Positions 1 through 64,000 of a stretch of 64,000 nucleotides of DNA are shown here, in pieces. The notes under the pieces were generated by a model. That model searched no databases, was not told where the DNA came from, and was given only the letters and a program-made list of their open reading frames with translations. Each line of letters opens with the position of its first letter. Positions within the stretch are counted from its first letter, which is position 1. A program made the translations under genes and the position numbers. Source of the DNA: an uncultured archaeon (GTDB taxonomy: Archaea; Asgardarchaeota; Lokiarchaeia; Sigyniarchaeales; SOKP01). The DNA is taken from positions 64,001 to 128,000 of the forward strand of contig CAZALK010000008.1 in NCBI GenBank assembly GCA_964486045.1, in the 5' to 3' direction.

Positions 1-36
1 CGCTAATCTAACAACATCCTCTTTGGAAAAAGGCAT
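1..36 (-). CDS. 5' end of a gene running off the left edge (MPFSKEDVVRLA...)
   Basis: ATG at 36-34, frame open to the window edge; too short to assign a function. Confidence 0.45.
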   Translation of the reverse strand, partial: MPFSKEDVVRLA

Positions 37-116
37 TTTCTATAATTTTGTAAGTTATTTCTATAATAATTTTGTAAGTTATAAAAAAAAAGGATATGTT
101 AACTTTTAACTATTTG

Positions 117-156
117 TGTTGATTTTTATACGTTTTGAAACCACAAAATTAAAAAT
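117..156 (+). repeat. 40-bp direct repeat, copy 1 (copy 2 at 7179-7218)
   Basis: tgttgAtttttatacgttttGaaaccAcaaaattaaaaat vs tgttgTtttttatacgttttAaaaccGcaaaattaaaaat; 37/40 identical. Confidence 0.8.
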
Positions 157-387
157 AGATATTATTTTGTTATGATATCGATTATTATGTATTTATGGTC
201 AAAATAAGGTATGTAATTTTGATTATTTACCATAGCTCCAATTTTTTTTCAGTAAAGATGAAATCTTTAATATTAAAAGCAGTTTCTTGTGAAATTTTTC
301 CCATAAATCTAATTTTGCGAGTAATTTCTCGTTTTCATTAGCAATCTTCACAGCTAACTGATTAAGACCAAATTTTTTTTGATTCAA

Positions 388-1209
388 TCAAACCTTTCTT
401 GCAACAGAAATAAAGGTTTTTGCAAAAATCAATCCCTGCCATTTATTATAAAATTTTTCCTCTAATTTATTTCGAAAATTAGTTTGCTCAGAAGTTGTAA
501 ATGACGGAGGAAGTATATGGAAATTGTAGTAAAATTGTTTCTTTTCATTAAAGCTATACCGCTTTAGTTTTTCTTTATATATTAACGGATTCTCAGATTT
601 CATGGTTTTTTCAGATTTTGGCTGTTGCGGCGCTGTAATTGCCTTTTTTAGTTTGGCTTTGTATCTATTAAAAATATCCTTATCCACTATTACCTTATTA
701 ATTAATTTCTGTGAGATAAGCTCAATTGTATACTTGTCAAATGTAAATAAATCAAAAAACAGATTATATTGTGAGGTTATTAGATAACCATTATCCTTTA
801 AAGTACGATAGCACTCTTTGTAAACCCTGGATTCATCTTTAATATAGGGGAGCACCCCATTAAGCATAATAACATCAAACTTTTTGTTTTCAAATATATT
901 CATGTCAAGAACAGAGCAGTGTATTATATCATGTTTTATTTTTTCTTTTACTGCTTTTTGCCTAGCATACTTTAACATTTTCCTTGATAAATCAATTGCA
1001 GTACAATCCCAGCCCTGTTTTGAAACTTCTCTGGCTATATAACCAGATCCACATCCAGCATCCAATATTTTTCCTTTTTTCAATTTACTTAGAAACCTTA
1101 GAATAATCTTTGCTCTATGTTTATTTGCAGGATAATTATTTTTTTTTCCGTGATAAGAGTTATCTTCGTAGTTTTCTGCAACATCATCCCATATCTTTAT
1201 ATCGTCCAT
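388..1209 (-). CDS. class I SAM-dependent methyltransferase
   Basis: Motif I ILDAGCGSG, acidic AIDLS, FDVI and 'L..GYL' motifs. Confidence 0.88.
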   Translation of the reverse strand: MDDIKIWDDVAENYEDNSYHGKKNNYPANKHRAKIILRFLSKLKKGKILDAGCGSGYIAREVSKQGWDCTAIDLSRKMLKYARQKAVKEKIKHDIIHCSVLDMNIFENKKFDVIMLNGVLPYIKDESRVYKECYRTLKDNGYLITSQYNLFFDLFTFDKYTIELISQKLINKVIVDKDIFNRYKAKLKKAITAPQQPKSEKTMKSENPLIYKEKLKRYSFNEKKQFYYNFHILPPSFTTSEQTNFRNKLEEKFYNKWQGLIFAKTFISVARKV

Positions 1210-1271
1210 AATATCCCTCCAAAATTTAATTTTGAATAAGTAATTAGGAGTTAAATTAAACAGCGCAATTT

Positions 1272-2460
1272 AGCTTAATTTAATTCTTCTTACTTCTTTC
1301 TTCCTCTTCTTTGTGCTAAGTGTCAAATTGTTTATCTAACTCGTCCATAAAATCAGATATTGTCTCTTACTTAACGATTAAGAATTTCCCATCAATTATA
1401 AAACCAAATTCGAGGGCCCATTCGAATATTTTTGCACTAAATCTATCCTCGTCCATTTTAAGAGCCTTTCTCATCATTTCAAACTCAATACGCGTAGAAA
1501 CTTCCATCATCCTCTGAACCTTCTCTAATTTTCTACGGGGAGTTCTAATTTTAGTCCCTCGCTTCTTTTTTCTTTTATAAATTATCATCCCAGCAATGAA
1601 CATTACGCTGATCACTATACTAACAACAACTATTATTACAACGGCAGCTTCTTGAGTGGCAGCTTCTTGAGTGGCAGCTTCTTGAGTGGCAGCTTCTTGA
1701 GTACCACCAATATCCTCATTATTGCCGCTAAAACTGTTATTTGAAATTTCATTACATTTAGATTCTTCATCTATGTAAATACCAAAATTATTAGCAATTA
1801 TATTATTTACCGAAAAGATGTTATTATCACTATGGTCGAATTATTAACGTTGTTATCGACAATGATTGTATTATCACTAGTGTGTGACGCTATACCCATT
1901 TTGTCATTATTATTGACGGTGTTTCCCAAGATAGTGTAATTAGAACCCCCTAAGTTTATACCAGATCGCATATTGTAGCTTGCGATGTTTCCTGAAGCTG
2001 TATGGTTATTACTATTATCATATATATTTATTACGTAACCTCTATTGTAGCTTACGTTGTTGTTAATAATTTATCCGTTATCAACAAGTCGAAATTTTAT
2101 TCCATCCTCACCTGCATTGTAGATAGTGCAATTTTCGATTTTAAAGTACACGCTTGAATCTTGAATCCAGAAAAAATTTCCCGAACCTTCACAATCTATT
2201 ATTAAATTCTCTATAACGTATGGGTTGGATTCAGTGCCTGAACCTGTACAAATTCCAGCAGCTTTAGCAGCAGACCAGTCGGAATTACCGTTTAAGTAAA
2301 TTTTTTTTGACACTTTAGAGAATCTCAAACTTTCGCTATCTAAGTTTATATCATCCTTATAATCCGAACTTTGAATACTACTTCCAATTTTAAAATTGAG
2401 GTTATAGATTATCACTGGTGTTAATACGAACCCAAGTCCTAAAACCAAAAGGATTAAATT
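1272..2460 (-). pseudogene. decayed NosD/parallel beta-helix surface protein with TM anchor and cytoplasmic tail
   Basis: Stitches track ORFs 2071-2448 and 1367-1615. Signal-like N-terminus, GSGTESNPYVIENLII, Asn-rich beta-helix repeats, in-frame TAA at 2071-2073, frameshift near 1840, TM segment, TAA at 1367-1369 followed in frame by ETISDFMDELDKQFD; no ATG start. Confidence 0.8.
1643..1702 (-). repeat. perfect 15-bp tandem repeat x4 encoding (TQEAA)4
   Basis: GGCAGCTTCTTGAGT at 1643, 1658, 1673 and 1688. Confidence 0.97.
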
Positions 2461-2696
2461 CAGGACGGACTGTTGTAACCATAAGAATTGATATTGGACA
2501 TTTTCAACTAATAACCAAAAGTAAGCACATCCTTTTTCTTCCCCTTTCTATAATAATAAATAGCTATAAGTAAAAAAATAATCCCTACAATCATTTGAAC
2601 TTTGGGAATACTCATGTACAGGGAAGTATTGGAATAATCATAAAAAAGGGATCGATAAATGTGCAGGTTGTGCCTTCGCGTGAGATTAATAGAGAT

Positions 2697-4994
2697 TTAA
2701 TCGATAACAATCTCACTTAATTTTAATCCTAAATCTATATCTGTTATATCATCTAATGAATACATATTTAAAAAAGAAAGTAAACAAGCTACAGTAGATT
2801 CTGCACCTTGATTTCTGTTTATTCCAGTGGGGGTTATACTATCATAACATCCTCCAGTTTTATAATCGTAAAGAGAAAGATTCATATCATTGCGTCCTAA
2901 ATACCATTCTAAACAACGACGTGCATTAACAATCCATTTTTTATCTTGAGTGCTTTTATAAGCCTCAACACATGCTTCAAGAACACTTTGGGCTTCGATT
3001 GGTTGTTGATCAAATCTTGCTTTTTCTCCATTTTTAGGATACCAGCCATTGTTCCCTATAGGAGAAAATTGTCCTTTTTTATTAGTCTGAATTTGAATTA
3101 ACCAATCTAATGATCTTATTCCTGCTTCGACCATATCTCCTCGTTGTAACCATTGTCCAGACATTATCAGAGCATGTGGAATCTTTCCGTTATCATAGGC
3201 GAGCATATCTTCAATCCAAGGCCACTCATCTGAAGCATTTTTGCTATAAAAAGAAAATAATTTATTAGCGATTTCTTTTCTAAATCGTTTAATTTTAATA
3301 TCTCCACTGAATCTTTCTAAATAAGCATGAATTCCTACTAAACCAAAAGCTAAGGCACGTGGAGAATTAAATTCCGATAAAGTACTCACAGCCTTTTCAA
3401 AAATATCTAAAACAATGTTACTTGTTTCTCTCTTCTCTGATAATGCGACTGCCACACCCAGAGCCCAGATTGCTCGACCATGACAGTCTTCAGATCCATT
3501 CTCTTCAATCCATGTACGATCATAACCCATAAAATTACGAAACTGGTTATTTTCTTCATCAAAAGCATATAATAAAAAACTTAAATACTTGTATCCAAAT
3601 TTTCTCAAAAATTCTTCTTCAAATGATAATTTTTGAGCAATCAATACTGCTACTAGTGCTCTAGCATTATCATCTGTGCAATAACCATGAAAACGATTTG
3701 GTATTATATAGTTTGCGTGTTGTAAGATGCCAACATCGTCTGTTAAACGAAATACATGCTCAAATTTAGGATACGGCATTTCAAATGGAGTAAATCTCAA
3801 AAATTTCTTCTGAAATATAGTTTTTGGATGTAATAATCGATTTTCTTTAACATCATCAAAAATATCTATATATTTTCTAGCGACTTCTTTCCAAATCATA
3901 TTTCTAGCGAACATATAAGCATTCTTCCTCATATTATGCCCTTCAACTTCATTCTCTAATAAAAAGCAAATTTGCTTAGCTATAGATTTAGAATCATTGA
4001 AAGGAACAATTATTCCTCTTCCATCAGCTAAAATTTCCTCAGCATACCAATAAGGTGTAGAAATAATTGCTTTACCAGCTCCAAGTGCATAAGCTAATGT
4101 TCCAGAAACAATTTGTTCTTTTTTTAAATATGGAGTTATATAAATATCTGCCGCTCCTAAGAATTCACATAATTCTTTTAATTCTACAAATCTATTATGG
4201 AATATTATGTGGTCTTCCACACCTAATTCTCTAGCTTTTATTTGAAGAGAATGACGATATGATTCACCTTGCTTCTTCTTTAAATTTGGATGAGTAGCAC
4301 CTAAAACTATATATATAACATCAGGATATTTCCTAATAATATCTGGTAAGGCTTCAATCATTATTTCTATTCCTTTACTAGGACTAATCAAACCAAATGT
4401 CATTAGTACTTTTTTTCCTTCTACTCCAAACTGATCTTTAAAAAAATTTGGATCAATAAATGAGACATCTGGAATCCCATGATGGACTAAATTAATTTTT
4501 TCCTTAGAAACGTTATAAATATCTTTTAGAAATATCTCTGCCTTTTTACTCATAACAATTATACGATCTGAAATTTTTACTATTGTATTGATTATTTCCT
4601 TTTGTTTTAGATTAGGATTTGGTAAAAGAGTATGTAATGTTGTAACAATAGGCATTCTAAGATTTTTAAGTAAAGCTAAAATATAGCTACCATATTCTCC
4701 TCCATAAATTCCAAATTCATGTTGAAGACAAACAATATCAACTTTATTTACATTAAGATATTCGGCAGCTAATTTGTAATCCGTAAATCGGTTAGCATTC
4801 AATTCAAAATGAACTTGACTTGGATAAGGATATCCTTGAATAATATCGTTCATTGCCAGTGCCCAACATTCTAATTGAGGTGCTTCATTAGATACAGCAT
4901 TTAACAAATCATTAGTAAAAGTTGCAATTCCACATTTCCTTGGTAAATAATTACCAATAAAAGCTATAGTTTTTAGATTTGGGAACCTTCTCAT
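2697..4994 (-). CDS. GT4 (GT-B) glycosyltransferase fused to a C-terminal six-hairpin glycosidase-like domain
   Basis: GNYLPRKCGIATFT, LQHEFGIYGG, SGTLAYALGAGKAIISTPYWYA; C-terminal GYCTDDNARAL, FDQQPIEA, NQGAEST. Confidence 0.88.
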   Translation of the reverse strand: MRRFPNLKTIAFIGNYLPRKCGIATFTNDLLNAVSNEAPQLECWALAMNDIIQGYPYPSQVHFELNANRFTDYKLAAEYLNVNKVDIVCLQHEFGIYGGEYGSYILALLKNLRMPIVTTLHTLLPNPNLKQKEIINTIVKISDRIIVMSKKAEIFLKDIYNVSKEKINLVHHGIPDVSFIDPNFFKDQFGVEGKKVLMTFGLISPSKGIEIMIEALPDIIRKYPDVIYIVLGATHPNLKKKQGESYRHSLQIKARELGVEDHIIFHNRFVELKELCEFLGAADIYITPYLKKEQIVSGTLAYALGAGKAIISTPYWYAEEILADGRGIIVPFNDSKSIAKQICFLLENEVEGHNMRKNAYMFARNMIWKEVARKYIDIFDDVKENRLLHPKTIFQKKFLRFTPFEMPYPKFEHVFRLTDDVGILQHANYIIPNRFHGYCTDDNARALVAVLIAQKLSFEEEFLRKFGYKYLSFLLYAFDEENNQFRNFMGYDRTWIEENGSEDCHGRAIWALGVAVALSEKRETSNIVLDIFEKAVSTLSEFNSPRALAFGLVGIHAYLERFSGDIKIKRFRKEIANKLFSFYSKNASDEWPWIEDMLAYDNGKIPHALIMSGQWLQRGDMVEAGIRSLDWLIQIQTNKKGQFSPIGNNGWYPKNGEKARFDQQPIEAQSVLEACVEAYKSTQDKKWIVNARRCLEWYLGRNDMNLSLYDYKTGGCYDSITPTGINRNQGAESTVACLLSFLNMYSLDDITDIDLGLKLSEIVID

Positions 4995-5079
4995 ATATAG
5001 TTTTTAATATTAATAACTTAAATAATTAAGCTAATAATTAAATTAAGATTAAAATCTTGAACTACTTTACTACTGACAA

Positions 5080-6294
5080 TTACTCTATTGATCTAACGAA
5101 TAATTCATCTGAATCAAATCTACACAGAGCTTTATCTTCTCTTGATAACCAACCAATTGCCATCAATACAACTTTTTCGTTTTCGTTCAATGAATTCTTA
5201 ATTTGGGTTAGGCTTTTTTCTTCTTTCAAAGTGAAACGGAAAATCTGCCCTGCTAAAAAACCCATTTCAACTTCTATTTCAGATGCTAAGAGTTCATGAA
5301 GAAGCTTATGCAAATTTACCGATACTACTGCTATTCTCTTATCGCCTGCACCATAATAAATATAGAGTCTATCTCCAAATATTGCAGTGCCTGAAGGGAA
5401 AACAACATTATTTACATCTCCAAACTTCTCATAATCTTCAGTTGGTGAAAAAAGAGGCTCCTTAAGCCGTCCTATCACTTTATAAGGATCATCTTTATCA
5501 AGGAGGGCGGCGCTTGCATGATATATCTTCCCTTTATTAGAATCCTCTACAGAATGATATATCATAAGCCAACCTCTCTCAGTCTCTATTAATGGTGCAC
5601 CAGCTCCAATATTTCTTGATTCAAATCCAAATTTTGGCTCCATTAGGACATTTTCCCCGAGTTTTTCTAGATAACTCTGCCAAAATCCGTTTGTCAAATC
5701 TTTAAAATCGTCAAAACAAACAATCTGAATATCTGGTAATACTCTATGAATCAGGGCAAACTTATTATTGAATTTTTTTGGTAAAATGAATGAATCTTTT
5801 TCCCATAAGAGTACATCTTCACCAACGGTATCCTTATAATATGAGACAAAGAAATAATATTTCTCTTTTAGTTTTGATAAATGAAAAAAATGCCCTGCTT
5901 CATCGTAACTCATTTTAGCTGAAATTGTTCCATGTTTTTCCCATATTTTAAGGTCTTTACTAGTTGCATATGCTACTAGCGCATTTTTTCCATCATAAGC
6001 CGTGTAGAACATATAATAAATACCATCTAGAAGCACAACTCGAGGATCTTCTGTACCATGTATTTCATAATCATGTTCAGGAAACAATATAGGACTATTT
6101 CTCCTTTCTACGATAGTCAAAGGCCCTTTTAATTTACAATAACCAATACTAGAATAATTCCCTTCTTTTACTGCACGATAGAACATATGTAATGTATCTC
6201 CTTGCTGAATTATTGTTGGATTTAATACAGCTTGATTTTCAAACTCGTACTCCGTTGCTTCTAAAAGAACATTTTCTCTTCGTATTGTTACCAT
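5080..6294 (-). CDS. GH130-like glycosidase/phosphorylase with a C-terminal DUF2582-like winged-helix domain
   Basis: VLNP, MFYRA, EDPR, GAGAP, GDVNNVVFP, YYGAGD; tail GFLAGQIF...LMAIGWLSREDK. Confidence 0.85.
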   Translation of the reverse strand: MVTIRRENVLLEATEYEFENQAVLNPTIIQQGDTLHMFYRAVKEGNYSSIGYCKLKGPLTIVERRNSPILFPEHDYEIHGTEDPRVVLLDGIYYMFYTAYDGKNALVAYATSKDLKIWEKHGTISAKMSYDEAGHFFHLSKLKEKYYFFVSYYKDTVGEDVLLWEKDSFILPKKFNNKFALIHRVLPDIQIVCFDDFKDLTNGFWQSYLEKLGENVLMEPKFGFESRNIGAGAPLIETERGWLMIYHSVEDSNKGKIYHASAALLDKDDPYKVIGRLKEPLFSPTEDYEKFGDVNNVVFPSGTAIFGDRLYIYYGAGDKRIAVVSVNLHKLLHELLASEIEVEMGFLAGQIFRFTLKEEKSLTQIKNSLNENEKVVLMAIGWLSREDKALCRFDSDELFVRSIE

Positions 6295-6514
6295 AATTTG
6301 GTAGAAGGGTCTCTTTCTTATTAATACTCTTATTTAATCATGGATATTATCGAAAGCTAACGAGTGATAAGGGGCTTCTCAATAGTAATTTAAAAAATAG
6401 ATCGTAAAAGTGAATCGTAGAGATAATATTTTATCAATTAATTATGATTTAGGTAATATTTGGTTAAAAGGCTCCTAAAAGCTTTATAAATTAGTCTAAC
6501 TATTTTTAATACAG

Positions 6515-7150
6515 ATGAATTATAGATTAGTGAAACTAATATATCCGGTTAAGTCTAAAGAAGGAAATTTAACACGCATTACTTCATTAAAAGTTCTCTT
6601 GAGGAATGAAAACAGCACAATTTATAACACAATAGCTCGATTTGAAAAAGAAATTGATTCAAAACTAAACGAGACAGTCAAGGAAGTTAAAAAAATGGTG
6701 TTATTGAGAGAAGTGATCAACCTTCACAACATTAATGGCATTAAGAATGTGAACCAGATAAGATCCATGGTAAAACAAATAAAAAATGGAAAAGATATTT
6801 TATCTCCGCGCGGATTCCCAAATATTAAATTAGTAAAGACTAAGGAATTGGAGTGGATCTTATTTGATGGACACCATTCTTTACTTTCCTATATGGTTGC
6901 GGAAAGAAAATATTTACATGAAGTCCCGCATTTTGTTGTCGAAAATAGCAGTGGTTATGTAAATGATAAAGAAATTCTTATCTTTTTTGGATTACATTCA
7001 TCTAAATTGCATAATTCTAATTGTAGAAATTATGTAATTAATTGGCAAGCACCAAGGGAAAAGCAATTATGTAAACGAGAGCAAAATAATATAGGTGAAC
7101 TCATCGATTCAACTAGATTAACCCAATTTGATGAGAGAGAACTTTCTTAA
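6515..7150 (+). CDS. hypothetical protein with a ParB/Srx-like motif
   Basis: PNIKLVK...WILFDGHHSLLSY resembles the ParB N-terminal DGHHR motif. Confidence 0.5.
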   Translation: MNYRLVKLIYPVKSKEGNLTRITSLKVLLRNENSTIYNTIARFEKEIDSKLNETVKEVKKMVLLREVINLHNINGIKNVNQIRSMVKQIKNGKDILSPRGFPNIKLVKTKELEWILFDGHHSLLSYMVAERKYLHEVPHFVVENSSGYVNDKEILIFFGLHSSKLHNSNCRNYVINWQAPREKQLCKREQNNIGELIDSTRLTQFDERELS

Positions 7151-7178
7151 GTAAATAAAACCTTCCTCTGTGACTTTT

Positions 7179-7218
7179 TGTTGTTTTTTATACGTTTTAA
7201 AACCGCAAAATTAAAAAT
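7179..7218 (+). repeat. 40-bp direct repeat, copy 2, just upstream of the tRNA promoter
   Basis: Matches 117-156 at 37/40. Confidence 0.8.
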
Positions 7219-7228
7219 TTATAACACC

Positions 7229-7236
7229 TTTATATA
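7229..7236 (+). promoter_or_regulatory. candidate TATA box of tRNA-Thr
   Basis: TTTATATA about 20-25 bp upstream of the tRNA 5' end. Confidence 0.55.
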
Positions 7237-7254
7237 AAATATAGTAATAATTTC

Positions 7255-7384
7255 GCCTCCGTGGCTTAGTGGTAGAGCAGCAGACATTAGTAATAAATTA
7301 TACTACTCTGTAATTGTAATCTGCCGGCCGTGGGTTCAATTGGGTTGGACGCTGTGTTTTATCCTGAATATCCCACCGGGGGCT
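7255..7384 (+). tRNA. trnT: tRNA-Thr(TGT) with two BHB introns (32/33: 7286-7313; 59/60: 7341-7370)
   Basis: Acceptor stem GCCTCCG/CGGGGGC with discriminator T. D-arm GCTT-AGTGGTA-GAGC. Spliced anticodon arm GCAGA-CTTGTAA-TCTGC. Spliced T-arm GTGGG-TTCAATT-CCCAC. BHB central helices GCAG/CTGT and TTCA/TGAA, each with two 3-nt bulges. Confidence 0.93.
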
Positions 7385-7642
7385 TATATTAACCTATATT
7401 CAATCTTATTCTCCTTAATTAATTCATCATTTAATTACTTCTTTAACTACTTGAATAAAATTTATGTTTTGAATTTTTCAAGATATTTATATATTGCATA
7501 AGCTTAATTAGCATCAACAATTACAGTGAAAATCTTCAAACTCTGGTTTATAATTAAAGATTTCTTAATTCTAAATTTTTAATAATATTACATTTTTTAA
7601 TTATAGGAGTATTATATTTCCTACCTTAAGTCTACTAGTATT

Positions 7643-9226
7643 ATGAATAAAATTAATAGAGTCATTCTTTGCATAATTGACGATTTAAGATCTGATCACC
7701 TATTTAATTTTATCGAAAGAGGTTTACTTCCGAATATTAAGAAATTGATGGAAGATGGCCTATATTCTAAAAATTGTATAACTGATTTCCCTCCTATTAC
7801 GTACCCTACTCAAGTTTCGATGCTCACAGGAACGTATACTGGAAATTATAAAAAAGAGTATTGTCATGGTGTACCATTAATGAATTGGATGGGTCGTGAT
7901 ACTGCACCACCAATTCTAAGAAATTATACGGCTAGAAATATACAAATATATAAATTAAGTAACGACATTGGAGATAAAAGCAAAACTATTTTTGAAATGG
8001 CGAGAGAGGAGAATACGGCAAGTATTGGAGAGTTTGTTAACAGAGGGGCAAACTACTTTTTTCCTGAGAGAAAGACTAAACTCGCAATGTATTATCTTGT
8101 CTTAGCCATTCCTCGAAATAATAAAAAAATGATGGTCAGAGCGGACTCTGGAATCGTACATAAGTTAATTGATGTATTCAAAAGACCCAAAAGATACTTT
8201 AAGACCTCTGAAGCACCTGTTGTATCTGTGTTATGGTTTATGACTCCTGACATCCTATTGCACTACTTCGGTTATAATTCACAGATTTATAAATTGAATA
8301 TTTTGCATATTGATAAGGTTATAGGTGTTTTACTCCAAGCATTGAAAAGAATGGGATATCTTAACGACACAGCAATAGCAATAACATCTGATCATGGAAA
8401 TTATGGAGCACAGAGATTAGGGAACGTTGCTAATTTTTTTAAGGGTAATTTACTTACTCATTACCATCCTCGTAGAAATCTAAAGGGAAACATGAATATA
8501 TCTAAATATGATGGAGTTGGCTTCTTTAACTTCAAAGGTAAGAGTAATTTAAACAAATTAAACATCTGGTCTCACCCTACAATAGAGGAAATGGAAAATT
8601 ATGGTCCTAAGAAGGTAAATTTACTACATGAATTATTTAAAATCAAAGGAAGCCATTTAATGTATTATAGGGATGAGAATAACACAGTTGAAAAGGGAAT
8701 TATTCACTTAAAACGGAAGATTAAAAAATCAAAGAAGATAATTTCTGGAGCAATCGAATACACAGGTAAGGGTGATAGTTACCAGACAAAGTACATCTTG
8801 AATAATGATGAGAATGATATTTTTGGTTATCTAGATGATGAAAGAGCAAGTAAATTATTGGATAACAAATTCCACACGATCCAAGAATGGTTGAGTATGA
8901 CTTATCACCTTGATTATCCTTTGCATCCTGATCTAATCCCACGTCATTTCAAAAATCCCAGGAGTAGTGATATAATTTTGAGCAACGATGGCTCTGTTGT
9001 TTTTAATTTGAACAATGGGAAGAGGGGAAATAAAAATATCTATAATCATGATAGGGGTATAAGAGAATGTATGAATGTACCCCTAATTATCGGTGGGTCT
9101 TCAGATATTCCGCGTATCAATGTACCTTTTTGTAAGACAACGGATATTGTTCCAACTCTATTAAAGATGTTAGGAAAGAAATCACATAAGAGCGTTGTAG
9201 GGCAGAGTTTAGTACAATCGTTGTAA
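7643..9226 (+). CDS. alkaline phosphatase superfamily protein (type I phosphodiesterase/nucleotide pyrophosphatase-like)
   Basis: IIDDLRSD, FPPITYPTQVSMLTG (Thr nucleophile), PDILLH, ITSDHG, DIVPTLL. Confidence 0.85.
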   Translation: MNKINRVILCIIDDLRSDHLFNFIERGLLPNIKKLMEDGLYSKNCITDFPPITYPTQVSMLTGTYTGNYKKEYCHGVPLMNWMGRDTAPPILRNYTARNIQIYKLSNDIGDKSKTIFEMAREENTASIGEFVNRGANYFFPERKTKLAMYYLVLAIPRNNKKMMVRADSGIVHKLIDVFKRPKRYFKTSEAPVVSVLWFMTPDILLHYFGYNSQIYKLNILHIDKVIGVLLQALKRMGYLNDTAIAITSDHGNYGAQRLGNVANFFKGNLLTHYHPRRNLKGNMNISKYDGVGFFNFKGKSNLNKLNIWSHPTIEEMENYGPKKVNLLHELFKIKGSHLMYYRDENNTVEKGIIHLKRKIKKSKKIISGAIEYTGKGDSYQTKYILNNDENDIFGYLDDERASKLLDNKFHTIQEWLSMTYHLDYPLHPDLIPRHFKNPRSSDIILSNDGSVVFNLNNGKRGNKNIYNHDRGIRECMNVPLIIGGSSDIPRINVPFCKTTDIVPTLLKMLGKKSHKSVVGQSLVQSL

Positions 9227-9256
9227 AAATAGATTGATACAGAAGAAGTAAAAAAC

Positions 9257-9883
9257 TTAGGCGTTTCTTTTCCTCTTCTGTTTTTCCATATTTTTTGTTA
9301 GGAGTCTAATTGATTCACTTCTTGCTTTTAATAAACTCCTTTCTGTAATCCCTTCCATTTCTTTCGTGGGTAAGATTTTCTCCTTCAACACTCTTTTAAA
9401 TAACAGATATTCATCTTTCCCACTGATAAAAGGATTTACTTTTTCATTATAAATGCACTCATTAATGGTGGTATTTTTACCATTACAATTACCTTCGGTG
9501 AGGTCGAATTGCAAATTTCTAAATGCTATAAATGCTAAAAAACAGTGTACCATCGGTACATAAGGTATTTTGTATTTTTTTAGAATTTTATTTGCTCCTG
9601 TTGAAATTTTTTCTGTAAATTTATATACACATACATGTTTATAGAGGGGGATATTGAGTTCTTCTGCAAGACCTGCAATAACTGCATGCTTTGATGTGCA
9701 AGTTCCCTTTTTCTCTTTAAAAAAAATCAATTTATCATCATAATTTGAGTTATAACCATATTCAATACCATGTACATATTCACAAGCTTGCTTAAATGAA
9801 TTGATTCCAAGCTCCAAAAATTTTCTTGATATTTCTCCTACAGGTTTAATTTCAGCATCTGGTAATTTATCATATGAATCCAT
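9257..9883 (-). CDS. hypothetical protein, possible transglutaminase-like fold
   Basis: KGTCTSKHAVIA plus downstream H (VHCFL) and D (FDLT) as a candidate Cys-His-Asp triad. Confidence 0.5.
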   Translation of the reverse strand: MDSYDKLPDAEIKPVGEISRKFLELGINSFKQACEYVHGIEYGYNSNYDDKLIFFKEKKGTCTSKHAVIAGLAEELNIPLYKHVCVYKFTEKISTGANKILKKYKIPYVPMVHCFLAFIAFRNLQFDLTEGNCNGKNTTINECIYNEKVNPFISGKDEYLLFKRVLKEKILPTKEMEGITERSLLKARSESIRLLTKNMEKQKRKRNA

Positions 9884-10002
9884 AAATATCTCCTACTAAT
9901 AACACTCAAGACACATTATTTGATATAGATCTGAATTCGAAAAAGAACTTAAAGATTTCACCTTTAGTCTATTGCTAAATTCTTTAGATAAATAAGTTAT
10001 AA

Positions 10003-10022
10003 TTTCTATATATTCTATATAG
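10003..10022. promoter_or_regulatory. candidate phosphate-regulon operator upstream of phoU
   Basis: TTTCTATATATTCTATATAG; near-identical sites at 13744-13762 and 36749-36767. Confidence 0.45.
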
Positions 10023-10093
10023 ATGAACTTAATAAAATATATTGATAATTTTTTATATATAGAATTTTTATAATCAACAAGTTGAGAATTTAA

Positions 10094-11098
10094 ATGTCAT
10101 TTCATATGGAAACTAGAAAGGTACAGAAAACTGGAGGGTCATCCTATATCATAAGTTTGCCGAAAGCTTGGATAACCAGGCATGGTGTTGAAAAAAACGA
10201 TACACTCGGAATTCTGAATCAACCAGATGGTAGTCTATTAATAACGCCACAATTTGAAAATGAAAAAATACAGAAAACTAAAGAAATAGATGCTGAGGAT
10301 TTTCCTGATGATAACTTTTTATTCCGAGTGCTAATAGGTGCGTACATTATGGGATTTTCTATAATTGTTATTAAATCAAGTAAAAAATTTGAACCACATA
10401 TAAGGGATACTATAAGAAAATTTACCCGAATAGCCATAGGTCCTGAAATTGAAGAAGAATCCAACAATTTCATAAAAATTAAAGATCTAGTAAATCCCAG
10501 GGAGATGTCATTCGAAAAAACGATACGGCGAATGTATATTCTTGCACAAGGTATGTTCGAAGATTCTATTAATGCTCTAAAAACGGGAAACTCGAACCTC
10601 GCAAAAACAGTTATAAAAAGCGATAATGATGTTGATAGATTACACTATTTAATCATGCGGCAAGTAAATATTGCATTATCAGATATAATATTATGCAGAA
10701 AAATGGGTGTGACATTAGAAGGTGCTGTTCAATTTCAGCAAATAAGTCGTTTCCTAGAAAGGATTGCTGACCACGCTGTAAAGATTTCAAAAAATGTTTT
10801 AAACTTTGTTAACAATGAAATCATTACGGAGTTGAAAGAAGAAATTGAAAATGCTAGTAAACTTTCCTTAGAATTGCTTAAAAGAAGCTTAGATGCATGG
10901 CTTCAAAAGGACATCAATCTTGCTAATGAAAATATAGAAAAAATTAAAAATCTAGTTTTAGCCACAGAAAAAATCAGCTTTAACTCCAGCAATAATACTG
11001 AATCTTCTATTGCCATTGGATACGTTATTGAGAGTATAAGAAGAACGGCAGAATATTCTGGGGATATATCCGAGGTAATTATAAACAAATTAATTTAA
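10094..11098 (+). CDS. phoU: archaeal phosphate uptake regulator (AbrB domain plus two PhoU domains)
   Basis: ETRKVQKTGGSSYIISLPKAW; DNDVDRL; LERIADHA; IRRTAEY. Confidence 0.92.
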   Translation: MSFHMETRKVQKTGGSSYIISLPKAWITRHGVEKNDTLGILNQPDGSLLITPQFENEKIQKTKEIDAEDFPDDNFLFRVLIGAYIMGFSIIVIKSSKKFEPHIRDTIRKFTRIAIGPEIEEESNNFIKIKDLVNPREMSFEKTIRRMYILAQGMFEDSINALKTGNSNLAKTVIKSDNDVDRLHYLIMRQVNIALSDIILCRKMGVTLEGAVQFQQISRFLERIADHAVKISKNVLNFVNNEIITELKEEIENASKLSLELLKRSLDAWLQKDINLANENIEKIKNLVLATEKISFNSSNNTESSIAIGYVIESIRRTAEYSGDISEVIINKLI

Positions 11099-11200
11099 AT
11101 TAATGAATTTGAAATCTAGAATTTTAAATAAGTAATTCTGTTAAATTACTTGATTTACCTTAAAATGATTATAATCCGGTGCGGTAATGATTATATATTG

Positions 11201-11854
11201 TTAATAATTTGTTAACAACACTAAGATATAATCAGCTACAGCCTCAATAGCATCTGATATCGCTTCTAAAATATCGAAAACGTTCCCTGCAGTGAAAATT
11301 GTAAAGTAATTTACAGTGTAAGCAGTTTCTTGCAAATATTTTCTTAACTTTATATTAAGTAGATCCACGGTATGTTCAAATTGGTTAACTTTTTGCGAGA
11401 ATTCCTTAATATTTTCTCTTTCTTCAAGTAGATCGAGTACAAGCTTATCGAGAAATTGTCCGCATTCAACAGTAGTTTTCATCATTTCCAGGATAGTTTT
11501 GATTGTTTCATTACTACTTTCTTCCCAAAATTTCATTGGTATTGTGTTGATTCTACGAGCAACGCCTGTACAACAATTTGCAACATCATCCATCCTTTTA
11601 ATTAAATGAGAGAGATTTTGACGTACGCTTGGATTTAATTCACCACTTGAAACATCTTGTTGGATTTCTCTCCTCAATTTATCAGCATCATTTTCTAAAT
11701 TATCGACTTTCTGAAATAAATCATGTGATTTTTCGGTGTCCTTTTCGTTTAATAAAACTTGTAAACCAAGATCTAAATTCTTTATACATTCTTGAACTAT
11801 TTTAGCATGTTTAACTGTTTTTTCTAAGGCATTTACCGCTGTTTCTCTTTTCAA
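11201..11854 (-). CDS. DUF47 / PhoU-like phosphate transport regulator
   Basis: LENDADKLRREI, MDDVAN, FEHTVD, ISDAIEAVAD; adjacent to pit. Confidence 0.85.
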   Translation of the reverse strand: MKRETAVNALEKTVKHAKIVQECIKNLDLGLQVLLNEKDTEKSHDLFQKVDNLENDADKLRREIQQDVSSGELNPSVRQNLSHLIKRMDDVANCCTGVARRINTIPMKFWEESSNETIKTILEMMKTTVECGQFLDKLVLDLLEERENIKEFSQKVNQFEHTVDLLNIKLRKYLQETAYTVNYFTIFTAGNVFDILEAISDAIEAVADYILVLLTNY

Positions 11855-11934
11855 ATATTCAATTAAAGAACCTATTTATACCACCTTTTTGTTTCAGTTA
11901 TTATTATATATTTTTTTAATCTTTTTAATATTTA

Positions 11935-12972
11935 TCATGATAATCCTATAGCACTTAAACTATAATATAAAAATCCAGCTAAAAGAGCTGCTATTGGAAA
12001 TGTAAGGACCCAATAGATTCCCATTTTGCCTAGACCTTTAAAGTCTACTTCTTTCTTTTGGGCAATACTCATACCAATTATACAAAATACGATTACGTGT
12101 GAATGACTGATTGGGAGAGACATGAAAGTTGCTATCATTAAAATAATCGCAGAGCTTATTTGAACAATGAATCCCTCACTAGGACGGGTATCTATCATAT
12201 AAGAGGCGAGATTTCTGATCACATAACGAGCAGCGAAATAAATACCAAGAAAAGCAAAAACTGCACAAAAAATTGCAAAAGTCACGTATTGACTATTATT
12301 AATAGAACCATTCTCTCTGAGACCAAGTAGGATGCCTAAAGCCTCCCCCGAGTTAGCTCCAACCCACATCTCGGCAAAAATAACTGCAACTAACAATAGC
12401 CATTTAAATCTTTTCTCAGATTTTTCAATTTGATTTAACCCTTTGAGACGAGATAAAAAAAATTTCGCACTTACCTTATAGAGGACGTACGTTATTAAGA
12501 AGCCTGATAATGGTGATATAAACCAGCTGAGTACCACGTTTCCTAACTTTGTATAGTTAAATGCGGTATTGAGATCAACCCCACCTTGAAATATTGCGTA
12601 AACAATAACTACACCGACAATACTACCGATTAAAGAATGTGTACTACTTAAGGGTATCCCTGCAAAACTACCCACGACTAACCATATAATACTACTAATT
12701 AAAACCGCTAGAAGCATAATATTAGTGTATCTTGATTCTAAACCTTCACCTAAAAGACTCCTACCTATTGTTTCAGGAACAAAACCTCCACTAAAGATTA
12801 TCATCCCTGCCCCTATTGCGGCACCTCCTATAATTAAAGCAATTTTAAACTTGAGTACACCAGCACCGATAAAAGAAGCAAGTGTCTCGTCATTAGCTCC
12901 GATCGAGAAGGCGAGCGCCACCGCCATAGCTATTAAAACTATAATTAGAATTAAATCAACTTCGGTAGCCAT
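11935..12972 (-). CDS. pit: PiT family inorganic phosphate transporter
   Basis: GAND, PLSSTHSLIGSIVG, SWFISP, GANS, PISHSH. Confidence 0.92.
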   Translation of the reverse strand: MATEVDLILIIVLIAMAVALAFSIGANDETLASFIGAGVLKFKIALIIGGAAIGAGMIIFSGGFVPETIGRSLLGEGLESRYTNIMLLAVLISSIIWLVVGSFAGIPLSSTHSLIGSIVGVVIVYAIFQGGVDLNTAFNYTKLGNVVLSWFISPLSGFLITYVLYKVSAKFFLSRLKGLNQIEKSEKRFKWLLLVAVIFAEMWVGANSGEALGILLGLRENGSINNSQYVTFAIFCAVFAFLGIYFAARYVIRNLASYMIDTRPSEGFIVQISSAIILMIATFMSLPISHSHVIVFCIIGMSIAQKKEVDFKGLGKMGIYWVLTFPIAALLAGFLYYSLSAIGLS

Positions 12973-12994
12973 GACAAATCCTTAATACTTTTTT

Positions 12995-13672
12995 TTAATC
13001 GAAAACTAGATATTTGGTTGCTAAGAACTGGATGGATTCCGCAAAAGTTTTAACATGGTCAGCCAGCATCATTATGTCTTGAATCAATTCTTTTAGATAA
13101 ATGAAAGTTCTTGATAAGTAATCCATATCGTAATTGTAGAGACGGTTTAAAATTTGCCATTCTTCTTTCCTCATTCTACGCCTTTCTTCCTTAATACTTT
13201 CACAGACGTCATGAGCCTTACTTAAATTGGAACCGATTAACTTAACAGCCTCAGAGAGCTCATTTGAAATTACTTTTAAAGATTTTAGAACGCTTCGAAT
13301 TTGCAATTTAAATTTTTCATCAGGAAAAACTGCTCGATATAGGAGTAATTTGTTGGCTATAAATTCCCCGATGTTTTTAATTTCATTGATTTTAGCAAAG
13401 AGTTTTAATCTATCTGTTTTGGAAAACATTAATTTTGATTTAAAAATCTTCGATTCGAACCGTTTCTTAATTTTGACTTCAGAAAATGTGTCTATTACAG
13501 ATTGCAGGTTTTCTTCAAAACTTTCGAAATTCTCCTCCACAAGAAACTCAATACCTTCAATTAATTTCAAGTTCTGTTCATTAATTACATCCATAAATAG
13601 ATGAGTCAATTTGTCAATGCTTAGTTTGTTTAATTCTTTATCATCTATAGACTTCTCTTCTATCTCTTTCAT
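12995..13672 (-). CDS. DUF47-like protein (intact copy), first gene of the pit operon
   Basis: Helical PhoU-like pattern; sits directly upstream of pit; truncated paralog at 36097-36681. Confidence 0.75.
   Translation of the reverse strand: MKEIEEKSIDDKELNKLSIDKLTHLFMDVINEQNLKLIEGIEFLVEENFESFEENLQSVIDTFSEVKIKKRFESKIFKSKLMFSKTDRLKLFAKINEIKNIGEFIANKLLLYRAVFPDEKFKLQIRSVLKSLKVISNELSEAVKLIGSNLSKAHDVCESIKEERRRMRKEEWQILNRLYNYDMDYLSRTFIYLKELIQDIMMLADHVKTFAESIQFLATKYLVFD
13341..13407. repeat. 67-bp perfectly identical tract shared with 36365-36431
   Basis: aggagtaatttgttggctataaattccccgatgtttttaatttcattgattttagcaaagagtttta in both copies, whose flanks carry many synonymous differences. Confidence 0.92.
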
Positions 13673-13736
13673 TTAAACCAATTAAATCAAAAATTATTGT
13701 TATTTAAATAAGTATTTCATAGCTTTTAAGCAGATA

Positions 13737-13762
13737 CTATATATTTCTATAGATCTATATGG
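13737..13762. promoter_or_regulatory. candidate phosphate-regulon operator upstream of the DUF47-pit operon
   Basis: CTATATA-TTTCTATAGATCTATATGG. Confidence 0.45.
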
Positions 13763-14048
13763 AATTTCGTGTAACCACGCTTATTAATTATTAGTGCATT
13801 AAGTAGTGAACAAAAAGAAAAATTAAAATGCAATTAAGTTAGAAAATAAGCATGTAAAACTTTCAAAGTCCATGCTCTCCTCTTCCTCTCCTAAGAATTA
13901 AAAATTAGAATTAAAAATTTGCTTTAGCTGACTTTTCCAGCGTTTGAATAAGAGAAAAAGAGAATTATATAATATTCTTAATAAACAAAAATTACACCGA
14001 AAACAGACCAAAAACTGTATAAAAAGATATTCTTTATATACTCAAAGA

Positions 14049-15035
14049 TCAAGAAACTTTGAAATAACCGTAATCGTCAAGGTTTCTCTTTAGTTTTCCA
14101 ATAGCTTCCGGAAATATAGGAATGAGATTTTCATCTAAATATAACTCTTCTAATGAACTTAGCTCACTTAAGAAAGGCGGGATTTGACTCAATTGGTTAC
14201 TTGCTAAATCTAATAACTTTAGACGTGTGAGGTTCTTAAGTGACTCGGGTATTGTCTTAAAATAATTACGTCGCAAATCTAAATGCTTTAAATACTGAAG
14301 ACCGCTAAGAGATGGGGGAAATAATTCGAAAGAATTGTAAGACAAGACTAGATACTTAAGACTTTTTAGTCTCACGATATCCTCCGGGATTATTTTGCCA
14401 TTGTTAAAGATTCTCAATCCCGTAATTCTGAGATCTTTACCAATGTAATAAACGTTACTTGGGTCGCCAATACCGGTTATATCCTCCAAATATCTAGCAA
14501 ACGTAAAATGTTTCCCTATCTTTCTCTCTATGGTTTCAAGAACTAAAACATCGTCGATAAAGATCATACTTCGAAGCTCGTCTTCGGTCAAGTAATCGAT
14601 GTACCTATTAAAAACTAAATATTCCCTTGTCTTCTGACCCCCCTCAAATAGACGTTTTAAAATCTCAAGTTTAAATATTATACTAGCCTTAGCCTCACCG
14701 ACGTCGGTTAGTTTTTTTAATAGGGGGAATGCTAAGCTTCTATGAATCAAACGCGTATCATAATCATGTTCTACCCATGCCTGCAGGTTGGAACAATGCC
14801 CCCAAAACTCTTCCTTTGGAGTTATGCTATTCTTGGTGGTATCTGAACTTCTATCTAATCGCTTAAGTGACTCTGACGCTTCATCTATAGAATGAATATC
14901 GTCAAAATCCCTAACATTTTCTTGGGAAATATCTAACAAAATAGACTTGCATTGTCTAAACTTTTTACCCTTTATATATATGATAGTTTTATCTCCCCTA
15001 AGAGAGAGAGATATATATTCATTGACTTTAAACAT
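14049..15035 (-). CDS. 'FWGHCSNLQAW' domain plus C-terminal leucine-rich repeats
   Basis: FRQCK..SIDEA..FWGHCSNLQAW..YDTRLIH..FPLLKKL; LRRs LKYLVLSYN, LKHLDLRRN, LKLLDLASN, LEELYLDEN. Confidence 0.88.
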   Translation of the reverse strand: MFKVNEYISLSLRGDKTIIYIKGKKFRQCKSILLDISQENVRDFDDIHSIDEASESLKRLDRSSDTTKNSITPKEEFWGHCSNLQAWVEHDYDTRLIHRSLAFPLLKKLTDVGEAKASIIFKLEILKRLFEGGQKTREYLVFNRYIDYLTEDELRSMIFIDDVLVLETIERKIGKHFTFARYLEDITGIGDPSNVYYIGKDLRITGLRIFNNGKIIPEDIVRLKSLKYLVLSYNSFELFPPSLSGLQYLKHLDLRRNYFKTIPESLKNLTRLKLLDLASNQLSQIPPFLSELSSLEELYLDENLIPIFPEAIGKLKRNLDDYGYFKVS

Positions 15036-15138
15036 GTTTATATAAAACCCTTACTATATGGAGAAATAAAGTTATACTTTATTAAATTTTAACCTTATAA
15101 TTTGAGCAGACCTAATATTTTATAAAAAAAATAAAAAA

Positions 15139-18100
15139 TTATTGATTAAGCCTCAAAAAATCTTGAAAATATGAAAATGAGGCGATCTCAGTAGTTCGAA
15201 TAGGTAGAAAGTTAGAAATGTCTACCCACCTAGAAGGTAATCTTCCTAGGTTTGTATATGGTCCAGTTAAAACCACTTGAGTGAACTCTCGTCCTCTGTA
15301 GGTACTTAAAAATGCATTGGAGTTAGGGAGTATCGTACTTGAACTTCGTATGTATTTATGGTTGAAGTATGCTATATAATTCGAGTCGATGATAGTGGCC
15401 CCTGCCTTCTTTATAATAAACATAAAGTCTTGATAACTAAATGAGACTGGTCGAGTGTTATCCGCGCGCAATTCTCGTTCAAAAGAAAGCGATAGTAGCA
15501 CGAGGTATCGTAACTTTGTGATCTCGGAGATTTTTCCATAGGGATTACTAGAGTCTTCTAAGTTGATATCTACAAATGCTTCACCGGATCGTGGCAACCA
15601 TGTTTGGTCTGAAGTTGTTGTGGTTATGTATTGATATCCATAATCTATGCTTAAATCTTGAGATTGACCAAGATTCTGAGTAATGAAAATTCTAACTTTC
15701 CGAGAGCCGGCGGGTTGAGATTCAATTAAGTCTTTTAAGATATCCACTCTTTCATCGATTATCCTTTTATTATACTGTTCTCTAAATGCGGTGTCATAAT
15801 ATGACCAATCCAAATGACTTCTGCTTATTCGAGTAAATTTATCGGAGAACTTCTCCTTATCAATAGTTAACTTAAATATCTCTCCATCGACAATGCATCC
15901 ATAAAAATAGAGCTCGATCGTGGATGAAGTAAGGTCTTGAAAACCTCTATTTAACTGTAACCTCAAATTATCTTTAATCTTCCCTCCAAGGGAATCTACC
16001 GATGTATCAGTTGTAAAAGATCTTGTTAAATCTCTTCTAGCAAACATAAGGGTGTTATATGCATCTTCAAGATTTTTAGCTACTAATTTCCTATAATGTG
16101 ATTCAGATTCAACTTCGGAATAATATTTTGAAGTAAAGTGACTCATAACTTCTTGCTCTATGACGCTCATAATATCTTCATAAGCCATCATCTCTAGTGT
16201 CACTCGATTTATTTTAGGATCAGTCAAAGCATTGTCAATCTTATATTGGTTGAAAGATGTAAGAAAACTAGTCCCTATTGCACGCCCAATATATTGGTTG
16301 ATATGATTTATCCCAAAATCTCTCTTTAAATAAGCAGGTACAGAAATCCCTCCAGATAAAAAGGGTGAGGGGGCATAGCCGAAATAAAACGCGTTGTCAG
16401 CACCATTATCTCCCAAGATGGGCAAATACAAAAATGAATTCCCATATAAATATGATGGTAGGTGATTCTGAATAGCCCCCACAGTAGTAAGAGGTAAATA
16501 TCGTTTATTCTGACGATATCCATCCTGACTATCTTGAGAACTTGAAATGATATTCGCATCAATTATATAATCAACAACTGATTGGAAATGAATCCCTAAA
16601 GGCATTGCATGATAAAGCCCACCGCTAGTGAAATACCACATGGATCTTAATAATATTAAAGTCATAGTGAAGGGACCAACAAGATACTGGAACGCTTCTA
16701 GAAGAATAAGTCCGCGATCCAATTCAGAAAGACTGGAACCTGCATGGGATGTAGAGAACTCTTCATTAGCAGTGTTTAGTGAACCTAAGTTCATGATTAG
16801 GTCTTGAGTGTCGAGAATTATCTCATCAATTTCGTCTCTATTTTCAACACCAGGGTCTTCCCAGCTCATTACGATATCTTTGAAATTTTGGAGAAATTCT
16901 TTCATGGAAAGTTGACCTTTACCGTAAGGATTACCATCTTGATCACGATAAAATAATTTGTTAAATTGACTGAATCCAACTTTTTTCTTTAATCGAGTAA
17001 ATATCGCTTCTAAATCCTTGTCACTCCTTGCAGCGTTGTCGTCATATATAAATTCATCTCCTATGATAACTAGCCTTTGATTGAGCTTCTGAAGGTCTTT
17101 TAGGATGGAGAATACAGGCATAACTTTCGTATTCGCTCCTGCTGTGAGCTTAGCTATTTGGGAAAGTTCTATATAGCCTTTAAATAGATCATCAGTAGAT
17201 ATAGGGTTAGAATCGGGAAGTTTAAGTAAAGAATCTTGCATGACTTTTCGTCTTTGAAGAACTGTGGAACTAGAAACAACTTTCTTATGAGCATCAGTTG
17301 GAATGATTGTAGAATGAACTGGTTGTATAAGATATGTTAGCTTCGTACCTGCCTCATGTTTAGCTGAACGAAGATAGTCAAGGGTGTAGTATTTTTGAAT
17401 TCCGGGGAGTAAGGGTAGTCCTAAAACAATTTCCTGGGTTACTGGGTCTGTATAAGAAATGGATATAGGATCTGAAAGTGCTTGATTTAAAATTTGTGCC
17501 AGAGTCTCAAGGGGCATCACAGCAATTTCAATGAATTGGCCATTTGAATGGCGTATAAATACTTCTCCTATATTCAGAAATCCGTTCTTACTTAAGAAGA
17601 CCCCTTCAAAAACCTTTATAAGTCTACCACCAACAGAATAACTATATCCGTCGGCTGTACCCGAAGGTAATTCTAACTGAGGTGTCTCTGCTAGTAGTAT
17701 ACCATTCTCATTCCTATCATTATGCACAGCTAATAAATTACCAGATAAAATCCTATTAATTTCTTGTTGGCTTAATCTGGAAGGTTCCTTTACAACATAC
17801 TTATCGTTTTCTAAAAGAACAAAATAGGGGACGTTTTGAATTAAGTCTAATGGAATTGGAGTCGTTGTTGGTACATAGACCTTGAAACTGTTATCATAAG
17901 ATATTTGATAAAAGCCATTTAAGTCCTGAGTTATAAGCTGTTCAAGATTTAAATTCTCCTGTTGCCACCTAGGTATTTTAGTAACTTCGAATTTATCCAT
18001 TACAAGCTGTAGCATAGAATCAGCCTGTGAAGCTGAGAATATTTGAGAAGCGTAAACCTTTATTTGGTCATTGAAACTTTTATCTTTAAATAAATTATAT

Positions 18101-20958
18101 AATTCATTCATAAAAGTCACCTTGTTGTTTGAACTTATCTTTTCGTTAATAAGTTTAGAGACTTTTGAATATAGTTCTATGAATTTGGCGTACTTCCTAG
18201 TTTCTTCTCTTGACCTAGATCCTCGGTAAGTAGAGACTATATCACTTGGTTCTTGTATGAATGTAAGTTCTTTAATAACTCTGAATATCGACGAAGGATC
18301 ATCTGGATCCAAAGCTACAACCCAATGTTCATTTTGAGTTTCGATATTAATGTCGTTCAGAGCGACGCTCCTTGATGTAGCACCAAAAATTGTACTAAAC
18401 AAGTCATAAATGATATTCAAAAGATAATCACTTTTGACGTTGTTAGCATTCTTAACTTCCCAATTATAAAATCCTATGCCTTCAACTAAGAGAGAAATGA
18501 GGTCTCCTTCTCTCCAATTATCATTCGACCCGAACAAATCTGCATCGTTATTTATCTTATCGACGATACTTTGTAAAGTATTTCCATCAAGGATTTGTTC
18601 CATGTCTGTTACCATGTCTTGGTTTTTCGTGGAATAAGGATTAAAGACAAGATATGTATAAAGCGTTAATTTATCAAAATCTATCGAGTAACTTTTCGCG
18701 ATTAATTCCATAAATAAGAAATAAGGCAGTATTCCCAAAAATGAAAGTGCTTGAAGTTCCCACCCTATCTGGACGCTTCTTGACTCAAACCTCATATGTC
18801 TTGTATTTGGGGCAGTCTCGAAACTCTCTGCAAATTTAAGCATGGCACGTGGAAGGCCATCTGAAACAAACTCCCTCTGTAAGCTCTCTATATCCGCGGT
18901 TGATAAGAATGAATCGATATCTGAAGCTAAATCTGTCTCCCCGATGGTTTGTACATTGAAATGGGCACGTACTTCTTCCAAGAAAAATACTAATGCTGAA
19001 TACTTAAGCGCTTGATTGAACAAGTCGTCGACATAAGTATAACCCTTAGTTCTTGTTGTATAATCAAACTTCTTTTTATATTTTTCCTCAAAAATTTTGC
19101 TTGCAAGCTTTGTAGCAACATCTTTTTGCGCTATGGTTGCGCTAGGATTTAATATATTATGTGCACCCATATAAGTATTTTCAATAAAAGACTCCAAAGC
19201 GGTTAGAATACCACCCATACTCGCAACAACTTCCGACTTTTCGAGATTAAAAGAAATGACTGAAGGATTAACAAATTGATTAATAACTTCTTCTATTTGT
19301 GCCACAACAGCAGGATTTAAGTTGAAGAGGTCGGTTGGATTTTTAAAGATCGGAGCGATGAGATCCTTAATTTCCACAAAACCTGGATATTCATTAAAGA
19401 ACCAATCAGGGATTGGAACCATGTCTTCAACGCCTGTTTGGGAGGTAAAGTCAGGATCTGTGACGATTTTTATACTTTCCGATAATCCTAGATATTGTTG
19501 CTGTAATGCGACTTTACTTCTAAAATTATATCCGATTAAATCGAAGACTTGTTCAATTGGCATACTCCCTCTTAAAGGAGTATTTACGATAGTTCCATCT
19601 TCTCTTATTTCTTCAACTTCGTAGCCAGGTAAAAGGACATTAGGAAATTCTCCATCACCTTTAAACATAGGTATTTGCCCTTCTTTTAAGCCAAGCATTG
19701 CTATAAAGCCATCCAAGTCAAGACCACCCCTTATGATCTTCTTAGGGTTTCCAACCTGATCAGTCCACCTCACGTATGGTGCGCCAGTTAAGGGGTTATA
19801 TCTTAAGAAGGGAAGAACCCAATGCCTAACTCCATTCTCGTCAGTATAGACGGGATCTCCTGATGTTTCAGCAAATAATTGTTCGGAGATAGCAACGATC
19901 TCTACATCAGATATGCCCTTATCAAGAGTGAGAGACTGGATGGTTGAAAGTCTTTTTTGTTCATTTCTTTTAGATTCGTATCTAATTTTCATTTGCTCAT
20001 TATACGTGAACTCCTCTTGTAATTGGGGTTGAATGACCTGCAATTGAGATTTAGCTGCTGAGGGTGAAGCAACCGTTTGAACCGAAACTAAGTTTTTGGT
20101 CACAAATGGAGCGATTTCATTAGCTTTAAGAGCTGGTTTAGGCTTTAAGAATTCTGAAAGCTGTAGTCTGCCTTCAGAGAACTTTCGATTGTAACGATTC
20201 TTTAGGGCATTAAATATAGCATCCGAACCTAAATCTAAACCATAAAGCATAATGCCGACTCCAGCTCCTCCAAAGAAGAAGCTAGGAATAGTGGCTAGGA
20301 TGCCTGAGACTGTATCGAAGTCTATATATTTCTTAAGAGATGCCCGAATACTTGTTTTATCTAACTTAACCTCTTGCTGCGTTGCAATCTGGGTATCTGT
20401 ATCTGTACCCCCTTTACTAATCCTACTTTTAATAGCACTTGAGACACCTCCAATAAAAGCTTCACGGAAAGAGGTCACAAGTAATGAAAAGAAGTCTGCT
20501 GCTTCTTGATCTCCACCTAAGTTAAGAACCATTCGTTGAGTCCATTTTTCAAGATAGGGGTCTAAATACAATTCTTCTATGATCTCCGAGGCGACACCAA
20601 AAGGTATCGTTACGAGACCTAACGCAACAGCTTGCTTAAAGGAGTATGCGGGCATTGAGGCGATCTTAGCCACAGTCAAGGGTAATAGGACAAGCGTAGA
20701 GATCAACGTTGACCAAAATGTGACTAAAACAGTATAATCGCGTTCAGCTAAGTTAGTACTATCTGTAAACGCCATCTGAGCTTGGTTCACATAATCGGAA
20801 ATGGTATAGGAGACAGTCTGTGCTAAAATAGTTCGTGCATGGTTATCAGAAGAATCAGTGGTATCAATATAACGTTGTGTATAAGATATTGTAGGATAGT
20901 GAAAACCAATAGTTACTGAGTTGTCTGGACGATCATTTGGATCTTGATAGCCGACCAC
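15139..20958 (-). CDS. 1939-aa hypothetical protein, probably the 5'-truncated C-terminal part of a giant protein
   Basis: Long ORF with no convincing start or RBS; frame stays open about 15 codons further upstream to a junction near 21000; three hydrophobic helices near the start. Confidence 0.75.
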   Translation of the reverse strand: MVGYQDPNDRPDNSVTIGFHYPTISYTQRYIDTTDSSDNHARTILAQTVSYTISDYVNQAQMAFTDSTNLAERDYTVLVTFWSTLISTLVLLPLTVAKIASMPAYSFKQAVALGLVTIPFGVASEIIEELYLDPYLEKWTQRMVLNLGGDQEAADFFSLLVTSFREAFIGGVSSAIKSRISKGGTDTDTQIATQQEVKLDKTSIRASLKKYIDFDTVSGILATIPSFFFGGAGVGIMLYGLDLGSDAIFNALKNRYNRKFSEGRLQLSEFLKPKPALKANEIAPFVTKNLVSVQTVASPSAAKSQLQVIQPQLQEEFTYNEQMKIRYESKRNEQKRLSTIQSLTLDKGISDVEIVAISEQLFAETSGDPVYTDENGVRHWVLPFLRYNPLTGAPYVRWTDQVGNPKKIIRGGLDLDGFIAMLGLKEGQIPMFKGDGEFPNVLLPGYEVEEIREDGTIVNTPLRGSMPIEQVFDLIGYNFRSKVALQQQYLGLSESIKIVTDPDFTSQTGVEDMVPIPDWFFNEYPGFVEIKDLIAPIFKNPTDLFNLNPAVVAQIEEVINQFVNPSVISFNLEKSEVVASMGGILTALESFIENTYMGAHNILNPSATIAQKDVATKLASKIFEEKYKKKFDYTTRTKGYTYVDDLFNQALKYSALVFFLEEVRAHFNVQTIGETDLASDIDSFLSTADIESLQREFVSDGLPRAMLKFAESFETAPNTRHMRFESRSVQIGWELQALSFLGILPYFLFMELIAKSYSIDFDKLTLYTYLVFNPYSTKNQDMVTDMEQILDGNTLQSIVDKINNDADLFGSNDNWREGDLISLLVEGIGFYNWEVKNANNVKSDYLLNIIYDLFSTIFGATSRSVALNDINIETQNEHWVVALDPDDPSSIFRVIKELTFIQEPSDIVSTYRGSRSREETRKYAKFIELYSKVSKLINEKISSNNKVTFMNELYNLFKDKSFNDQIKVYASQIFSASQADSMLQLVMDKFEVTKIPRWQQENLNLEQLITQDLNGFYQISYDNSFKVYVPTTTPIPLDLIQNVPYFVLLENDKYVVKEPSRLSQQEINRILSGNLLAVHNDRNENGILLAETPQLELPSGTADGYSYSVGGRLIKVFEGVFLSKNGFLNIGEVFIRHSNGQFIEIAVMPLETLAQILNQALSDPISISYTDPVTQEIVLGLPLLPGIQKYYTLDYLRSAKHEAGTKLTYLIQPVHSTIIPTDAHKKVVSSSTVLQRRKVMQDSLLKLPDSNPISTDDLFKGYIELSQIAKLTAGANTKVMPVFSILKDLQKLNQRLVIIGDEFIYDDNAARSDKDLEAIFTRLKKKVGFSQFNKLFYRDQDGNPYGKGQLSMKEFLQNFKDIVMSWEDPGVENRDEIDEIILDTQDLIMNLGSLNTANEEFSTSHAGSSLSELDRGLILLEAFQYLVGPFTMTLILLRSMWYFTSGGLYHAMPLGIHFQSVVDYIIDANIISSSQDSQDGYRQNKRYLPLTTVGAIQNHLPSYLYGNSFLYLPILGDNGADNAFYFGYAPSPFLSGGISVPAYLKRDFGINHINQYIGRAIGTSFLTSFNQYKIDNALTDPKINRVTLEMMAYEDIMSVIEQEVMSHFTSKYYSEVESESHYRKLVAKNLEDAYNTLMFARRDLTRSFTTDTSVDSLGGKIKDNLRLQLNRGFQDLTSSTIELYFYGCIVDGEIFKLTIDKEKFSDKFTRISRSHLDWSYYDTAFREQYNKRIIDERVDILKDLIESQPAGSRKVRIFITQNLGQSQDLSIDYGYQYITTTTSDQTWLPRSGEAFVDINLEDSSNPYGKISEITKLRYLVLLSLSFERELRADNTRPVSFSYQDFMFIIKKAGATIIDSNYIAYFNHKYIRSSSTILPNSNAFLSTYRGREFTQVVLTGPYTNLGRLPSRWVDISNFLPIRTTEIASFSYFQDFLRLNQ

Positions 20959-20975
20959 ACCGGGACCTACTACAC

Positions 20976-21111
20976 CTACAAGAACATTTGCGAAGGAACA
21001 CAGTTATCACATTTGATTTCATCAAATTCTTCCCAATCGCTTCTAAATACTTCAATTATTCCCCTTCCACTAAGCTTAGGACAGGTTCGGGGTTTTCGAA
21101 TAGTTAACATT
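20976..21111 (-). pseudogene. remnant of a small DnaJ-type zinc-finger ORF
   Basis: MLTIRKPRTCPKLSGRGII...IKCDNC resembles a degenerate CxxCxGxG...CxxC, cut where the giant ORF begins. Confidence 0.4.
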
Positions 21112-21426
21112 TCTCTAAAATGTATCATACTAGACAAAAACACATTCTTATATAAAGAAAAAATCCCAAAAGGAATTGTAAAAATTAAACGGTTTTTGGC
21201 ATAAGCCCCCATTTAATGGCTTCCAACATAATATCATAAAAATCGATATCACTTTCATTCTGCTTTTTTTCATCCTTCATATCATATTTCACCTTTAATC
21301 TACTTTCAGTTATCCACCTATTTAAAATTTAGTATGAGTTGAATTTTAAGTTTGGATAAATTAAAATAAAATTTTACAGCGAATTTTTCTTTAAAAGTGT
21401 CAGATACAATAATAAAATAATTTATT

Positions 21427-22467
21427 ATGACTTGTAAAAAAATTAATACTTTTAGGTGTGTCATAAATGAAAAAGATTCTCAAAAGATCAAAAACTTTTC
21501 TGTTTATCCTTCTGAGTGGTATATATACGATCAGGGAGTTCCTGATGACTATAGGGCCGTTGAGATTTCGCATGGTAATATTTCTACCATCGGCTTAGAT
21601 CGTGGTGTTTATGTCTGGGCTAATATGTATTCTAAGAATAACACATCTGGAGAAACACAATTTATTGCTCAAGTAAATTGGGGTTATTGGAATGATTCTA
21701 CATGTGTGTATAAAGGTGGGGTTATACCTGTTGAAGACGATGGAAGAATCTCAGAACGGATTTTTGGAAATGTATCTCTTTTTTACCAAGATGCATTTAG
21801 CTATAGTAATTTCGAGCAAAATTATACTGATTTTAATCTATTATCAATTACTTATTGGAATGAGACCTATAACGACTATTATGCTAGAGTCAATTTTTCA
21901 GATAGCGGCATTTTGCTTAGTTTTGAAGCGATCCCTGTAGGAAACTTTACTTTAATTTCTCAACCTTCTCGATTACCACCTATGTTCAGTTTCACTACTA
22001 ATAACGGACTTTTGGATATTAACTCCACTAATATAAAGCTCAAGATTAATACAACCGATGCTGATAACAATAATGACGGAATAAAAGATACTGATTACTT
22101 ATACCGCACCTTTATAAATTCGGTATGGACTGATTGGCTAACAATCCCCCCACTAATCCATTATGACTTAGGTTCTGTCTCTTCAGGTGAATATAATATA
22201 ACATTGGAAGTGAAAAATATGTATGGTACCACACAGGAGCAGATCACCGTGCATTACACAGAAAATATCCCCCCTATTGAAACGAAAGATACTACTATCC
22301 CTAGCGAATCAATCTTCGGTTATTCTGCTATAATAATTATCGTTGTATTGTTCTTCAGTATTTCAATTAGACTTTCAAAGACAGAAGAATATTGCAAAAA
22401 TAAGAGAACTACATTTTTTCCCCTTTTTTTTATTACAAATCTTTCACTCTTATTTTTCTTTTATTAA
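21427..22467 (+). CDS. putative extracellular/surface protein with a C-terminal anchor (N-terminus possibly decayed)
   Basis: Many N-x-S/T sequons, DADNNNDG loop, Ig-like GEYNITLEVKN, and SIFGY plus a hydrophobic helix resembling a Loki-CTERM/PGF-like tail. Confidence 0.6.
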   Translation: MTCKKINTFRCVINEKDSQKIKNFSVYPSEWYIYDQGVPDDYRAVEISHGNISTIGLDRGVYVWANMYSKNNTSGETQFIAQVNWGYWNDSTCVYKGGVIPVEDDGRISERIFGNVSLFYQDAFSYSNFEQNYTDFNLLSITYWNETYNDYYARVNFSDSGILLSFEAIPVGNFTLISQPSRLPPMFSFTTNNGLLDINSTNIKLKINTTDADNNNDGIKDTDYLYRTFINSVWTDWLTIPPLIHYDLGSVSSGEYNITLEVKNMYGTTQEQITVHYTENIPPIETKDTTIPSESIFGYSAIIIIVVLFFSISIRLSKTEEYCKNKRTTFFPLFFITNLSLLFFFY

Positions 22468-22683
22468 GGTTCACATTTTTAGGGTGTATGGTAGAATCAA
22501 ACCTTGCAGCAAGTTTAAGTTAAAAGACTCGGTGGTCTCACATAGTTTTATAATAGAGAAATTTGGGGATAAGTATGGTTTTCAATTAATTTACCAATCT
22601 CTATTAATATTAACTTCAGAAGGATTTTTAATTGGGGAGTTTCAGGATTATAATAGAAAATACAAAATAGCCACTTAATTTGT

Positions 22684-23907
22684 TTAAAAGTCTGAATGAG
22701 AAATCCTAATTCTCTCCTCTGTAATTTTAATCGTCCCTCTCGCTTTTAGCTTTTCAATAACTCGCTTCCGATTAATAAGTTTACTTATAGTACGTAATAA
22801 TTCTTGATGTTCAATGTCAACCGCCTCAAAAAGCTGTTCCAATTCTTCTACAGTAAAGAACGCGATGCATTTTTTATTTAGAAAATCAGTTATATAATCA
22901 ATCCGATTGGCTTGAACTTGATCATGAATAAAAGAGGTCATACATTCAAAGGCCTTTCTATATTTACTTAATGCTAAATCTCTAATCAATCCGAAAATAA
23001 TAAAAAACTGAGGATTAATTTCCAGAATTTTTCGGCAGATTTTAAAGGTACTCCTGGTGAATCCGAGGTTAAAATAAATAATTGCAATTTTACTCAATGC
23101 ATAGACATTTCTAGAATCATGATGGAGCAGTTTTAAATAATATTTCAGAGAATTATTATAATCCTGAAAATGAAAATATAAATCTCCTAATTTCAAGAGT
23201 ACTATCCGATGGTTAGGGTTAATGTCATAGAGCCTTTTAAGCTCACTGATTGCATTTCGGAACAAATGCTTTTCAACAAACCATTCAATTCTTTCTAACC
23301 ATGTTTCAATGTTGTGATCTTCTGGAATTGGCGGTCTTGTTACAATTCGAGGTACTGATCTACGAGTCTTTACTTGATGAAAACCTTTTAAAACCTCTTT
23401 CACAATCATAGTAGTACTTTCATCTAAGGACTCAAATTCCTCATCTGATAGATATGATAAATAATCTTCCCTAACTAAATAATGAATAACCGGAAGATAT
23501 TTTTGTTCAAGCCTTCGTGCGATCTCCTCTTTAAAAACTCTTCTTGCCATAGGATCTCCAACATCCGTCAGTTTTTTGAGCAATGGAAATGCTAAATTAC
23601 GGTGTAAGAGTCGGGTATCGTAATTATTTTCCGCCCATGCTTGGAGATTACTACAATGGCCCCAAAATTCCACTTCGGGCTGAATGAGGTTTTTACCATT
23701 CCTACTCTCAAGTGAACGGTCGAGTACTTGTGATGCCTCGTCGATAGAATCTATCATTTCGACATTTTGCTTATAATATAAAGGCACATCTAATAATAAG
23801 TACTTACACTGAGTAAATAGCTCTCCCTTAATATAAATATTTGATAAACCGCGTTCTAACTTCAATTTTATGAAGTCATTGATCGAAAATACGTTAGTTC
23901 TGCTCAT
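22684..23907 (-). CDS. 'FWGHCSNLQAW' domain plus C-terminal TPR repeats
   Basis: FTQCKY..SIDEA..FWGHCSNLQAW..YDTRLLH; TPR-like INPNHRIVLLKLGDLYF, ALSKIAIIYFNLG, ILEINP. Confidence 0.85.
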   Translation of the reverse strand: MSRTNVFSINDFIKLKLERGLSNIYIKGELFTQCKYLLLDVPLYYKQNVEMIDSIDEASQVLDRSLESRNGKNLIQPEVEFWGHCSNLQAWAENNYDTRLLHRNLAFPLLKKLTDVGDPMARRVFKEEIARRLEQKYLPVIHYLVREDYLSYLSDEEFESLDESTTMIVKEVLKGFHQVKTRRSVPRIVTRPPIPEDHNIETWLERIEWFVEKHLFRNAISELKRLYDINPNHRIVLLKLGDLYFHFQDYNNSLKYYLKLLHHDSRNVYALSKIAIIYFNLGFTRSTFKICRKILEINPQFFIIFGLIRDLALSKYRKAFECMTSFIHDQVQANRIDYITDFLNKKCIAFFTVEELEQLFEAVDIEHQELLRTISKLINRKRVIEKLKARGTIKITEERIRISHSDF

Positions 23908-23986
23908 ATTTTTAAAGATTCTGAACTTTTATTCTTAATAGTTTGATAACAATTTTTCTCACTGTTTTCTGACTACTCTTTATTTT

Positions 23987-25309
23987 TCAATTTTGATGTG
24001 AAGAAGCAATGGACAATTCTCTTCCTTCTTTTATTAAAGATAATTCTTGTTTCTCCAATTCAACAGTAACGAAAGGAATAATCTCTTCAGGCATACCTTC
24101 CAGATATAAAGCCAATTTTGAAAGTGATTTTTTGCTTAATCGTTTTAAATGCTTGGATAACAGCTTTCTAAAGTGGGGGTTCTCAAGTAACTCTTCATAA
24201 AGACAAAAATCCCAAAAATAACGGCTTCGAGGATTTTTTTTCAATCCTTTTCTTATCAACTTGAGAGTCTTTTTTATTCTCCCATGATCCATGTAAAACA
24301 TCCCTAAGCGTAGCAAACAAAAATCAAAGGAGAAATCTATTTTCTGTGCTTGTTTAAATAATTGCATCGCATTGATATAATTTCTCTCTCTGGCATAAAG
24401 GTGCCCCATTTCAACTAACACCTTTCGATTCTTATTATCTTGAGTGCGGATATGATTGAAAATACCTAGAGCTTTAGAAAATTCATTTAAATATTTGTAA
24501 ATCTTCCCTAATTCTAATAAGGCACTAATATTTCCAGGAATAAAATCTAATATCTTTTTTATAAAGATTTTGGCTTTTTGAAACTCCTCAAACATCGAAA
24601 ATTCGGAAATGATCATTTTCCAGACATCAGGATATAATTCTTTTTCATTTTTTACATACAATAGCATGGCATTATCTAGAGAATTTAAGATTCTTATGAA
24701 ATAGGCAGCGCCACTTTTAGGATCATCAACTGAACTACTTACTGAAAATAATAAGTCAACATGGTTAGTATTGTGTAAATCTGGGGTGGTTTTTTCAAAA
24801 TAGGAAAAATACAAGCTGCTATGTTTAGAACAGAGTAATGTTTCAATTAGGGGTAAAAAATCTAGAAAAGTAAATTTGTGAATCAGTAATTGAATTTCTT
24901 TTTTTGACAAGTCTCCTAAAAAGCTAAAACTTGTTAAAAATTTTCTTATCTCTACATTTTCCTTACTAAACTGAATTGCAATCTCTTCTTTGTATACTTG
25001 TATCGCACGCGATTCCCCCGCTTTTACCAGCTCTTTCAAGATATGAAGAGTTATACTATAGTGCATTATATCAGTATTGTAATCATTATTAACCCAATTT
25101 TGTAGCATCATGCAATATGTAATAAAAGAATCTCTGAAGGTTACTCCTATTCTACTAGCAATGGCAAGACCAATAGACTCATTAATCATGTTTGATACAT
25201 ACTCTAACAACATATCTTTTACAAACACGTATATCTTATCCTTTTCAAATTTTATAGAAAGATAATCATTACATTCATAGTAATCAATCAATAGATCGAT
25301 ATTTATCAC
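23987..25309 (-). CDS. degenerate 'FWGHCSNLQAW' domain plus TPR repeats
   Basis: FITYCMMLQNWVNNDYNTDIMH..LKELVKAGE..YKEEI; TPRs ALLELGKIY, VLVEMGHLY, LLRLGMFY. Confidence 0.8.
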   Translation of the reverse strand: MINIDLLIDYYECNDYLSIKFEKDKIYVFVKDMLLEYVSNMINESIGLAIASRIGVTFRDSFITYCMMLQNWVNNDYNTDIMHYSITLHILKELVKAGESRAIQVYKEEIAIQFSKENVEIRKFLTSFSFLGDLSKKEIQLLIHKFTFLDFLPLIETLLCSKHSSLYFSYFEKTTPDLHNTNHVDLLFSVSSSVDDPKSGAAYFIRILNSLDNAMLLYVKNEKELYPDVWKMIISEFSMFEEFQKAKIFIKKILDFIPGNISALLELGKIYKYLNEFSKALGIFNHIRTQDNKNRKVLVEMGHLYARERNYINAMQLFKQAQKIDFSFDFCLLRLGMFYMDHGRIKKTLKLIRKGLKKNPRSRYFWDFCLYEELLENPHFRKLLSKHLKRLSKKSLSKLALYLEGMPEEIIPFVTVELEKQELSLIKEGRELSIASSHQN

Positions 25310-25550
25310 CTTTTTTCATAGTTCTTCTTTTGTTGTTTCTAATTCTTATTACTACAATTGGGATATATAAAGAAAAAATTTTGCATATGATCTTGTGGTT
25401 CGATTAATGTCGTATTTAATTAGTAAAATTTTCTTGAATTTAAAAATTTTTAATTAAATGTAAAAGAACTTCCCTAGTTGAAAATTACAAAGTTAACCCC
25501 GACTAATAATATTAATACTTTTTTTCTTTAAATATTCAAAAAATCAGGGA

Positions 25551-26840
25551 TTGTTAATGTCAAAGATTTCACCTAAAAAAATTGTTGATGGAGTTCAGCA
25601 TAAAATAAGACAGATTAAAGTTGAAGTATCAAAAGTTGCAGAGTATTTTAAGCCAAAGTTTGGGAGATTACGAGTTAAACTTCAATTAAGGAGTGCTAAT
25701 AGAAAATTTCGGAGCCGTAAATTTCTTTCAGCGTATCATATATTGATTATCGCATCATCAAATGCTAAAATCTTTAAGATGCGAAAGCAGTTCATGGAAA
25801 TTATCCAAGAAAGAATCAAGCAAACACTTAATCAAATTGATAGAAAGATACAAAAAGACACAACTGTGCTGAGAAGAAATCTGAGTGAGCAATTAGAAAA
25901 AAGACAATTTTCAGTTGTAATAGATAAATGCACTTCATTTTTTACTTCATTACAGAATTATCCTCAAACTGATATAACTGAAAAATGCAAGGCTTTAATT
26001 CGTAAAGAATTTGATATCGCAACTAAATTGTTCTGGGAGGGTGTCTATAAAGAAGACTTTGCTAAAATCGTAAATTTGAAGAAACGCCGCAATTTTGGTT
26101 TAGCAATTAATATAGGGAGAGAATTTCTTAAGAAAACTCAGAATGTATCATTAGTACCAGGAATTAAGATATATAGAGACAGAATTTTTGATTTGATTCA
26201 AGACCCAATTGCTCAAAAATGGTTAGGAAAATACAAAACTATAAAGAATTATACCACGAAAATAAGAACTCATAGGCAATTTGAACAAGCGGTAATGCAA
26301 TCAGAAAAGTTTCTAAAATATAGTCTAAAAGACCAAGACGTTGTCGCGGTTCACCAGCTGAGACTTAAAACTACTAAAAAGGTTGAAAGGCTTCAAACAG
26401 ATTTAATCTTTTTTGGAAGGAAAGATAATTATGATAATTTTGTAACTAGGGCAATGATTAATTATGAACTCGGATGTTATGAGAGAGCAATTAAATATAT
26501 AGATAAAGCAATAAAATTACTGAAATTATATCAATTAGAAGAACAAGAAGTTCTCATTAAAAATACCAAAATATTTGTTAAGAATGTGCAATTTAAGTTC
26601 TTATGCCAGGATAAAATAAGAGAAAGGGAAATACGGGTTATGATTGATACTGCCCGTAAGTTATACTATGATGAAAAAGAAAGTAAAGCTATAAGCGTAT
26701 TATTAGAAGCTCAGGGGCAGTTTAATATGTTTTCCACATTATATAAAGATTTAGAGAATAAAGCTTATAAAAAGCTATTTCGGGAGATCCGAAATGGTAT
26801 TAACAAAGAACGAATAAAAGTGAGTGAGATTTCATTATAA
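25551..26840 (+). CDS. basic alpha-helical (TPR-like) hypothetical protein
   Basis: 429-aa ORF, K/R-rich; YELGCYERAIKYIDKAIKL is TPR-like. Confidence 0.65.
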   Translation: MLMSKISPKKIVDGVQHKIRQIKVEVSKVAEYFKPKFGRLRVKLQLRSANRKFRSRKFLSAYHILIIASSNAKIFKMRKQFMEIIQERIKQTLNQIDRKIQKDTTVLRRNLSEQLEKRQFSVVIDKCTSFFTSLQNYPQTDITEKCKALIRKEFDIATKLFWEGVYKEDFAKIVNLKKRRNFGLAINIGREFLKKTQNVSLVPGIKIYRDRIFDLIQDPIAQKWLGKYKTIKNYTTKIRTHRQFEQAVMQSEKFLKYSLKDQDVVAVHQLRLKTTKKVERLQTDLIFFGRKDNYDNFVTRAMINYELGCYERAIKYIDKAIKLLKLYQLEEQEVLIKNTKIFVKNVQFKFLCQDKIREREIRVMIDTARKLYYDEKESKAISVLLEAQGQFNMFSTLYKDLENKAYKKLFREIRNGINKERIKVSEISL

Positions 26841-26854
26841 AAAGGTGAACATCC

Positions 26855-27082
26855 ATGCCAAAAAAGAGAATAGGTGAAGATAAGTTAATACAAGTGTATG
26901 TGTGTGTAAAGTGTACGCTTGGAATGATAGTAATCGAAGATAAACAAGGTGAGGTGCAGAATTTAACATATATTTCCAGATTCTTAAAGAAGCATCCTAA
27001 CCCTGAACTCATGACATTAAAGAAATTTAAGGAAGTAAGCAGGAAGAAACTACTTCAAATAAAAACAGCATTTAATAGGTAA
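26855..27082 (+). CDS. small hypothetical protein with CxxC
   Basis: AGGTGA RBS upstream, YVCVKC, operonic with 25551. Confidence 0.65.
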   Translation: MPKKRIGEDKLIQVYVCVKCTLGMIVIEDKQGEVQNLTYISRFLKKHPNPELMTLKKFKEVSRKKLLQIKTAFNR

Positions 27083-27143
27083 ATTTTTTTACTTTACTTA
27101 TCCTAATCATAAGGATTAAGAGGAAAAAAAGAGTGAGAATACG

Positions 27144-28004
27144 TTGAGAAGAAGACGATTTAGTTTAAAAAAGGAAAGATCACTACCCAAAGATTCCATA
27201 TTAATCCCTAAAATCACCAAAGAACAAGTGTTCAATTATATTCAACAACATCTTGGAGGTAGAAATTCCAAAATTCCTCTAAAAAGGATTGAAGTTTCTT
27301 TACCGGAAGCAGTTCAATTCTTTAACCACAATGGGTATCAATCGGGAGCTATGAAGGCATATTCAGAATTACTTAGGGGCTTGATTTCAGAATTAGAAAA
27401 AGAAGAGAAGATAATTATTACTTATCGTTCTATTCAAGAAGGAAGAAGATTAATACGGTTCCCAATGATCGAACCGTTTGATCCTGCAAAAGTCAGAAGA
27501 AGAGTTCCACGCCAGACAATTAAAGGCAGATTTAGGGGTATTCATCTTTTTCAAAGTCGCCCTCTGCGAAAATATTGGGGACTAATTCTCCTATTCCTAT
27601 GTATTCCGTTATTAATTATGGTAGTCCCCCTTTTTCTCCCGAAACCTGTCGTGGTTGAGAATAATGACCTAGTTAAGATTAAATATTCAGTATGGGTTTC
27701 TGACAAATACAAAAATTATGATAAGGAAAATCCTTATTTTGATGGTCAAGTTTGGGTAACTGTCATTTCAGTCGTCGATGCTTTTCCTAATGGGTTAATG
27801 TTAGGTTTGTATAATAATTTACTCGGAAAAGTGAAAGGCTTTGAAAGTGAATTGATATGGTTAAATAAATGTGTTGATGAAAATGTCGATGGTGTTGATG
27901 ATATTACCGGAGAACCAGCACTAACTTATGGGAAAAGTAATGATCTCTACTTTGGATTTTATTTAATGATAAAGTTCAAGGTTTTGGATATTGAGAAACC
28001 TTAA
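27144..28004 (+). CDS. single-pass membrane protein with a basic N-terminal domain and a degenerate FKBP-like C-terminal domain
   Basis: TM segment YWGLILLFLCIPLLIMVVPLF; VENNDLVKIKYSVW, LMLGLYNNLLG and LMIKFKVLDIEK follow the FKBP strand/helix pattern. Confidence 0.55.
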   Translation: MRRRRFSLKKERSLPKDSILIPKITKEQVFNYIQQHLGGRNSKIPLKRIEVSLPEAVQFFNHNGYQSGAMKAYSELLRGLISELEKEEKIIITYRSIQEGRRLIRFPMIEPFDPAKVRRRVPRQTIKGRFRGIHLFQSRPLRKYWGLILLFLCIPLLIMVVPLFLPKPVVVENNDLVKIKYSVWVSDKYKNYDKENPYFDGQVWVTVISVVDAFPNGLMLGLYNNLLGKVKGFESELIWLNKCVDENVDGVDDITGEPALTYGKSNDLYFGFYLMIKFKVLDIEKP

Positions 28005-28084
28005 AATCTTGAGAGACCATGAAAAATGGCAATGAATAGTTAAACTTCTTAATTATAAGTGGAAATGATATTAAAAAAGGTGTT

Positions 28085-29584
28085 ATGAGTAGATTGATAT
28101 GTTGTGAATGCGGTTCAGAGGATATTAAAGCTGTGCTAACTCAACCAGCAACCTTTAAATGTAAATGCTGCGGTCAGGTTTGGATCGACTCTAAATTATT
28201 AAAAGAACTTCCTGATTCTTTGAAGCAGTTTGTATTTCATATTAATGAGCACATTACGGTAAGGTTAGAAGATGAACATACGAGAATTTATGTAAATTAT
28301 AAACTATTTACTCAATGCGCAATTTTATTAGTAGAGATTTCCTTTTCCGATGCACCCAAGTATGATAAAATACAATCAATTGATGAAATTGCTTTCAATT
28401 TAGGGTGGCCACATCAACAAGATGAGGTTAGTTATAGAATACCTCCTGAAGTTGAATTTATGGGTCATTGTTCTAACCTACAAGCGTGGGCGGATAATAA
28501 TTATGATACAAGACTCCTTCATTCCAATATTTCGTTTCCTCTGTTAAAAAAATTAGTAGAAGCGGGAGATACAATGGCTAAAAGAAGATTCAAAGAGGAG
28601 ATCGGTTTGAGGTTTGAGAGCGGATACCCCCCTACTCTCCTGTTTTTATTGGAAGAAAAGTATATAGGATATCTGACTCTTGAAGAACGTTCAGTACTTT
28701 TAAAAAATATTAATTTTACATCTTTGATGAAACATCAACCGGCTATCCTTTTTCCCTTATTAATCGAATTATCCTTGTTGGGAGTTAGAAAAGCAAAAAT
28801 TCTTTATAAAAATGAGCTCTATAATATTTCTAACATATACAAGCTTTCATACATGTATGGGGAGATCGAAAGAAGTTTTAAAATCTTGGATAATCAGGAA
28901 TTTCTACATTTTTTTCTCTATGGGATCAAAGCATTTTTCACAGCAGGGAGAAAGAAAACATATTTTAAGATATTAAAACTCTTTATTTCTGAAGCTTGCT
29001 CTCGTAGAATTCTCGATGATGAGAATAGTAGCAGTTATCTCATTATTCACTCAATTTCCTCTCAAATAACCCAAGAAAATGCTAAAGATTGGCCTGATAT
29101 TTTCTGTCAAATTATAGATCGTAAACGAAATACTTCTCTCGATTCCTTAATAATTGCAGAACTGGTGGGTAAGTTTGCGCTTCTTGATAAATATAAAAGG
29201 ATAAGTGTTATCACCGGTATTTTTATCAATATTTGTCAGTCAGATGTTATTCAAAAGCAACGAAGTGATCTTGTTAGGATAATAAATATTGCTTTAGGGG
29301 GGTTAGAGGAGATTGATGATATTTCTGAGGTGGGAGGGGGTCTTCATATGATGCTTACAGCCCTTCATAGAACCCTCTTTCTGAAAGAATATATCGACAT
29401 GATACGTAAAAAACTCGTCTATTTTCTTAATAATTTAGATCCTAATTCAGTGCTTGCCACATCGGATTTTATAGGTGATATAGCCACTAGAATTCAGACC
29501 ATTAAATGTAGAAGTTCTCGTGGAAAGCTGTCTTCCTTGTTAAAAAACCATCCCGTAATTAAAAAATTGGAGAAAACTATTTAA
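28085..29584 (+). CDS. N-terminal Zn ribbon, 'FWGHCSNLQAW' domain and helical C-terminal region
   Basis: CCECGS..CKCCG; FTQCA..SIDEI..FMGHCSNLQAW..YDTRLLH..FPLLKKL. Confidence 0.85.
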   Translation: MSRLICCECGSEDIKAVLTQPATFKCKCCGQVWIDSKLLKELPDSLKQFVFHINEHITVRLEDEHTRIYVNYKLFTQCAILLVEISFSDAPKYDKIQSIDEIAFNLGWPHQQDEVSYRIPPEVEFMGHCSNLQAWADNNYDTRLLHSNISFPLLKKLVEAGDTMAKRRFKEEIGLRFESGYPPTLLFLLEEKYIGYLTLEERSVLLKNINFTSLMKHQPAILFPLLIELSLLGVRKAKILYKNELYNISNIYKLSYMYGEIERSFKILDNQEFLHFFLYGIKAFFTAGRKKTYFKILKLFISEACSRRILDDENSSSYLIIHSISSQITQENAKDWPDIFCQIIDRKRNTSLDSLIIAELVGKFALLDKYKRISVITGIFINICQSDVIQKQRSDLVRIINIALGGLEEIDDISEVGGGLHMMLTALHRTLFLKEYIDMIRKKLVYFLNNLDPNSVLATSDFIGDIATRIQTIKCRSSRGKLSSLLKNHPVIKKLEKTI

Positions 29585-29666
29585 AATTGTCATATAGTTT
29601 TAGTCCCTCATTCTTGCCTTAGCTATGGTTTACACCTCTCTTTTTGGTGTATCTTTTCTCATTATA

Positions 29667-29915
29667 CTAATTTCTAAAATTTATATCTTGAAACCACCGT
29701 GAAATTTTTTCTTTTAATTCAATTACTTCGCCTAAAGTTGTGAGTTTCGTGTTATTTTGATAGTTTACCAAATCATTTTTTGTAGTTTCAGGTACCATTA
29801 TGTTTTCTAGTAAATTATTAAGTAACATTTTAATTAACAGATAATTGACTGTAAGTTCTTTAAGTGGGGTATTGGTTACAATATAAAGTTGGTGTTGTCC
29901 TAAGATCATACCCAA
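29667..29915 (-). CDS. small hypothetical protein
   Basis: 82-aa ORF in tandem with 29934 and 30315. Confidence 0.4.
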   Translation of the reverse strand: MGMILGQHQLYIVTNTPLKELTVNYLLIKMLLNNLLENIMVPETTKNDLVNYQNNTKLTTLGEVIELKEKISRWFQDINFRN

Positions 29916-29933
29916 TTTAACGATTTCTCGGTT

Positions 29934-30221
29934 TTATTCATTTGTCAAAGCATCATGAACTAATTCACTGCAAGCATCTCTCATTACATTAAATTTATCA
30001 TAGTTTTGCTTTATAAAAGTAGCAGGATCGTTGTTTGCTAATAATTCTTCAAAAATATCTAATGAATTATATATTCCCATGAGACCTAACGCTTTTAAAT
30101 ATTCCTTGATTACTTCCAGTCTGAGTTGAAAGGTTAGAGCACCACCAGACGCGCATTCTGAACTACTAGACGGAAGAAGCTCTAAACTATAACCCAATTC
30201 CAAAATTTGTAATTCGGACAT
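29934..30221 (-). CDS. small hypothetical protein
   Basis: 95-aa ATG ORF with protein-like composition. Confidence 0.55.
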   Translation of the reverse strand: MSELQILELGYSLELLPSSSSECASGGALTFQLRLEVIKEYLKALGLMGIYNSLDIFEELLANNDPATFIKQNYDKFNVMRDACSELVHDALTNE

Positions 30222-30314
30222 TTTTATTATTATCCCTTTTGATTTATCGTGTACTTGCTTTTTTCCATTCTTTATCTTGTGTAACTTTTTAGTTATTTAA
30301 AGAAATATTACTTA

Positions 30315-30797
30315 TCAAAGTGAGTTTTCCAGCAATTTTCTAAGGACTGCTTGCTGTCCTTTTAATGTTTCATTATTTACCATTCCCTTACATTCTTCTG
30401 AAAATTCCATAATAAAATCAATTATCTTTTCTTCTTTATCCTGAATAAGTGGCTTCTCAATTTTTCTTATTTTCGCTTTCAAAATCTTTTCAATCTCAGG
30501 GCTCAAAACTTCAATATTATATTGTATTAGCTTGTCCCGAAGCTCCTTCCCTTCAACGGTCAACTTATATTCTCTCCGGTCATCACCCCCAAACTCACCC
30601 CCTTTTTTTAAAATTTCAATAAAACCAAAACTGGCAAGAGCATTTATTTTTGAATAAAGGGTATCTTGAGACAAATCAGGGAATAAATTCCTTATTTTTC
30701 GAGAAGTAGTAAATCTTTCAATATCTAGCCGTTTTAATATTACGATACTTCTAAGCGCATTCCACATTCGAGTACTACTCATTAACAATAAAACCAA
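30315..30797 (-). CDS. winged helix-turn-helix DNA-binding protein (MarR/HxlR/PadR-like)
   Basis: LSQDTLYSKINALASFGFIE...DRREYKLTVEGKEL wing motif. Confidence 0.8.
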   Translation of the reverse strand: MVLLLMSSTRMWNALRSIVILKRLDIERFTTSRKIRNLFPDLSQDTLYSKINALASFGFIEILKKGGEFGGDDRREYKLTVEGKELRDKLIQYNIEVLSPEIEKILKAKIRKIEKPLIQDKEEKIIDFIMEFSEECKGMVNNETLKGQQAVLRKLLENSL

Positions 30798-30824
30798 ATA
30801 AAATAGATTTGACTATAATATGTA

Positions 30825-30912
30825 TAGTTTTTGAAATATTTAAAACTAGTTTTTGATTTTTCCAATACTAGTTTTTGAGTTATTTAAGACTAGTCTTTGA
30901 AATACTAAAAAC
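30825..30912. repeat. four tandem 22-bp quasi-palindromic repeats (operator or iteron array)
   Basis: TAGTTTTTGAAATATTTAAAAC, TAGTTTTTGATTTTTCCAATAC, TAGTTTTTGAGTTATTTAAGAC, TAGTCTTTGAAATACTAAAAAC at 30825/30847/30869/30891, followed by TTTAAATA. Confidence 0.9.
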
Positions 30913-31023
30913 TTTAAATACTTAAGTATCTATTTATCTTCTTAATATATTTAAATTTTAGAAAAGACAATTATTTGAAACGAGGGTTTAAAAATTAGTA
31001 ACTTAGAGAATTACAAGGAGATT

Positions 31024-31368
31024 TTGAAATTTCTTGAAGGACATCCAATCTTAGAAGGATTGTTTGATAGGTTAAGAAACTCTTTAGAAGACCTATCTGA
31101 AAATAAGTTTGAGGCGCAGTGTGATAAGTATCTAGATTGTTTGGAGTTTTTAAGTGAAATTGTTACGTCTTACGGAGAGATTTTGGAATTTCTTGAAGAA
31201 GAACCGATTCTAAAGGTGGAGTTTGATAGTTTAAGACATTCTTTGGAGTCTCCCCCAGATAATTGTTCAGAACAAAATTTTGAAAGACATTATGAAGATT
31301 ATCAAGAATTGCTGAGCTTTTTACATGAGATAGTAGCGCTTCCGAAAAATAAGAAGTTTTTTGTTTAA
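31024..31368 (+). CDS. acidic helical protein built from two internal repeats
   Basis: FLEGHPIL..FDRLRNSLE..FE..Y...LEFLSEIV and FLEEEPIL..FDSLRHSLE..FE..Y...LSFLHEIV. Confidence 0.65.
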   Translation: MKFLEGHPILEGLFDRLRNSLEDLSENKFEAQCDKYLDCLEFLSEIVTSYGEILEFLEEEPILKVEFDSLRHSLESPPDNCSEQNFERHYEDYQELLSFLHEIVALPKNKKFFV

Positions 31369-31471
31369 AAGTTCAAGAGTATTATAATATTAAATTATGA
31401 AAGAAAGATAAGGTGAAAATAGCTTTAGATCTTAACGCAGAATTAATAAACTCCATATCTATTATGTAATT

Positions 31472-32047
31472 ATGGTAGATGTAACTCAAAAATTAGAGAA
31501 TCATAGTATAAGATCCCTAAAAGAGGATGTTACTCACTTACTTGAGAATTATAAAGAAAAGGATAATATTGAGCTCCTTTCAGAGAAATTGATAGACCGA
31601 TTTAAATCTTGGTTAGTTTCATATGACGATTGGAATCCTGGAGATCTTATTCGTGAAGATGTTATAGAACACTTAAAAATCATAATTGACAATTATGAAG
31701 ACATTTGCAATGACGGACGCATAATAGATTTTGTTCTAAAAACGTATAAGTTTGAACGAGACGGTACAAGCATCGATTTTAGTAAGGAAGACATGAAAAG
31801 GATAACAGACTTGAAGGGAGAATTGGAAGAGATATTTTTTGTAGACCATGTATTTTCTAAATCTTGTAACTCTTTATTTATTTCACGGTTTAAAAATTGG
31901 TGTAAAGATCCTTATGCATTATGCAAAGATCATAATGGAAACTACGATAAATTCGGTGACCAAGCAGGAATAATGTTCGATTATCTAACCAAAGAAATTG
32001 CTTGGTATTGCTCAATAAATTTACCACATAGAAAATTAGTGAAGTAA
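31472..32047 (+). CDS. hypothetical protein
   Basis: 191-aa ATG ORF, no recognised motif. Confidence 0.7.
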   Translation: MVDVTQKLENHSIRSLKEDVTHLLENYKEKDNIELLSEKLIDRFKSWLVSYDDWNPGDLIREDVIEHLKIIIDNYEDICNDGRIIDFVLKTYKFERDGTSIDFSKEDMKRITDLKGELEEIFFVDHVFSKSCNSLFISRFKNWCKDPYALCKDHNGNYDKFGDQAGIMFDYLTKEIAWYCSINLPHRKLVK

Positions 32048-32126
32048 AATTCAAGCTAAAATTTTTCTTTAAATATGATAGGTTACAATTCTATACATTC
32101 AGTATAAATCAAAAAAGAGATAGAAT

Positions 32127-32600
32127 ATGAAAACAAAATTGAAGAAAAAGTCGTTAGAATTACTCCTTACGATATTGGGATGTGATCAAGAGATGTTAGA
32201 ACTAGTCCTACATCTCTTTGAAAGGTTTAAAGCTGAGTTTGGGAAAGATATCCTACATAATGTTGTTAAGGATTTAAAGGAAACGGATGGGAGATGTCAT
32301 TTTGAAAATTTAATACTAGGTGTTTTGTTGGAGGTATTAGATGAAATAAATAGAAAATATATGCTAGAGTTTGATTGCTCTTGCTTAGAACAAAAAAGGT
32401 ATTATCAGAAGGATTATAATGGAGTTACGTACCCTTCCAGAAATATAATTATGTTGTTAGGAGGTAGCACTGATATTAATGCAAAAGAATGGTGTAGTAC
32501 TATAACCCATGAAATATTACATTTTATCTTTTACAATTTTGGCATCGCCTACCAATGGATTAACGAAAGAATGGTAAAAAGTTTAATGAAAGATACTTAA
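32127..32600 (+). CDS. HExxH zinc-metallopeptidase-like protein (ImmA/IrrE-like)
   Basis: YNGVT...NIIML...STITHEILHFIF...NERMV. Confidence 0.6.
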   Translation: MKTKLKKKSLELLLTILGCDQEMLELVLHLFERFKAEFGKDILHNVVKDLKETDGRCHFENLILGVLLEVLDEINRKYMLEFDCSCLEQKRYYQKDYNGVTYPSRNIIMLLGGSTDINAKEWCSTITHEILHFIFYNFGIAYQWINERMVKSLMKDT

Positions 32601-32684
32601 AAGTTTCTATAGCTAAATTTTAATATGTAACTTCATTAATCACTATGCAGCCAAGAGTATAAAAATATTCGGATATGATCGAAA

Positions 32685-34061
32685 TTGCCTATAAAATCCA
32701 CCTTATTAGATACGTTTAAGAAAAACGTGGACGGTTTAAAGAGAAAGCAGTCAAAGTTTGTCTATGGGATAACGATTTCCTCATTCCAACCTTTCAATCC
32801 AGAGAGGTTTCTCGTCGGTCGAGTTACTTTTCAACCTGTAGGGAAAGGAAATATTGACGTACCACTGTTAATAAGTAAATCCCTTGAAATTTTAAGAGAA
32901 ACTACAGAATTTCTTTTTGATATATCAATTCAAAAAACTATAGCTCTCTTTAACGGAGATTTTTACGGTTTTTCTTATTTTGAGGATGAGACTTCCACTA
33001 AAAAAAAAGGCAAGGTTAGTTTTGAGTTAAAGGCTTTAATAGAAGATTCCTATCAAGATTGTTTCGTTATAGAATTACCAGAGTCCGACTTTAACTTTAA
33101 TGACACCAGACCAATATATGTCCAACTTCTAACGGCTTCATTGACAAAAAAAGAACGGGATAGTTCTGCTTGGCTTCATAATGCGAACATATCCGAAACT
33201 TATGATTTCGAAGAAGAGTTTTCATTGATGAGTCCCCGCCCTAGAAAGCCGCCTATTGCATTAGGATTGAACGATTTAGGTATGATTGAGGACATTGATC
33301 TTGAACACAGAGTTTTTATGGTAGAACACGAAACCGTATCCGAAATATCTAGAAGCAAATCACCAGATTTACAAGATAAAGTATTACAGGAGTTTAAGAT
33401 AAACAAACATATAACGTTAAAATTACTCGACAATGCAACATTAGGGAAGAAGTCAACACGTATTTTTATTGATAATAGTCCCTTTTTACAATGTATGTAT
33501 ATAATGTTAAATAATCCTCAAGAAAATCCCCTACAATCAGAAATTGATTCAATCGATGAGGCGACGGAAAAATTAGATAGTCGATTAGAATTCTTCTTTA
33601 GTCCTCCCACCCCCATCTCCCCCGAGTCTATATTTTGGGCTCATTGCTCAAATCTCCAAGTATGGTATGAACTCGGATATGATTCCAGAATTCTTCACAG
33701 TAATTTATCTTTTCCACTTCTAAAGAAATTGGTTGATGTTGGAGATCCTAAAGCTAAACAAGTTTTTAAAGAAGAGATAGCGAAACGTATATTAGATCAA
33801 TATCTTCCTGTAACTATTTACTTGTTAGACGAACGATATTTGGATTATCTAAATGACTCTGAAATTGAATATATATTCCACACACTGTCTGAACAAATTA
33901 TGATTCCGAATTCTGAACTTAAAAACGAAAAATTTGCCAACGTTCTACTCAAAACTGGATCTTCCTATCTAAAGAAGGGCGTATATGCAGGACATCTAGC
34001 TATTGATCTATGTATAAAACTCAGAAACCTTCTTAACAGCCATCCTAGTAGGGAAAAATAA
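32685..34061 (+). CDS. unknown N-terminal domain plus C-terminal 'FWGHCSNLQAW' domain
   Basis: FKINKHITLKL..FLQCM..SIDEA..FWAHCSNLQVW..YDSRILH..FPLLKKL..GDPKAK.VFKEEI. Confidence 0.85.
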   Translation: MPIKSTLLDTFKKNVDGLKRKQSKFVYGITISSFQPFNPERFLVGRVTFQPVGKGNIDVPLLISKSLEILRETTEFLFDISIQKTIALFNGDFYGFSYFEDETSTKKKGKVSFELKALIEDSYQDCFVIELPESDFNFNDTRPIYVQLLTASLTKKERDSSAWLHNANISETYDFEEEFSLMSPRPRKPPIALGLNDLGMIEDIDLEHRVFMVEHETVSEISRSKSPDLQDKVLQEFKINKHITLKLLDNATLGKKSTRIFIDNSPFLQCMYIMLNNPQENPLQSEIDSIDEATEKLDSRLEFFFSPPTPISPESIFWAHCSNLQVWYELGYDSRILHSNLSFPLLKKLVDVGDPKAKQVFKEEIAKRILDQYLPVTIYLLDERYLDYLNDSEIEYIFHTLSEQIMIPNSELKNEKFANVLLKTGSSYLKKGVYAGHLAIDLCIKLRNLLNSHPSREK

Positions 34062-34656
34062 GTATAAAGGATAAATAAAACCCTTTAAAATTTTCTATAA
34101 TAATTCTAAATCATCATTTATTATTGTAGTAACTCTTGTATTATCTACCAACCTTAGTCTTCTAGATAACCCAAGACCACACCCCCTGCACACTTTTCCT
34201 TCATAATCAATTATATTACCACAATTTTTTTATCTTTTTTAATAAATAATTAAAATTCTCATAATCTTTAAGTTATTGACAAATTTACGAAAATCAGTAA
34301 TTCTTTCGCCCATTTACAATTTAATTTCCTAAACTATTATATTTTTTAGGTGAAACATAAATCTTATAGGGAATTGGATTTTTGTCTTAAAACTCTTTCT
34401 CAATATCTCCTATAATGTTCGCGTCACCTTCTTTTTTCTTAAAGAGTTTTTATTTTTCTTGAAGTTCACTCCGAATGAACATAACAGTTACTAATTCCCC
34501 TAAAGGCTCATTATCACCGAGAATGGAAGACAGCTTCTCAAGGCTATACTTGATGAGTTGAGTTGAAATCATAAAATCTTCTGCCCCCAAACACAATTAA
34601 ATGGTTACAGTCATAAATAGCATTGAAGACAAACTCAAAGGTTGATGAAATAAATA

Positions 34657-35115
34657 ATGAGCAAGTCCAGACTAATTGATAGAGCAGAACAGCTAATAAA
34701 AAACAATCACGGAATCCTGTATAAACGATGTATTTCAATCTTAGAAACGGGGATAAAACGAGCCACAAATCTACTCGATTATTCCGATTTAGAGGATTTT
34801 GTGCCGATATTTGAGAAAAAATACATGCGATTAAAATTCCAACTTGAACAGGAAAATCGTCAAAGTAAAGAAAAAAAAATTCAAAACATAACCCTTCTAT
34901 TCAAGTCCTATACAAAAGAAATGCTATTCAAACAATTGGAGAACTGCACAAAAGAAAGCTTAAAGTTAAAGATAAAATGGGATTCACTCCGAAGAGATGA
35001 GAGAACTCAAAGAAAGGCTACTAGATCAAATCGAGTAGATGCAAATGCAAAAGAAATGATGTTGATTCAAGACGCACTTAATTCTCTTAAAAAAAATGGT
35101 TTGTCTCAAATTTAA
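34657..35115 (+). CDS. basic helical hypothetical protein
   Basis: 152-aa ATG ORF. Confidence 0.65.
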   Translation: MSKSRLIDRAEQLIKNNHGILYKRCISILETGIKRATNLLDYSDLEDFVPIFEKKYMRLKFQLEQENRQSKEKKIQNITLLFKSYTKEMLFKQLENCTKESLKLKIKWDSLRRDERTQRKATRSNRVDANAKEMMLIQDALNSLKKNGLSQI

Positions 35116-35480
35116 AAAGTGTTAAAAATGATTGAAATAACAGAAAATAAGACTTTTGAGAATTTTATGGTAGATTATCATTATAGTAAAAACAGGAGTG
35201 ATTTTGTAATAATTAAAAACATTAATTCCGAACCTTATACCATTCTACATTTTTTTTAAATTCATTTTCCAAACCTTATAATCATTTGAATATTTAATTG
35301 AGGAATATGTGTCCCAATTCTCTCAGTTTAATTCAGATTTATTAGTATTACCTATTTTATTCTTTTATCCTTAGAAGGTACTCTTTCTTTTATAATTCAA
35401 TTCAAAAATCTTTCAATTTCAAAAAATCATCACTCTTATCTAACATATATAAGAAAGACTCTTTCTAAATCAAGAGAAAC

Positions 35481-35753
35481 ATGACTGAATTACGAACAGA
35501 AAATAAGTGGTTAGAAAGCCTCCACAACCTAATGCATAAAGCATATTCAAGAAGGAATTTAGTCCAGCTTGATAAGATAATAGAAGGTATTTCCAGCTTA
35601 ATAGAAGAAAACGCTAATTATCAGAGGAGAAATAAGGGGAAAAGGCTTAGGTCAGCAAAGTATGAAAGAAAGAAATATTTTGGCTTTATTGCTGAAATTC
35701 AAGATCTTCAGTACCGGATTAAGCAAAGAGCAGAAAAAAGGAAAGATTCTTAA
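35481..35753 (+). CDS. small basic hypothetical protein
   Basis: 90-aa ATG ORF. Confidence 0.6.
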   Translation: MTELRTENKWLESLHNLMHKAYSRRNLVQLDKIIEGISSLIEENANYQRRNKGKRLRSAKYERKKYFGFIAEIQDLQYRIKQRAEKRKDS

Positions 35754-35796
35754 TAGTAATCAGTCGTAGTTTTATAGAAAATTAACAGGTGAAAGA

Positions 35797-35934
35797 ATGG
35801 AAAAATTAAATTTTAACAATTGGTTTAAAGGATTTTTAGAGGAAAAAGGACTTTCTAAGAAGATGAGTATTTCACATTTTCTGGAACATCTTGGAAATTG
35901 GATCATAACAGGTGAGGGTGAACTAACCAGATGA
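35797..35934 (+). CDS. 45-aa small ORF below the track cutoff (MEKLNFNNWFKGFLEEKG...)
   Basis: AGGTGA RBS; ATGA stop/start overlap with ORF 35931. Confidence 0.55.
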   Translation: MEKLNFNNWFKGFLEEKGLSKKMSISHFLEHLGNWIITGEGELTR

Positions 35935-36119
35935 CTGAGATCAAAACGCCAGAATATTGGGAAGAATTATCAAAGAAAGGAAATATCCAAAGCAAAATCA
36001 CTTTTGAAATTGAGGAGTCAATAAAGGAATACACGAAAAGATCCCCGTCGGAGATTTTCATTTCGCATAATTCTAGAAGCATATTTAGTGATGAGTTTAC
36101 CAATGAATTACTTTATTAA
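35931..36119 (+). CDS. small ORF ending at the island boundary, possibly truncated
   Basis: Translationally coupled to 35797; stop lies just before the 36121 junction. Confidence 0.5.
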   Translation: MTEIKTPEYWEELSKKGNIQSKITFEIEESIKEYTKRSPSEIFISHNSRSIFSDEFTNELLY

Positions 36120-36681
36120 TATAAATGAATGTTCTCGACAAATAATCCATCTCGTAATTATAAAGTCGATTTATAAGTTGCCATTCTTCTTTTCTCATCT
36201 TTCGCCGTTCTTCCTTGACTTCTTCACAAATATCATGAGCTTTACTTAAATCAGATCCTATTAATTTAACAGCATTTGAAAGCTTATTTGAAATTAATTT
36301 TAAAGATTTTAACACACTTCGAATTTGTAATTTAAATTTTTCATCCGGGAATACAGCTCTATAAAGGAGTAATTTGTTGGCTATAAATTCCCCGATGTTT
36401 TTAATTTCATTGATTTTAGCAAAGAGTTTTAGTCTATCTGCTTTTGAAAACATTAATTTTGACTTAAATATTTTAGATTCAAACCGTTTTTTAATTCTGA
36501 CTTCAGAAACGGATTCTATAACATACTGTAAATTTCTTTCAAAACTATCGAAATTCTCCTCCACAAGAAACTCAATTCCTTCAATTAGCTTTAAGTTTTG
36601 CTCATTGATCGCGTCCATAAATAAATGAGTTAAATCATCTATGTTTAGTTTATTTAACTCTTTCTCCTCTATCTCTCTCAT
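36097..36681 (-). pseudogene. 3'-truncated copy of the DUF47-like gene
   Basis: Colinear with 12995-13672 up to ...SRTFIY, then INKVIHW* instead of LKELIQDIMM... Confidence 0.9.
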
Positions 36682-36748
36682 TTAAATCAAAAATAATTGC
36701 TATTTTATTAAGTATTAATTTCATGACTTTTAAGCAGAATGTTAATTA

Positions 36749-36767
36749 TTTCTATAGATCTATATAG
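36749..36767. promoter_or_regulatory. candidate phosphate-regulon operator (second DUF47 promoter)
   Basis: TTTCTATAGATCTATATAG conserved relative to 13744-13762; homology ends right after it. Confidence 0.45.
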
Positions 36768-36998
36768 TTCACAAATTTTATTAATGGGTTATTAATCTTT
36801 AACAAATTTGTGGTAAAAAATTCAATCATTTATAATTTAGAAATGAATATGCAAAATTATTTTTCAATTTTTGCTAAATTATGAGTTATAAGGGTTCAAA
36901 ATTACGAATCTGTGGAATATTAATGGGTTAATAATTAACATTAATGCCTATTGATCAAAAAGAATTAATTTAAATATAAGTTCCATTGTAACTCATTT

Positions 36999-37160
36999 GT
37001 GTCAGAAGAAGAAATAATGTCGGAAATCGCATATGATATAAGACTAGAAAAAAAATTGGATGAAGTTAAACTACAAATTTGGCTGAATGAGGAACTCCAG
37101 TTACAGCCTGAAAATTTACGTAACTCATTAATTGAGAAGTTTAATCAAATTAATTCTTAA
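36999..37160 (+). CDS. 53-aa acidic small ORF (not in track)
   Basis: GTG start, MSEEEIMSEIAYDIRLEKKLDEVKLQIWLNEE...; TTTAAATA upstream; T-rich tract downstream. Confidence 0.4.
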   Translation: MSEEEIMSEIAYDIRLEKKLDEVKLQIWLNEELQLQPENLRNSLIEKFNQINS

Positions 37161-37391
37161 ACTTTCCCTTTTCTTTTGCTGTTGATTATATTCTCAGAGA
37201 ATCATAATAGCAGGAAGAATTTGGGAAGAGAATAGCTTTTATCTTTCCCACTGTATCTTTTTCTTCTAATTTATTGCACAAAGTAACATTTAGAAAAAAA
37301 AAAAATTTTAGAAATATTAAGTTAAGAATTAAATTAGTTTGGCACAAATTTTAGATTCGACCGAAACAAAATCATAAAAAAATTATTCAAA

Positions 37392-37446
37392 ACTATTTTG
37401 AACTAATAAATCGAGGTAAGTTACTATTTTGAACTAACAAGTCGAG
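37392..37446. repeat. 24-bp direct repeat x2 with 31-bp period
   Basis: actattttgaactaaTaaAtcgag / actattttgaactaaCaaGtcgag. Confidence 0.75.
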
Positions 37447-37514
37447 TTTAATTGTAACAACTTCTTTATTTCCACCTTAATTTTAAGAATATTAATGTTT
37501 GCACTAGATAATCT

Positions 37515-38342
37515 TTATTTCCCTTGCCACACTGGTTTTTTCTTTTGAATTCTAGCCATAACACCGTTCATAAAATCTTTTGAAGTTAACAGTTGAGAAT
37601 TTACAAGTCCCTCCAATTCTAAACCAAATTCAAGATTTTGGCCATAAATATTATCAATTAGCTTCTTACCTAAACCTACTGCTAAAGGGGCACTCCCAAT
37701 TAATTCGTCAGAGTATTTTTTCACCAATGCGTCTAAATCTTCTCTACTTTTTGCTACACCGTTTACTACACCCATTCTAAATGCTTCAATGCCATCAAAA
37801 ATCCTACCGGTTAATGCGATATCTTTAGCATGCGATACACCACAGAGACGAGTAAGTCTTGTTGTCCCGGAAACATCAGGAATAATTCCTACCTTAACTT
37901 CTGGCATACTGAAGCTAGCATTTTCTAGGGAAAATCGGAAATCACAAGCAAGTGCTAACTCAAAACCAAGACCAAAGCAGAATCCTTCAATTCTTGCGAT
38001 GGATGGCTTCTCAATTTTCCCAATCTTTAATACTAAAGGATGAAATCTCGTATTTAAGAAATATCGGAAATGGGGTGGTGTATTCAAATCAGGACCTCTT
38101 TCCCCTCCAGAACTGTCTTGACCTGCTAGAGTCTTCAAGTCAATTCCCGCGCTAAAATAATCCGTAGCCCCTGTAATAATAATAACTCTTGTAGTTGAAC
38201 GTTCTGCTTTTTCAATTGCTTCTTCTAAACCGTTTATAACATCCCAATTTAACGCATTTCTTTTCTCTAAGCGATTCAATTTAATTGTTGTTATTGTTTG
38301 TTCATCATTTTCTTCGACTAACACATAATTTTTTTCACTCAT
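37515..38342 (-). CDS. enoyl-CoA hydratase/isomerase (crotonase family)
   Basis: LNRLEKRNAL, FSAGIDL, GLGFELALACDFR, PEVKVGIIP; start moved to ATG 38342 behind a GGAGTGA RBS. Confidence 0.92.
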   Translation of the reverse strand: MSEKNYVLVEENDEQTITTIKLNRLEKRNALNWDVINGLEEAIEKAERSTTRVIIITGATDYFSAGIDLKTLAGQDSSGGERGPDLNTPPHFRYFLNTRFHPLVLKIGKIEKPSIARIEGFCFGLGFELALACDFRFSLENASFSMPEVKVGIIPDVSGTTRLTRLCGVSHAKDIALTGRIFDGIEAFRMGVVNGVAKSREDLDALVKKYSDELIGSAPLAVGLGKKLIDNIYGQNLEFGLELEGLVNSQLLTSKDFMNGVMARIQKKKPVWQGK

Positions 38343-38597
38343 TTTTTTCACTCCTAATGTTGATTCAATTTGAATTGAGTAATTAAGGGAATTAAAGTAA
38401 ATAGAAATAAAAGTATTGTTCAGAAGTCCAAAAAAAGTCTCAAATGTTAAATTCAAAGTCTGAATTCAATGAAAATTTCTAGATAATAAAATTAAAATGC
38501 ATTACAAAGATAATATTTTTTAAATTGAAAGCTATTATTAGTTATTAGATATTTTTAATTCTAGAAAGTAGTTCTTTAGAAAAAAAAGGTAATTTAA

Positions 38598-39248
38598 ATG
38601 ACTTTGTCAAATAATAAATCTACCGAAGATTGGTCGGTTGAAAAATTACAGAAATTGACTCGTGATGAATGTGTTGAATTATTTAAAACATTATTTCCCC
38701 CAGATTTTGAAGAATTAAATGGTGAATATGCTGCTACTTTACTAGGTGAGAATTTAGAGTACGGAGAATGGTATATGTATAAAACAGAATTAGGTCGCTG
38801 GTTAGGAAAGGCGTACACACCTACTCCTACAGAAGAAAGAACAGGTTTTAGAGGGGAAGGATACAATTTTTGGATCATCGATGGAAAAAAAGCTTATCAT
38901 TCTCGATTCGCAACTCATATAGGTGTTTCAGTAATAGACGAAAAACCAATATTCAGAATGCAATATGATGTTTTTAAAAGTTTTTATGGACAAGAAAGGA
39001 TGATAGATGAAATCCGTAGACTTAAACCAGGATTATACCTGTGCTTCGGAATGCCCAGACCAATTAATATACCTGGACCATTTTGTTTGTCAGGACCAAA
39101 AGAACCTTATAACAACAATCCTAAGTGGTATTTTGGGGATGAAGTCTCAAAACCGGTTAAACTTAAATTTTCATTTAAAGATTATCCCGATCCTGATGCA
39201 ATTAATACAAAAGAATTCAGAGAATATTGGAAAGATCATTTTGATTAA
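38598..39248 (+). CDS. conserved hypothetical protein
   Basis: 216 aa; ELNGEY, WLGKAY and DEIRRLKPGLYL look like conserved motifs, family not named with confidence. Confidence 0.7.
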   Translation: MTLSNNKSTEDWSVEKLQKLTRDECVELFKTLFPPDFEELNGEYAATLLGENLEYGEWYMYKTELGRWLGKAYTPTPTEERTGFRGEGYNFWIIDGKKAYHSRFATHIGVSVIDEKPIFRMQYDVFKSFYGQERMIDEIRRLKPGLYLCFGMPRPINIPGPFCLSGPKEPYNNNPKWYFGDEVSKPVKLKFSFKDYPDPDAINTKEFREYWKDHFD

Positions 39249-39343
39249 TGATACTGAAGGTTATATTCTGTAGTTGAACCTATTTACATTTTTTCACAAT
39301 TTCCTTTGAAATTGTATCAGAAAGGCGAATAATTACAAATTAT

Positions 39344-40441
39344 TTAATTTGCTTCTACTTTTTTAGGAGGAATAAACACATCTCTTGGGCCAGTTCTTTT
39401 TAAGTGTATCGCATCATCAGAGCACTGACGAGTACATACCCCACATCCAATGCATTTTTCTGTGTTAACAATGGCTATATTATCTTCAGCATAAATTGTT
39501 TCCATTGGGCACATTTCAATGCAAGTTCCACATCCCACACATAATTCTTCATCTACTTCAGCAAGATAAGAAGATATAGTGTGTAATGGCATAAATCCAC
39601 CTCGGTACATCCCGATAATGCCGCAACAGCATTTGCAACAATTGCAAATGGCTTCTATACCTCGATTTATATCAGAATGCACGTGAATAACCTTATGAAT
39701 CAACCCTTGATCTTCCGCTTCTCGGAAAATTTTCATAGCTTCTTCTTTCGATACTTTTCTTCCAAAATTCTTATCTATCGCAAATACAGCACTCTTATCA
39801 AAAAGGAAGCAATTTTTCTTTGACGCGCCTAATTTACATGGATCATCTACGAGGTCTTTAGCATGGCGACAATAACAATGTGCTACAGCTATATCATCGT
39901 ATTCATCCACGTATTTTTTAACTTGTTCATATGGCATTACCATCTCGGTTCCAACTTCTACTTCTTGTTCAACGGGAAGTGTTCTATCAATTGCGGGTAA
40001 AGATTTAAACGTTTTGATGGTAGCCTCATAGTTCGCCTGAGTACCTCCTCTTAATTCTGAAAACTGTTTTGCAAATAACCGTGCTAACTTTTTATGTTTC
40101 TCATCTGTCTCTCCTCTTAAATTTGTGTACTCGAATATGCCTGGAAATGGGCCCATAAGCCTGTAAACCATCACTTCCGCGCTTCTACTCATTGCCCCGA
40201 TTATAATACCGTTGTACATTAGCTTATCAAGCATTTGAAGGATGTTTTCTTCATCCATCTCAGTTTTCTGTTTGATTTGCTCAAGTGTCATTGAAGGTTT
40301 TTTGAAGATCAACATGAATTTAGCTTGCTCTTCAGTTACTAGATTTTGGAGAATTTCTATTAGATATTCATTTACAGGAAAAGGAAAAATTCCTGCTTTT
40401 GCAACTGTTCTTGCTACTTTATACCAAAATTTATCGACCAT
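39344..40441 (-). CDS. 4Fe-4S dicluster (ferredoxin) domain protein
   Basis: CYCR, ICNCCKCCC, CVGCGTCIEMCP, CIGCGVCTRQC. Confidence 0.9.
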   Translation of the reverse strand: MVDKFWYKVARTVAKAGIFPFPVNEYLIEILQNLVTEEQAKFMLIFKKPSMTLEQIKQKTEMDEENILQMLDKLMYNGIIIGAMSRSAEVMVYRLMGPFPGIFEYTNLRGETDEKHKKLARLFAKQFSELRGGTQANYEATIKTFKSLPAIDRTLPVEQEVEVGTEMVMPYEQVKKYVDEYDDIAVAHCYCRHAKDLVDDPCKLGASKKNCFLFDKSAVFAIDKNFGRKVSKEEAMKIFREAEDQGLIHKVIHVHSDINRGIEAICNCCKCCCGIIGMYRGGFMPLHTISSYLAEVDEELCVGCGTCIEMCPMETIYAEDNIAIVNTEKCIGCGVCTRQCSDDAIHLKRTGPRDVFIPPKKVEAN

Positions 40442-40621
40442 TTAAATCCCTAAATCATGAATTACATTGCTTTTAAATTATATTTTAAAAAATTCCATAG
40501 TTTAATTATATTACGAGAAAATGTCATAAAGAAGGATATAATTGAGGTGAAATCCAAAAAATCCAAAGACTCATCTAAAATTTAACCTAGAGTTCTCTAT
40601 TACTAATATTATTGGTAAGAG

Positions 40622-40822
40622 ATGTGGGATGAAAAGATGGGAGAAAAAATCCAAGAAAGAATAGATTTGCTAGAGAATTATGTATCGCTTTTAGAAGCGA
40701 TCTTAAAAAATTATGGAATTCAGAATGAATCTAAACCTCTTAACCGTATTCAAGATAGAATTAGATCATATAAGCTTGAACTTCAAATACACAAAGATTA
40801 TCACTTTGAAAATTTAAATTGA
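40622..40822 (+). CDS. small coiled-coil hypothetical protein
   Basis: Amphipathic 66-aa ORF. Confidence 0.55.
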   Translation: MWDEKMGEKIQERIDLLENYVSLLEAILKNYGIQNESKPLNRIQDRIRSYKLELQIHKDYHFENLN

Positions 40823-40847
40823 GTTTTAAAGAACAAAAATTATTATA

Positions 40848-42236
40848 TTACAAATTAAGTTCGATAATTCTATTTTGGTGTAGTTTAACTTTATCTGGTG
40901 TTAAATCATAATATTTCCAAAAGATTAGTGTAGCAATGAGCATAAAAATCACGGGAATTAGAGCGAAATGAACATGTATTCCCCATAATGCTGAAGGTGG
41001 TTGAACTCCAACCCCTCCTCCTTCAACAAATCCTGTTATAGTATGTATTGATGCGAAACTTATCGCTTGCACCAATATAGCTAATCGTCCAAAAAATTGT
41101 AAGAATCCATTGAAAACACCCTCTTGACGCTTTTGGTTATTAACTACTGACTCATTTATAACATCTGCAAATACTGGTGCTAACATTGTCCAATAACCCC
41201 CAAGACCAAAACCCCAAAAAATCATCACTATCAATGCTACGATAACGCTATTAAGAAAAATAAAAGGAATCGTGAATATAGTCAACAGAAAGCTATTTAT
41301 TAACATGATTTTTTTATTATTATCTGTTTTTTGAGCGACATAAGCCCATATTGGTGAGGAGATTAGTGCCCCAACGAGAAATCCAGCAGAAAGTAACGTT
41401 TGAGCCCTTTCCTGCAAAATAAACTCAACAAAAAATGGGATAGATGCTTGGAAAGATATTATAAGGGATCTGTAGAGCGTATAGGAAATTATGAAGAATA
41501 AGAAAGATTTTTGCTTTAGAGTTAATTTTAATGTTTTAAAGAATGAAGTTCTGTCTTCAGTATCATGTTTTTCGAGATAGCGATCAATTGTAACTTGATC
41601 CTCTCGACAACCAGGGATTGAAAGCATTAATACTATTATTCCTATTAATATTACTAATCCAGCGTTAATAAAGAATGTAGCAGAATCACCACTATCTATT
41701 ATCAATGGAGGTAATAAAGCACCGAGAGCTACACCAACTATACCAATAGGAGTTTGTATTCCTGTTGCTTTCCTACGCTCTTTTACATAACGAAATTTAT
41801 CAGGAAAAAGGGACACAAAATTAACAAAAAATATGGAATTAAAAGTATCAAAAATAGCTGTAGAGACAATGAACCAAATAAAAAAAATCCAGGCTCCTGA
41901 GTTAGGATCTACGTCTGGGGGTGTAAATATTAGAACATAACTCAATATATATGCAATACCACCAATTATTATCCAAGGAAATCTCCGTCCCCATTTTTTA
42001 GTGAATTTAAAAGGTCGATTTGTTAAATATCCTACAAGAGGGTCATTCACAGCATTCCAAATAGCATATATTATTACAGCTAAACCAATGATCAATGAAT
42101 CAACACCAATAGTCCTTACATAGAAAGAGTATAACCAAACTGTAAATGCCATCTCCATAAATTCCGTTAAGAATTTACCAAATCCGTATGAGGCTATATT
42201 CAGTTTTGAATGTTCAATTTCCATTACTTCACCCAT
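40848..42236 (-). CDS. MFS transporter, glycoside-pentoside-hexuronide (GPH/MelB) family
   Basis: WNAVNDPLVGY, WGRRFPW, ADVINE..RQEGVF; about 12 TM segments. Confidence 0.9.
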   Translation of the reverse strand: MGEVMEIEHSKLNIASYGFGKFLTEFMEMAFTVWLYSFYVRTIGVDSLIIGLAVIIYAIWNAVNDPLVGYLTNRPFKFTKKWGRRFPWIIIGGIAYILSYVLIFTPPDVDPNSGAWIFFIWFIVSTAIFDTFNSIFFVNFVSLFPDKFRYVKERRKATGIQTPIGIVGVALGALLPPLIIDSGDSATFFINAGLVILIGIIVLMLSIPGCREDQVTIDRYLEKHDTEDRTSFFKTLKLTLKQKSFLFFIISYTLYRSLIISFQASIPFFVEFILQERAQTLLSAGFLVGALISSPIWAYVAQKTDNNKKIMLINSFLLTIFTIPFIFLNSVIVALIVMIFWGFGLGGYWTMLAPVFADVINESVVNNQKRQEGVFNGFLQFFGRLAILVQAISFASIHTITGFVEGGGVGVQPPSALWGIHVHFALIPVIFMLIATLIFWKYYDLTPDKVKLHQNRIIELNL

Positions 42237-42594
42237 AATGAATCACTAGTCTTATAATTAAATTAATAAAATTAGATAAGAATTAGTTGTTTCTCTTTTT
42301 ATAGGTAATGCAATTTCAAAAAAAAATCAAATTTAAATCTTAAAATCTTTCATCAATTCTCAAAGGATATATTAATCATTATTTTTTTCTTAAATTCGTC
42401 TTTAGATCCAAAAGAATATGAAAAAAAGTTATAAAAGGAAACTTAGCTTAAGCTACAAAATTCTCTTCAATTCTCCTTTTTTAGTTTGTACCTAATGTTA
42501 AAGCATTTTAGATGATTGATACAAAAAATTTTTATCGTTTTAAAAATGATTTAGTTTACATATTTAACAAACTTATGATGATTAGGTGACCCAT

Positions 42595-43776
42595 ATGAAA
42601 TTGGAGTACGCGGAAAGGGTAAAAAGCTTACCAAAATATATTTTTGTGCAAATCGAACAACTAATTGCTGAAAAGCGCAAGGAAGGGATCGATTTTATCC
42701 CGTTAGGAATAGGTGATCCAGATTTAACAACTCCTGATATAATAGTTCAGGAGATGGTTGAACAAGCAAGAATTCCAGATAACCAGAACTATCCGTCGAG
42801 TATGGGAGAAGAATTTTTCCGAGTAGAGGTTGCACGATGGATTAAAGTAAGATATGGAGTGGATTTGAATCCTAAAACAGAAGTCACACATGTGATGGGT
42901 GGCAAAGAAGGAGTTGCTAATGTTGCACGAGCTTTTATTAATCCTGGGGATACAGTATTATGTCCAAATCCCGGCTATCCTGTGTATATTAATGGTGCAT
43001 CCAAGCTCTGTGATGGTAAACCATATCTAATGCCCTTAACAAAAGAAAATGGTTTTCTTCCAGATTTAGAGGAAATTGACAGACTAATTCTTAAGAAAGC
43101 TAAATTAATGTATTTAAATTATCCAAATAATCCAACGGGTGCTATAGCACCAATAGAATTTTTGAAAAAAGTTGCTGATTATGCAGAAGACTATAATTTT
43201 ATCATTGTATTTGATAATCCTTATTCTGAATTTACTTTTGACGATTATATTGCTCCGAGTATATTACAAGTAAATAATAACCATGTTGAAATAAACAGCG
43301 CTTCAAAAATGTTCAATATGACTGGCTTTCGCTGCGGCTGGGTTGCTGGAAATGCAGTAATAATAGAAGGCTTACGAAAAATTAAATCTCAAATCGACTC
43401 TGGTGGTCCTATGTTTATCCAGAAGGCTGTGACCAAGGGATTAAAAGAATATAAATCTGAGAAAAAACCAGATATCGTTGCTAAAAGCATAAAAATATAC
43501 GAAAGACGTAGAAATCTTCTTGTTGACGGGTTAAATAAAATTGGATGGAAAACTGATTTACCAAAGGCTACTTTTTATGTGTGGACGCAAATTCCTGAGA
43601 AATTCTGTGAGATGACTTGTTTTAATTTTGTGAAAAAGTTAATAGATATAGGGGTAATAATCACACCAGGGACAGGATTTGGGCAATATGGAGAAGGATT
43701 TGTAAGATTTGCGTTAACCCAACCTGAAGAAAGAATTAAAGAAGCTTTAGAGAGAATAGAAACATTAATCAAATAA
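42595..43776 (+). CDS. PLP-dependent class I/II aminotransferase (LL-diaminopimelate aminotransferase-like)
   Basis: LGIGDPD, GGKEG, PGYPVY, LNYPNNPTG, DNPY, SASKMFNMTGFRCG, PGTGFGQYGEGFVRFAL; AGGTGA RBS before ATG 42595. Confidence 0.9.
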   Translation: MKLEYAERVKSLPKYIFVQIEQLIAEKRKEGIDFIPLGIGDPDLTTPDIIVQEMVEQARIPDNQNYPSSMGEEFFRVEVARWIKVRYGVDLNPKTEVTHVMGGKEGVANVARAFINPGDTVLCPNPGYPVYINGASKLCDGKPYLMPLTKENGFLPDLEEIDRLILKKAKLMYLNYPNNPTGAIAPIEFLKKVADYAEDYNFIIVFDNPYSEFTFDDYIAPSILQVNNNHVEINSASKMFNMTGFRCGWVAGNAVIIEGLRKIKSQIDSGGPMFIQKAVTKGLKEYKSEKKPDIVAKSIKIYERRRNLLVDGLNKIGWKTDLPKATFYVWTQIPEKFCEMTCFNFVKKLIDIGVIITPGTGFGQYGEGFVRFALTQPEERIKEALERIETLIK

Positions 43777-43897
43777 AAAAAGTATTAAAATAATTAGGTT
43801 TAATTTAATTAAGGAATTTTGATTATTTTTATTAAAATAATAGAAATTAATAAGCTACATTATTTATAAGAGAAATAAAAATATTTCAGATAAGTGA

Positions 43898-44374
43898 TTG
43901 ATCATGTTTAAAGGATTACATCATATAGGAGTAATATATAAAGATTTTACAAAAATAGTAGAAATTATTAAAGATTTATTTGGAATGCCACATATACCTG
44001 TTGTTGAATCAGATGTTAAGGTCAATACATATATTAAAGAACTTACTGAACCCTTAAAAATTAAAGTAGGATTTGCTAGTTTTGGGGGCACAATGATAGA
44101 ACTATTTGAACCATTAGATGATAACTCAATTTATTCTGAGTTTCTGGAAACGCATCCTGAGGGAGGAATTCATCACGTTGGTATATTGGTTGAAAATATT
44201 GATGAGGAACTTAAGAAATGGGATTCAAAGGGAATAAAACGGATGATTAGTGGTATTCTTCCGACAACTAGTTTTGTATATTATGATACTAGAGATATGT
44301 TTGGGTATGTTACTGAACTTTTAGATAACGTTCCGCCCCCAACTAAGTTATTATATCGCAATAAAGAGCTTTAG
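43898..44374 (+). CDS. VOC family protein (methylmalonyl-CoA epimerase-like)
   Basis: HHIGV, IELFEP, GGIHHVG, TELL. Confidence 0.85.
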   Translation: MIMFKGLHHIGVIYKDFTKIVEIIKDLFGMPHIPVVESDVKVNTYIKELTEPLKIKVGFASFGGTMIELFEPLDDNSIYSEFLETHPEGGIHHVGILVENIDEELKKWDSKGIKRMISGILPTTSFVYYDTRDMFGYVTELLDNVPPPTKLLYRNKEL

Positions 44375-44462
44375 ATAGAAGTAGGTAAAAGATTTGGTAA
44401 AAAAAAATATAAAAAAAATTTTATTTATATTTTCAAATTGGTTATAAAAATCCGATTAGGAA

Positions 44463-44636
44463 TCAGGATTTATTATGTTTCATTCTAAGATACCCCAATT
44501 TCTTTTGGTCGACATTTTCAATATTTTCAGTGAAATTTGAATTGTCCAACACCAACATAACTGGAGCCTTAGAAGAATCCCAATTTTTATAATAATCTAA
44601 AACCTGATCCATTGAATCTAGGTCTTCCTCCAACAT
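44463..44636 (-). CDS. 57-aa small ORF (not in track)
   Basis: GAGGTGA RBS just upstream of the ATG; MLEEDLDSMDQVLDYYKNW...KHNKS*. Confidence 0.5.
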   Translation of the reverse strand: MLEEDLDSMDQVLDYYKNWDSSKAPVMLVLDNSNFTENIENVDQKKLGYLRMKHNKS

Positions 44637-45042
44637 TTTTTCACCTCGTTTTTTTTTTTTTTTGACATGAAGGAGAATAAAGACTACTCTTGACCTAATT
44701 CGAATAAATTTTATTGAACAGTATTCATAACAGAGAACAAATCAGTAAAAAGTATAAGAAAAAGGTCGGAGCGATTTATTCTCTCTTAATAATACTACGA
44801 ATAACCGGCTTTACTACACATAATAATGTGGTAAAACCAAAAGTATGATCCATAGTATTATACTGTGTCATCAAATAAAAAGTGTAAGAAGTTATATTTA
44901 AATTTTACCCAGATAATTCCCACTTGTTTTGTTTATATGTAAAAATTGTATGAAATTTTTTTAACTATTCATAACAATTCTTTAAATTCACTCTTCGTTT
45001 ATTTACCTAATTACTTTTATATTTGAAATAGCGATGTAACTC

Positions 45043-46365
45043 ATGGAAAAGAGGATTGTTTTAGTAGGAGCAGGATCTACTTCTTTTGGACCTGCTATGT
45101 TTAATGATATCTATCTAAGCGATGTTTTGGCAGGTTCTACAGTTGTTCTTCATGATATCAATAAAGAAAAGCTAGAAATGATTTATGATCTTTTACAAGC
45201 TGAAAATGAAAGAATAGATAATAAATTCAATCTTGAGAGGACGACTAATAGATCAACGGCATTTAAAGGCGCAGATTTCATAATTAATTCAATAGAGGTG
45301 GGTGATCGGTTTACGTTATGGAGACAAGATTATGAAATTCCTAGAAAACATGGTTCACATCAGATTTTAGGTGAGTGTGGAGGCCCTGGAGGCACGTTTC
45401 ATGCGTGGAGGATTATTCCACCAATTGTAGAAATTGCTAAGGATGCTGAAAAAATTTGCCCTGAAGCATTCTTAATTAATTTCTCAAATCCAGTATCTCG
45501 AGTTTGTTTAGCAATTAAAAGAAGCGTAAAAAACCTAAAATTTATCGGATTATGTCATCAAATTAGATTTATGAACAGGCATTTACCAGAGATGTTGAAT
45601 ATTCCAATAAGACAACTTAAAATGGAGATTGGCGGATTAAATCATTTTGCTTTTCTATTGGGTTTGGAAAACAAAATAACAGGCCAAGATTTGATGTCCA
45701 TGTTTAATAAACAAGCTTTAGGGTATTTTACCGAAACTGAAAACCGTTTTGAATTCTCCAAGTTAACGTTTGAATTCTACAAAAGATTTGGATATTTTCC
45801 TTTTGTAGGGGATAACCATTTAGGGGAATTTCTTCAGTTTGGTGAGGAATTCACACAAACTAAAGATATGGTGGATTGGATCGATTTAAATGATAAAGAG
45901 GGACAAGATGTTAATAGGAAATTTCTTAACAATCACAAACTGCTTAAAGGAGGAAAATATCCTAAGAAGGGGATATTGTTTAGAAGACGTTCAGGAGAGA
46001 GGGCAATCCCAATAATTGAGGAAATTATAAATGACAAAAATTATTATGAATTTGCAGTAAATATCCCAAATGATGAGATTATTCAAAACCTCCCCCAGGA
46101 TTTAATTCTTGAATGTTCGGCAGTTGTGAATAAGCAAGGAGTTCAGGGAGTTAAGATTGGAATATTACCTAAGAACATTGCAGCATTACTTCGTATTGAA
46201 GCTACAATACAGGATTTGTGTGTTGAAGCTGTATTGACAAAATCTAGAGAACTAGCAATTGCGTGTTTAGCTATTGATCCTAATGTTGGTAGCTTTGAGA
46301 TGGCGGAAAACATGTTTAATGAGATGATTGAGTTGCAGAAAATTCATTTACCGGAATTCAAATAA
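45043..46365 (+). CDS. glycoside hydrolase family 4 (NAD+-dependent alpha-galactosidase/glucosidase)
   Basis: VGAGSTSF, GADFII, GECGGPGG, INFSNP, GLCH, GLNH, SGE. Confidence 0.92.
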   Translation: MEKRIVLVGAGSTSFGPAMFNDIYLSDVLAGSTVVLHDINKEKLEMIYDLLQAENERIDNKFNLERTTNRSTAFKGADFIINSIEVGDRFTLWRQDYEIPRKHGSHQILGECGGPGGTFHAWRIIPPIVEIAKDAEKICPEAFLINFSNPVSRVCLAIKRSVKNLKFIGLCHQIRFMNRHLPEMLNIPIRQLKMEIGGLNHFAFLLGLENKITGQDLMSMFNKQALGYFTETENRFEFSKLTFEFYKRFGYFPFVGDNHLGEFLQFGEEFTQTKDMVDWIDLNDKEGQDVNRKFLNNHKLLKGGKYPKKGILFRRRSGERAIPIIEEIINDKNYYEFAVNIPNDEIIQNLPQDLILECSAVVNKQGVQGVKIGILPKNIAALLRIEATIQDLCVEAVLTKSRELAIACLAIDPNVGSFEMAENMFNEMIELQKIHLPEFK

Positions 46366-46620
46366 TTAAGAATTCTTAGTACATTGATTACGATTAAAAT
46401 CTTGATAATAGATCAACTTAACATTATGTTGAATTATCGAAATAGTTTTGCTGGTAATTCGTTAAATTTTACCACTAAAACATTTGGTTTACCGTTATTT
46501 TTTGACTATTAGTTAAATAGAAATAAAAATCATTTTATATCAAGACGATCAAATTTCTGATATATTTATTAATCTGAGTTTCTATTAATCCCAAGATCCA
46601 ATTAAAAATAGGATCGAGTT

Positions 46621-49600
46621 ATGAAATCTAAAAATAGCGATAAATCCGAAGAGAGCTTTAAGAAAGCTACTGAATTTCTCCAAAAAATTTGGTGGTTTAG
46701 TTTTTTAGTAGTTATAGCTCCATTAGCAACAGGATTAACAGGTTATTTGATTTTTCGTTTTTTTCAACAGAATTTTTACATAGAATTATCTTTTACAGTA
46801 ATTACGTATATGTTCGCATTACTCTTTTTCTATAAAGCCTTTGATAAGTATAGAAAAAACCCCTTTTTTCTAAATAAAGAAAATAATCTGGTTGCTCGGA
46901 TTCACATCGTCTATTTAATATCTATTCTGGCACTTATTGTTACCCCAATTTTTGTATACATTTCTCCCGCAGATTCATTTTTACTGCTCCCAGTAATAAG
47001 TTTTGTACCTCTTTATAATATAGTATACTATTACTATCGTTTCCAGCCCATTGGTTTTTTCAATAAGGCAGAGGGAGAATTCAAACATGCTACTAATTTC
47101 TTAATATTAGTTAAGCAACCTTATAATTTGATAATCTTCGTTAACTACATTGCTCAAATCATTTTCCTTTCACTTACTTTTTTCACAGAATTCTCGTGGC
47201 TCTTCGCTTTATTAAATAATTTAGCATTTTATCTCATCACATTTACAGTAACGCGAAAAATTTCTCGTGAGATTAACAAGTCTATTAAGGAAAATAAACC
47301 GTTTCTGCAAGATTTAACAAAGTATAAACAGCGGTTTGTTATTTCAATTACAAGCTTGATTTTCATACTCTTAATTCAGATGCCCTTTGTTATAATGGGT
47401 CTTTCAGGTGTTCAATATACAGGTTTAGAATTAATGACTGGTTCTTTTTTAAGTATCATTTTTGTATTGATTTACGTTAAAACTTTATTTTATATTAACT
47501 ATTATTATAACTCTTTACTTAGCATCTATAAAGATCCTACGAAGAGTGATGATTCTGAAGAAGAGATACCCACCCAAGGCATTAAATATCAAAAATATAA
47601 TACTTTTTTATCTGGAGTCTTAATTGGATCTATAACATTTTTTTGTTTTCTAATAAGAGTGCACTGGATATTGTTAATAGTTTTACCATTTTTCTTTATT
47701 TTTGCCTATTATGAACAGAAAGCAAAAATGTACCCAAAACAATATAGTAAATATATTTACCTATTAAATTCTATAAGTATATTAATAGCAATTTCCTTTG
47801 GGCTTTTTTCAAATATATTTTTCCTAAATATCCAATTAATAATATTTTTGATATCACTTTATTTCACTCTACAAATTCTTGTAAGAAATAAGTATTTCAT
47901 AAAGGAAAACATAGTTATTATCCAGAATTTTTTGGCTATTGCAAGTTTTACTATTATAACATATTCAATTTTCGGATATACATCATTTGAAAACCTAATT
48001 GTTTTTGAATTAGCGATATTCCCATCAAATCCCGTAGTAACATTCATTTCTAACATTCTATTACATGGAATATTGATTTCAATTATTTCCTTAGTTTCCT
48101 TTTACTTTTTATTTGTTCGCGTATTCTCCATAAAGCGTTCAAAACTTTTCCGGTTTAGTGTATTTGGCCATGTTTTCCTCATTGAGCTCTTTATCTTTAT
48201 TCTGGTTAATTTAAGGGGCTTTTCCTTGTTTGAAGGAATTATAGCATTAAAACTTCTACTCCTGTCTAGCTTATTATTTCCTTCAATTTTCATATTGTTT
48301 ATATTTGCAAATTATCTATTGGGTCTACTTTCTCGAAAGCACTTTTCGCAATTAATTTACTACTTTTTATGGGTTTTAATAGCAGATATCTTCCTAGTTA
48401 TAATTTTCGTCTTTTTTAATAATACTGTTCTGCCAGTTATGTTAACTTTAGATTTCTTATTTTTGTCAATTTTTTGTCAATTTAATTTGAAATTTGGGTT
48501 GAATTTAGGAAAGGTAAAGGATTCTACATTTGAGCGTTATGTCAAAATAAATCCCTATATTTTGACTCTTGAGTTGTTTGCTCTGTTTTTCTTTTCATTT
48601 TATTCTGTTATATTAATAGATTTAGCATGGTTCGATAAAATCATTTTCTCATCATATTTTTCTTTATTAGTGATGACCTTTTTGATAAACATACTTTCAA
48701 GAAGAAACCGGGTATTTTCAGCCTCAATAGCCTTTAAAATTAACCTAATATTCTTAATGTTTAGTGCTGGTTTGGCTTTTTATTATTCATTCTATTACAC
48801 TCTGAGCACTTTCTACGTATTTGTAACTCCTTTTTTAAGTTTGTTCTCAATCTTATTTTTTCCAATATACTACATGTATAGAAAGAAGATTCACCTACCC
48901 TTAGAAAAAAAATATCAAGAAGAAGAAAAAGGAGAAGAAGATCAAAGAGAAGGAGACGGAGAAGAAAAAGTAGAAAAAGAAGAAGAAAGAGAAGAAGAGA
49001 AAGAAGAAAATGTAATGCGAAAATTTTTAATAGCTGACTGCATAATTTTAGCTATTTTTATAACATTAATACCTAGTATTATCAGCTTAGAGATCTACCG
49101 TTTAGGATTAAGTGTCAATATTTTACCAACTATCAGTTTTACGATACTAATTTTACCATCAATCCTGATTTTTTTTGTATTTGTTAATCATTTATTAGGG
49201 GTGTTTTCTCGAAAACAATTTTTGCTAATAAATCATAATGTACTTTGGTTTTTAATAACCAACATATTTGTTGCAATCTTTCTTACCTTTCTAAGTAATT
49301 TTGTAATTTTAGCTTTAGATTTTCTATTTTTTTCCATTTTTATTCAACTAAATTTAAAGTTTGGATTAAAATTAGGAAGAGTAAAGGAGACTATATTTAA
49401 GAGATTTTCTAATCTTAATTCTTATGTTATGGCAGTAGAACTCTTTATATTGTTCTTCTTCTTCTTTTACTTTCTTATTTTAATTAATTTAGCATTTTAT
49501 GATAACCTTATACTGTCTATTTATTTATCACTGTTAGTTATAACTATTTTGGGTAATTTATTCTCCAAAAAGGAATTAATATTTTCTAATTCAATGAGCA

Positions 49601-52600
49601 TTAAAATTAATATAACCACCTTAATATTTAGTGCTGGTACTGCTTTCTATTATTCGTTTTTATTTACCTTTAGCACTTTCTATGTATTTTTAATCCCGTT
49701 CTTATGCTTATTCTCAATATTATTTTTTCCATTTTACTATCTAATAAAAATGAAGAGATATGAAAATCTGACACGCAAGATTTTAGTAATAGATTGCATC
49801 TTGATCGCCATTTTCCTGACATTCATACCTAGTATTCTAGGGTTGGATTTATATTTTCGCTTGGGAGAACTTGTAGATGTTATTTCATTCTTGAATTTCA
49901 CATTCTATATAGCCATTAGCCTTTTAATCTTCATTTATTATTTAGTAGAGCATTATGGGATGAAGGATAAATACCAACTAGGAGTTTTAAAATCTCAAGT
50001 TATAATTGAAATTTGTTTGACCGGAACGACGGCATTCTATTATATTTTTATGCTATTATCGGGAACGATGTATGGGTTTCTTATTCCTTTTATTGCAGCA
50101 TCATGTTTCTTTTATCTCCCAATTTTATTTTCTTATAAAAAACGACTTTTTAATGTAAATCTTGTAAAAAACACTATATTTGTTAATAGTCTACTCCTTT
50201 CTGGATTAATAGTTTTAATCCCGACTTTTGTAGGATTAGAAATATCAAGTTTAGGGTTAGGAGCGAGAATTGATTTTTTCATGGTTACTGTGTTAACCTT
50301 AATCTTATTGTTTGTTATTTTAAAATTCTTAGATTTTGTTTGTATAAAATTTAAAATATTAGAAAAGATAATAAAACACTTAAAATTACTTGAAATTCTT
50401 GCTTGGTTTTCATTTTCACTTTTTACGGCTTTATGGATCTTCCCTTATCTATTAACAGAATTATCATTTAGTTTGACAATTTTTACATTTTTTATGTTAA
50501 ATATCTATACTTTAAGGTTGTTATCTGATTATTCTAAAGAACTGAAAATCAGTAACTATTTACTTGAAAGTATTCTATATGGCATTGTTTTTTCGTTTTC
50601 TTATTTATTAGTATCTTTAATTCAGATCACATTTATTCTAAACTTCCTCCCATCAGGATTAACTTCATTAAATATCGTGTGGTATCTTGGGCTATTTTTC
50701 TTATTTAGCTTAATTTTCATCAGGTTAAAATTAATAAAACCAAGATTTGAATCGCTTAGAAATTGGGTTGAATTGATTTCTTGGTTTTCATTTAAGATTT
50801 TTGTGAGCCTTTTCATATCCGTGGTTCTTCCCCTTTCAATTTTAACTCAGATAATCATCTTTATATTAATTTTCTCAATTTTAAGCCCTGTAACACTAAT
50901 ATATTTCAAAAAATTGAAAATAATTTCAGAGGTTGCTCAGTTCTTTACAAAAAAAATACTTCTAGCCTTATTTATTATCTCAAGTTTAAGTCTATATTTG
51001 GATCTTTTCAATAATTTTACAAGGCCCATTCTTTCATTTAATATTTCTAATTTTATTCCTCTTACTGTTATTATAGCTAACCTGTTTTTGTTTGTTTATT
51101 TCTGCTTATTGCGATATAATTCGGTTATCGAAAATTATTCGATTACGCAATTGACTAGATTTTATCTTTCATCTTTCTTATTACTAATTAGCCTATTTTT
51201 TATGTATTTTCCATTACCGATATTCTCTTTCTTTACGTTAATTCTTATTATATCGAGACGTAGTATAATAAACATCTTTAGATTTCTTGCTTATCTAATT
51301 CTAGGATATATATTGTTTATAGCAATAACAGCATTTCCGTTTGGTGGATTTATTTATGTGAATTCATTTGATTTAAATTTGTTAGGTTATTATAGCCAAA
51401 TTTATTTATCAGCCTTATCGATTGTTTTACTTTTTTCAATATGGCTAAATATTAAAAAAAATAATATTCTCGAAAAGTTTACTCTATATTCAACTTTCTC
51501 TCTTCTGTCTTTTGTAGTACTGTTCTCCTATTCTTTAATCCCTTTAATCTACAACATTACGATATCACTCTTTATATTTTTATTTTTCATGGGAATTTAT
51601 TTCTATCGACTGAAAAATGTATTATATAAGTGGTTTATTAAGCCTTGTGTTTTATTAGCAGTTTTTGATCTAATGAGTTTCATATCATATTTCTTGCTCT
51701 TTAATCAACCACCTTACAATCAACTCCCTTACGTTGGGCTAAACCAAATACTTACCTTTACGTTGACAATAGGCATAACAGGATTTGTATTTTTGTTTTT
51801 GTTTAACAAAGCTCCTGCAAATTTTAGGAAAAAATCATTTTATTTCGTTCTGTTCGCGATAATATTATGCATACCCACATTTTTGTATTTCCTCATAGTT
51901 TCTTCATTTTCTATACCCTTTGAGGATCCGGTACCGATAATATTTAGTATTAACGTGGGGGTTTTTCTTTTCTATCTTTGCGTGGGAATTTATCAGGGGA
52001 GAGTTTCTTGGGCAATTTGGAAATCAGGTTGGTATGTGTGGAACATTTTACCTTTTGTTAATTTTATAATTATATATAAAAGTTTAAGTGGGGTTGATGT
52101 TATTAAAGATTCTATAAGTCTTTTTGGGTCTAATGGGTTTACAGGTTCATCAATTTTGTCCATAATTATTTGTTCCCTATTTTTCTTACCTGTTATCTAC
52201 GCTAAAATAAAGAAACATTTTTTAAAAATCATCTTTATCGTTTGGGGGGAAAGTCTATTTCTGTTATATTGGATTTCCCAAAATCTATTTTTGAGTGATT
52301 TTTTGTTAAGAAATCTTTTATTTGTTCTTTTTACGGTTCTCTTACTAATGCCCATCTTAATTGGATTGAAATATTGGAAGATCGTATCTATTTTTTGGAT
52401 AACGCTGATAGTCATCAATGCTTTATTTTTGCTCTTTTATTTAGTTTCAATAGGAATTTCATTAGAAGTGACGATTTCAATTGATATCTTAGTAATTGGG
52501 TTATTATTGATTATTTATTCCTTTTTTCCAAATGTTAGATCAATCGGGATTATCTTGATTATCAGTTATTTTATAGTTCTCACCGGTATTTTTATCACAG

Positions 52601-55600
52601 TCTATTTCGTTATTTTGTCAGTAGTTCAAAATTATATTTTCTCTGTGAATATAAGTCTAATGGTAGTAGGATTCAGCTTATTTTCATCAAAATCCATAAA
52701 ATTATCACACAGAATAATTGATTTATGCCTTTCTTGGATTTTAATATTCAATTTCGCGTGGTTAACATTTAATACATTTAGTTTAGTTCCGCAATTGGTA
52801 TTATTTGCCTTCTTTTTAGCATTGACCGTTTTGGGATGTTCCTTTTTTATCTTTAATAAATATAAATTAAAATTTCATCTAAATCGCGCAATTCCATTGT
52901 TCATTGTTGCAATTGGAGCATCATCCTCTATAACATCATTGTTTTCTGTTTTCTTGGGTGCTTCACCTTATATTTTAATTAGCATATTTTCAGGGGTTTT
53001 TGTAATTTTTCTCTATTTTATAATTATTGAATACAGATATTTCCTTTGGTCTTTAATTCCTATTCCGTTGGCATTACCGGTCTTTGAATTGTTTTTATCA
53101 ATTGAAGCAATTCTCTCCTTGTGGTTTTTAGCTTTTTTGACCTTTTCAATAATTTATATCACCTTTTTTCAAGTAATATTTAATCTTTTTAAGAATTATG
53201 AAAGGGATGATACAAAAGAAATGAAGTATGAAGGGGACGATAAAATAGAAATGAAGAACAGTATGAAGAAGATTTTTCAAGATAAAAATCAAATTAAGCT
53301 AGTAAATTTCACATGTTTTATTCTCAATTCCCTATTTATCTCATTATTCATCTCAATTCTGGTCCCAGTTCTGCAAAATCAATTTTTATTCAATCAAATT
53401 ATTTTTGTCTATCAAATTATGGATTTTCTAATAATCTGGCCGATCTTTATATTATTTAGTTTAAAATATATCGAAAAATCAGAAATTAAAATAAAATTAA
53501 GAGATCCGCTCCTTTACTTCAATAAGATTTGTCGTGGCATATACTTACTAATTCCTACAGCTATGATTATTAACCTACTACTTTTTATGATTTATGCACA
53601 CATTGATACCATTATAATTTTCTACTCAATCGCTCTAATTTTTAGTGGTGTTATATTTTTTGAGTCATATGTTATCGACAGAAGATTTTTCTATTATTTA
53701 CTAAATTCCACGAGGGATAAGTTTAGCTTTTGGTCTTTAAGTGCGTTTATTAATTTATTAGCTTTTTTCTTCTTTATGTACCATCAAAACATATTCTTAC
53801 TAATAGTAACAATATCGCTTTTAAATCAGCTATGTTTCAATTTCCTCTCCCACCTAGACGTTTCAAAAGAAAAGATCTCCAATGGGCGAGTAATCCTATA
53901 TTATATTCTCTTCATTTCGGGATCATTCTATTTAGGTTCATTGATATCTAATGGAATTATGATAATCTTCGGAGTGTTGAGTGATTTGACATATTACCTA
54001 CTTATATTTCAAAATTCTTTTCTAATTTTATTTATTTTGAGTTACTTTCTCATAAAAGAAGATGTAAAGTTAAAAAGAGCAATTGAGATGATTCTTTTAA
54101 TGGTGTTTCAAGGATTATTGGCCATCAATTTCATGACTATCTTCAACTTATTCAACATTTTAAATATTTTCTCAACAATTTTAATTATTTTAATAGAAAC
54201 ATGCCTTAGTTTTCAAACTATTAAATATATTAATTCTCTCTTCTATAAAGGAAGGAAACCAGAATTCTTGACAAGAGCTTTTTCATTACTAATAATCCTA
54301 TTGTATTTTGAAACGAGTCTATTGTTTTATGGGTTGATAATTATTTTTACAGGAATTTTTGAAAGTATTTTGGTTTCTCAGTTGATATTTTTTGGATTAA
54401 CATTATTAGATATTTATTCACTTAAGAAAATAAAGAGGGGCTATGCACAATTAATCCATACATTTAGTTTCTTTGTGATTTCATTAATGGTTTTAATAAT
54501 TTTAAATACTTCAGCTGCAATTTTCCAAATATTACTGAGTTTGGAGGTGCTGTTGTTTATGTTAATGCAGTTTTATACCAATTATTCTTTTTTTGTTTCA
54601 TGGCATCAATTATACCCAAATAAAAAAGAGTTAATTGATAAAAGGAGATCAGAGATAACACGAGTTTTAGGAATTATTTTCTATACTAATTTATTTATCC
54701 TTTTACTCCAAGGATTATTAATATTCAGTCTCGATCTGCAATTAATTTTTTTACTTTTAAGTCTACTGGTTCACATCTTGATGATTATTGATACCTATGT
54801 TTTGAAATTTATAGGAAAAGTTTCTAATTACCTCAAGGTATTTTCTTGGGTTTTCATAATGACTTTTACAACAATTTATCTTATTTGGATTTATCTTCTA
54901 TATTTCTTTTCCTATTTAGCTACTTCTATACCTCTCCTCATTTTTATCTTACTATTTGAAACAGCTTACCTCTTTAAACTGTTAGATTTTTCAAAATATG
55001 TAATTTCAAATAAGAAGAAGATTAAAAAAATTCTCCTCTATATTTTATACTTAGATTTTATAACTTGGCCGGTATATAATGCAACATTAAATCCATTCTA
55101 TTCATTAAATCTGATGCTTGCTTCAGTAGGAATCTTGTTTATTTTAACTTATGTTGATAAATATTTAATTGGTGTATTTAATGAGAAACAGCAGGTAAAA
55201 CTTCGAAAAATTTCGTTTTTAACAATTGGAATCTTATTATCCTTTGATATATTCATCTCCTTAGGATTTATTCTGTCTCTCAATTTGTTCTTCACGTTAA
55301 GTGTAGCATTATTTACATTTGTAATTTTCTTAGGGATAATAATAAAACCATTTAAAGAACATTCCTCTATTGCCTTAGCTTTTTGGGCAGCTATTTTTTC
55401 TTTGTTAAGCTTGATAATATTCTTTTCCTCAAACTTGTTGGGAATCAGTGTAGCTATTTTTGTTATTACGGTTATTATTTACCCCTTTGTGTTTCTGTTG
55501 GAAGAATTACGTGAGCTCTTCAACAATTTTGTTGATGTCCTTATTAAAACCTTTAAAAAAATCAATCGACTAATAATAAATTTTCTAAAAACAGTTTTCA

Positions 55601-56088
55601 ACTTTGTAAAAATCCATTTCAAAGTAATTTGGACAATAATTAGTGCTTTTCTGGGGATATTTTTTGGTGTTCTTATATCCGATATTTCATCAATCTTCCC
55701 ATTTCTGTTTTCACTAGGTTACCTGAATCCAGTTCATTCTGTTTTACTAGCATTGGCAATTTTTGGTTTGCTTTATTTAATTATCCCGTACGCTCAAACG
55801 GATGATCCAGATATAATCTTCAAAAGAAGGATATTACGCTTATCCATCGGTTGGGGAAGTGTAATAGGGTTGTTGTTTATTGTAGTTACACCAGTTTGGT
55901 ATATTTTTACAGTTTTAATATCAATTGCAGTCGTAGGTTCCATAATATTAGTTTATATTGGTAGAAAGGAAGAGAGAGAGAAAATTTCAGTGAAATGGAG
56001 ATTTTACACACTCCTTTCTCTTTTCATATTATTAATACTTTTTTTGGTTTTATTCGTTTATCAACAACTCTCTATTAATCCTATCTAG
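46621..56088 (+). CDS. 3155-aa giant polytopic membrane protein of unknown function
   Basis: Uninterrupted 9.5-kb ORF of successive hydrophobic helices with short Lys-rich loops; internal tandem duplication. Confidence 0.88.
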   Translation: MKSKNSDKSEESFKKATEFLQKIWWFSFLVVIAPLATGLTGYLIFRFFQQNFYIELSFTVITYMFALLFFYKAFDKYRKNPFFLNKENNLVARIHIVYLISILALIVTPIFVYISPADSFLLLPVISFVPLYNIVYYYYRFQPIGFFNKAEGEFKHATNFLILVKQPYNLIIFVNYIAQIIFLSLTFFTEFSWLFALLNNLAFYLITFTVTRKISREINKSIKENKPFLQDLTKYKQRFVISITSLIFILLIQMPFVIMGLSGVQYTGLELMTGSFLSIIFVLIYVKTLFYINYYYNSLLSIYKDPTKSDDSEEEIPTQGIKYQKYNTFLSGVLIGSITFFCFLIRVHWILLIVLPFFFIFAYYEQKAKMYPKQYSKYIYLLNSISILIAISFGLFSNIFFLNIQLIIFLISLYFTLQILVRNKYFIKENIVIIQNFLAIASFTIITYSIFGYTSFENLIVFELAIFPSNPVVTFISNILLHGILISIISLVSFYFLFVRVFSIKRSKLFRFSVFGHVFLIELFIFILVNLRGFSLFEGIIALKLLLLSSLLFPSIFILFIFANYLLGLLSRKHFSQLIYYFLWVLIADIFLVIIFVFFNNTVLPVMLTLDFLFLSIFCQFNLKFGLNLGKVKDSTFERYVKINPYILTLELFALFFFSFYSVILIDLAWFDKIIFSSYFSLLVMTFLINILSRRNRVFSASIAFKINLIFLMFSAGLAFYYSFYYTLSTFYVFVTPFLSLFSILFFPIYYMYRKKIHLPLEKKYQEEEKGEEDQREGDGEEKVEKEEEREEEKEENVMRKFLIADCIILAIFITLIPSIISLEIYRLGLSVNILPTISFTILILPSILIFFVFVNHLLGVFSRKQFLLINHNVLWFLITNIFVAIFLTFLSNFVILALDFLFFSIFIQLNLKFGLKLGRVKETIFKRFSNLNSYVMAVELFILFFFFFYFLILINLAFYDNLILSIYLSLLVITILGNLFSKKELIFSNSMSIKINITTLIFSAGTAFYYSFLFTFSTFYVFLIPFLCLFSILFFPFYYLIKMKRYENLTRKILVIDCILIAIFLTFIPSILGLDLYFRLGELVDVISFLNFTFYIAISLLIFIYYLVEHYGMKDKYQLGVLKSQVIIEICLTGTTAFYYIFMLLSGTMYGFLIPFIAASCFFYLPILFSYKKRLFNVNLVKNTIFVNSLLLSGLIVLIPTFVGLEISSLGLGARIDFFMVTVLTLILLFVILKFLDFVCIKFKILEKIIKHLKLLEILAWFSFSLFTALWIFPYLLTELSFSLTIFTFFMLNIYTLRLLSDYSKELKISNYLLESILYGIVFSFSYLLVSLIQITFILNFLPSGLTSLNIVWYLGLFFLFSLIFIRLKLIKPRFESLRNWVELISWFSFKIFVSLFISVVLPLSILTQIIIFILIFSILSPVTLIYFKKLKIISEVAQFFTKKILLALFIISSLSLYLDLFNNFTRPILSFNISNFIPLTVIIANLFLFVYFCLLRYNSVIENYSITQLTRFYLSSFLLLISLFFMYFPLPIFSFFTLILIISRRSIINIFRFLAYLILGYILFIAITAFPFGGFIYVNSFDLNLLGYYSQIYLSALSIVLLFSIWLNIKKNNILEKFTLYSTFSLLSFVVLFSYSLIPLIYNITISLFIFLFFMGIYFYRLKNVLYKWFIKPCVLLAVFDLMSFISYFLLFNQPPYNQLPYVGLNQILTFTLTIGITGFVFLFLFNKAPANFRKKSFYFVLFAIILCIPTFLYFLIVSSFSIPFEDPVPIIFSINVGVFLFYLCVGIYQGRVSWAIWKSGWYVWNILPFVNFIIIYKSLSGVDVIKDSISLFGSNGFTGSSILSIIICSLFFLPVIYAKIKKHFLKIIFIVWGESLFLLYWISQNLFLSDFLLRNLLFVLFTVLLLMPILIGLKYWKIVSIFWITLIVINALFLLFYLVSIGISLEVTISIDILVIGLLLIIYSFFPNVRSIGIILIISYFIVLTGIFITVYFVILSVVQNYIFSVNISLMVVGFSLFSSKSIKLSHRIIDLCLSWILIFNFAWLTFNTFSLVPQLVLFAFFLALTVLGCSFFIFNKYKLKFHLNRAIPLFIVAIGASSSITSLFSVFLGASPYILISIFSGVFVIFLYFIIIEYRYFLWSLIPIPLALPVFELFLSIEAILSLWFLAFLTFSIIYITFFQVIFNLFKNYERDDTKEMKYEGDDKIEMKNSMKKIFQDKNQIKLVNFTCFILNSLFISLFISILVPVLQNQFLFNQIIFVYQIMDFLIIWPIFILFSLKYIEKSEIKIKLRDPLLYFNKICRGIYLLIPTAMIINLLLFMIYAHIDTIIIFYSIALIFSGVIFFESYVIDRRFFYYLLNSTRDKFSFWSLSAFINLLAFFFFMYHQNIFLLIVTISLLNQLCFNFLSHLDVSKEKISNGRVILYYILFISGSFYLGSLISNGIMIIFGVLSDLTYYLLIFQNSFLILFILSYFLIKEDVKLKRAIEMILLMVFQGLLAINFMTIFNLFNILNIFSTILIILIETCLSFQTIKYINSLFYKGRKPEFLTRAFSLLIILLYFETSLLFYGLIIIFTGIFESILVSQLIFFGLTLLDIYSLKKIKRGYAQLIHTFSFFVISLMVLIILNTSAAIFQILLSLEVLLFMLMQFYTNYSFFVSWHQLYPNKKELIDKRRSEITRVLGIIFYTNLFILLLQGLLIFSLDLQLIFLLLSLLVHILMIIDTYVLKFIGKVSNYLKVFSWVFIMTFTTIYLIWIYLLYFFSYLATSIPLLIFILLFETAYLFKLLDFSKYVISNKKKIKKILLYILYLDFITWPVYNATLNPFYSLNLMLASVGILFILTYVDKYLIGVFNEKQQVKLRKISFLTIGILLSFDIFISLGFILSLNLFFTLSVALFTFVIFLGIIIKPFKEHSSIALAFWAAIFSLLSLIIFFSSNLLGISVAIFVITVIIYPFVFLLEELRELFNNFVDVLIKTFKKINRLIINFLKTVFNFVKIHFKVIWTIISAFLGIFFGVLISDISSIFPFLFSLGYLNPVHSVLLALAIFGLLYLIIPYAQTDDPDIIFKRRILRLSIGWGSVIGLLFIVVTPVWYIFTVLISIAVVGSIILVYIGRKEEREKISVKWRFYTLLSLFILLILFLVLFVYQQLSINPI
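48270..49866 (+). repeat. internal tandem duplication of a ~240-250-aa multi-TM unit in the giant protein
   Basis: PSI..LLG..SRK..LW..LDFLF.SIF.Q.NLKFGL.LG.VK..ELF..KIN..FSAG.AFYYSF..STFYVF..PFL.LFSILFFP.YY..RK.L..DCI..AIF.T.IPSI occurs twice. Confidence 0.88.
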
Positions 56089-56339
56089 GGATCATCCTGA
56101 AAGAAGAAGTGATTCATTTTCTTAATTTTGATATCTAAATCTTAGTTTTAGAGATCTCAACTTAAATTTAAATTTTTCTCACTGGTTTTTTTAGCTTGAA
56201 GCTTTTTTAGAATTTTTTTTCTTTCTTAGAAATATTCTTATTTAGTTGGAGAAAAATTATAAAATTTATATATGTGTTAAAATGAACTATTATAGACTAT
56301 CTAAAAAAAAAAAATATAATATAAAAAGTGATCACAAAT

Positions 56340-57743
56340 ATGGAATCTTTAACAAAAAGAATTCTAGCTATTGTTATTGTTGCTGTCGTTGTTACAGGTG
56401 TTGGACTCGGAGCATGGTTTTTTCTATTAGCTCCTGGTGCTAGTTATTACGAATGGAGTCTTTCTGATACTCCTGGCGCACCATCTAATGTTAACGCAAG
56501 TCAAATAATTAGAGTAGGTGTAATCGGAGATACAGAACGAATACAAGGTCAGGGATCAAAGAACGGAGCATGGCTTGCAGCATACGAAATAAATTCTGCA
56601 GGTGGAGTCACGGTTGGTGGTGAAGTATACTATATCGGAATATCAAGTGAAAATTCAGATGAAGCTAATCCTGTATTAGATACAGCTGTTGCAGTCTCTG
56701 CAGCAAAGAAACTTATTAATTTCAAAAGAGTTCAATTCGCAACAGGTGGATTTAGAACAGAAGCAGGATTGGCATATCAAGATCTGTGGATGGAAAAGAA
56801 AATTATTTTCTTTAATACAGGAGCTGCTACTGCTGGTCTAACTCAAAAAGTTCTGGATAATTATGCTACCTATAAATACTTTTTCCAACCTAGTCCTTTG
56901 AACACAACTGCTTTAGCAATAGAATTAATAACCTTAGTAATCTCTACAGCGTCGTACCAATCTACAGTTACAGGTCATAATATTTCAAGATTTTCGTTTT
57001 TGAGAGAAGATTATGATTGGACTGCTGGTTTTGCAGGCCTCATGATACCTGCTTTAGAAGCTTATAACTTAACCTTTACCGGTTCAAGCATTGCGTTTGC
57101 TCCAGATGCCACAGCGTTACAATTGGAGGCACATTGGAATACTATCAATAGTTCCAAAACCCAAATAGTAATTCCTCTAATTTCTGGCCCAATAGGATTA
57201 ACATATATGAATTCGTATGCTTCAATTCAGCCACAATGTATCCCAATTGGCATTAACGTTGTAGCACAAGACGGTGACTTCTATACTGACTCGAATGGAG
57301 ATGCTGCTTACGGTGTTACTCTTGAATCAGTATTCGAAACAAACAAGACATCATTAACTCTTGGTTTTTGGAATAACTACCTTACTAATTTTTCCACATC
57401 GCCAATATATACTGCGACTGGTTCTTATGATGCGATATACCAATTAGCATGGGCACTTGAAGGAGCTGATTCATTCGATTCTGATGATCTTGTCACACAA
57501 TTAGAGACATTAAAAATGGGAGCTGGTCTTGAAGGGGCTGGTGGAATCGGCGCTTATGACCAGAGTCATAGTCCTCATTATGGTTGGCCATATGGAATCG
57601 GTCTTGCCGTTCAATGGCAAGATGACGGAACTAAGAGATTAGTTCCAGCACCAGGTATTTATCCTAGTGGAGTTTATGAACCAGCACTTCAAAATATGGA
57701 TCCCCTCCAATTACCAGCTTGGGGTCTATATTATTTCGATTAA
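56340..57743 (+). CDS. livK: branched-chain amino acid-type ABC substrate-binding protein, N-terminally anchored
   Basis: N-terminal TM, AAYEINSAGGV, GGFRTE, YDAIY; first gene of the liv cluster. Confidence 0.85.
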   Translation: MESLTKRILAIVIVAVVVTGVGLGAWFFLLAPGASYYEWSLSDTPGAPSNVNASQIIRVGVIGDTERIQGQGSKNGAWLAAYEINSAGGVTVGGEVYYIGISSENSDEANPVLDTAVAVSAAKKLINFKRVQFATGGFRTEAGLAYQDLWMEKKIIFFNTGAATAGLTQKVLDNYATYKYFFQPSPLNTTALAIELITLVISTASYQSTVTGHNISRFSFLREDYDWTAGFAGLMIPALEAYNLTFTGSSIAFAPDATALQLEAHWNTINSSKTQIVIPLISGPIGLTYMNSYASIQPQCIPIGINVVAQDGDFYTDSNGDAAYGVTLESVFETNKTSLTLGFWNNYLTNFSTSPIYTATGSYDAIYQLAWALEGADSFDSDDLVTQLETLKMGAGLEGAGGIGAYDQSHSPHYGWPYGIGLAVQWQDDGTKRLVPAPGIYPSGVYEPALQNMDPLQLPAWGLYYFD

Positions 57744-57783
57744 ACGACAATCTAAGAAAAATCTAAAATAATAATAAATTTCC

Positions 57784-57807
57784 TTTTTTTTTGTTTTTTT
57801 TTTTTTT
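57784..57807 (+). terminator. oligo-T archaeal terminator after livK
   Basis: T9-G-T14 run about 40 bp after the stop codon. Confidence 0.55.
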
Positions 57808-58076
57808 ACATCCTATTATGTAATGTATATCCGTTGTAGTGTTTGCTTGATTAACCCGCGAGCATTTAAAATTCAGCTCTTTAATAATATACTAATTTGT
57901 AGTATTACATCTTAATATCTTTAAACTTGCGAATTAAAAAATAAGAATAATAAGCTTTTTATAGAATAAAAGCAAAATATCAATAAAATTATGATATTTA
58001 TTATGACAGTTCTTCAGATAAATTGATGTAACCTAAAAAAAAATTGAATATTTGATCTAAGGAGAGGGGATTTCGT

Positions 58077-58946
58077 TTGGTTGTTATAGAAATAATAATT
58101 TTTGGCACTGTACAAGGAGTTATTTTTGCCTTACTTGCTTTAGGTTACTCTTTAGTTTATGGTGTCGGTGGTATTTTGAATTTGGGCCATGGTGCCTATT
58201 ACTTAATCGCATCATATACATTCTATTTGACTTGGATAATAGTTGGTGGAACAGTTGGGTTTTTTTTAGGGATAATTTATTCCTTGATTGTCGCCATGCT
58301 AGTAGGTGTAGCTTCTTACCTTTTTATAATTAAACCCTTGCAAGAAATGCCAATAAGCATCTTGATTGGTACCTTTTCAGTAGGTTTTTTTATTGAACAA
58401 TTAGTGATGGTTATGGTTGATCGTAAACTCCATTCAATTCCCCCACTATTTGATTTTAGTATAAATATACTAGGCATTAATCTGCAAATACAGTATCTTT
58501 TTATTCTTTTTTTCTCAGCATTAATAATAATTACAGTAATAATTTTTATTAATAAATCCAAACTTGGGAAATCTATTCGAGCAGTTTCTCAAGATCGTGA
58601 GGCTGCTATGCTCATGGGTATAAATGCGGATAGAGTTCTTATGTATACAGTTATGATATCCGCACTTCTGGCTGGAATGGCTGCTGTTTTATTTACCCCT
58701 GTTGACGTCGTAGCTCCTTATAAAGGCTGGCCTATATTAACTAGTGCAATTGCGGTAGTAACTCTTGGTGGGATGGGAAGTCTCTCTGGAAGTGTGGTTG
58801 GAGCCTTTATTTTGGGGTATGCAAGACTTGCTACCGATTACCTTATCAACCCGGTTTATTCCTCTTTAATCCCAGTAGTAATTATTATTTTAATACTTGT
58901 AATTAGACCACGTGGTCTCTTCGGTAAAAAAGAAATGAATAAGTGA
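58077..58946 (+). CDS. livH: branched-chain amino acid ABC permease
   Basis: ALLALGYSLVYG..LNLGHG, GKSIRAVSQDREAAMLMGIN, LGGMGS, RPRGLFG. Confidence 0.92.
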   Translation: MVVIEIIIFGTVQGVIFALLALGYSLVYGVGGILNLGHGAYYLIASYTFYLTWIIVGGTVGFFLGIIYSLIVAMLVGVASYLFIIKPLQEMPISILIGTFSVGFFIEQLVMVMVDRKLHSIPPLFDFSINILGINLQIQYLFILFFSALIIITVIIFINKSKLGKSIRAVSQDREAAMLMGINADRVLMYTVMISALLAGMAAVLFTPVDVVAPYKGWPILTSAIAVVTLGGMGSLSGSVVGAFILGYARLATDYLINPVYSSLIPVVIIILILVIRPRGLFGKKEMNK

Positions 58947-58989
58947 TATAAATGAGAATTACATCATAGAATTTTAAATAATTTTAAAT

Positions 58990-60057
58990 GTGAAAACAGT
59001 GGCACTAAAGATACGTGAAAAATTTATCGGTGTTCCGAGTTATTTGAAGGATTGGGCATTAACTTTCAAAGGTGGGGTAACTATTTTCTGTTTGTTCGTA
59101 CTCTTTTGTATCCCACTTCTTACTCAGCAGGTTTACTACTTAGGGATTATAAGTCTAGCGATGATTTATTCAATTTTTGCTGCTTCCTGGGATTTCTTAG
59201 CAGGATATACAGGTCAGGTTAGCTTTGGACATTCTATTTTCTTTGGGTTATCAGGTTATATAACTAGCGCTATTCTTGTTGAGGTTTTCGTAACACCAAT
59301 TGGTCAAAGCACCAATTGGTGGTGGTTAGCTCTAATTCTTGGAGTCCTTGTCGCGGTGGGTGTTGGTTTCATAGTAGGAATTATATGTTTAAGATTGAAA
59401 GGCCCCTACTTAGCTTTAGGTACCTTGACAATTGCTTTACTATTGATGAATTTATTTAGAATTGGCACACTAAAAGATATTTTATGGGGGGATGAAGGGA
59501 TTTCAGGTGTCCCAGCGTTACACACCAACTCAAATGTAGTTTTTTATGTCACATTGATTTTTATGATTATTTCTCTAACAGCAATGATCCATATCAGTAA
59601 GTCAAACATGGGCACTATTTTTAAATCTATTCGCGATGATGAAAAAGGATCAGAATCTTCAGGTATTAACACAACAAAATATAAAGTTATTGCGTTTGTG
59701 ATTAGTAGCCTTTTTGCTGGACTTGCTGGTGGTCTTTTTGTTATGTATAATAGAAGTGTAAATCCTTTAATTTTTCAACCTTATTATTCATTTATTGTGT
59801 TAATTATGGCGGCCTTAGGGGGAATTGCTACAGTCTCTGGATCAGCCTTAGGTGCTTTCACCTTTATTTTATTAAACGAGATTCTTAGAGATTTACAAGA
59901 AATAGATTCATCAAACCCATTCTTAGCGGCTTTTACTACTCCAGCATTTGTTTTTTCTATCCTGTTAATACTTATAATTCGATTTGCATCAGAGGGAATT
60001 TTAAAAGCTGCTTTAGAAAAATTAAAAGATTTTTGGGATGTTCTACTTGGAAGATAA
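58990..60057 (+). CDS. livM: branched-chain amino acid ABC permease
   Basis: GYTGQVSFGH, LRLKGPYLALGT, SIRDDE, AGLAGGL. Confidence 0.92.
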   Translation: MKTVALKIREKFIGVPSYLKDWALTFKGGVTIFCLFVLFCIPLLTQQVYYLGIISLAMIYSIFAASWDFLAGYTGQVSFGHSIFFGLSGYITSAILVEVFVTPIGQSTNWWWLALILGVLVAVGVGFIVGIICLRLKGPYLALGTLTIALLLMNLFRIGTLKDILWGDEGISGVPALHTNSNVVFYVTLIFMIISLTAMIHISKSNMGTIFKSIRDDEKGSESSGINTTKYKVIAFVISSLFAGLAGGLFVMYNRSVNPLIFQPYYSFIVLIMAALGGIATVSGSALGAFTFILLNEILRDLQEIDSSNPFLAAFTTPAFVFSILLILIIRFASEGILKAALEKLKDFWDVLLGR

Positions 60058-60098
60058 TAGATATTGAAAAAATTGAAACTATAGCGGAATGTAAGAAT

Positions 60099-60839
60099 AT
60101 GGGAGTAATTTTAGAAGTTAAAAATTTAACGAAAAAGTTTGGAGGATTAACAGCGGTTAACGATTTCAGTTTTGAAATCAGGAGAGGAGAATTTGTTGGT
60201 TTAATTGGACCAAATGGTGCAGGTAAAACAACTTTATTTAATCTAATATCGGGATTCGATAAACCTAGCTCAGGATCAATCCGGTTTGATGGTGTTGATA
60301 TCACTGGTTTAAAACCCTTCAAAATTGTAAATTTGGGACTTGCGCGAACATTCCAACTAGTTAAATCATTTAAATTTCTCAGCCTTCTCGATAATATAGC
60401 AGTTTCGTGCCTTTCAGATAGAGGGAGAATTGTTTCAAAAAAAGTTGGAATTGATGAATATGCAAGCTCAATTCTCACATCAGTTGGTCTTGTGGATAAA
60501 GCTAGAGTACCACCTGTAATTTTACCTCACGGTGATTTGAGAAGATTACAGATTGGCAAGGCTATTGCTACAAACCCAGAACTACTTCTACTTGATGAGC
60601 CATTTAGTGGTCTTTCATTCGAAGCGAAATTATGGATAACTGATCTAATTAAAAAATTAAATGAGATGGGTGTTACAATTTTTATAACTGGTCATGTTTT
60701 GCGAGAACTTATGTCATTGGTACCCAGGGTGATTGCCATGCATCAAGGAAAATTTATTGCTGATGATTCTCCTCAAAAAATTGTTAAAAATAAAATTGTG
60801 CTTGAAGCATATTTAGGAGGAAGTACAGAATTTGCTTGA
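60099..60839 (+). CDS. livG: branched-chain amino acid ABC ATPase
   Basis: FGGLTAV, GPNGAGKTT, GLARTFQ, LLLDEP, AYLG; start moved to ATG 60099. Confidence 0.92.
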   Translation: MGVILEVKNLTKKFGGLTAVNDFSFEIRRGEFVGLIGPNGAGKTTLFNLISGFDKPSSGSIRFDGVDITGLKPFKIVNLGLARTFQLVKSFKFLSLLDNIAVSCLSDRGRIVSKKVGIDEYASSILTSVGLVDKARVPPVILPHGDLRRLQIGKAIATNPELLLLDEPFSGLSFEAKLWITDLIKKLNEMGVTIFITGHVLRELMSLVPRVIAMHQGKFIADDSPQKIVKNKIVLEAYLGGSTEFA

Positions 60840-61536
60840 ATTAAAAAAAGTGTATCATTATTATGGGAAGGCAAAGATCCTAGAAGAACTAAATCTAAAA
60901 CTTGAAGAAGGAAATCTAGATTCTGTTATCGGCCCAAATGGAGCGGGTAAATCAACAATTCTCAGAGTAATTTCTGGTTTAGAAGAAATTGAAAGAGGAA
61001 AAGTAGTATTTTTAGGAAAGAGAATTGACGATTTTAAAGCTCATAAAATTGCAAGAATGGGAATTTCTCAATGCCCAGAGCGTCGTAGATTATTTTATGA
61101 TATGAGTGTTGCGGATAACCTCAAAATGGGAACTTATTTAAGTAAAAATAAAAAAAGATCGAAGGAATTAAAAAAGTTTATTTTTGAAATATTTCCACGC
61201 CTTAAAGAACGATTGAAACAACGAGCTGGAACTTTAAGTGGTGGAGAACAACAAATGCTTGCCATAGCACGAGCACTTTTATCTAATCCTAAAGTACTTT
61301 TAATGGATGAACCCTCTATAGGTTTAGCTCCAAAGATTAAGAAAAATATATTTAATGCCATTGTTAAAATAAAAAAGGAGGGTAAAACCATATTGCTGGT
61401 TGAACAGGATGCAGTATTAGCTTTGGCCATTTCAGATACAGTCCATGTTCTTGAGGAGGGTAAAATTGAAATGAGAGGATCAAAAGAAGAATTAGAGAGA
61501 GAACCTCGAATAAGAGAAATATATCTTGGAATTTAA
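60832..61536 (+). CDS. livF: branched-chain amino acid ABC ATPase
   Basis: GPNGAGKST, FPRLKER..AGTLSGGEQQMLAIARAL, DEPSIGLAP. Confidence 0.93.
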   Translation: MLELKKVYHYYGKAKILEELNLKLEEGNLDSVIGPNGAGKSTILRVISGLEEIERGKVVFLGKRIDDFKAHKIARMGISQCPERRRLFYDMSVADNLKMGTYLSKNKKRSKELKKFIFEIFPRLKERLKQRAGTLSGGEQQMLAIARALLSNPKVLLMDEPSIGLAPKIKKNIFNAIVKIKKEGKTILLVEQDAVLALAISDTVHVLEEGKIEMRGSKEELEREPRIREIYLGI

Positions 61537-61544
61537 GGTGATTA

Positions 61545-62972
61545 ATGATGTCAGCACCATTAGAAAAACTGTTAAGAGATGCAAGAATAGATTTAGTTTT
61601 ATCAAGAATTGAAAAGGATCCAACAGTTATTAATGAAGTAATTAAGAATTTAGATAGTGATATTAGATCTATTAAATTCAATTCCATTAATGTTTTAGGG
61701 GAATTAGGCCAACAATCAGCAGATGCGATCCCAAAAATAATGAGTTGCTTAGAAGATGAGGATTGGAGCATATGTCGGGAAGCAGCTCGATCCTTGGGTA
61801 AAATTGGTGATAGCGCGAAAGAAGCAATACCACAAATATCAAAAATGTTAGAAGATCCAGAAGAATCGATCCGAAAAGAGGCTGCGATTGCTCTTGGTAA
61901 AATTAGAAAATCTACACCCGAATCAATTTCTAGTTTAATTAAAGCAGTAGATGACGATAGTGATACTGTCAGAACTGAAGCAATAAAAGCACTTGGAGAG
62001 CTAGGGCCGGATGCGTATGAAGCCATTCCTTCTATAATGAATGGACTTAAAGATGTAAGTTGGACAGTTAGAACTGCCTCAGCTCAGTCAATTTCCTTGA
62101 TTGGTAAAGATTCTACTAAAGCTATTCCAAGTTTGATAAATGCAATTGACGATGCAGATTGGAGAGTGCGCAGTATGGTTATAAATGCCCTTGTAGAGGC
62201 AGGGGAATCGGCAATTCCACCGTTAGTTGAGATTTTAAAACTTAAAAATGATTTAGCAAGAAAAGAAGCACTAGATTGCTTAGGAGAATTGAAAATTACC
62301 GACCCTGAAATAATTGCAATTATTTCACAATTATTAAACACTAGCTCTGAACATGTTAGGGGAAAAGCAGCAGATGCTCTTAGAAGTATTGGTACCCCCG
62401 CTATTCCCGCTTTATTAAAGGAATATAAAAATGTTAAGTCTAAAATGAAAGTTGCTATCATTTCTAGCATTGGAGGGATTGGTAAAGAAGCTAAGGAAGC
62501 AACACCTACGATCATTAATATCTTAAATATTCCGGAACAAGAGAAAGAATATAGCGCCTCAGTTCCCAATAGGATAAAAAGAACATTATTAGCTTTTTTA
62601 AATGATCCGCTAGGAAAATCAGCCTCGATTAGAGCAGAAGCGGCACGAACGTTAGGTAAAATAGGAACTGATTCAGAAAATTCTGTAACTTCACTTGAAC
62701 TTGCTTTAAACGATCCAAAAAAAATTGTACGTCGTGAAGTCGCACTTTCTTTAGGTAAATTAGGCACAATAGCCAAAAGTGCAATCCCATCTCTGATAAT
62801 AGCATTGAAAGATGCAAATCCAGATGTGAGATGGAGATCCTCTGAAGCACTAGGAGTAATAGGAGTAAATACAGAAGAAGTTATTTCTAGTTTAGATACT
62901 CTTATACATGATAAATGTGATTATGTATGTGAATCTGCAATAACTGCACTTGATACTTTAATGGAAGAATAA
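61545..62972 (+). CDS. HEAT-repeat (PBS lyase-type) protein
   Basis: Repeated D....VR..AA.ALG.IG...AIP.L..L units across the whole protein. Confidence 0.9.
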   Translation: MMSAPLEKLLRDARIDLVLSRIEKDPTVINEVIKNLDSDIRSIKFNSINVLGELGQQSADAIPKIMSCLEDEDWSICREAARSLGKIGDSAKEAIPQISKMLEDPEESIRKEAAIALGKIRKSTPESISSLIKAVDDDSDTVRTEAIKALGELGPDAYEAIPSIMNGLKDVSWTVRTASAQSISLIGKDSTKAIPSLINAIDDADWRVRSMVINALVEAGESAIPPLVEILKLKNDLARKEALDCLGELKITDPEIIAIISQLLNTSSEHVRGKAADALRSIGTPAIPALLKEYKNVKSKMKVAIISSIGGIGKEAKEATPTIINILNIPEQEKEYSASVPNRIKRTLLAFLNDPLGKSASIRAEAARTLGKIGTDSENSVTSLELALNDPKKIVRREVALSLGKLGTIAKSAIPSLIIALKDANPDVRWRSSEALGVIGVNTEEVISSLDTLIHDKCDYVCESAITALDTLMEE

Positions 62973-63050
62973 CTTTAATTAAAATTAACTTTTTTTAAGA
63001 ATAACATATTATTTAAAATTGAATTAAAAATAAAGAGGTCTTTGAATAAA

Positions 63051-64000
63051 ATGAGTGAAAATCCATATGCGGCAAAACCTTGGTTAGCGCATTATGATGA
63101 AGGTGTACCCCATGAAATCGAGTTTCCAGAGATGAATGTCTATGAATTTCTCGATAACTCCACAAAGGAATTTGGTGGTAGAACTGCGATTTGGTTTATG
63201 AAAAATAAAATTTCCTATAAGAAATTTAAGGATATTACTGAAAGGTTAGCTACTGTACTTGTAAATTTAGGAGTGAAAAAGGGTGACGTTGTTGCTCTAA
63301 TGTTACCCAATATGCCTCAATTCATGTTTAGTTTTTATGCTATCCAAAAAGCAGGAGGAATTGTCACAGCCTGCAGCGTGCTTCACACTGAGCACGAATT
63401 AGCTTACCAGTTAAATGATTCTGGTGCTGAGATTATCATTGCATGGGATGCTCAACTAGAGAAAATTAGTCTCATTAAAGATAGGACACGCCTCAGACAT
63501 GTAATAATTACAAACGTTTTTGATTATGCTCCGCTGGCAAATCCATTAGGCCAAAGTGAACCACCAGAAATAGCGGACACTAAACAACTTTTTAATCTAA
63601 TTAATAATACAAAACCTAATCCCCCTAAAATTGAGACATCTGCTAGTGATATAGCAGTTCTCCAATACACAGGAGGAACAACGGGTTTACCTAAAGGAGC
63701 AATGCTTACACACGGTAATTTAGTAGCAAATTGTTATCAGATGTATGAATGGACAAAAGGTGTAGCGGAAAGAGGGAAAGCTACAGCACTTACAACTCTA
63801 CCATTATTCCATATCTATGGAATGCAAATTTGCATGAATTTATTCATTTTTAACGGTTTTACCATCGCGTTACATCCTGATCCTCGAGACCAAAAGGGAT
63901 TGTTTGAAGTCATTAAAGCAACCCATCCTACTTTTTTTCCTGGGGTACCTACGATGTATATGCGTTTATTAGAACGTGATGATCTTGAAGACTATGCTAA
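63051..64000 (+). CDS. fadD: long-chain-fatty-acid--CoA ligase (partial, runs off the right edge; not in track)
   Basis: MSENPYAAKPWLAHY, KGDVVALMLPN, LQYTGGTTGLPKGAMLTHGN, LPLFHIYG, PGVPTMY. Confidence 0.9.
   Translation, partial: MSENPYAAKPWLAHYDEGVPHEIEFPEMNVYEFLDNSTKEFGGRTAIWFMKNKISYKKFKDITERLATVLVNLGVKKGDVVALMLPNMPQFMFSFYAIQKAGGIVTACSVLHTEHELAYQLNDSGAEIIIAWDAQLEKISLIKDRTRLRHVIITNVFDYAPLANPLGQSEPPEIADTKQLFNLINNTKPNPPKIETSASDIAVLQYTGGTTGLPKGAMLTHGNLVANCYQMYEWTKGVAERGKATALTTLPLFHIYGMQICMNLFIFNGFTIALHPDPRDQKGLFEVIKATHPTFFPGVPTMYMRLLERDDLEDYA

Follow-up and report, generated by a model that had tools for sequence, protein, structure and literature searches.

Insertion of about 23 kb into a Lokiarchaeial phosphate operon, probably by general recombination without an integrase of its own

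The phosphate-transport operon in the window, by which we mean the whole 64,000-nucleotide stretch of contig C8 analysed here, has received an insertion of about 23 kb that is real but mechanistically ordinary. Its first gene is present twice in diverged form, once complete at the head of the operon and once broken on the far side of the cargo. Comparison with related strains suggests that the complete copy and its promoter came in with the inserted DNA, while the broken copy appears to be what is left of the resident gene. The features are given below with their positions in the window.

11201-11854, minus strand: third operon gene, PhoU_div/DUF47, 217 aa (PF01865, E = 6.2e-28), resident flank, syntenic in all relatives
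11935-12972, minus strand: PiT-type phosphate transporter (pit), 345 aa (PF01384, E = 1.3e-50), resident flank
12995-13672, minus strand: left copy, a complete DUF47-like gene of 225 aa, probably foreign over its whole informative length when set against the resident-type protein P0007
13080-13760: left arm of the diverged direct repeat
13341-13407: 67-bp tract matching 36365-36431 perfectly, taken to be a right-to-left gene-conversion patch
13524-13552: 29-bp tract identical to 36548-36576, read as a second conversion patch
13673-13760, minus strand: promoter/operator segment which, judging from alignments, arrived with the left copy; palindrome at its upstream edge
13761-36096: cargo of about 22.3 kb, absent from all syntenic loci of relatives
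36097-36681, minus strand: right copy of 194 aa, the putative remnant of the resident DUF47-like gene, interrupted after codon 188 and equal to P0007 at residues 60-188
36104-36765: right arm of the direct repeat; the resident promoter and a palindrome (36752-36765) lie within it
37515-38456, minus strand: enoyl-CoA hydratase (ECH), resident right flank (PF00378, E = 2.5e-44)

In empty-site genomes ECH adjoins the operon directly. The order ECH, single DUF47-like gene, pit is found in the representatives of all four closest species and on at least ten JGI metagenome contigs, and each of the 45 other genus genomes with a match holds a single DUF47-like copy. A preliminary description of this DNA had proposed an insertion and expected an empty site in relatives; these empty sites support insertion into the ancestral ECH, DUF47-like, pit arrangement. 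The DNA upstream of the right copy is likewise collinear with the empty site of the related genome G013. The whole phosphate operon is mosaic with respect to relatives, and since the left flank of this genome is mosaic too, a scan along it for the crossover, judged by a switch of nearest relative, gave no single point.

We call the duplicated gene DUF47-like, a name that seems acceptable from sequence comparison. Neither copy matches PF01865 at E ≤ 1, and hhalign of a shallow alignment of the gene against the neighbouring true DUF47 gave no match. Four of nine homologues with at least 85% identity match PF01865 (best E = 8.9e-7), and many database relatives carry a precomputed match to this family.

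The two copies lie in direct orientation with their repeat arms starting 23,024 bp apart, as described before, and the arms align over 686 nt at 80.3% identity. The perfect 67-bp and 29-bp tracts reported within them were verified base by base; each is bounded by mismatches on both sides, and both are internal to the 660-bp repeats, not terminal. An identical run of 67 nt was attained in 9 of 20,000 shuffles, and in 1 of 20,000 when the shuffling was codon-aware. Across 561 aligned coding nucleotides the copies differ at 90 positions (21/8/61 by codon position), corresponding to a dS of 1.13 and a dN/dS of 0.057. By this measure the divergence is old and occurred under purifying selection, which excludes a fresh duplication, as had been argued from the synonymous differences; the dN/dS ratio shows that the copies diverged as working genes in separate genomes. 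The palindrome ATATAGATCTATAG (13747-13760) forms the exact upstream edge of the repeat and within the window is present only at the two repeat edges. No further contig of the same genome contains a second occurrence of the repeat.

The origin of each copy can be judged from a near-identical strain represented by an 80,903-bp contig, whose proteins, all from Logan/ENA, were compared as proteins. Identity to the window amounts to 344/345 residues for pit (P0242), 519/524 for a phosphodiesterase (PDE) and 344/365 for Fer4, and the contig has one full-length DUF47-like gene, P0007; from the shared size and sources we infer the gene order and the location of PDE, pit, Fer4 and P0007 on one and the same contig. 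Residues 60-188 of the right copy are all identical to P0007. The right copy tracks its relatives up to ...RTFIYI and then reads NKVIHW-stop, which agrees with the break after ...RTFIY noted earlier, and the window lacks the resident codons 189-225. Over its residues 1-59 the right copy departs from P0007 at 9 positions and by a 5-aa indel, so at least one further recombination separates the two strains.

Between the left copy and P0007, in contrast, 32 of 225 residues are different, and five of these (193, 198, 202, 207 and 209) are located beyond the repeat, among the 33 residues of the tail. The closest relatives of the left copy are P0003 (92% amino acid identity), encoded on a JGI contig of 2,093 bp, and the metagenome contig L057. 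At the protein level this genome is therefore of the foreign type through residue 209 and then of the resident type in pit (99.7%). Since the tail of P0007 differs from the left tail, P0007 is not a pop-out product. Because the right copy equals P0007 at residues 60-188 and the left copy differs from it, tail included, the right copy is, judged from these proteins, the stump of the resident gene, and the left copy is wholly foreign. The left copy is indeed complete and leads into pit (PF01384) and PhoU_div (PF01865) as first described, and the analysis supports the further claim that the operon now stands under a promoter that came with the inserted DNA. A truncated DUF47 gene had been ascribed to the incoming element; the match of the right copy to the resident-type protein argues against this.

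The same left junction is present in a second species background, on the 1.1-kb JGI metagenome contig L057. The first 200 bp of the cargo (13761-13960) are 97.3% identical to this contig, in which 200 bp of the left end of the island are joined to a left-type gene. The start of pit on L057 is 82.8% identical to this genome and 99.3% identical to L048, a contig whose upstream sequence is of the empty-site type. Compared with L048, the foreign tract in L057 extends about 57 nt past the end of the repeat (6/58 versus 1/190 mismatches, Fisher p = 0.0008), which places the parallel donor-to-recipient switch in L057 near position 13040. The LRR gene beside the junction has its closest homologue at 52% identity, so the evidence that the L057 organism shares cargo covers 13761-13960. 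In the nearest natural relatives left-type 5' parts are paired with left-type 3' parts (L057, P0003) and right-type with right-type (P0007, L050).

Comparison with L057 also bears on the perfect tracts. The left and right copies agree against L057 at 38 of 138 informative sites, with runs at 13547-13532, 13406-13358, 13286-13275 and 13168-13156. The 67-bp tract holds 11 consecutive such sites, and a run of 11, the longest found, was attained in none of 20,000 shuffles. The tract is 92.5% identical to right-type relatives versus 83.6% to left-type ones. As these patches are clustered and the L057 orthologue differs from them, they point to gene conversion after the insertion, and the 67-bp tract would be one of at least four clustered conversion patches rather than a crossover scar.

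The cargo encodes an LRR protein, an orphan of 1,939 aa, a glycoprotein-like membrane protein, three TPR proteins, a wHTH gene with 22-bp repeats and small orphans, and a Lokiarchaeial domain of about 150 aa is common to five of its genes. Its genes belong to multi-copy families of the chromosome, and contig C33 contains a collinear paralogous module amid ERCC4, DNA ligase and WD40 genes. In gene content the cargo thus appears to resemble multigene families of Lokiarchaeial chromosomes and to be unlike a plasmid or virus. Three cargo proteins were found to have no viral relatives, the giant protein gave no usable match in the ESM Atlas, and in 53 other genus genomes the island DNA found only family-level domain matches. 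Contigs C33 and C43 were considered as free copies of the element and ruled out, C33 being chromosomal.

The island was described as having no recognisable recombinase or transposase, and this holds after the HMM check for integrases and Rep proteins on the orphan ORFs. Searches of the island ORFs against Pfam, NCBIfam, PHROGs and PADLOC returned neither class of enzyme. Six-frame genome searches with PF00589, PF16795, PF00239, PF00665, PF01609, PF01867 and PF07282 gave none in the island, all matches lying outside C8:77,000-101,000. Across the four HMM libraries and the seven six-frame family searches, no replication (Rep) or recombination genes were detected in the cargo. Scans for tRNAs and Rfam families gave no match and no tRNA target, no inverted repeats pair the island ends, and neither an identical att core nor a TSD/TIR was found at the very ends of the insert. 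A 346-aa ORF was tried as a hidden integrase and rejected, as it is rich in N-glycosylation sites and has a C-terminal membrane anchor.

We favour, with slightly better than even confidence, a replacement insertion by general recombination in which the element used no integrase of its own. The donor DNA would derive from another Lokiarchaeon of the same genus and would comprise about 22 kb of accessory chromosomal genes beside a complete DUF47-like gene with its own promoter; the recipient would have had the ordinary order ECH, DUF47-like, pit, PhoU_div. On the operon side a homologous crossover would have fallen in the final 45-50 nt of the DUF47-like gene, which are almost invariant, or in the start of pit. 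The join on the other side, inside the resident gene just after codon 188, may be illegitimate (homology-facilitated illegitimate recombination); alternatively, if a stump was present next to the island in the donor before the transfer, a second homologous crossover may have taken place with that stump. The cargo and the complete allele with its promoter would have taken the place of about 100 bp at the 3' end of the resident gene (codons 189-225), which would have been lost. The resident promoter and 188 codons would have been left as a stump, and a foreign promoter and foreign first gene would head the operon. Later the 660-bp repeats would have traded several short patches by gene conversion, including the 67-bp and 29-bp tracts. 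That the donor was linear, and where exactly the crossovers fell, we infer. The locus shows both a donor-to-recipient switch in homologous DNA and a recipient stretch that is deleted and replaced, two marks of a homology-anchored replacement, while the mosaic operon weakens any story with a single donor and a single recipient.

The mechanism first put forward was a circle with the promoter and a truncated part of the DUF47-like gene (-88 to +575) that entered through a single Campbell crossover in the 67-bp tract. Its topology fits an insert flanked by direct repeats of the gene's 5' part; a 244-nt tree groups the left 3' segment with G013 (98/93) and leaves the right 3' segment outside, and P0014 and P0011 resemble a right-type 5' part with a left-type 3' part. 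However, the phylogenetic breakpoint expected at the tract was sought against the closest species and not found: the sites matching them are interspersed, and segment trees are weakly discordant. L057 follows the left copy to either side of the tract and departs from it inside, and P0007 equals the right copy on the very 3' segment that should be element-derived. Reciprocal chimeras and an unchanged resident distal part were not observed, the relatives instead pairing 5' and 3' parts of like type. The cargo carries no replication or recombination genes, and the tail of the left copy, which lies beyond the repeat, differs from the resident one; as a Campbell insertion cannot replace the tail, this rules against it, and we consider the circle improbable. 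Thus the insertion, the lack of a recombinase, the incoming promoter and the origin of the copies in different lineages survive from the original interpretation, while the circle and its single crossover do not. Site-specific or end-of-homology integration at codon 188, with a replacement 5' part fused in frame to the host tail, would also predict the pairing of like 5' and 3' parts, and the repeat does end at the same place in both copies. Catalysis would fall to an unrecognised recombinase or to one acting in trans, and five tyrosine recombinases are encoded elsewhere in the genome (C18, C29, C1, C23 and C25). Even with both sources of catalysis counted together this is a doubtful model, given the five differences between the left tail and P0007, the extension of the L057 foreign tract beyond the repeat end relative to L048, an identical core at the repeat ends of at most 9 bp of conserved coding sequence, and the missing tRNA target.

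Metagenome assemblers can fuse related strains at conserved blocks, and such fusion could mimic a homologous junction both here and in L057. Contig C8 might accordingly mix co-occurring strains, so that the island or one of its junctions is not real as drawn. The source community does contain close strains, represented among others by the empty-site contig of 80,903 bp; ENA contigs of 20,021, 57,655 and 73,615 bp encode island proteins at 95-99.8% amino acid identity, and with a contig of 8,448 bp included the range is 91-99.8% (P0406/P0413, P0416, P0419 and P0420). Strong conservation also marks the blocks in which the two homologous junctions are situated. Against this, C8 contains no Ns, a clean insertion would require two independent mis-joins, and the stump-cargo joint has no long k-mer in common with the intact gene. 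The left junction is seen independently in the JGI assembly (L057); the stump-island junction is known from this one assembly. We regard an artefact as very unlikely. An old tandem duplication followed by divergence and truncation, with the intervening DNA lost in all relatives, is scarcely credible. Many local paralogous repeats exist in this genome, but the copies, at 80% identity, are as diverged as species (flanks versus G013, 75-85%), each is nearer to genes of other organisms than to the other copy, and dozens of independent losses would be needed.

Homology-facilitated illegitimate recombination, with one homologous anchor and one illegitimate join, has been described in naturally transformable bacteria and E. 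coli conjugation (PMC3240628). The locus shares with it the homologous switch on one side, the break inside a resident gene on the other and the replacement of a short resident segment, with no integrase needed; it differs in its Asgard host, its far larger insert (about 23 kb) and a right join that may be homologous with a pre-existing stump. In displacement arrays at T6SS effector/immunity, Rhs and CdiA loci a new module enters via conserved coding sequence and the old part becomes an orphan (PMC5361080, Vibrio cholerae). Here too the homology comes from a conserved gene, the functional position passes to the incoming allele and a diverged partial old copy stays alongside as a direct repeat. 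Unlike in these arrays, the duplication covers the promoter and the 5' end of a gene from a phosphate operon rather than a toxin tip, the 22-kb cargo is downstream of the stump, and no toxin/immunity logic is evident. Integrated elements of Asgard archaea are integrase-mediated with short (about 11-bp) flanking repeats (PMC11529989). The island resembles archaeal integrative elements as a strain-specific accessory block at a defined chromosomal site with direct repeats on either side, but it has no recombinase, its repeats, with a length of 660 bp and 80% identity, have their identical tracts inside and not at the ends, resident sequence is replaced rather than split, and its cargo consists of chromosomal gene families. 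With Campbell integration of suicide plasmids or episomes it has in common the flanking direct duplication of a homologous fragment, whereas the reciprocal chimerism and retained resident distal part of such integrations were tested here and not found.

Under replacement by general recombination the locus would provide a base-level example of a Loki-type Asgard genome gaining a large lineage-specific block without mobile-element machinery, through inter-species recombination anchored in a conserved operon gene, promoter-swapping allele replacement and later gene conversion between the repeats. This bears on the growth of the unusually large, paralogue-rich Asgard genomes and, as the phosphate operon is mosaic across species, on the freedom of recombination among related Lokiarchaeia. 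A further lesson is that a perfect tract inside long diverged direct repeats does not necessarily indicate a crossover site.

A more speculative idea, which we think unlikely, is that the island and its promoter-bearing copy of the target gene form an integrase-free 'self-targeting cassette'. If so, the carried gene would be both homology arm and functional replacement, the leftover stump would serve as second arm for the next transfer, and about 22 kb of accessory genes would hop repeatedly among Lokiarchaeial species by host recombination alone. Such a cassette would be compatible with the left junction shared by this genome and L057, two species backgrounds in which the return to host sequence falls in one and the same conserved block of 50 nt.

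A diverged direct repeat lies in the phosphate-transport locus of this Lokiarchaeial genome (5.18 Mb, 45 contigs, G+C ~31%), whose close homologues in databases carry Promethearchaeota or Lokiarchaeota MAG names. As the preliminary description had it, the repeat is genuine: 13080-13760 and 36104-36765 are 80.3% identical over 686 aligned nt at a spacing of 23,024 bp, and the perfect tracts of 67 and 29 bp that they share are exact, with mismatches at both borders. An identical run of 67 nt was attained in just 9 of 20,000 shuffles. Each repeat carries one gene copy:

12995-13672, minus strand: left copy, DUF47-like gene (225 aa), heading an operon with pit (PF01384) and PhoU_div (PF01865)
36097-36681, minus strand: right copy, truncated DUF47-like gene (194 aa)

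The right copy agrees with all relatives up to ...RTFIYI and then reads NKVIHW-stop. A Pfam search gave no match for either copy; judged by their homologues the name 'DUF47-like' is nevertheless fair, since PF01865 is matched in four of nine homologues with at least 85% identity and is also annotated in many database relatives. The coding regions differ at 90 of 561 aligned nt (21/8/61 by codon position), and the resulting dS of 1.13 and dN/dS of 0.057 indicate that the copies were functional genes in different genomes while they diverged. Homology begins ~88 nt 5' of both start codons, exactly at the palindrome ATATAGATCTATAG. This 14-mer containing a perfect palindrome (13747-13760 and 36752-36765) forms the exact upstream edge of both repeats; the palindrome occurs twice in the window, both times at the repeat edges, and relatives share it. 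It may be an operator of the phosphate operon, possibly recognised by the AbrB-PhoU fusion protein encoded nearby (10094-11098).

Comparison with related genomes shows that the insertion is real and clearly delimited, and its history of recombination is instructive. The representatives of the four closest species (G013, G018, G002, G004) each have a single DUF47-like-pit-PhoU_div operon, with the homologue of the enoyl-CoA hydratase (37515-38456) 0.6-1.4 kb 5' of it, and none of the 18 ORFs of the intervening cargo (13761-36096) is found at the syntenic locus. The same empty site is present in at least ten JGI metagenome contigs, and all 45 other gene-bearing genomes of the genus have a single DUF47-like copy. 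The DNA 5' of the right copy is collinear with G013, while for the left copy all similarity to relatives ends at 13760. The window flanks are 75-85% identical to G013, a level equal to that between the two copies, so that one copy derives from another species of the genus.

The origin of each copy is indicated by an 80,903-bp contig (Logan/ENA) of a near-identical strain. Its pit (344/345 residues), phosphodiesterase (519/524) and ferredoxin-like protein (344/365, compared with that of the right flank) match those of the window, and it encodes one full-length DUF47-like protein, P0007; the co-location of the four is deduced at the protein level from the shared 80,903-bp figure and shared sources. 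From residue 60 to residue 188, as far as the break, P0007 equals the right copy. Against the left copy it has 32 differences in 225 residues, and five of these (193, 198, 202, 207 and 209) lie in the C-terminal tail beyond the repeat. This indicates that the resident gene survives as a stump, the right copy, its codons 189-225 having been lost, and that the left copy is of foreign origin throughout its informative length. The near-identity of the two strains is broken precisely by the left copy and the cargo. P0007 cannot have arisen by pop-out from the arrangement seen here, because its tail differs from that of the left copy. Stump residues 1-59 differ from P0007 at nine positions and an indel, and the whole phosphate operon is mosaic among relatives; thus, more than one exchange occurred. 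Along 11200-13760 the closest relative among seven metagenome contigs (L004, L047, L048, L049, L050, L052 and L054) switches every few hundred bases, which points to homologous exchange being frequent between the Lokiarchaeial species of these sediments.

The left junction recurs in a second background, the 1,096-bp metagenome contig L057. Its gene is left-type and its first 200 nt are 97.3% identical to the left end of the cargo (13761-13960), while its pit start is 82.8% identical to that of our genome and 99.3% to that of L048, a contig with DNA of the empty-site type upstream. L057 and L048 are ~80% identical through the gene and 98-100% from ~13040 on, the switch lying ~57 nt past the repeat end (mismatches 6/58 versus 1/190, p = 0.0008). 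In both backgrounds the return to host sequence appears to fall within the final 45-50 nt of the gene, which hardly vary, as expected of a homologous crossover. L057 could itself be chimeric, a short metagenome contig joined at a conserved block.

The preliminary description had placed the crossover either in the 67-bp tract or at a 9-bp core; a crossover in the tract is not borne out. Sites compared with G013 and the three other close species gave no breakpoint there, left-siding and right-siding sites being interspersed in both halves, and segment trees placed left copy, right copy and G013 in one clade (99/100) with internal orders that are weak and differ between segments. On either side of the tract no DNA relative is closer to the left copy than L057 (5' 90.0%, 3' 88.5%, tail 94.1%), but inside it the identity is only 83.6%. 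The left copy equals L057 at 68 sites and equals the right copy, with L057 different, at 38. The latter are clustered (13547-13532; 13406-13358, 11 sites in the 67-bp tract; 13286-13275; 13168-13156), their longest run and run count being matched in 0 of 20,000 shuffles. Within the tract, identity is 92.5% with right-type relatives versus 83.6% with left-type ones, which points to the stump as donor of sequence to the working copy. These patterns argue that the perfect tracts are a record of gene conversion after insertion and not the original crossover.

The best-supported explanation is a replacement insertion via host recombination. Donor DNA carrying the cargo and a complete allele with its own promoter would have recombined homologously with the conserved 3' end of the DUF47-like gene or with the beginning of pit. 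Its far end would have been joined past codon 188 of the resident copy, by an illegitimate event resembling homology-facilitated illegitimate recombination (PMC3240628) or through another homologous exchange, with a stump that the donor already had; patchy gene conversion would have followed. Integration of a circle by a single crossover, as proposed earlier, is rejected mainly because such a circle, bearing only a truncated fragment, would leave the resident tail in place. A strain-chimeric assembly of contig C8, from which the window comes, is a much less likely alternative. The stump-cargo junction is seen in a single assembly. Replacement insertion is a mechanism of known kind with no new machinery, and its closest analogues in outcome are the displacement arrays at T6SS effector, Rhs and CdiA loci (PMC5361080). 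The earlier proposal of an insert-borne promoter holds, and the operon would now be driven by it. A terminator-like hairpin with T-run lies at 36041-36055 (minus strand), ~40 nt past the stop codon of the stump, and transcription starting at the surviving resident promoter may stop ahead of the cargo.

The cargo (~22.3 kb) indeed lacks a recognisable recombinase or transposase: searches with Pfam, NCBIfam, PHROGs and PADLOC found neither these nor Cas1, Rep or viral hallmarks, and six-frame searches with seven families gave no match within it. The tRNA and Rfam scans were likewise negative, three cargo proteins had no relatives in viral contigs, and the five tyrosine recombinases of the genome all lie on contigs other than C8. 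A ~150-aa domain is common to five cargo genes and has ~45 matches on 21 contigs of the genome, and a paralogous collinear module lies on contig C33 amid ERCC4, NAD-ligase and WD40 genes:

20983-22373 (C33:10636-12150); 30902-31398 and 32687-33870 (with C33 and contig C43): module of a 78-aa ORF, a 346-aa glycoprotein-like protein (92-97% nt identity), a wHTH gene, a 114-aa ORF and a 458-aa protein

Given these chromosomal copies and the lack of element genes, the cargo looks like ordinary Lokiarchaeial accessory chromosome. Module identity is 92-97% (nt) in the first part and only 67-88% in the rest (C33, C43), a pattern suggestive of recent duplication, or conversion, involving distant loci. 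Some cargo proteins are 91-99.8% identical on ENA contigs of 20,021, 57,655, 73,615 and 8,448 bp and others are unique, among them the LRR gene next to the junction, whose best homologue has 52% identity; the content is thus variable.

Repeats of 22-bp period (30825-30912) separate the divergent wHTH gene and 114-aa ORF; as a wHTH homologue (42% identity) occupies the corresponding C33 position, they look like the regulatory region of a chromosomal module, not a plasmid origin. The 1,939-aa orphan gene (15139-20958) stands out in composition, with a G+C of 0.34-0.41 versus ~0.31 for the genome, and has no family, defence-system or Atlas match, and weak paralogues (C9, C10) for its first ~250 residues only. 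A 157-aa orphan ORF (32127-32600) with an HExxH motif (THEILH) near its C-terminus may encode a small metalloprotease-like protein. At the right end of the cargo (35569-35781), ~155 nt within and after a 90-aa ORF recur at C1:787416-787570 (95% and 86% identity, adjacent) in the intergenic gap between UBC-like E2 and Fe-S protein genes, possibly as a gene fragment or a small repeated element. Elsewhere in the genome, contig C29 (25,965 bp) has a 100% identical 640-bp direct repeat near both ends (1-640 = 25031-25670) and a tyrosine recombinase at 17188-17754 (PF00589, 77 bits); it could be a circular plasmid or virus of this Lokiarchaeon, or else an element integrated in its genome.

What the first reader, a model, noticed from the sequence alone, without database searches (positions are those of the whole stretch)
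14049..34061. Five island proteins share one conserved domain fused to swappable LRR / TPR / Zn-ribbon modules (possible sensor-effector system)
Seen: a ~140-aa domain (F..N..I.L.L...IY....F.QC...SIDEA...F[WM][GA]HCSNLQ[AV]W....YD[TS]R[LI][LI]H....FPLLKKL...G[DE]..A...FKEEI..R) occurs in five ORFs. These are 14049 (+LRR), 22684 (+TPR), 23987 (degenerate, +TPR), 28085 (Zn ribbon before, helical tail after) and 32685 (unknown domain before). All five are inside the island and none is outside it. The C...HC...H residues are kept in four copies; in 23987, which sits directly upstream of 22684, the QC segment is missing and HC is YC. Recollection: this motif is highly expanded in Lokiarchaeia proteins usually annotated only by their LRRs. 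Inference: a constant metal-binding, catalytic or adaptor domain plus variable ligand-binding repeats parallels innate-immune receptor architecture. The intact/degenerate tandem pair resembles a sensor-helper pair.
Basis: partly seen in the sequence, partly recalled or inferred. Interest (0 to 1): 0.8.

Follow-up and report, generated by a model that had tools for sequence, protein, structure and literature searches.

The report
Asgard toxin-immunity proteins' shared adaptor domain
An undescribed protein domain, copied about 40 times in this Asgard (Loki-type) archaeon and fused mostly to leucine-rich repeats, marks genes that travel as matched partners of the swappable tips of giant toxin-like surface proteins, so many of these proteins are probably antidotes used in warfare between archaeal strains.

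Summary
Observation confirmed: all five ORFs carry one ~157-aa domain ('D') with no Pfam, PDB or fold match, inside a real 23-kb insertion. D is not island-specific: ~40 copies genome-wide (congeners 4-14), nearly confined to one Lokiarchaeia family.

The clue lies next door. 14049 (D-LRR) directly follows 15139, an orphan C-terminal cassette of giant (up to 20,000 aa) polymorphic-toxin-like proteins. One ~1,500-aa cargo class is followed by a D gene in 11/13 discovery and 19/24 held-out loci (background 1.1%). Pairing is cognate: in 13/16 held-out loci the partner tracks the cargo subtype, and all five homologues of the window cargo pair with 14049-like genes, in either orientation.

Best reading: D-LRR proteins are toxin-immunity proteins, LRR for specificity, D a constant docking module. 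Cargo toxicity, binding and D's partner are untested; the four non-LRR copies have no demonstrated cargo. The metal site is unresolved and the 22684/23987 pair is not conserved. Earlier scan notes saw D and the giants on other DNA; the cognate pairing was tested here.

The parts
14049..15035 (-). D domain (aa 1-158) + cap-like linker + LRR array, 328 aa; cognate partner (probable immunity protein) of the 15139 cargo
15139..20958 (-). Orphan C-terminal cassette of a giant polymorphic-toxin-like protein, 1939 aa: junction region (aa 13-308, homologous to giants on contigs C9/C10) + ~1,500-aa 'long cargo' of unknown fold; stalk missing
22684..23907 (-). D + TPR-like region, 407 aa; full-length orthologues at 42-63% identity in other Lokiarchaeia
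23987..25309 (-). Degenerate D (QC/SIDEA segment lost, HC to YC) + TPR, 440 aa; no orthologue found
28085..29584 (+). Zn-ribbon-like CxxC pair + D + unique helical tail, 499 aa
32685..34061 (+). Unknown ~230-aa domain + D, 458 aa; paralogues on C33 and C43 with the same 114-aa upstream gene; an orthologue sits next to a 22684 orthologue in L186
13080..13760 (.). Left island boundary repeat (5' part and promoter of the intact 225-aa gene of the phosphate-transport cluster)
36104..36765 (.). Right island boundary repeat (truncated 194-aa copy of the same gene, 80% DNA identity)
13761..36103 (.). Inserted island, absent at this site in congeners G002 and G004; no integrase or transposase recognised

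Best explanation
This Lokiarchaeia family has giant surface proteins with swappable C-terminal cargo (a polymorphic-toxin layout). D-LRR proteins are the cytoplasmic cognate partners, most likely immunity proteins, of one cargo class of ~1,500 aa. 14049 is the partner of the orphan cargo cassette 15139. Many solitary D-LRR genes are orphan immunity genes against cargos of other strains, which explains the strain-specific expansion. Shown: adjacency, cognate co-variation, persistence next to truncated cargo tips, orphan insertions. Inferred: the cargo is toxic; the variable linker and LRR bind the cargo; D, far more conserved than the cargos, binds a constant host partner (possibly the ubiquitin-like/degradation machinery) and so sequesters or removes the target. 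The same docking module is reused with TPR, WD40, Rab-like and other modules, in conserved housekeeping-type genes and in viruses. The four non-LRR copies in the island are probably further recognition proteins of this kind (a poly-immunity-like cluster); their targets are unknown.
For: Giants share stalks at 75-80% and then diverge, with HNH-like or PD-(D/E)xK-like motifs in several short tips; homologues reach 20,619 codons. The next gene is a D gene in 13/52 relatives' loci and LRR-only in 12. Long cargos form one remote family: D gene within two genes in 11/13 versus 4/39 for short cargos, and 19/24 in a held-out set versus 1.1% background. In G000, 9/10 long-cargo ORFs or remnants lie within 1.5 kb of a D gene. 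The partner tracks the cargo subtype in 13/16 held-out loci, expected ~1. Five homologues of the window cargo all pair with 14049-like genes, co-directional or convergent. L137 carries long cargo plus an extra tip and is followed by two genes: the tip's small partner, then D-LRR. D copy number is a median 14.5 in cargo carriers versus 4. Orphan copies group with toxin-linked ones, and one is a solo 1.6-kb insertion.
Against: The long cargo has no recognisable toxin domain or catalytic motif. Physical linkage alone also produces co-variation, and an all-pairs Mantel test was not significant (p=0.08 and 0.9). Most pairs are convergent, unlike operonic bacterial toxin-immunity pairs. About three quarters of the G000 copies have no cargo nearby, and conserved D genes (Ubl-linked, Zn-ribbon-LRR, Rab fusions) occur in genomes lacking cargo. 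Genomes are related, so p-values overstate.
Confidence: 0.65

Rival explanations
1. D is a ubiquitin-like-protein docking or degradation adaptor (F-box/SOCS-box logic): it couples whatever the variable module binds to the Lokiarchaeial Ubl system. This is compatible with the immunity role and would be its mechanism.
For: Partner set LRR/WD40/TPR/Rab mirrors F-box and SOCS-box proteins (established knowledge). The core D-LRR orthologue lies ~2 kb from an 88-96% conserved Ubl gene across several genera. The genome encodes E2 enzymes. Eight of 64 cargos contain an internal Ubl unit. D has a broad invariant polar surface. Viruses carry D.
Against: The synteny is one inherited locus. The Ubl is class-wide whereas D is family-restricted. 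Ubl units are not enriched in D-linked cargos (3/19 versus 4/31). No cullin was found. No direct test was made here.
Confidence: 0.35
2. The cargo is not a toxin but a delivered signal or kin-recognition module, or needs a chaperone, and D-LRR is its receptor or chaperone.
For: No toxin fold was found for the long cargo. Cognate pairing fits any dedicated partner.
Against: The cargo occupies the slot filled by nuclease-like tips in sister giants. D-LRR genes persist beside truncated tips and as orphans in strains without the cargo, which fits protection better than chaperoning.
Confidence: 0.15
3. One reading: D is the effector or signalling domain of innate-immune-like receptors that sense viruses, with 22684/23987 a sensor-helper pair.
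For: Constant-plus-variable architecture and variable copy number. 22684-type genes sit next to a degenerate D gene in 3 of 6 loci. D occurs on four viral contigs.
Against: No NTPase, TIR or nuclease domain and no PADLOC hit. The pair is not conserved in identity or order. The strongest association is with toxin-like cargo, not with defence genes.
Confidence: 0.12
4. D is an enzyme (Cys/His catalytic or metal site) that chemically inactivates the bound cargo or reverses its damage.
For: C 98%, H 95%, C 96%, H 87% conserved in 246 domains.
Against: Ten other polar residues are equally conserved, and part of the set was recruited by this motif. Four of 39 G000 copies have Ser for the second Cys. 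H and C are adjacent in mid-helix, not the usual i,i+3/4 ligand spacing (established knowledge). A D lacking all four residues still fills the immunity slot in L138.
Confidence: 0.12
5. D is merely a structural cap of repeat arrays.
For: It precedes LRRs in about half of the copies, and its last ~65 aa recur as a helical repeat.
Against: It occurs without repeats, C-terminally, twice per chain, and after GTPases. It is separated from the LRR by a 35-95-aa linker. It matches no known cap.
Confidence: 0.05

Closest known systems
Bacterial polymorphic toxin-immunity systems, including Imm-LRR, orphan cassettes and polyimmunity loci (Zhang et al. 2012, PMC3482391)
   Same: Constant stalk with swapped C-termini, an adjacent dedicated partner gene, standalone cassettes, LRR proteins in the immunity slot, accumulated orphan partner genes that differ between strains.
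   Different: Archaeal, with a 9,000-20,000-aa carrier and a ~1,500-aa cargo of unknown fold. The partner is usually convergent and carries an extra undescribed domain. The paper says most immunity superfamilies are absent in archaea and that Imm-LRR is not widely used.
SUKH (Smi1/Knr4) superfamily (PMC3113570)
   Same: A domain expanded in tandem and scattered paralogues that serves toxin immunity and is reused in other fusions and by viruses.
   Different: No sequence or fold match was found. SUKH is itself the binding scaffold, whereas here specificity appears to lie in the attached repeats.
F-box and SOCS-box substrate adaptors (own knowledge)
   Same: A constant box joined to LRR, WD40, TPR or Rab modules; also carried by viruses.
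   Different: D is 157 aa with a beta-meander and has no F-box or SOCS match. No cullin was found in G000, and the Skp1 search was uninformative.
NLR / AVAST immune receptors and sensor-helper pairs (own knowledge)
   Same: Variable repeat sensors (LRR, TPR, WD40); tandem intact and degenerate genes.
   Different: No STAND NTPase, no known effector domain, and the pair is not conserved.
Asgard LRR (alpha-beta solenoid) expansion (PMC13734099)
   Same: Asgard proteins annotated only as LRR, function unresolved.
   Different: The paper describes no accompanying domain or function; the present family is confined mainly to one Lokiarchaeia family.

Membership tests
Polymorphic toxin system | Carrier with constant N-terminal part and variable C-terminus | tested here: met
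   Giants 75-80% identical over 2,000-8,800 aa, then unrelated or remote tips; 60 loci in the family
Polymorphic toxin system | Standalone (orphan) C-terminal cassettes | tested here: met
   15139 begins at the junction region with no stalk upstream; others on C3, C5, C8, C11, C13
Polymorphic toxin system | Adjacent partner gene that co-varies with the tip | tested here: met
   19/24 adjacency, 13/16 cognate rank 1, 5/5 for the window pair
Polymorphic toxin system | Recognisable toxin domain in this cargo | tested here: inconclusive
   No Pfam, PDB or fold match for the long cargo; short tips of sister giants show HNH-like (Pfam E 0.04, below cut-off) and PD-(D/E)xK-like motifs
Polymorphic toxin system | Toxicity and neutralisation by the partner | not testable with these tools
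   Needs expression and rescue assays
Polymorphic toxin system | Export and delivery to neighbouring cells | not tested
   Most G000 giants start at contig ends; the window cassette lacks the stalk
Polyimmunity locus | Several tandem immunity genes in one operon, variable between strains | tested here: inconclusive
   Five D genes in a strain-variable island, but on both strands and interspersed; only 14049 has a demonstrated cargo
SUKH superfamily | SUKH fold or profile match | tested here: inconclusive
   No SMI1_KNR4 hit among 75 domains at E<=0.1; not listed in fold searches
NLR / STAND receptors | Central STAND NTPase domain | tested here: not met
   Pfam scan of the five proteins shows none, and their lengths are accounted for by D plus repeats
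NLR sensor-helper pair | Conserved linked pair across genomes | tested here: not met
   23987 has no orthologue in 134 genomes; neighbours of 22684 orthologues vary
F-box / SOCS-box adaptors | F-box or SOCS-box motif | tested here: not met
   No such Pfam hit in 75 domains
F-box / SOCS-box adaptors | Cullin and Skp1/Elongin partners in the genome | tested here: inconclusive
   No cullin match; the Skp1 search had no positive control
Known LRR N-cap | Restricted to, and contiguous with, the first LRR; known cap fold | tested here: not met
   20 of 38 complete copies lack an LRR array; C-terminal and duplicated positions occur
Cys/His metal site | Ligands cluster in 3D | tested here: inconclusive
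   No coordinates returned; the first Cys lies in a block with pLDDT 51

The most novel reading that the evidence does not exclude
Lokiarchaeia run an antibody-like intracellular immunity against contact-delivered toxins: diversified LRR/TPR/WD40 modules recognise incoming cargos and one constant domain hands them to the ubiquitin-like degradation machinery, an independently evolved archaeal analogue of F-box substrate adaptors that viruses have also captured.
Probability: 0.25. Interest if true: 0.92.

Novelty: new variant of a known kind. Interest (0 to 1): 0.74.

Why it matters
Asgard LRR proteins are abundant and their function is stated to be unresolved (PMC13734099), and polymorphic toxin systems are described as rare in archaea (PMC3482391). 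This links an undescribed domain and a large share of the LRR expansion in one Lokiarchaeia family to inter-strain conflict. It supplies dozens of natural cargo/partner pairs for a simple toxicity-and-rescue test, and it defines a new 1,500-aa cargo family of unknown fold. If D also docks the ubiquitin-like system, it would be a prokaryotic parallel of eukaryotic substrate adaptors.

Tried and rejected
Sequence searches for D in Pfam, NCBIfam, PADLOC, PHROGs and PDB found nothing. Fold searches of the D model gave no match in PDB or BFVD; the best Z was 5.7, on generic helices 99-162; Atlas hits were only the same Promethearchaeota family. This does not prove a new fold. The cargo tip model (pLDDT 67.6) gave no fold match, and profile searches were blank. 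Complex prediction of the cargo tip with 14049 returned 'no answer' and is not used as evidence either way. The idea that D grips a Ubl 'handle' on the toxin was tested by enrichment and not supported. An all-pairs Mantel test was not significant. The test whether LRR-only partners share the post-D cap was confounded by LRR residues. ORFs 29667 and 29934 did not match any cargo. The bacterial promoter scan is uninformative for an archaeon. The D tree is the quick version and poorly resolved. Literature searches found no description of D or of Lokiarchaeial polymorphic toxins; subscription journals are not covered.

Full report
Observation. The five ORFs are present and share a domain of about 157 residues, here called D. 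An HMM finds only these five in the window. Genome-wide it finds 39 near-complete copies and about nine fragments; a whole-genome search counts 42 matches against 4-14 in twelve congeners. The host is a Promethearchaeota (Lokiarchaeia) archaeon, judged from the names of homologues. D is in 47/54 genomes of its family, sporadic in two sister families and not found in 191 other Asgard genomes. There are 2,816 representatives at 50% clustering and four viral contigs of 93-112 kb carry it.

The island. A repeat of about 680 bp at 80% identity (13080-13760 and 36104-36765) brackets the region. It consists of the promoter and first ~190 codons of a gene in a phosphate-transport cluster; the left copy is intact and the right one truncated. 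G002 and G004 have one copy and run straight on to the 37515 gene, so the 23 kb are an insertion. No integrase was recognised. The diverged repeat suggests uptake from a related species by homology-assisted recombination (inference).

The domain. AlphaFold2 (pLDDT 83.5) gives a three-stranded meander, a poorly modelled variable loop (residues 31-70), a long helix carrying the HCSNLQ motif and a helical unit that also recurs alone as a repeat. No family or fold match was found. In 246 non-redundant domains the four Cys/His residues are 87-98% conserved, as are about ten other polar residues. This reads as a conserved binding surface; a metal site is neither shown nor excluded. Of 38 complete copies in G000, 18 have LRR arrays. 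The rest have TPR, WD40, a Rab-like GTPase, a gelsolin-like domain or helical tails. All but one lack a strongly hydrophobic segment, consistent with cytoplasmic proteins. D is therefore a mobile module and not an LRR cap.

The neighbour. The 1939-aa ORF upstream of 14049 begins with a region homologous to two giant proteins of the same genome and then diverges; the stalk is missing. The genome has two sets of such giants, 75-80% identical over thousands of residues with different C-termini, several with HNH-like or PD-(D/E)xK-like motifs. Using the junction as bait I fetched 60 loci from the family. In 52 informative ones the next gene is a D gene in 13, an LRR-only gene in 12 and a small unrelated gene in most others. 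That is the immunity slot of polymorphic toxin systems (PMC3482391).

Specificity. Cargos of about 1,500 aa form one remote family that includes the window ORF. A D gene follows within two genes in 11/13 of them, against 4/39 for short cargos. A search with the cargo profile alone gave 26 new loci; a D gene follows in 19 of 24 informative ones, against 1.1% for ordinary genes in the most D-rich genome examined. For each held-out locus I took the most similar of 17 reference cargos: its partner was also the best match of the held-out partner in 13 of 16 cases, where about one is expected. Four metagenomic homologues of the window cargo tip, and one genomic homologue, all pair with genes whose best match is 14049, some co-directional and some convergent. 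L137 carries a long cargo plus an extra tip and is followed by two genes, the tip's small partner and a D-LRR. In G000, 9 of 10 long-cargo ORFs or remnants, down to 50 codons, lie beside a D gene. Several solitary copies group with toxin-linked partners; one is a clean 1.6-kb insertion absent from three congeners. Genomes with long cargo have a median of 14.5 D matches against 4 (capped at 15; related genomes). Caveats: linkage alone yields co-variation, the all-pairs test was not significant, and the cargo has no recognisable activity.

Mechanism. Shown: pairing and co-travel. Inferred: a cell receives, or makes, a long cargo; the cognate D-LRR binds it through the variable linker and LRR and neutralises it. 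D is about 45% identical between partners whose cargos are 13-30% identical, and D also occurs in conserved genes, with GTPases and in viruses, so it probably docks a constant host partner. The ubiquitin-like system is the leading candidate: the core D-LRR gene sits ~2 kb from a nearly invariant Ubl gene, E2s are present and 8 of 64 cargos contain an internal Ubl unit. That link was suggested by an earlier scan note and is not demonstrated here.

The other four copies. 22684 has full-length orthologues. It neighbours another D gene in four of six loci, a degenerate one in three, but the partner and order differ and 23987 itself has no orthologue. 32685 recurs with its upstream gene on two other contigs. 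None of the four has a cargo nearby. They fit a cluster of recognition proteins carried on variable DNA better than a fixed sensor-helper pair.

Verdict. A real, undescribed domain. The system works like polymorphic-toxin immunity and meets the genomic criteria, but toxicity and neutralisation are untested. It is not an NLR, an F-box protein or a known cap. New variant of a known kind; interest 0.74.

Noticed in passing
G000 C13:8740-10611 (L174), C7 and C10 giants, L114, L127, L163, L168, L171: A ubiquitin-like unit, often ending in QAG/QAA-like residues, sits between the junction and the cargo in 8 of 64 toxin-like proteins; possible protease-release site.
   Followed up: partly
G000 C10:126182-126445 (L111): An 83-87-aa Ubl ending in GG is 88-96% identical across the family and present in all Lokiarchaeia families sampled; syntenic with a proline-rich mini-gene, a wHTH gene, the core D-LRR gene and nadA.
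   Followed up: partly
L100-L103: Four viral contigs of 93-112 kb encode D fused to non-repeat domains, in three separate places of the tree.
   Followed up: partly
window 13080-13760 / 36104-36765: Island bounded by a long, 80%-identical gene-fragment duplication with no integrase. In another organism (L182) a homologous cargo/D-LRR pair lies directly upstream of the DUF47 gene of the same phosphate cluster, so this may be an insertion hotspot.
   Followed up: partly
window 20983-22373: Surface-protein-like gene 92-97% identical in DNA to a copy on contig C33, which also carries homologues of 26855, 30315, 31024 and 32685 and several D genes: a related island.
   Followed up: no
window 32127-32600: 157-aa protein with an HExxH motif (weak SprT-like hit, E 0.04); no paralogue in the genome.
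   Followed up: no
window 46621-56088: 3155-aa highly hydrophobic (Leu/Ile/Phe-rich) multi-pass membrane protein, syntenic and 53% identical in G002.
   Followed up: no
G000 C16:16802, C17:48727, C33:1497: D fused to a Rab-like GTPase plus Zn ribbon, to a gelsolin-like domain (by eye), and to a WD40 propeller.
   Followed up: partly
L132, L140, L145, L146, L164, L169; G000 C13:8102: A second partner family, small Cys-rich zinc-finger-like proteins, follows ~1,250-aa cargos; similar genes stand alone in G000 (C3:222597, C23:48877).
   Followed up: no
G000 C8:144771-148160 (L173): A 1129-aa protein with a kinase-like N-terminus and helicase-like C-terminus (by eye) lies head-to-head with a long-cargo remnant and its D-LRR gene.
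   Followed up: no
window 31024-31368: 114-aa acidic protein with an internal 53-codon duplication; copies on C33 and C43 are always upstream of a 32685-type D gene.
   Followed up: no
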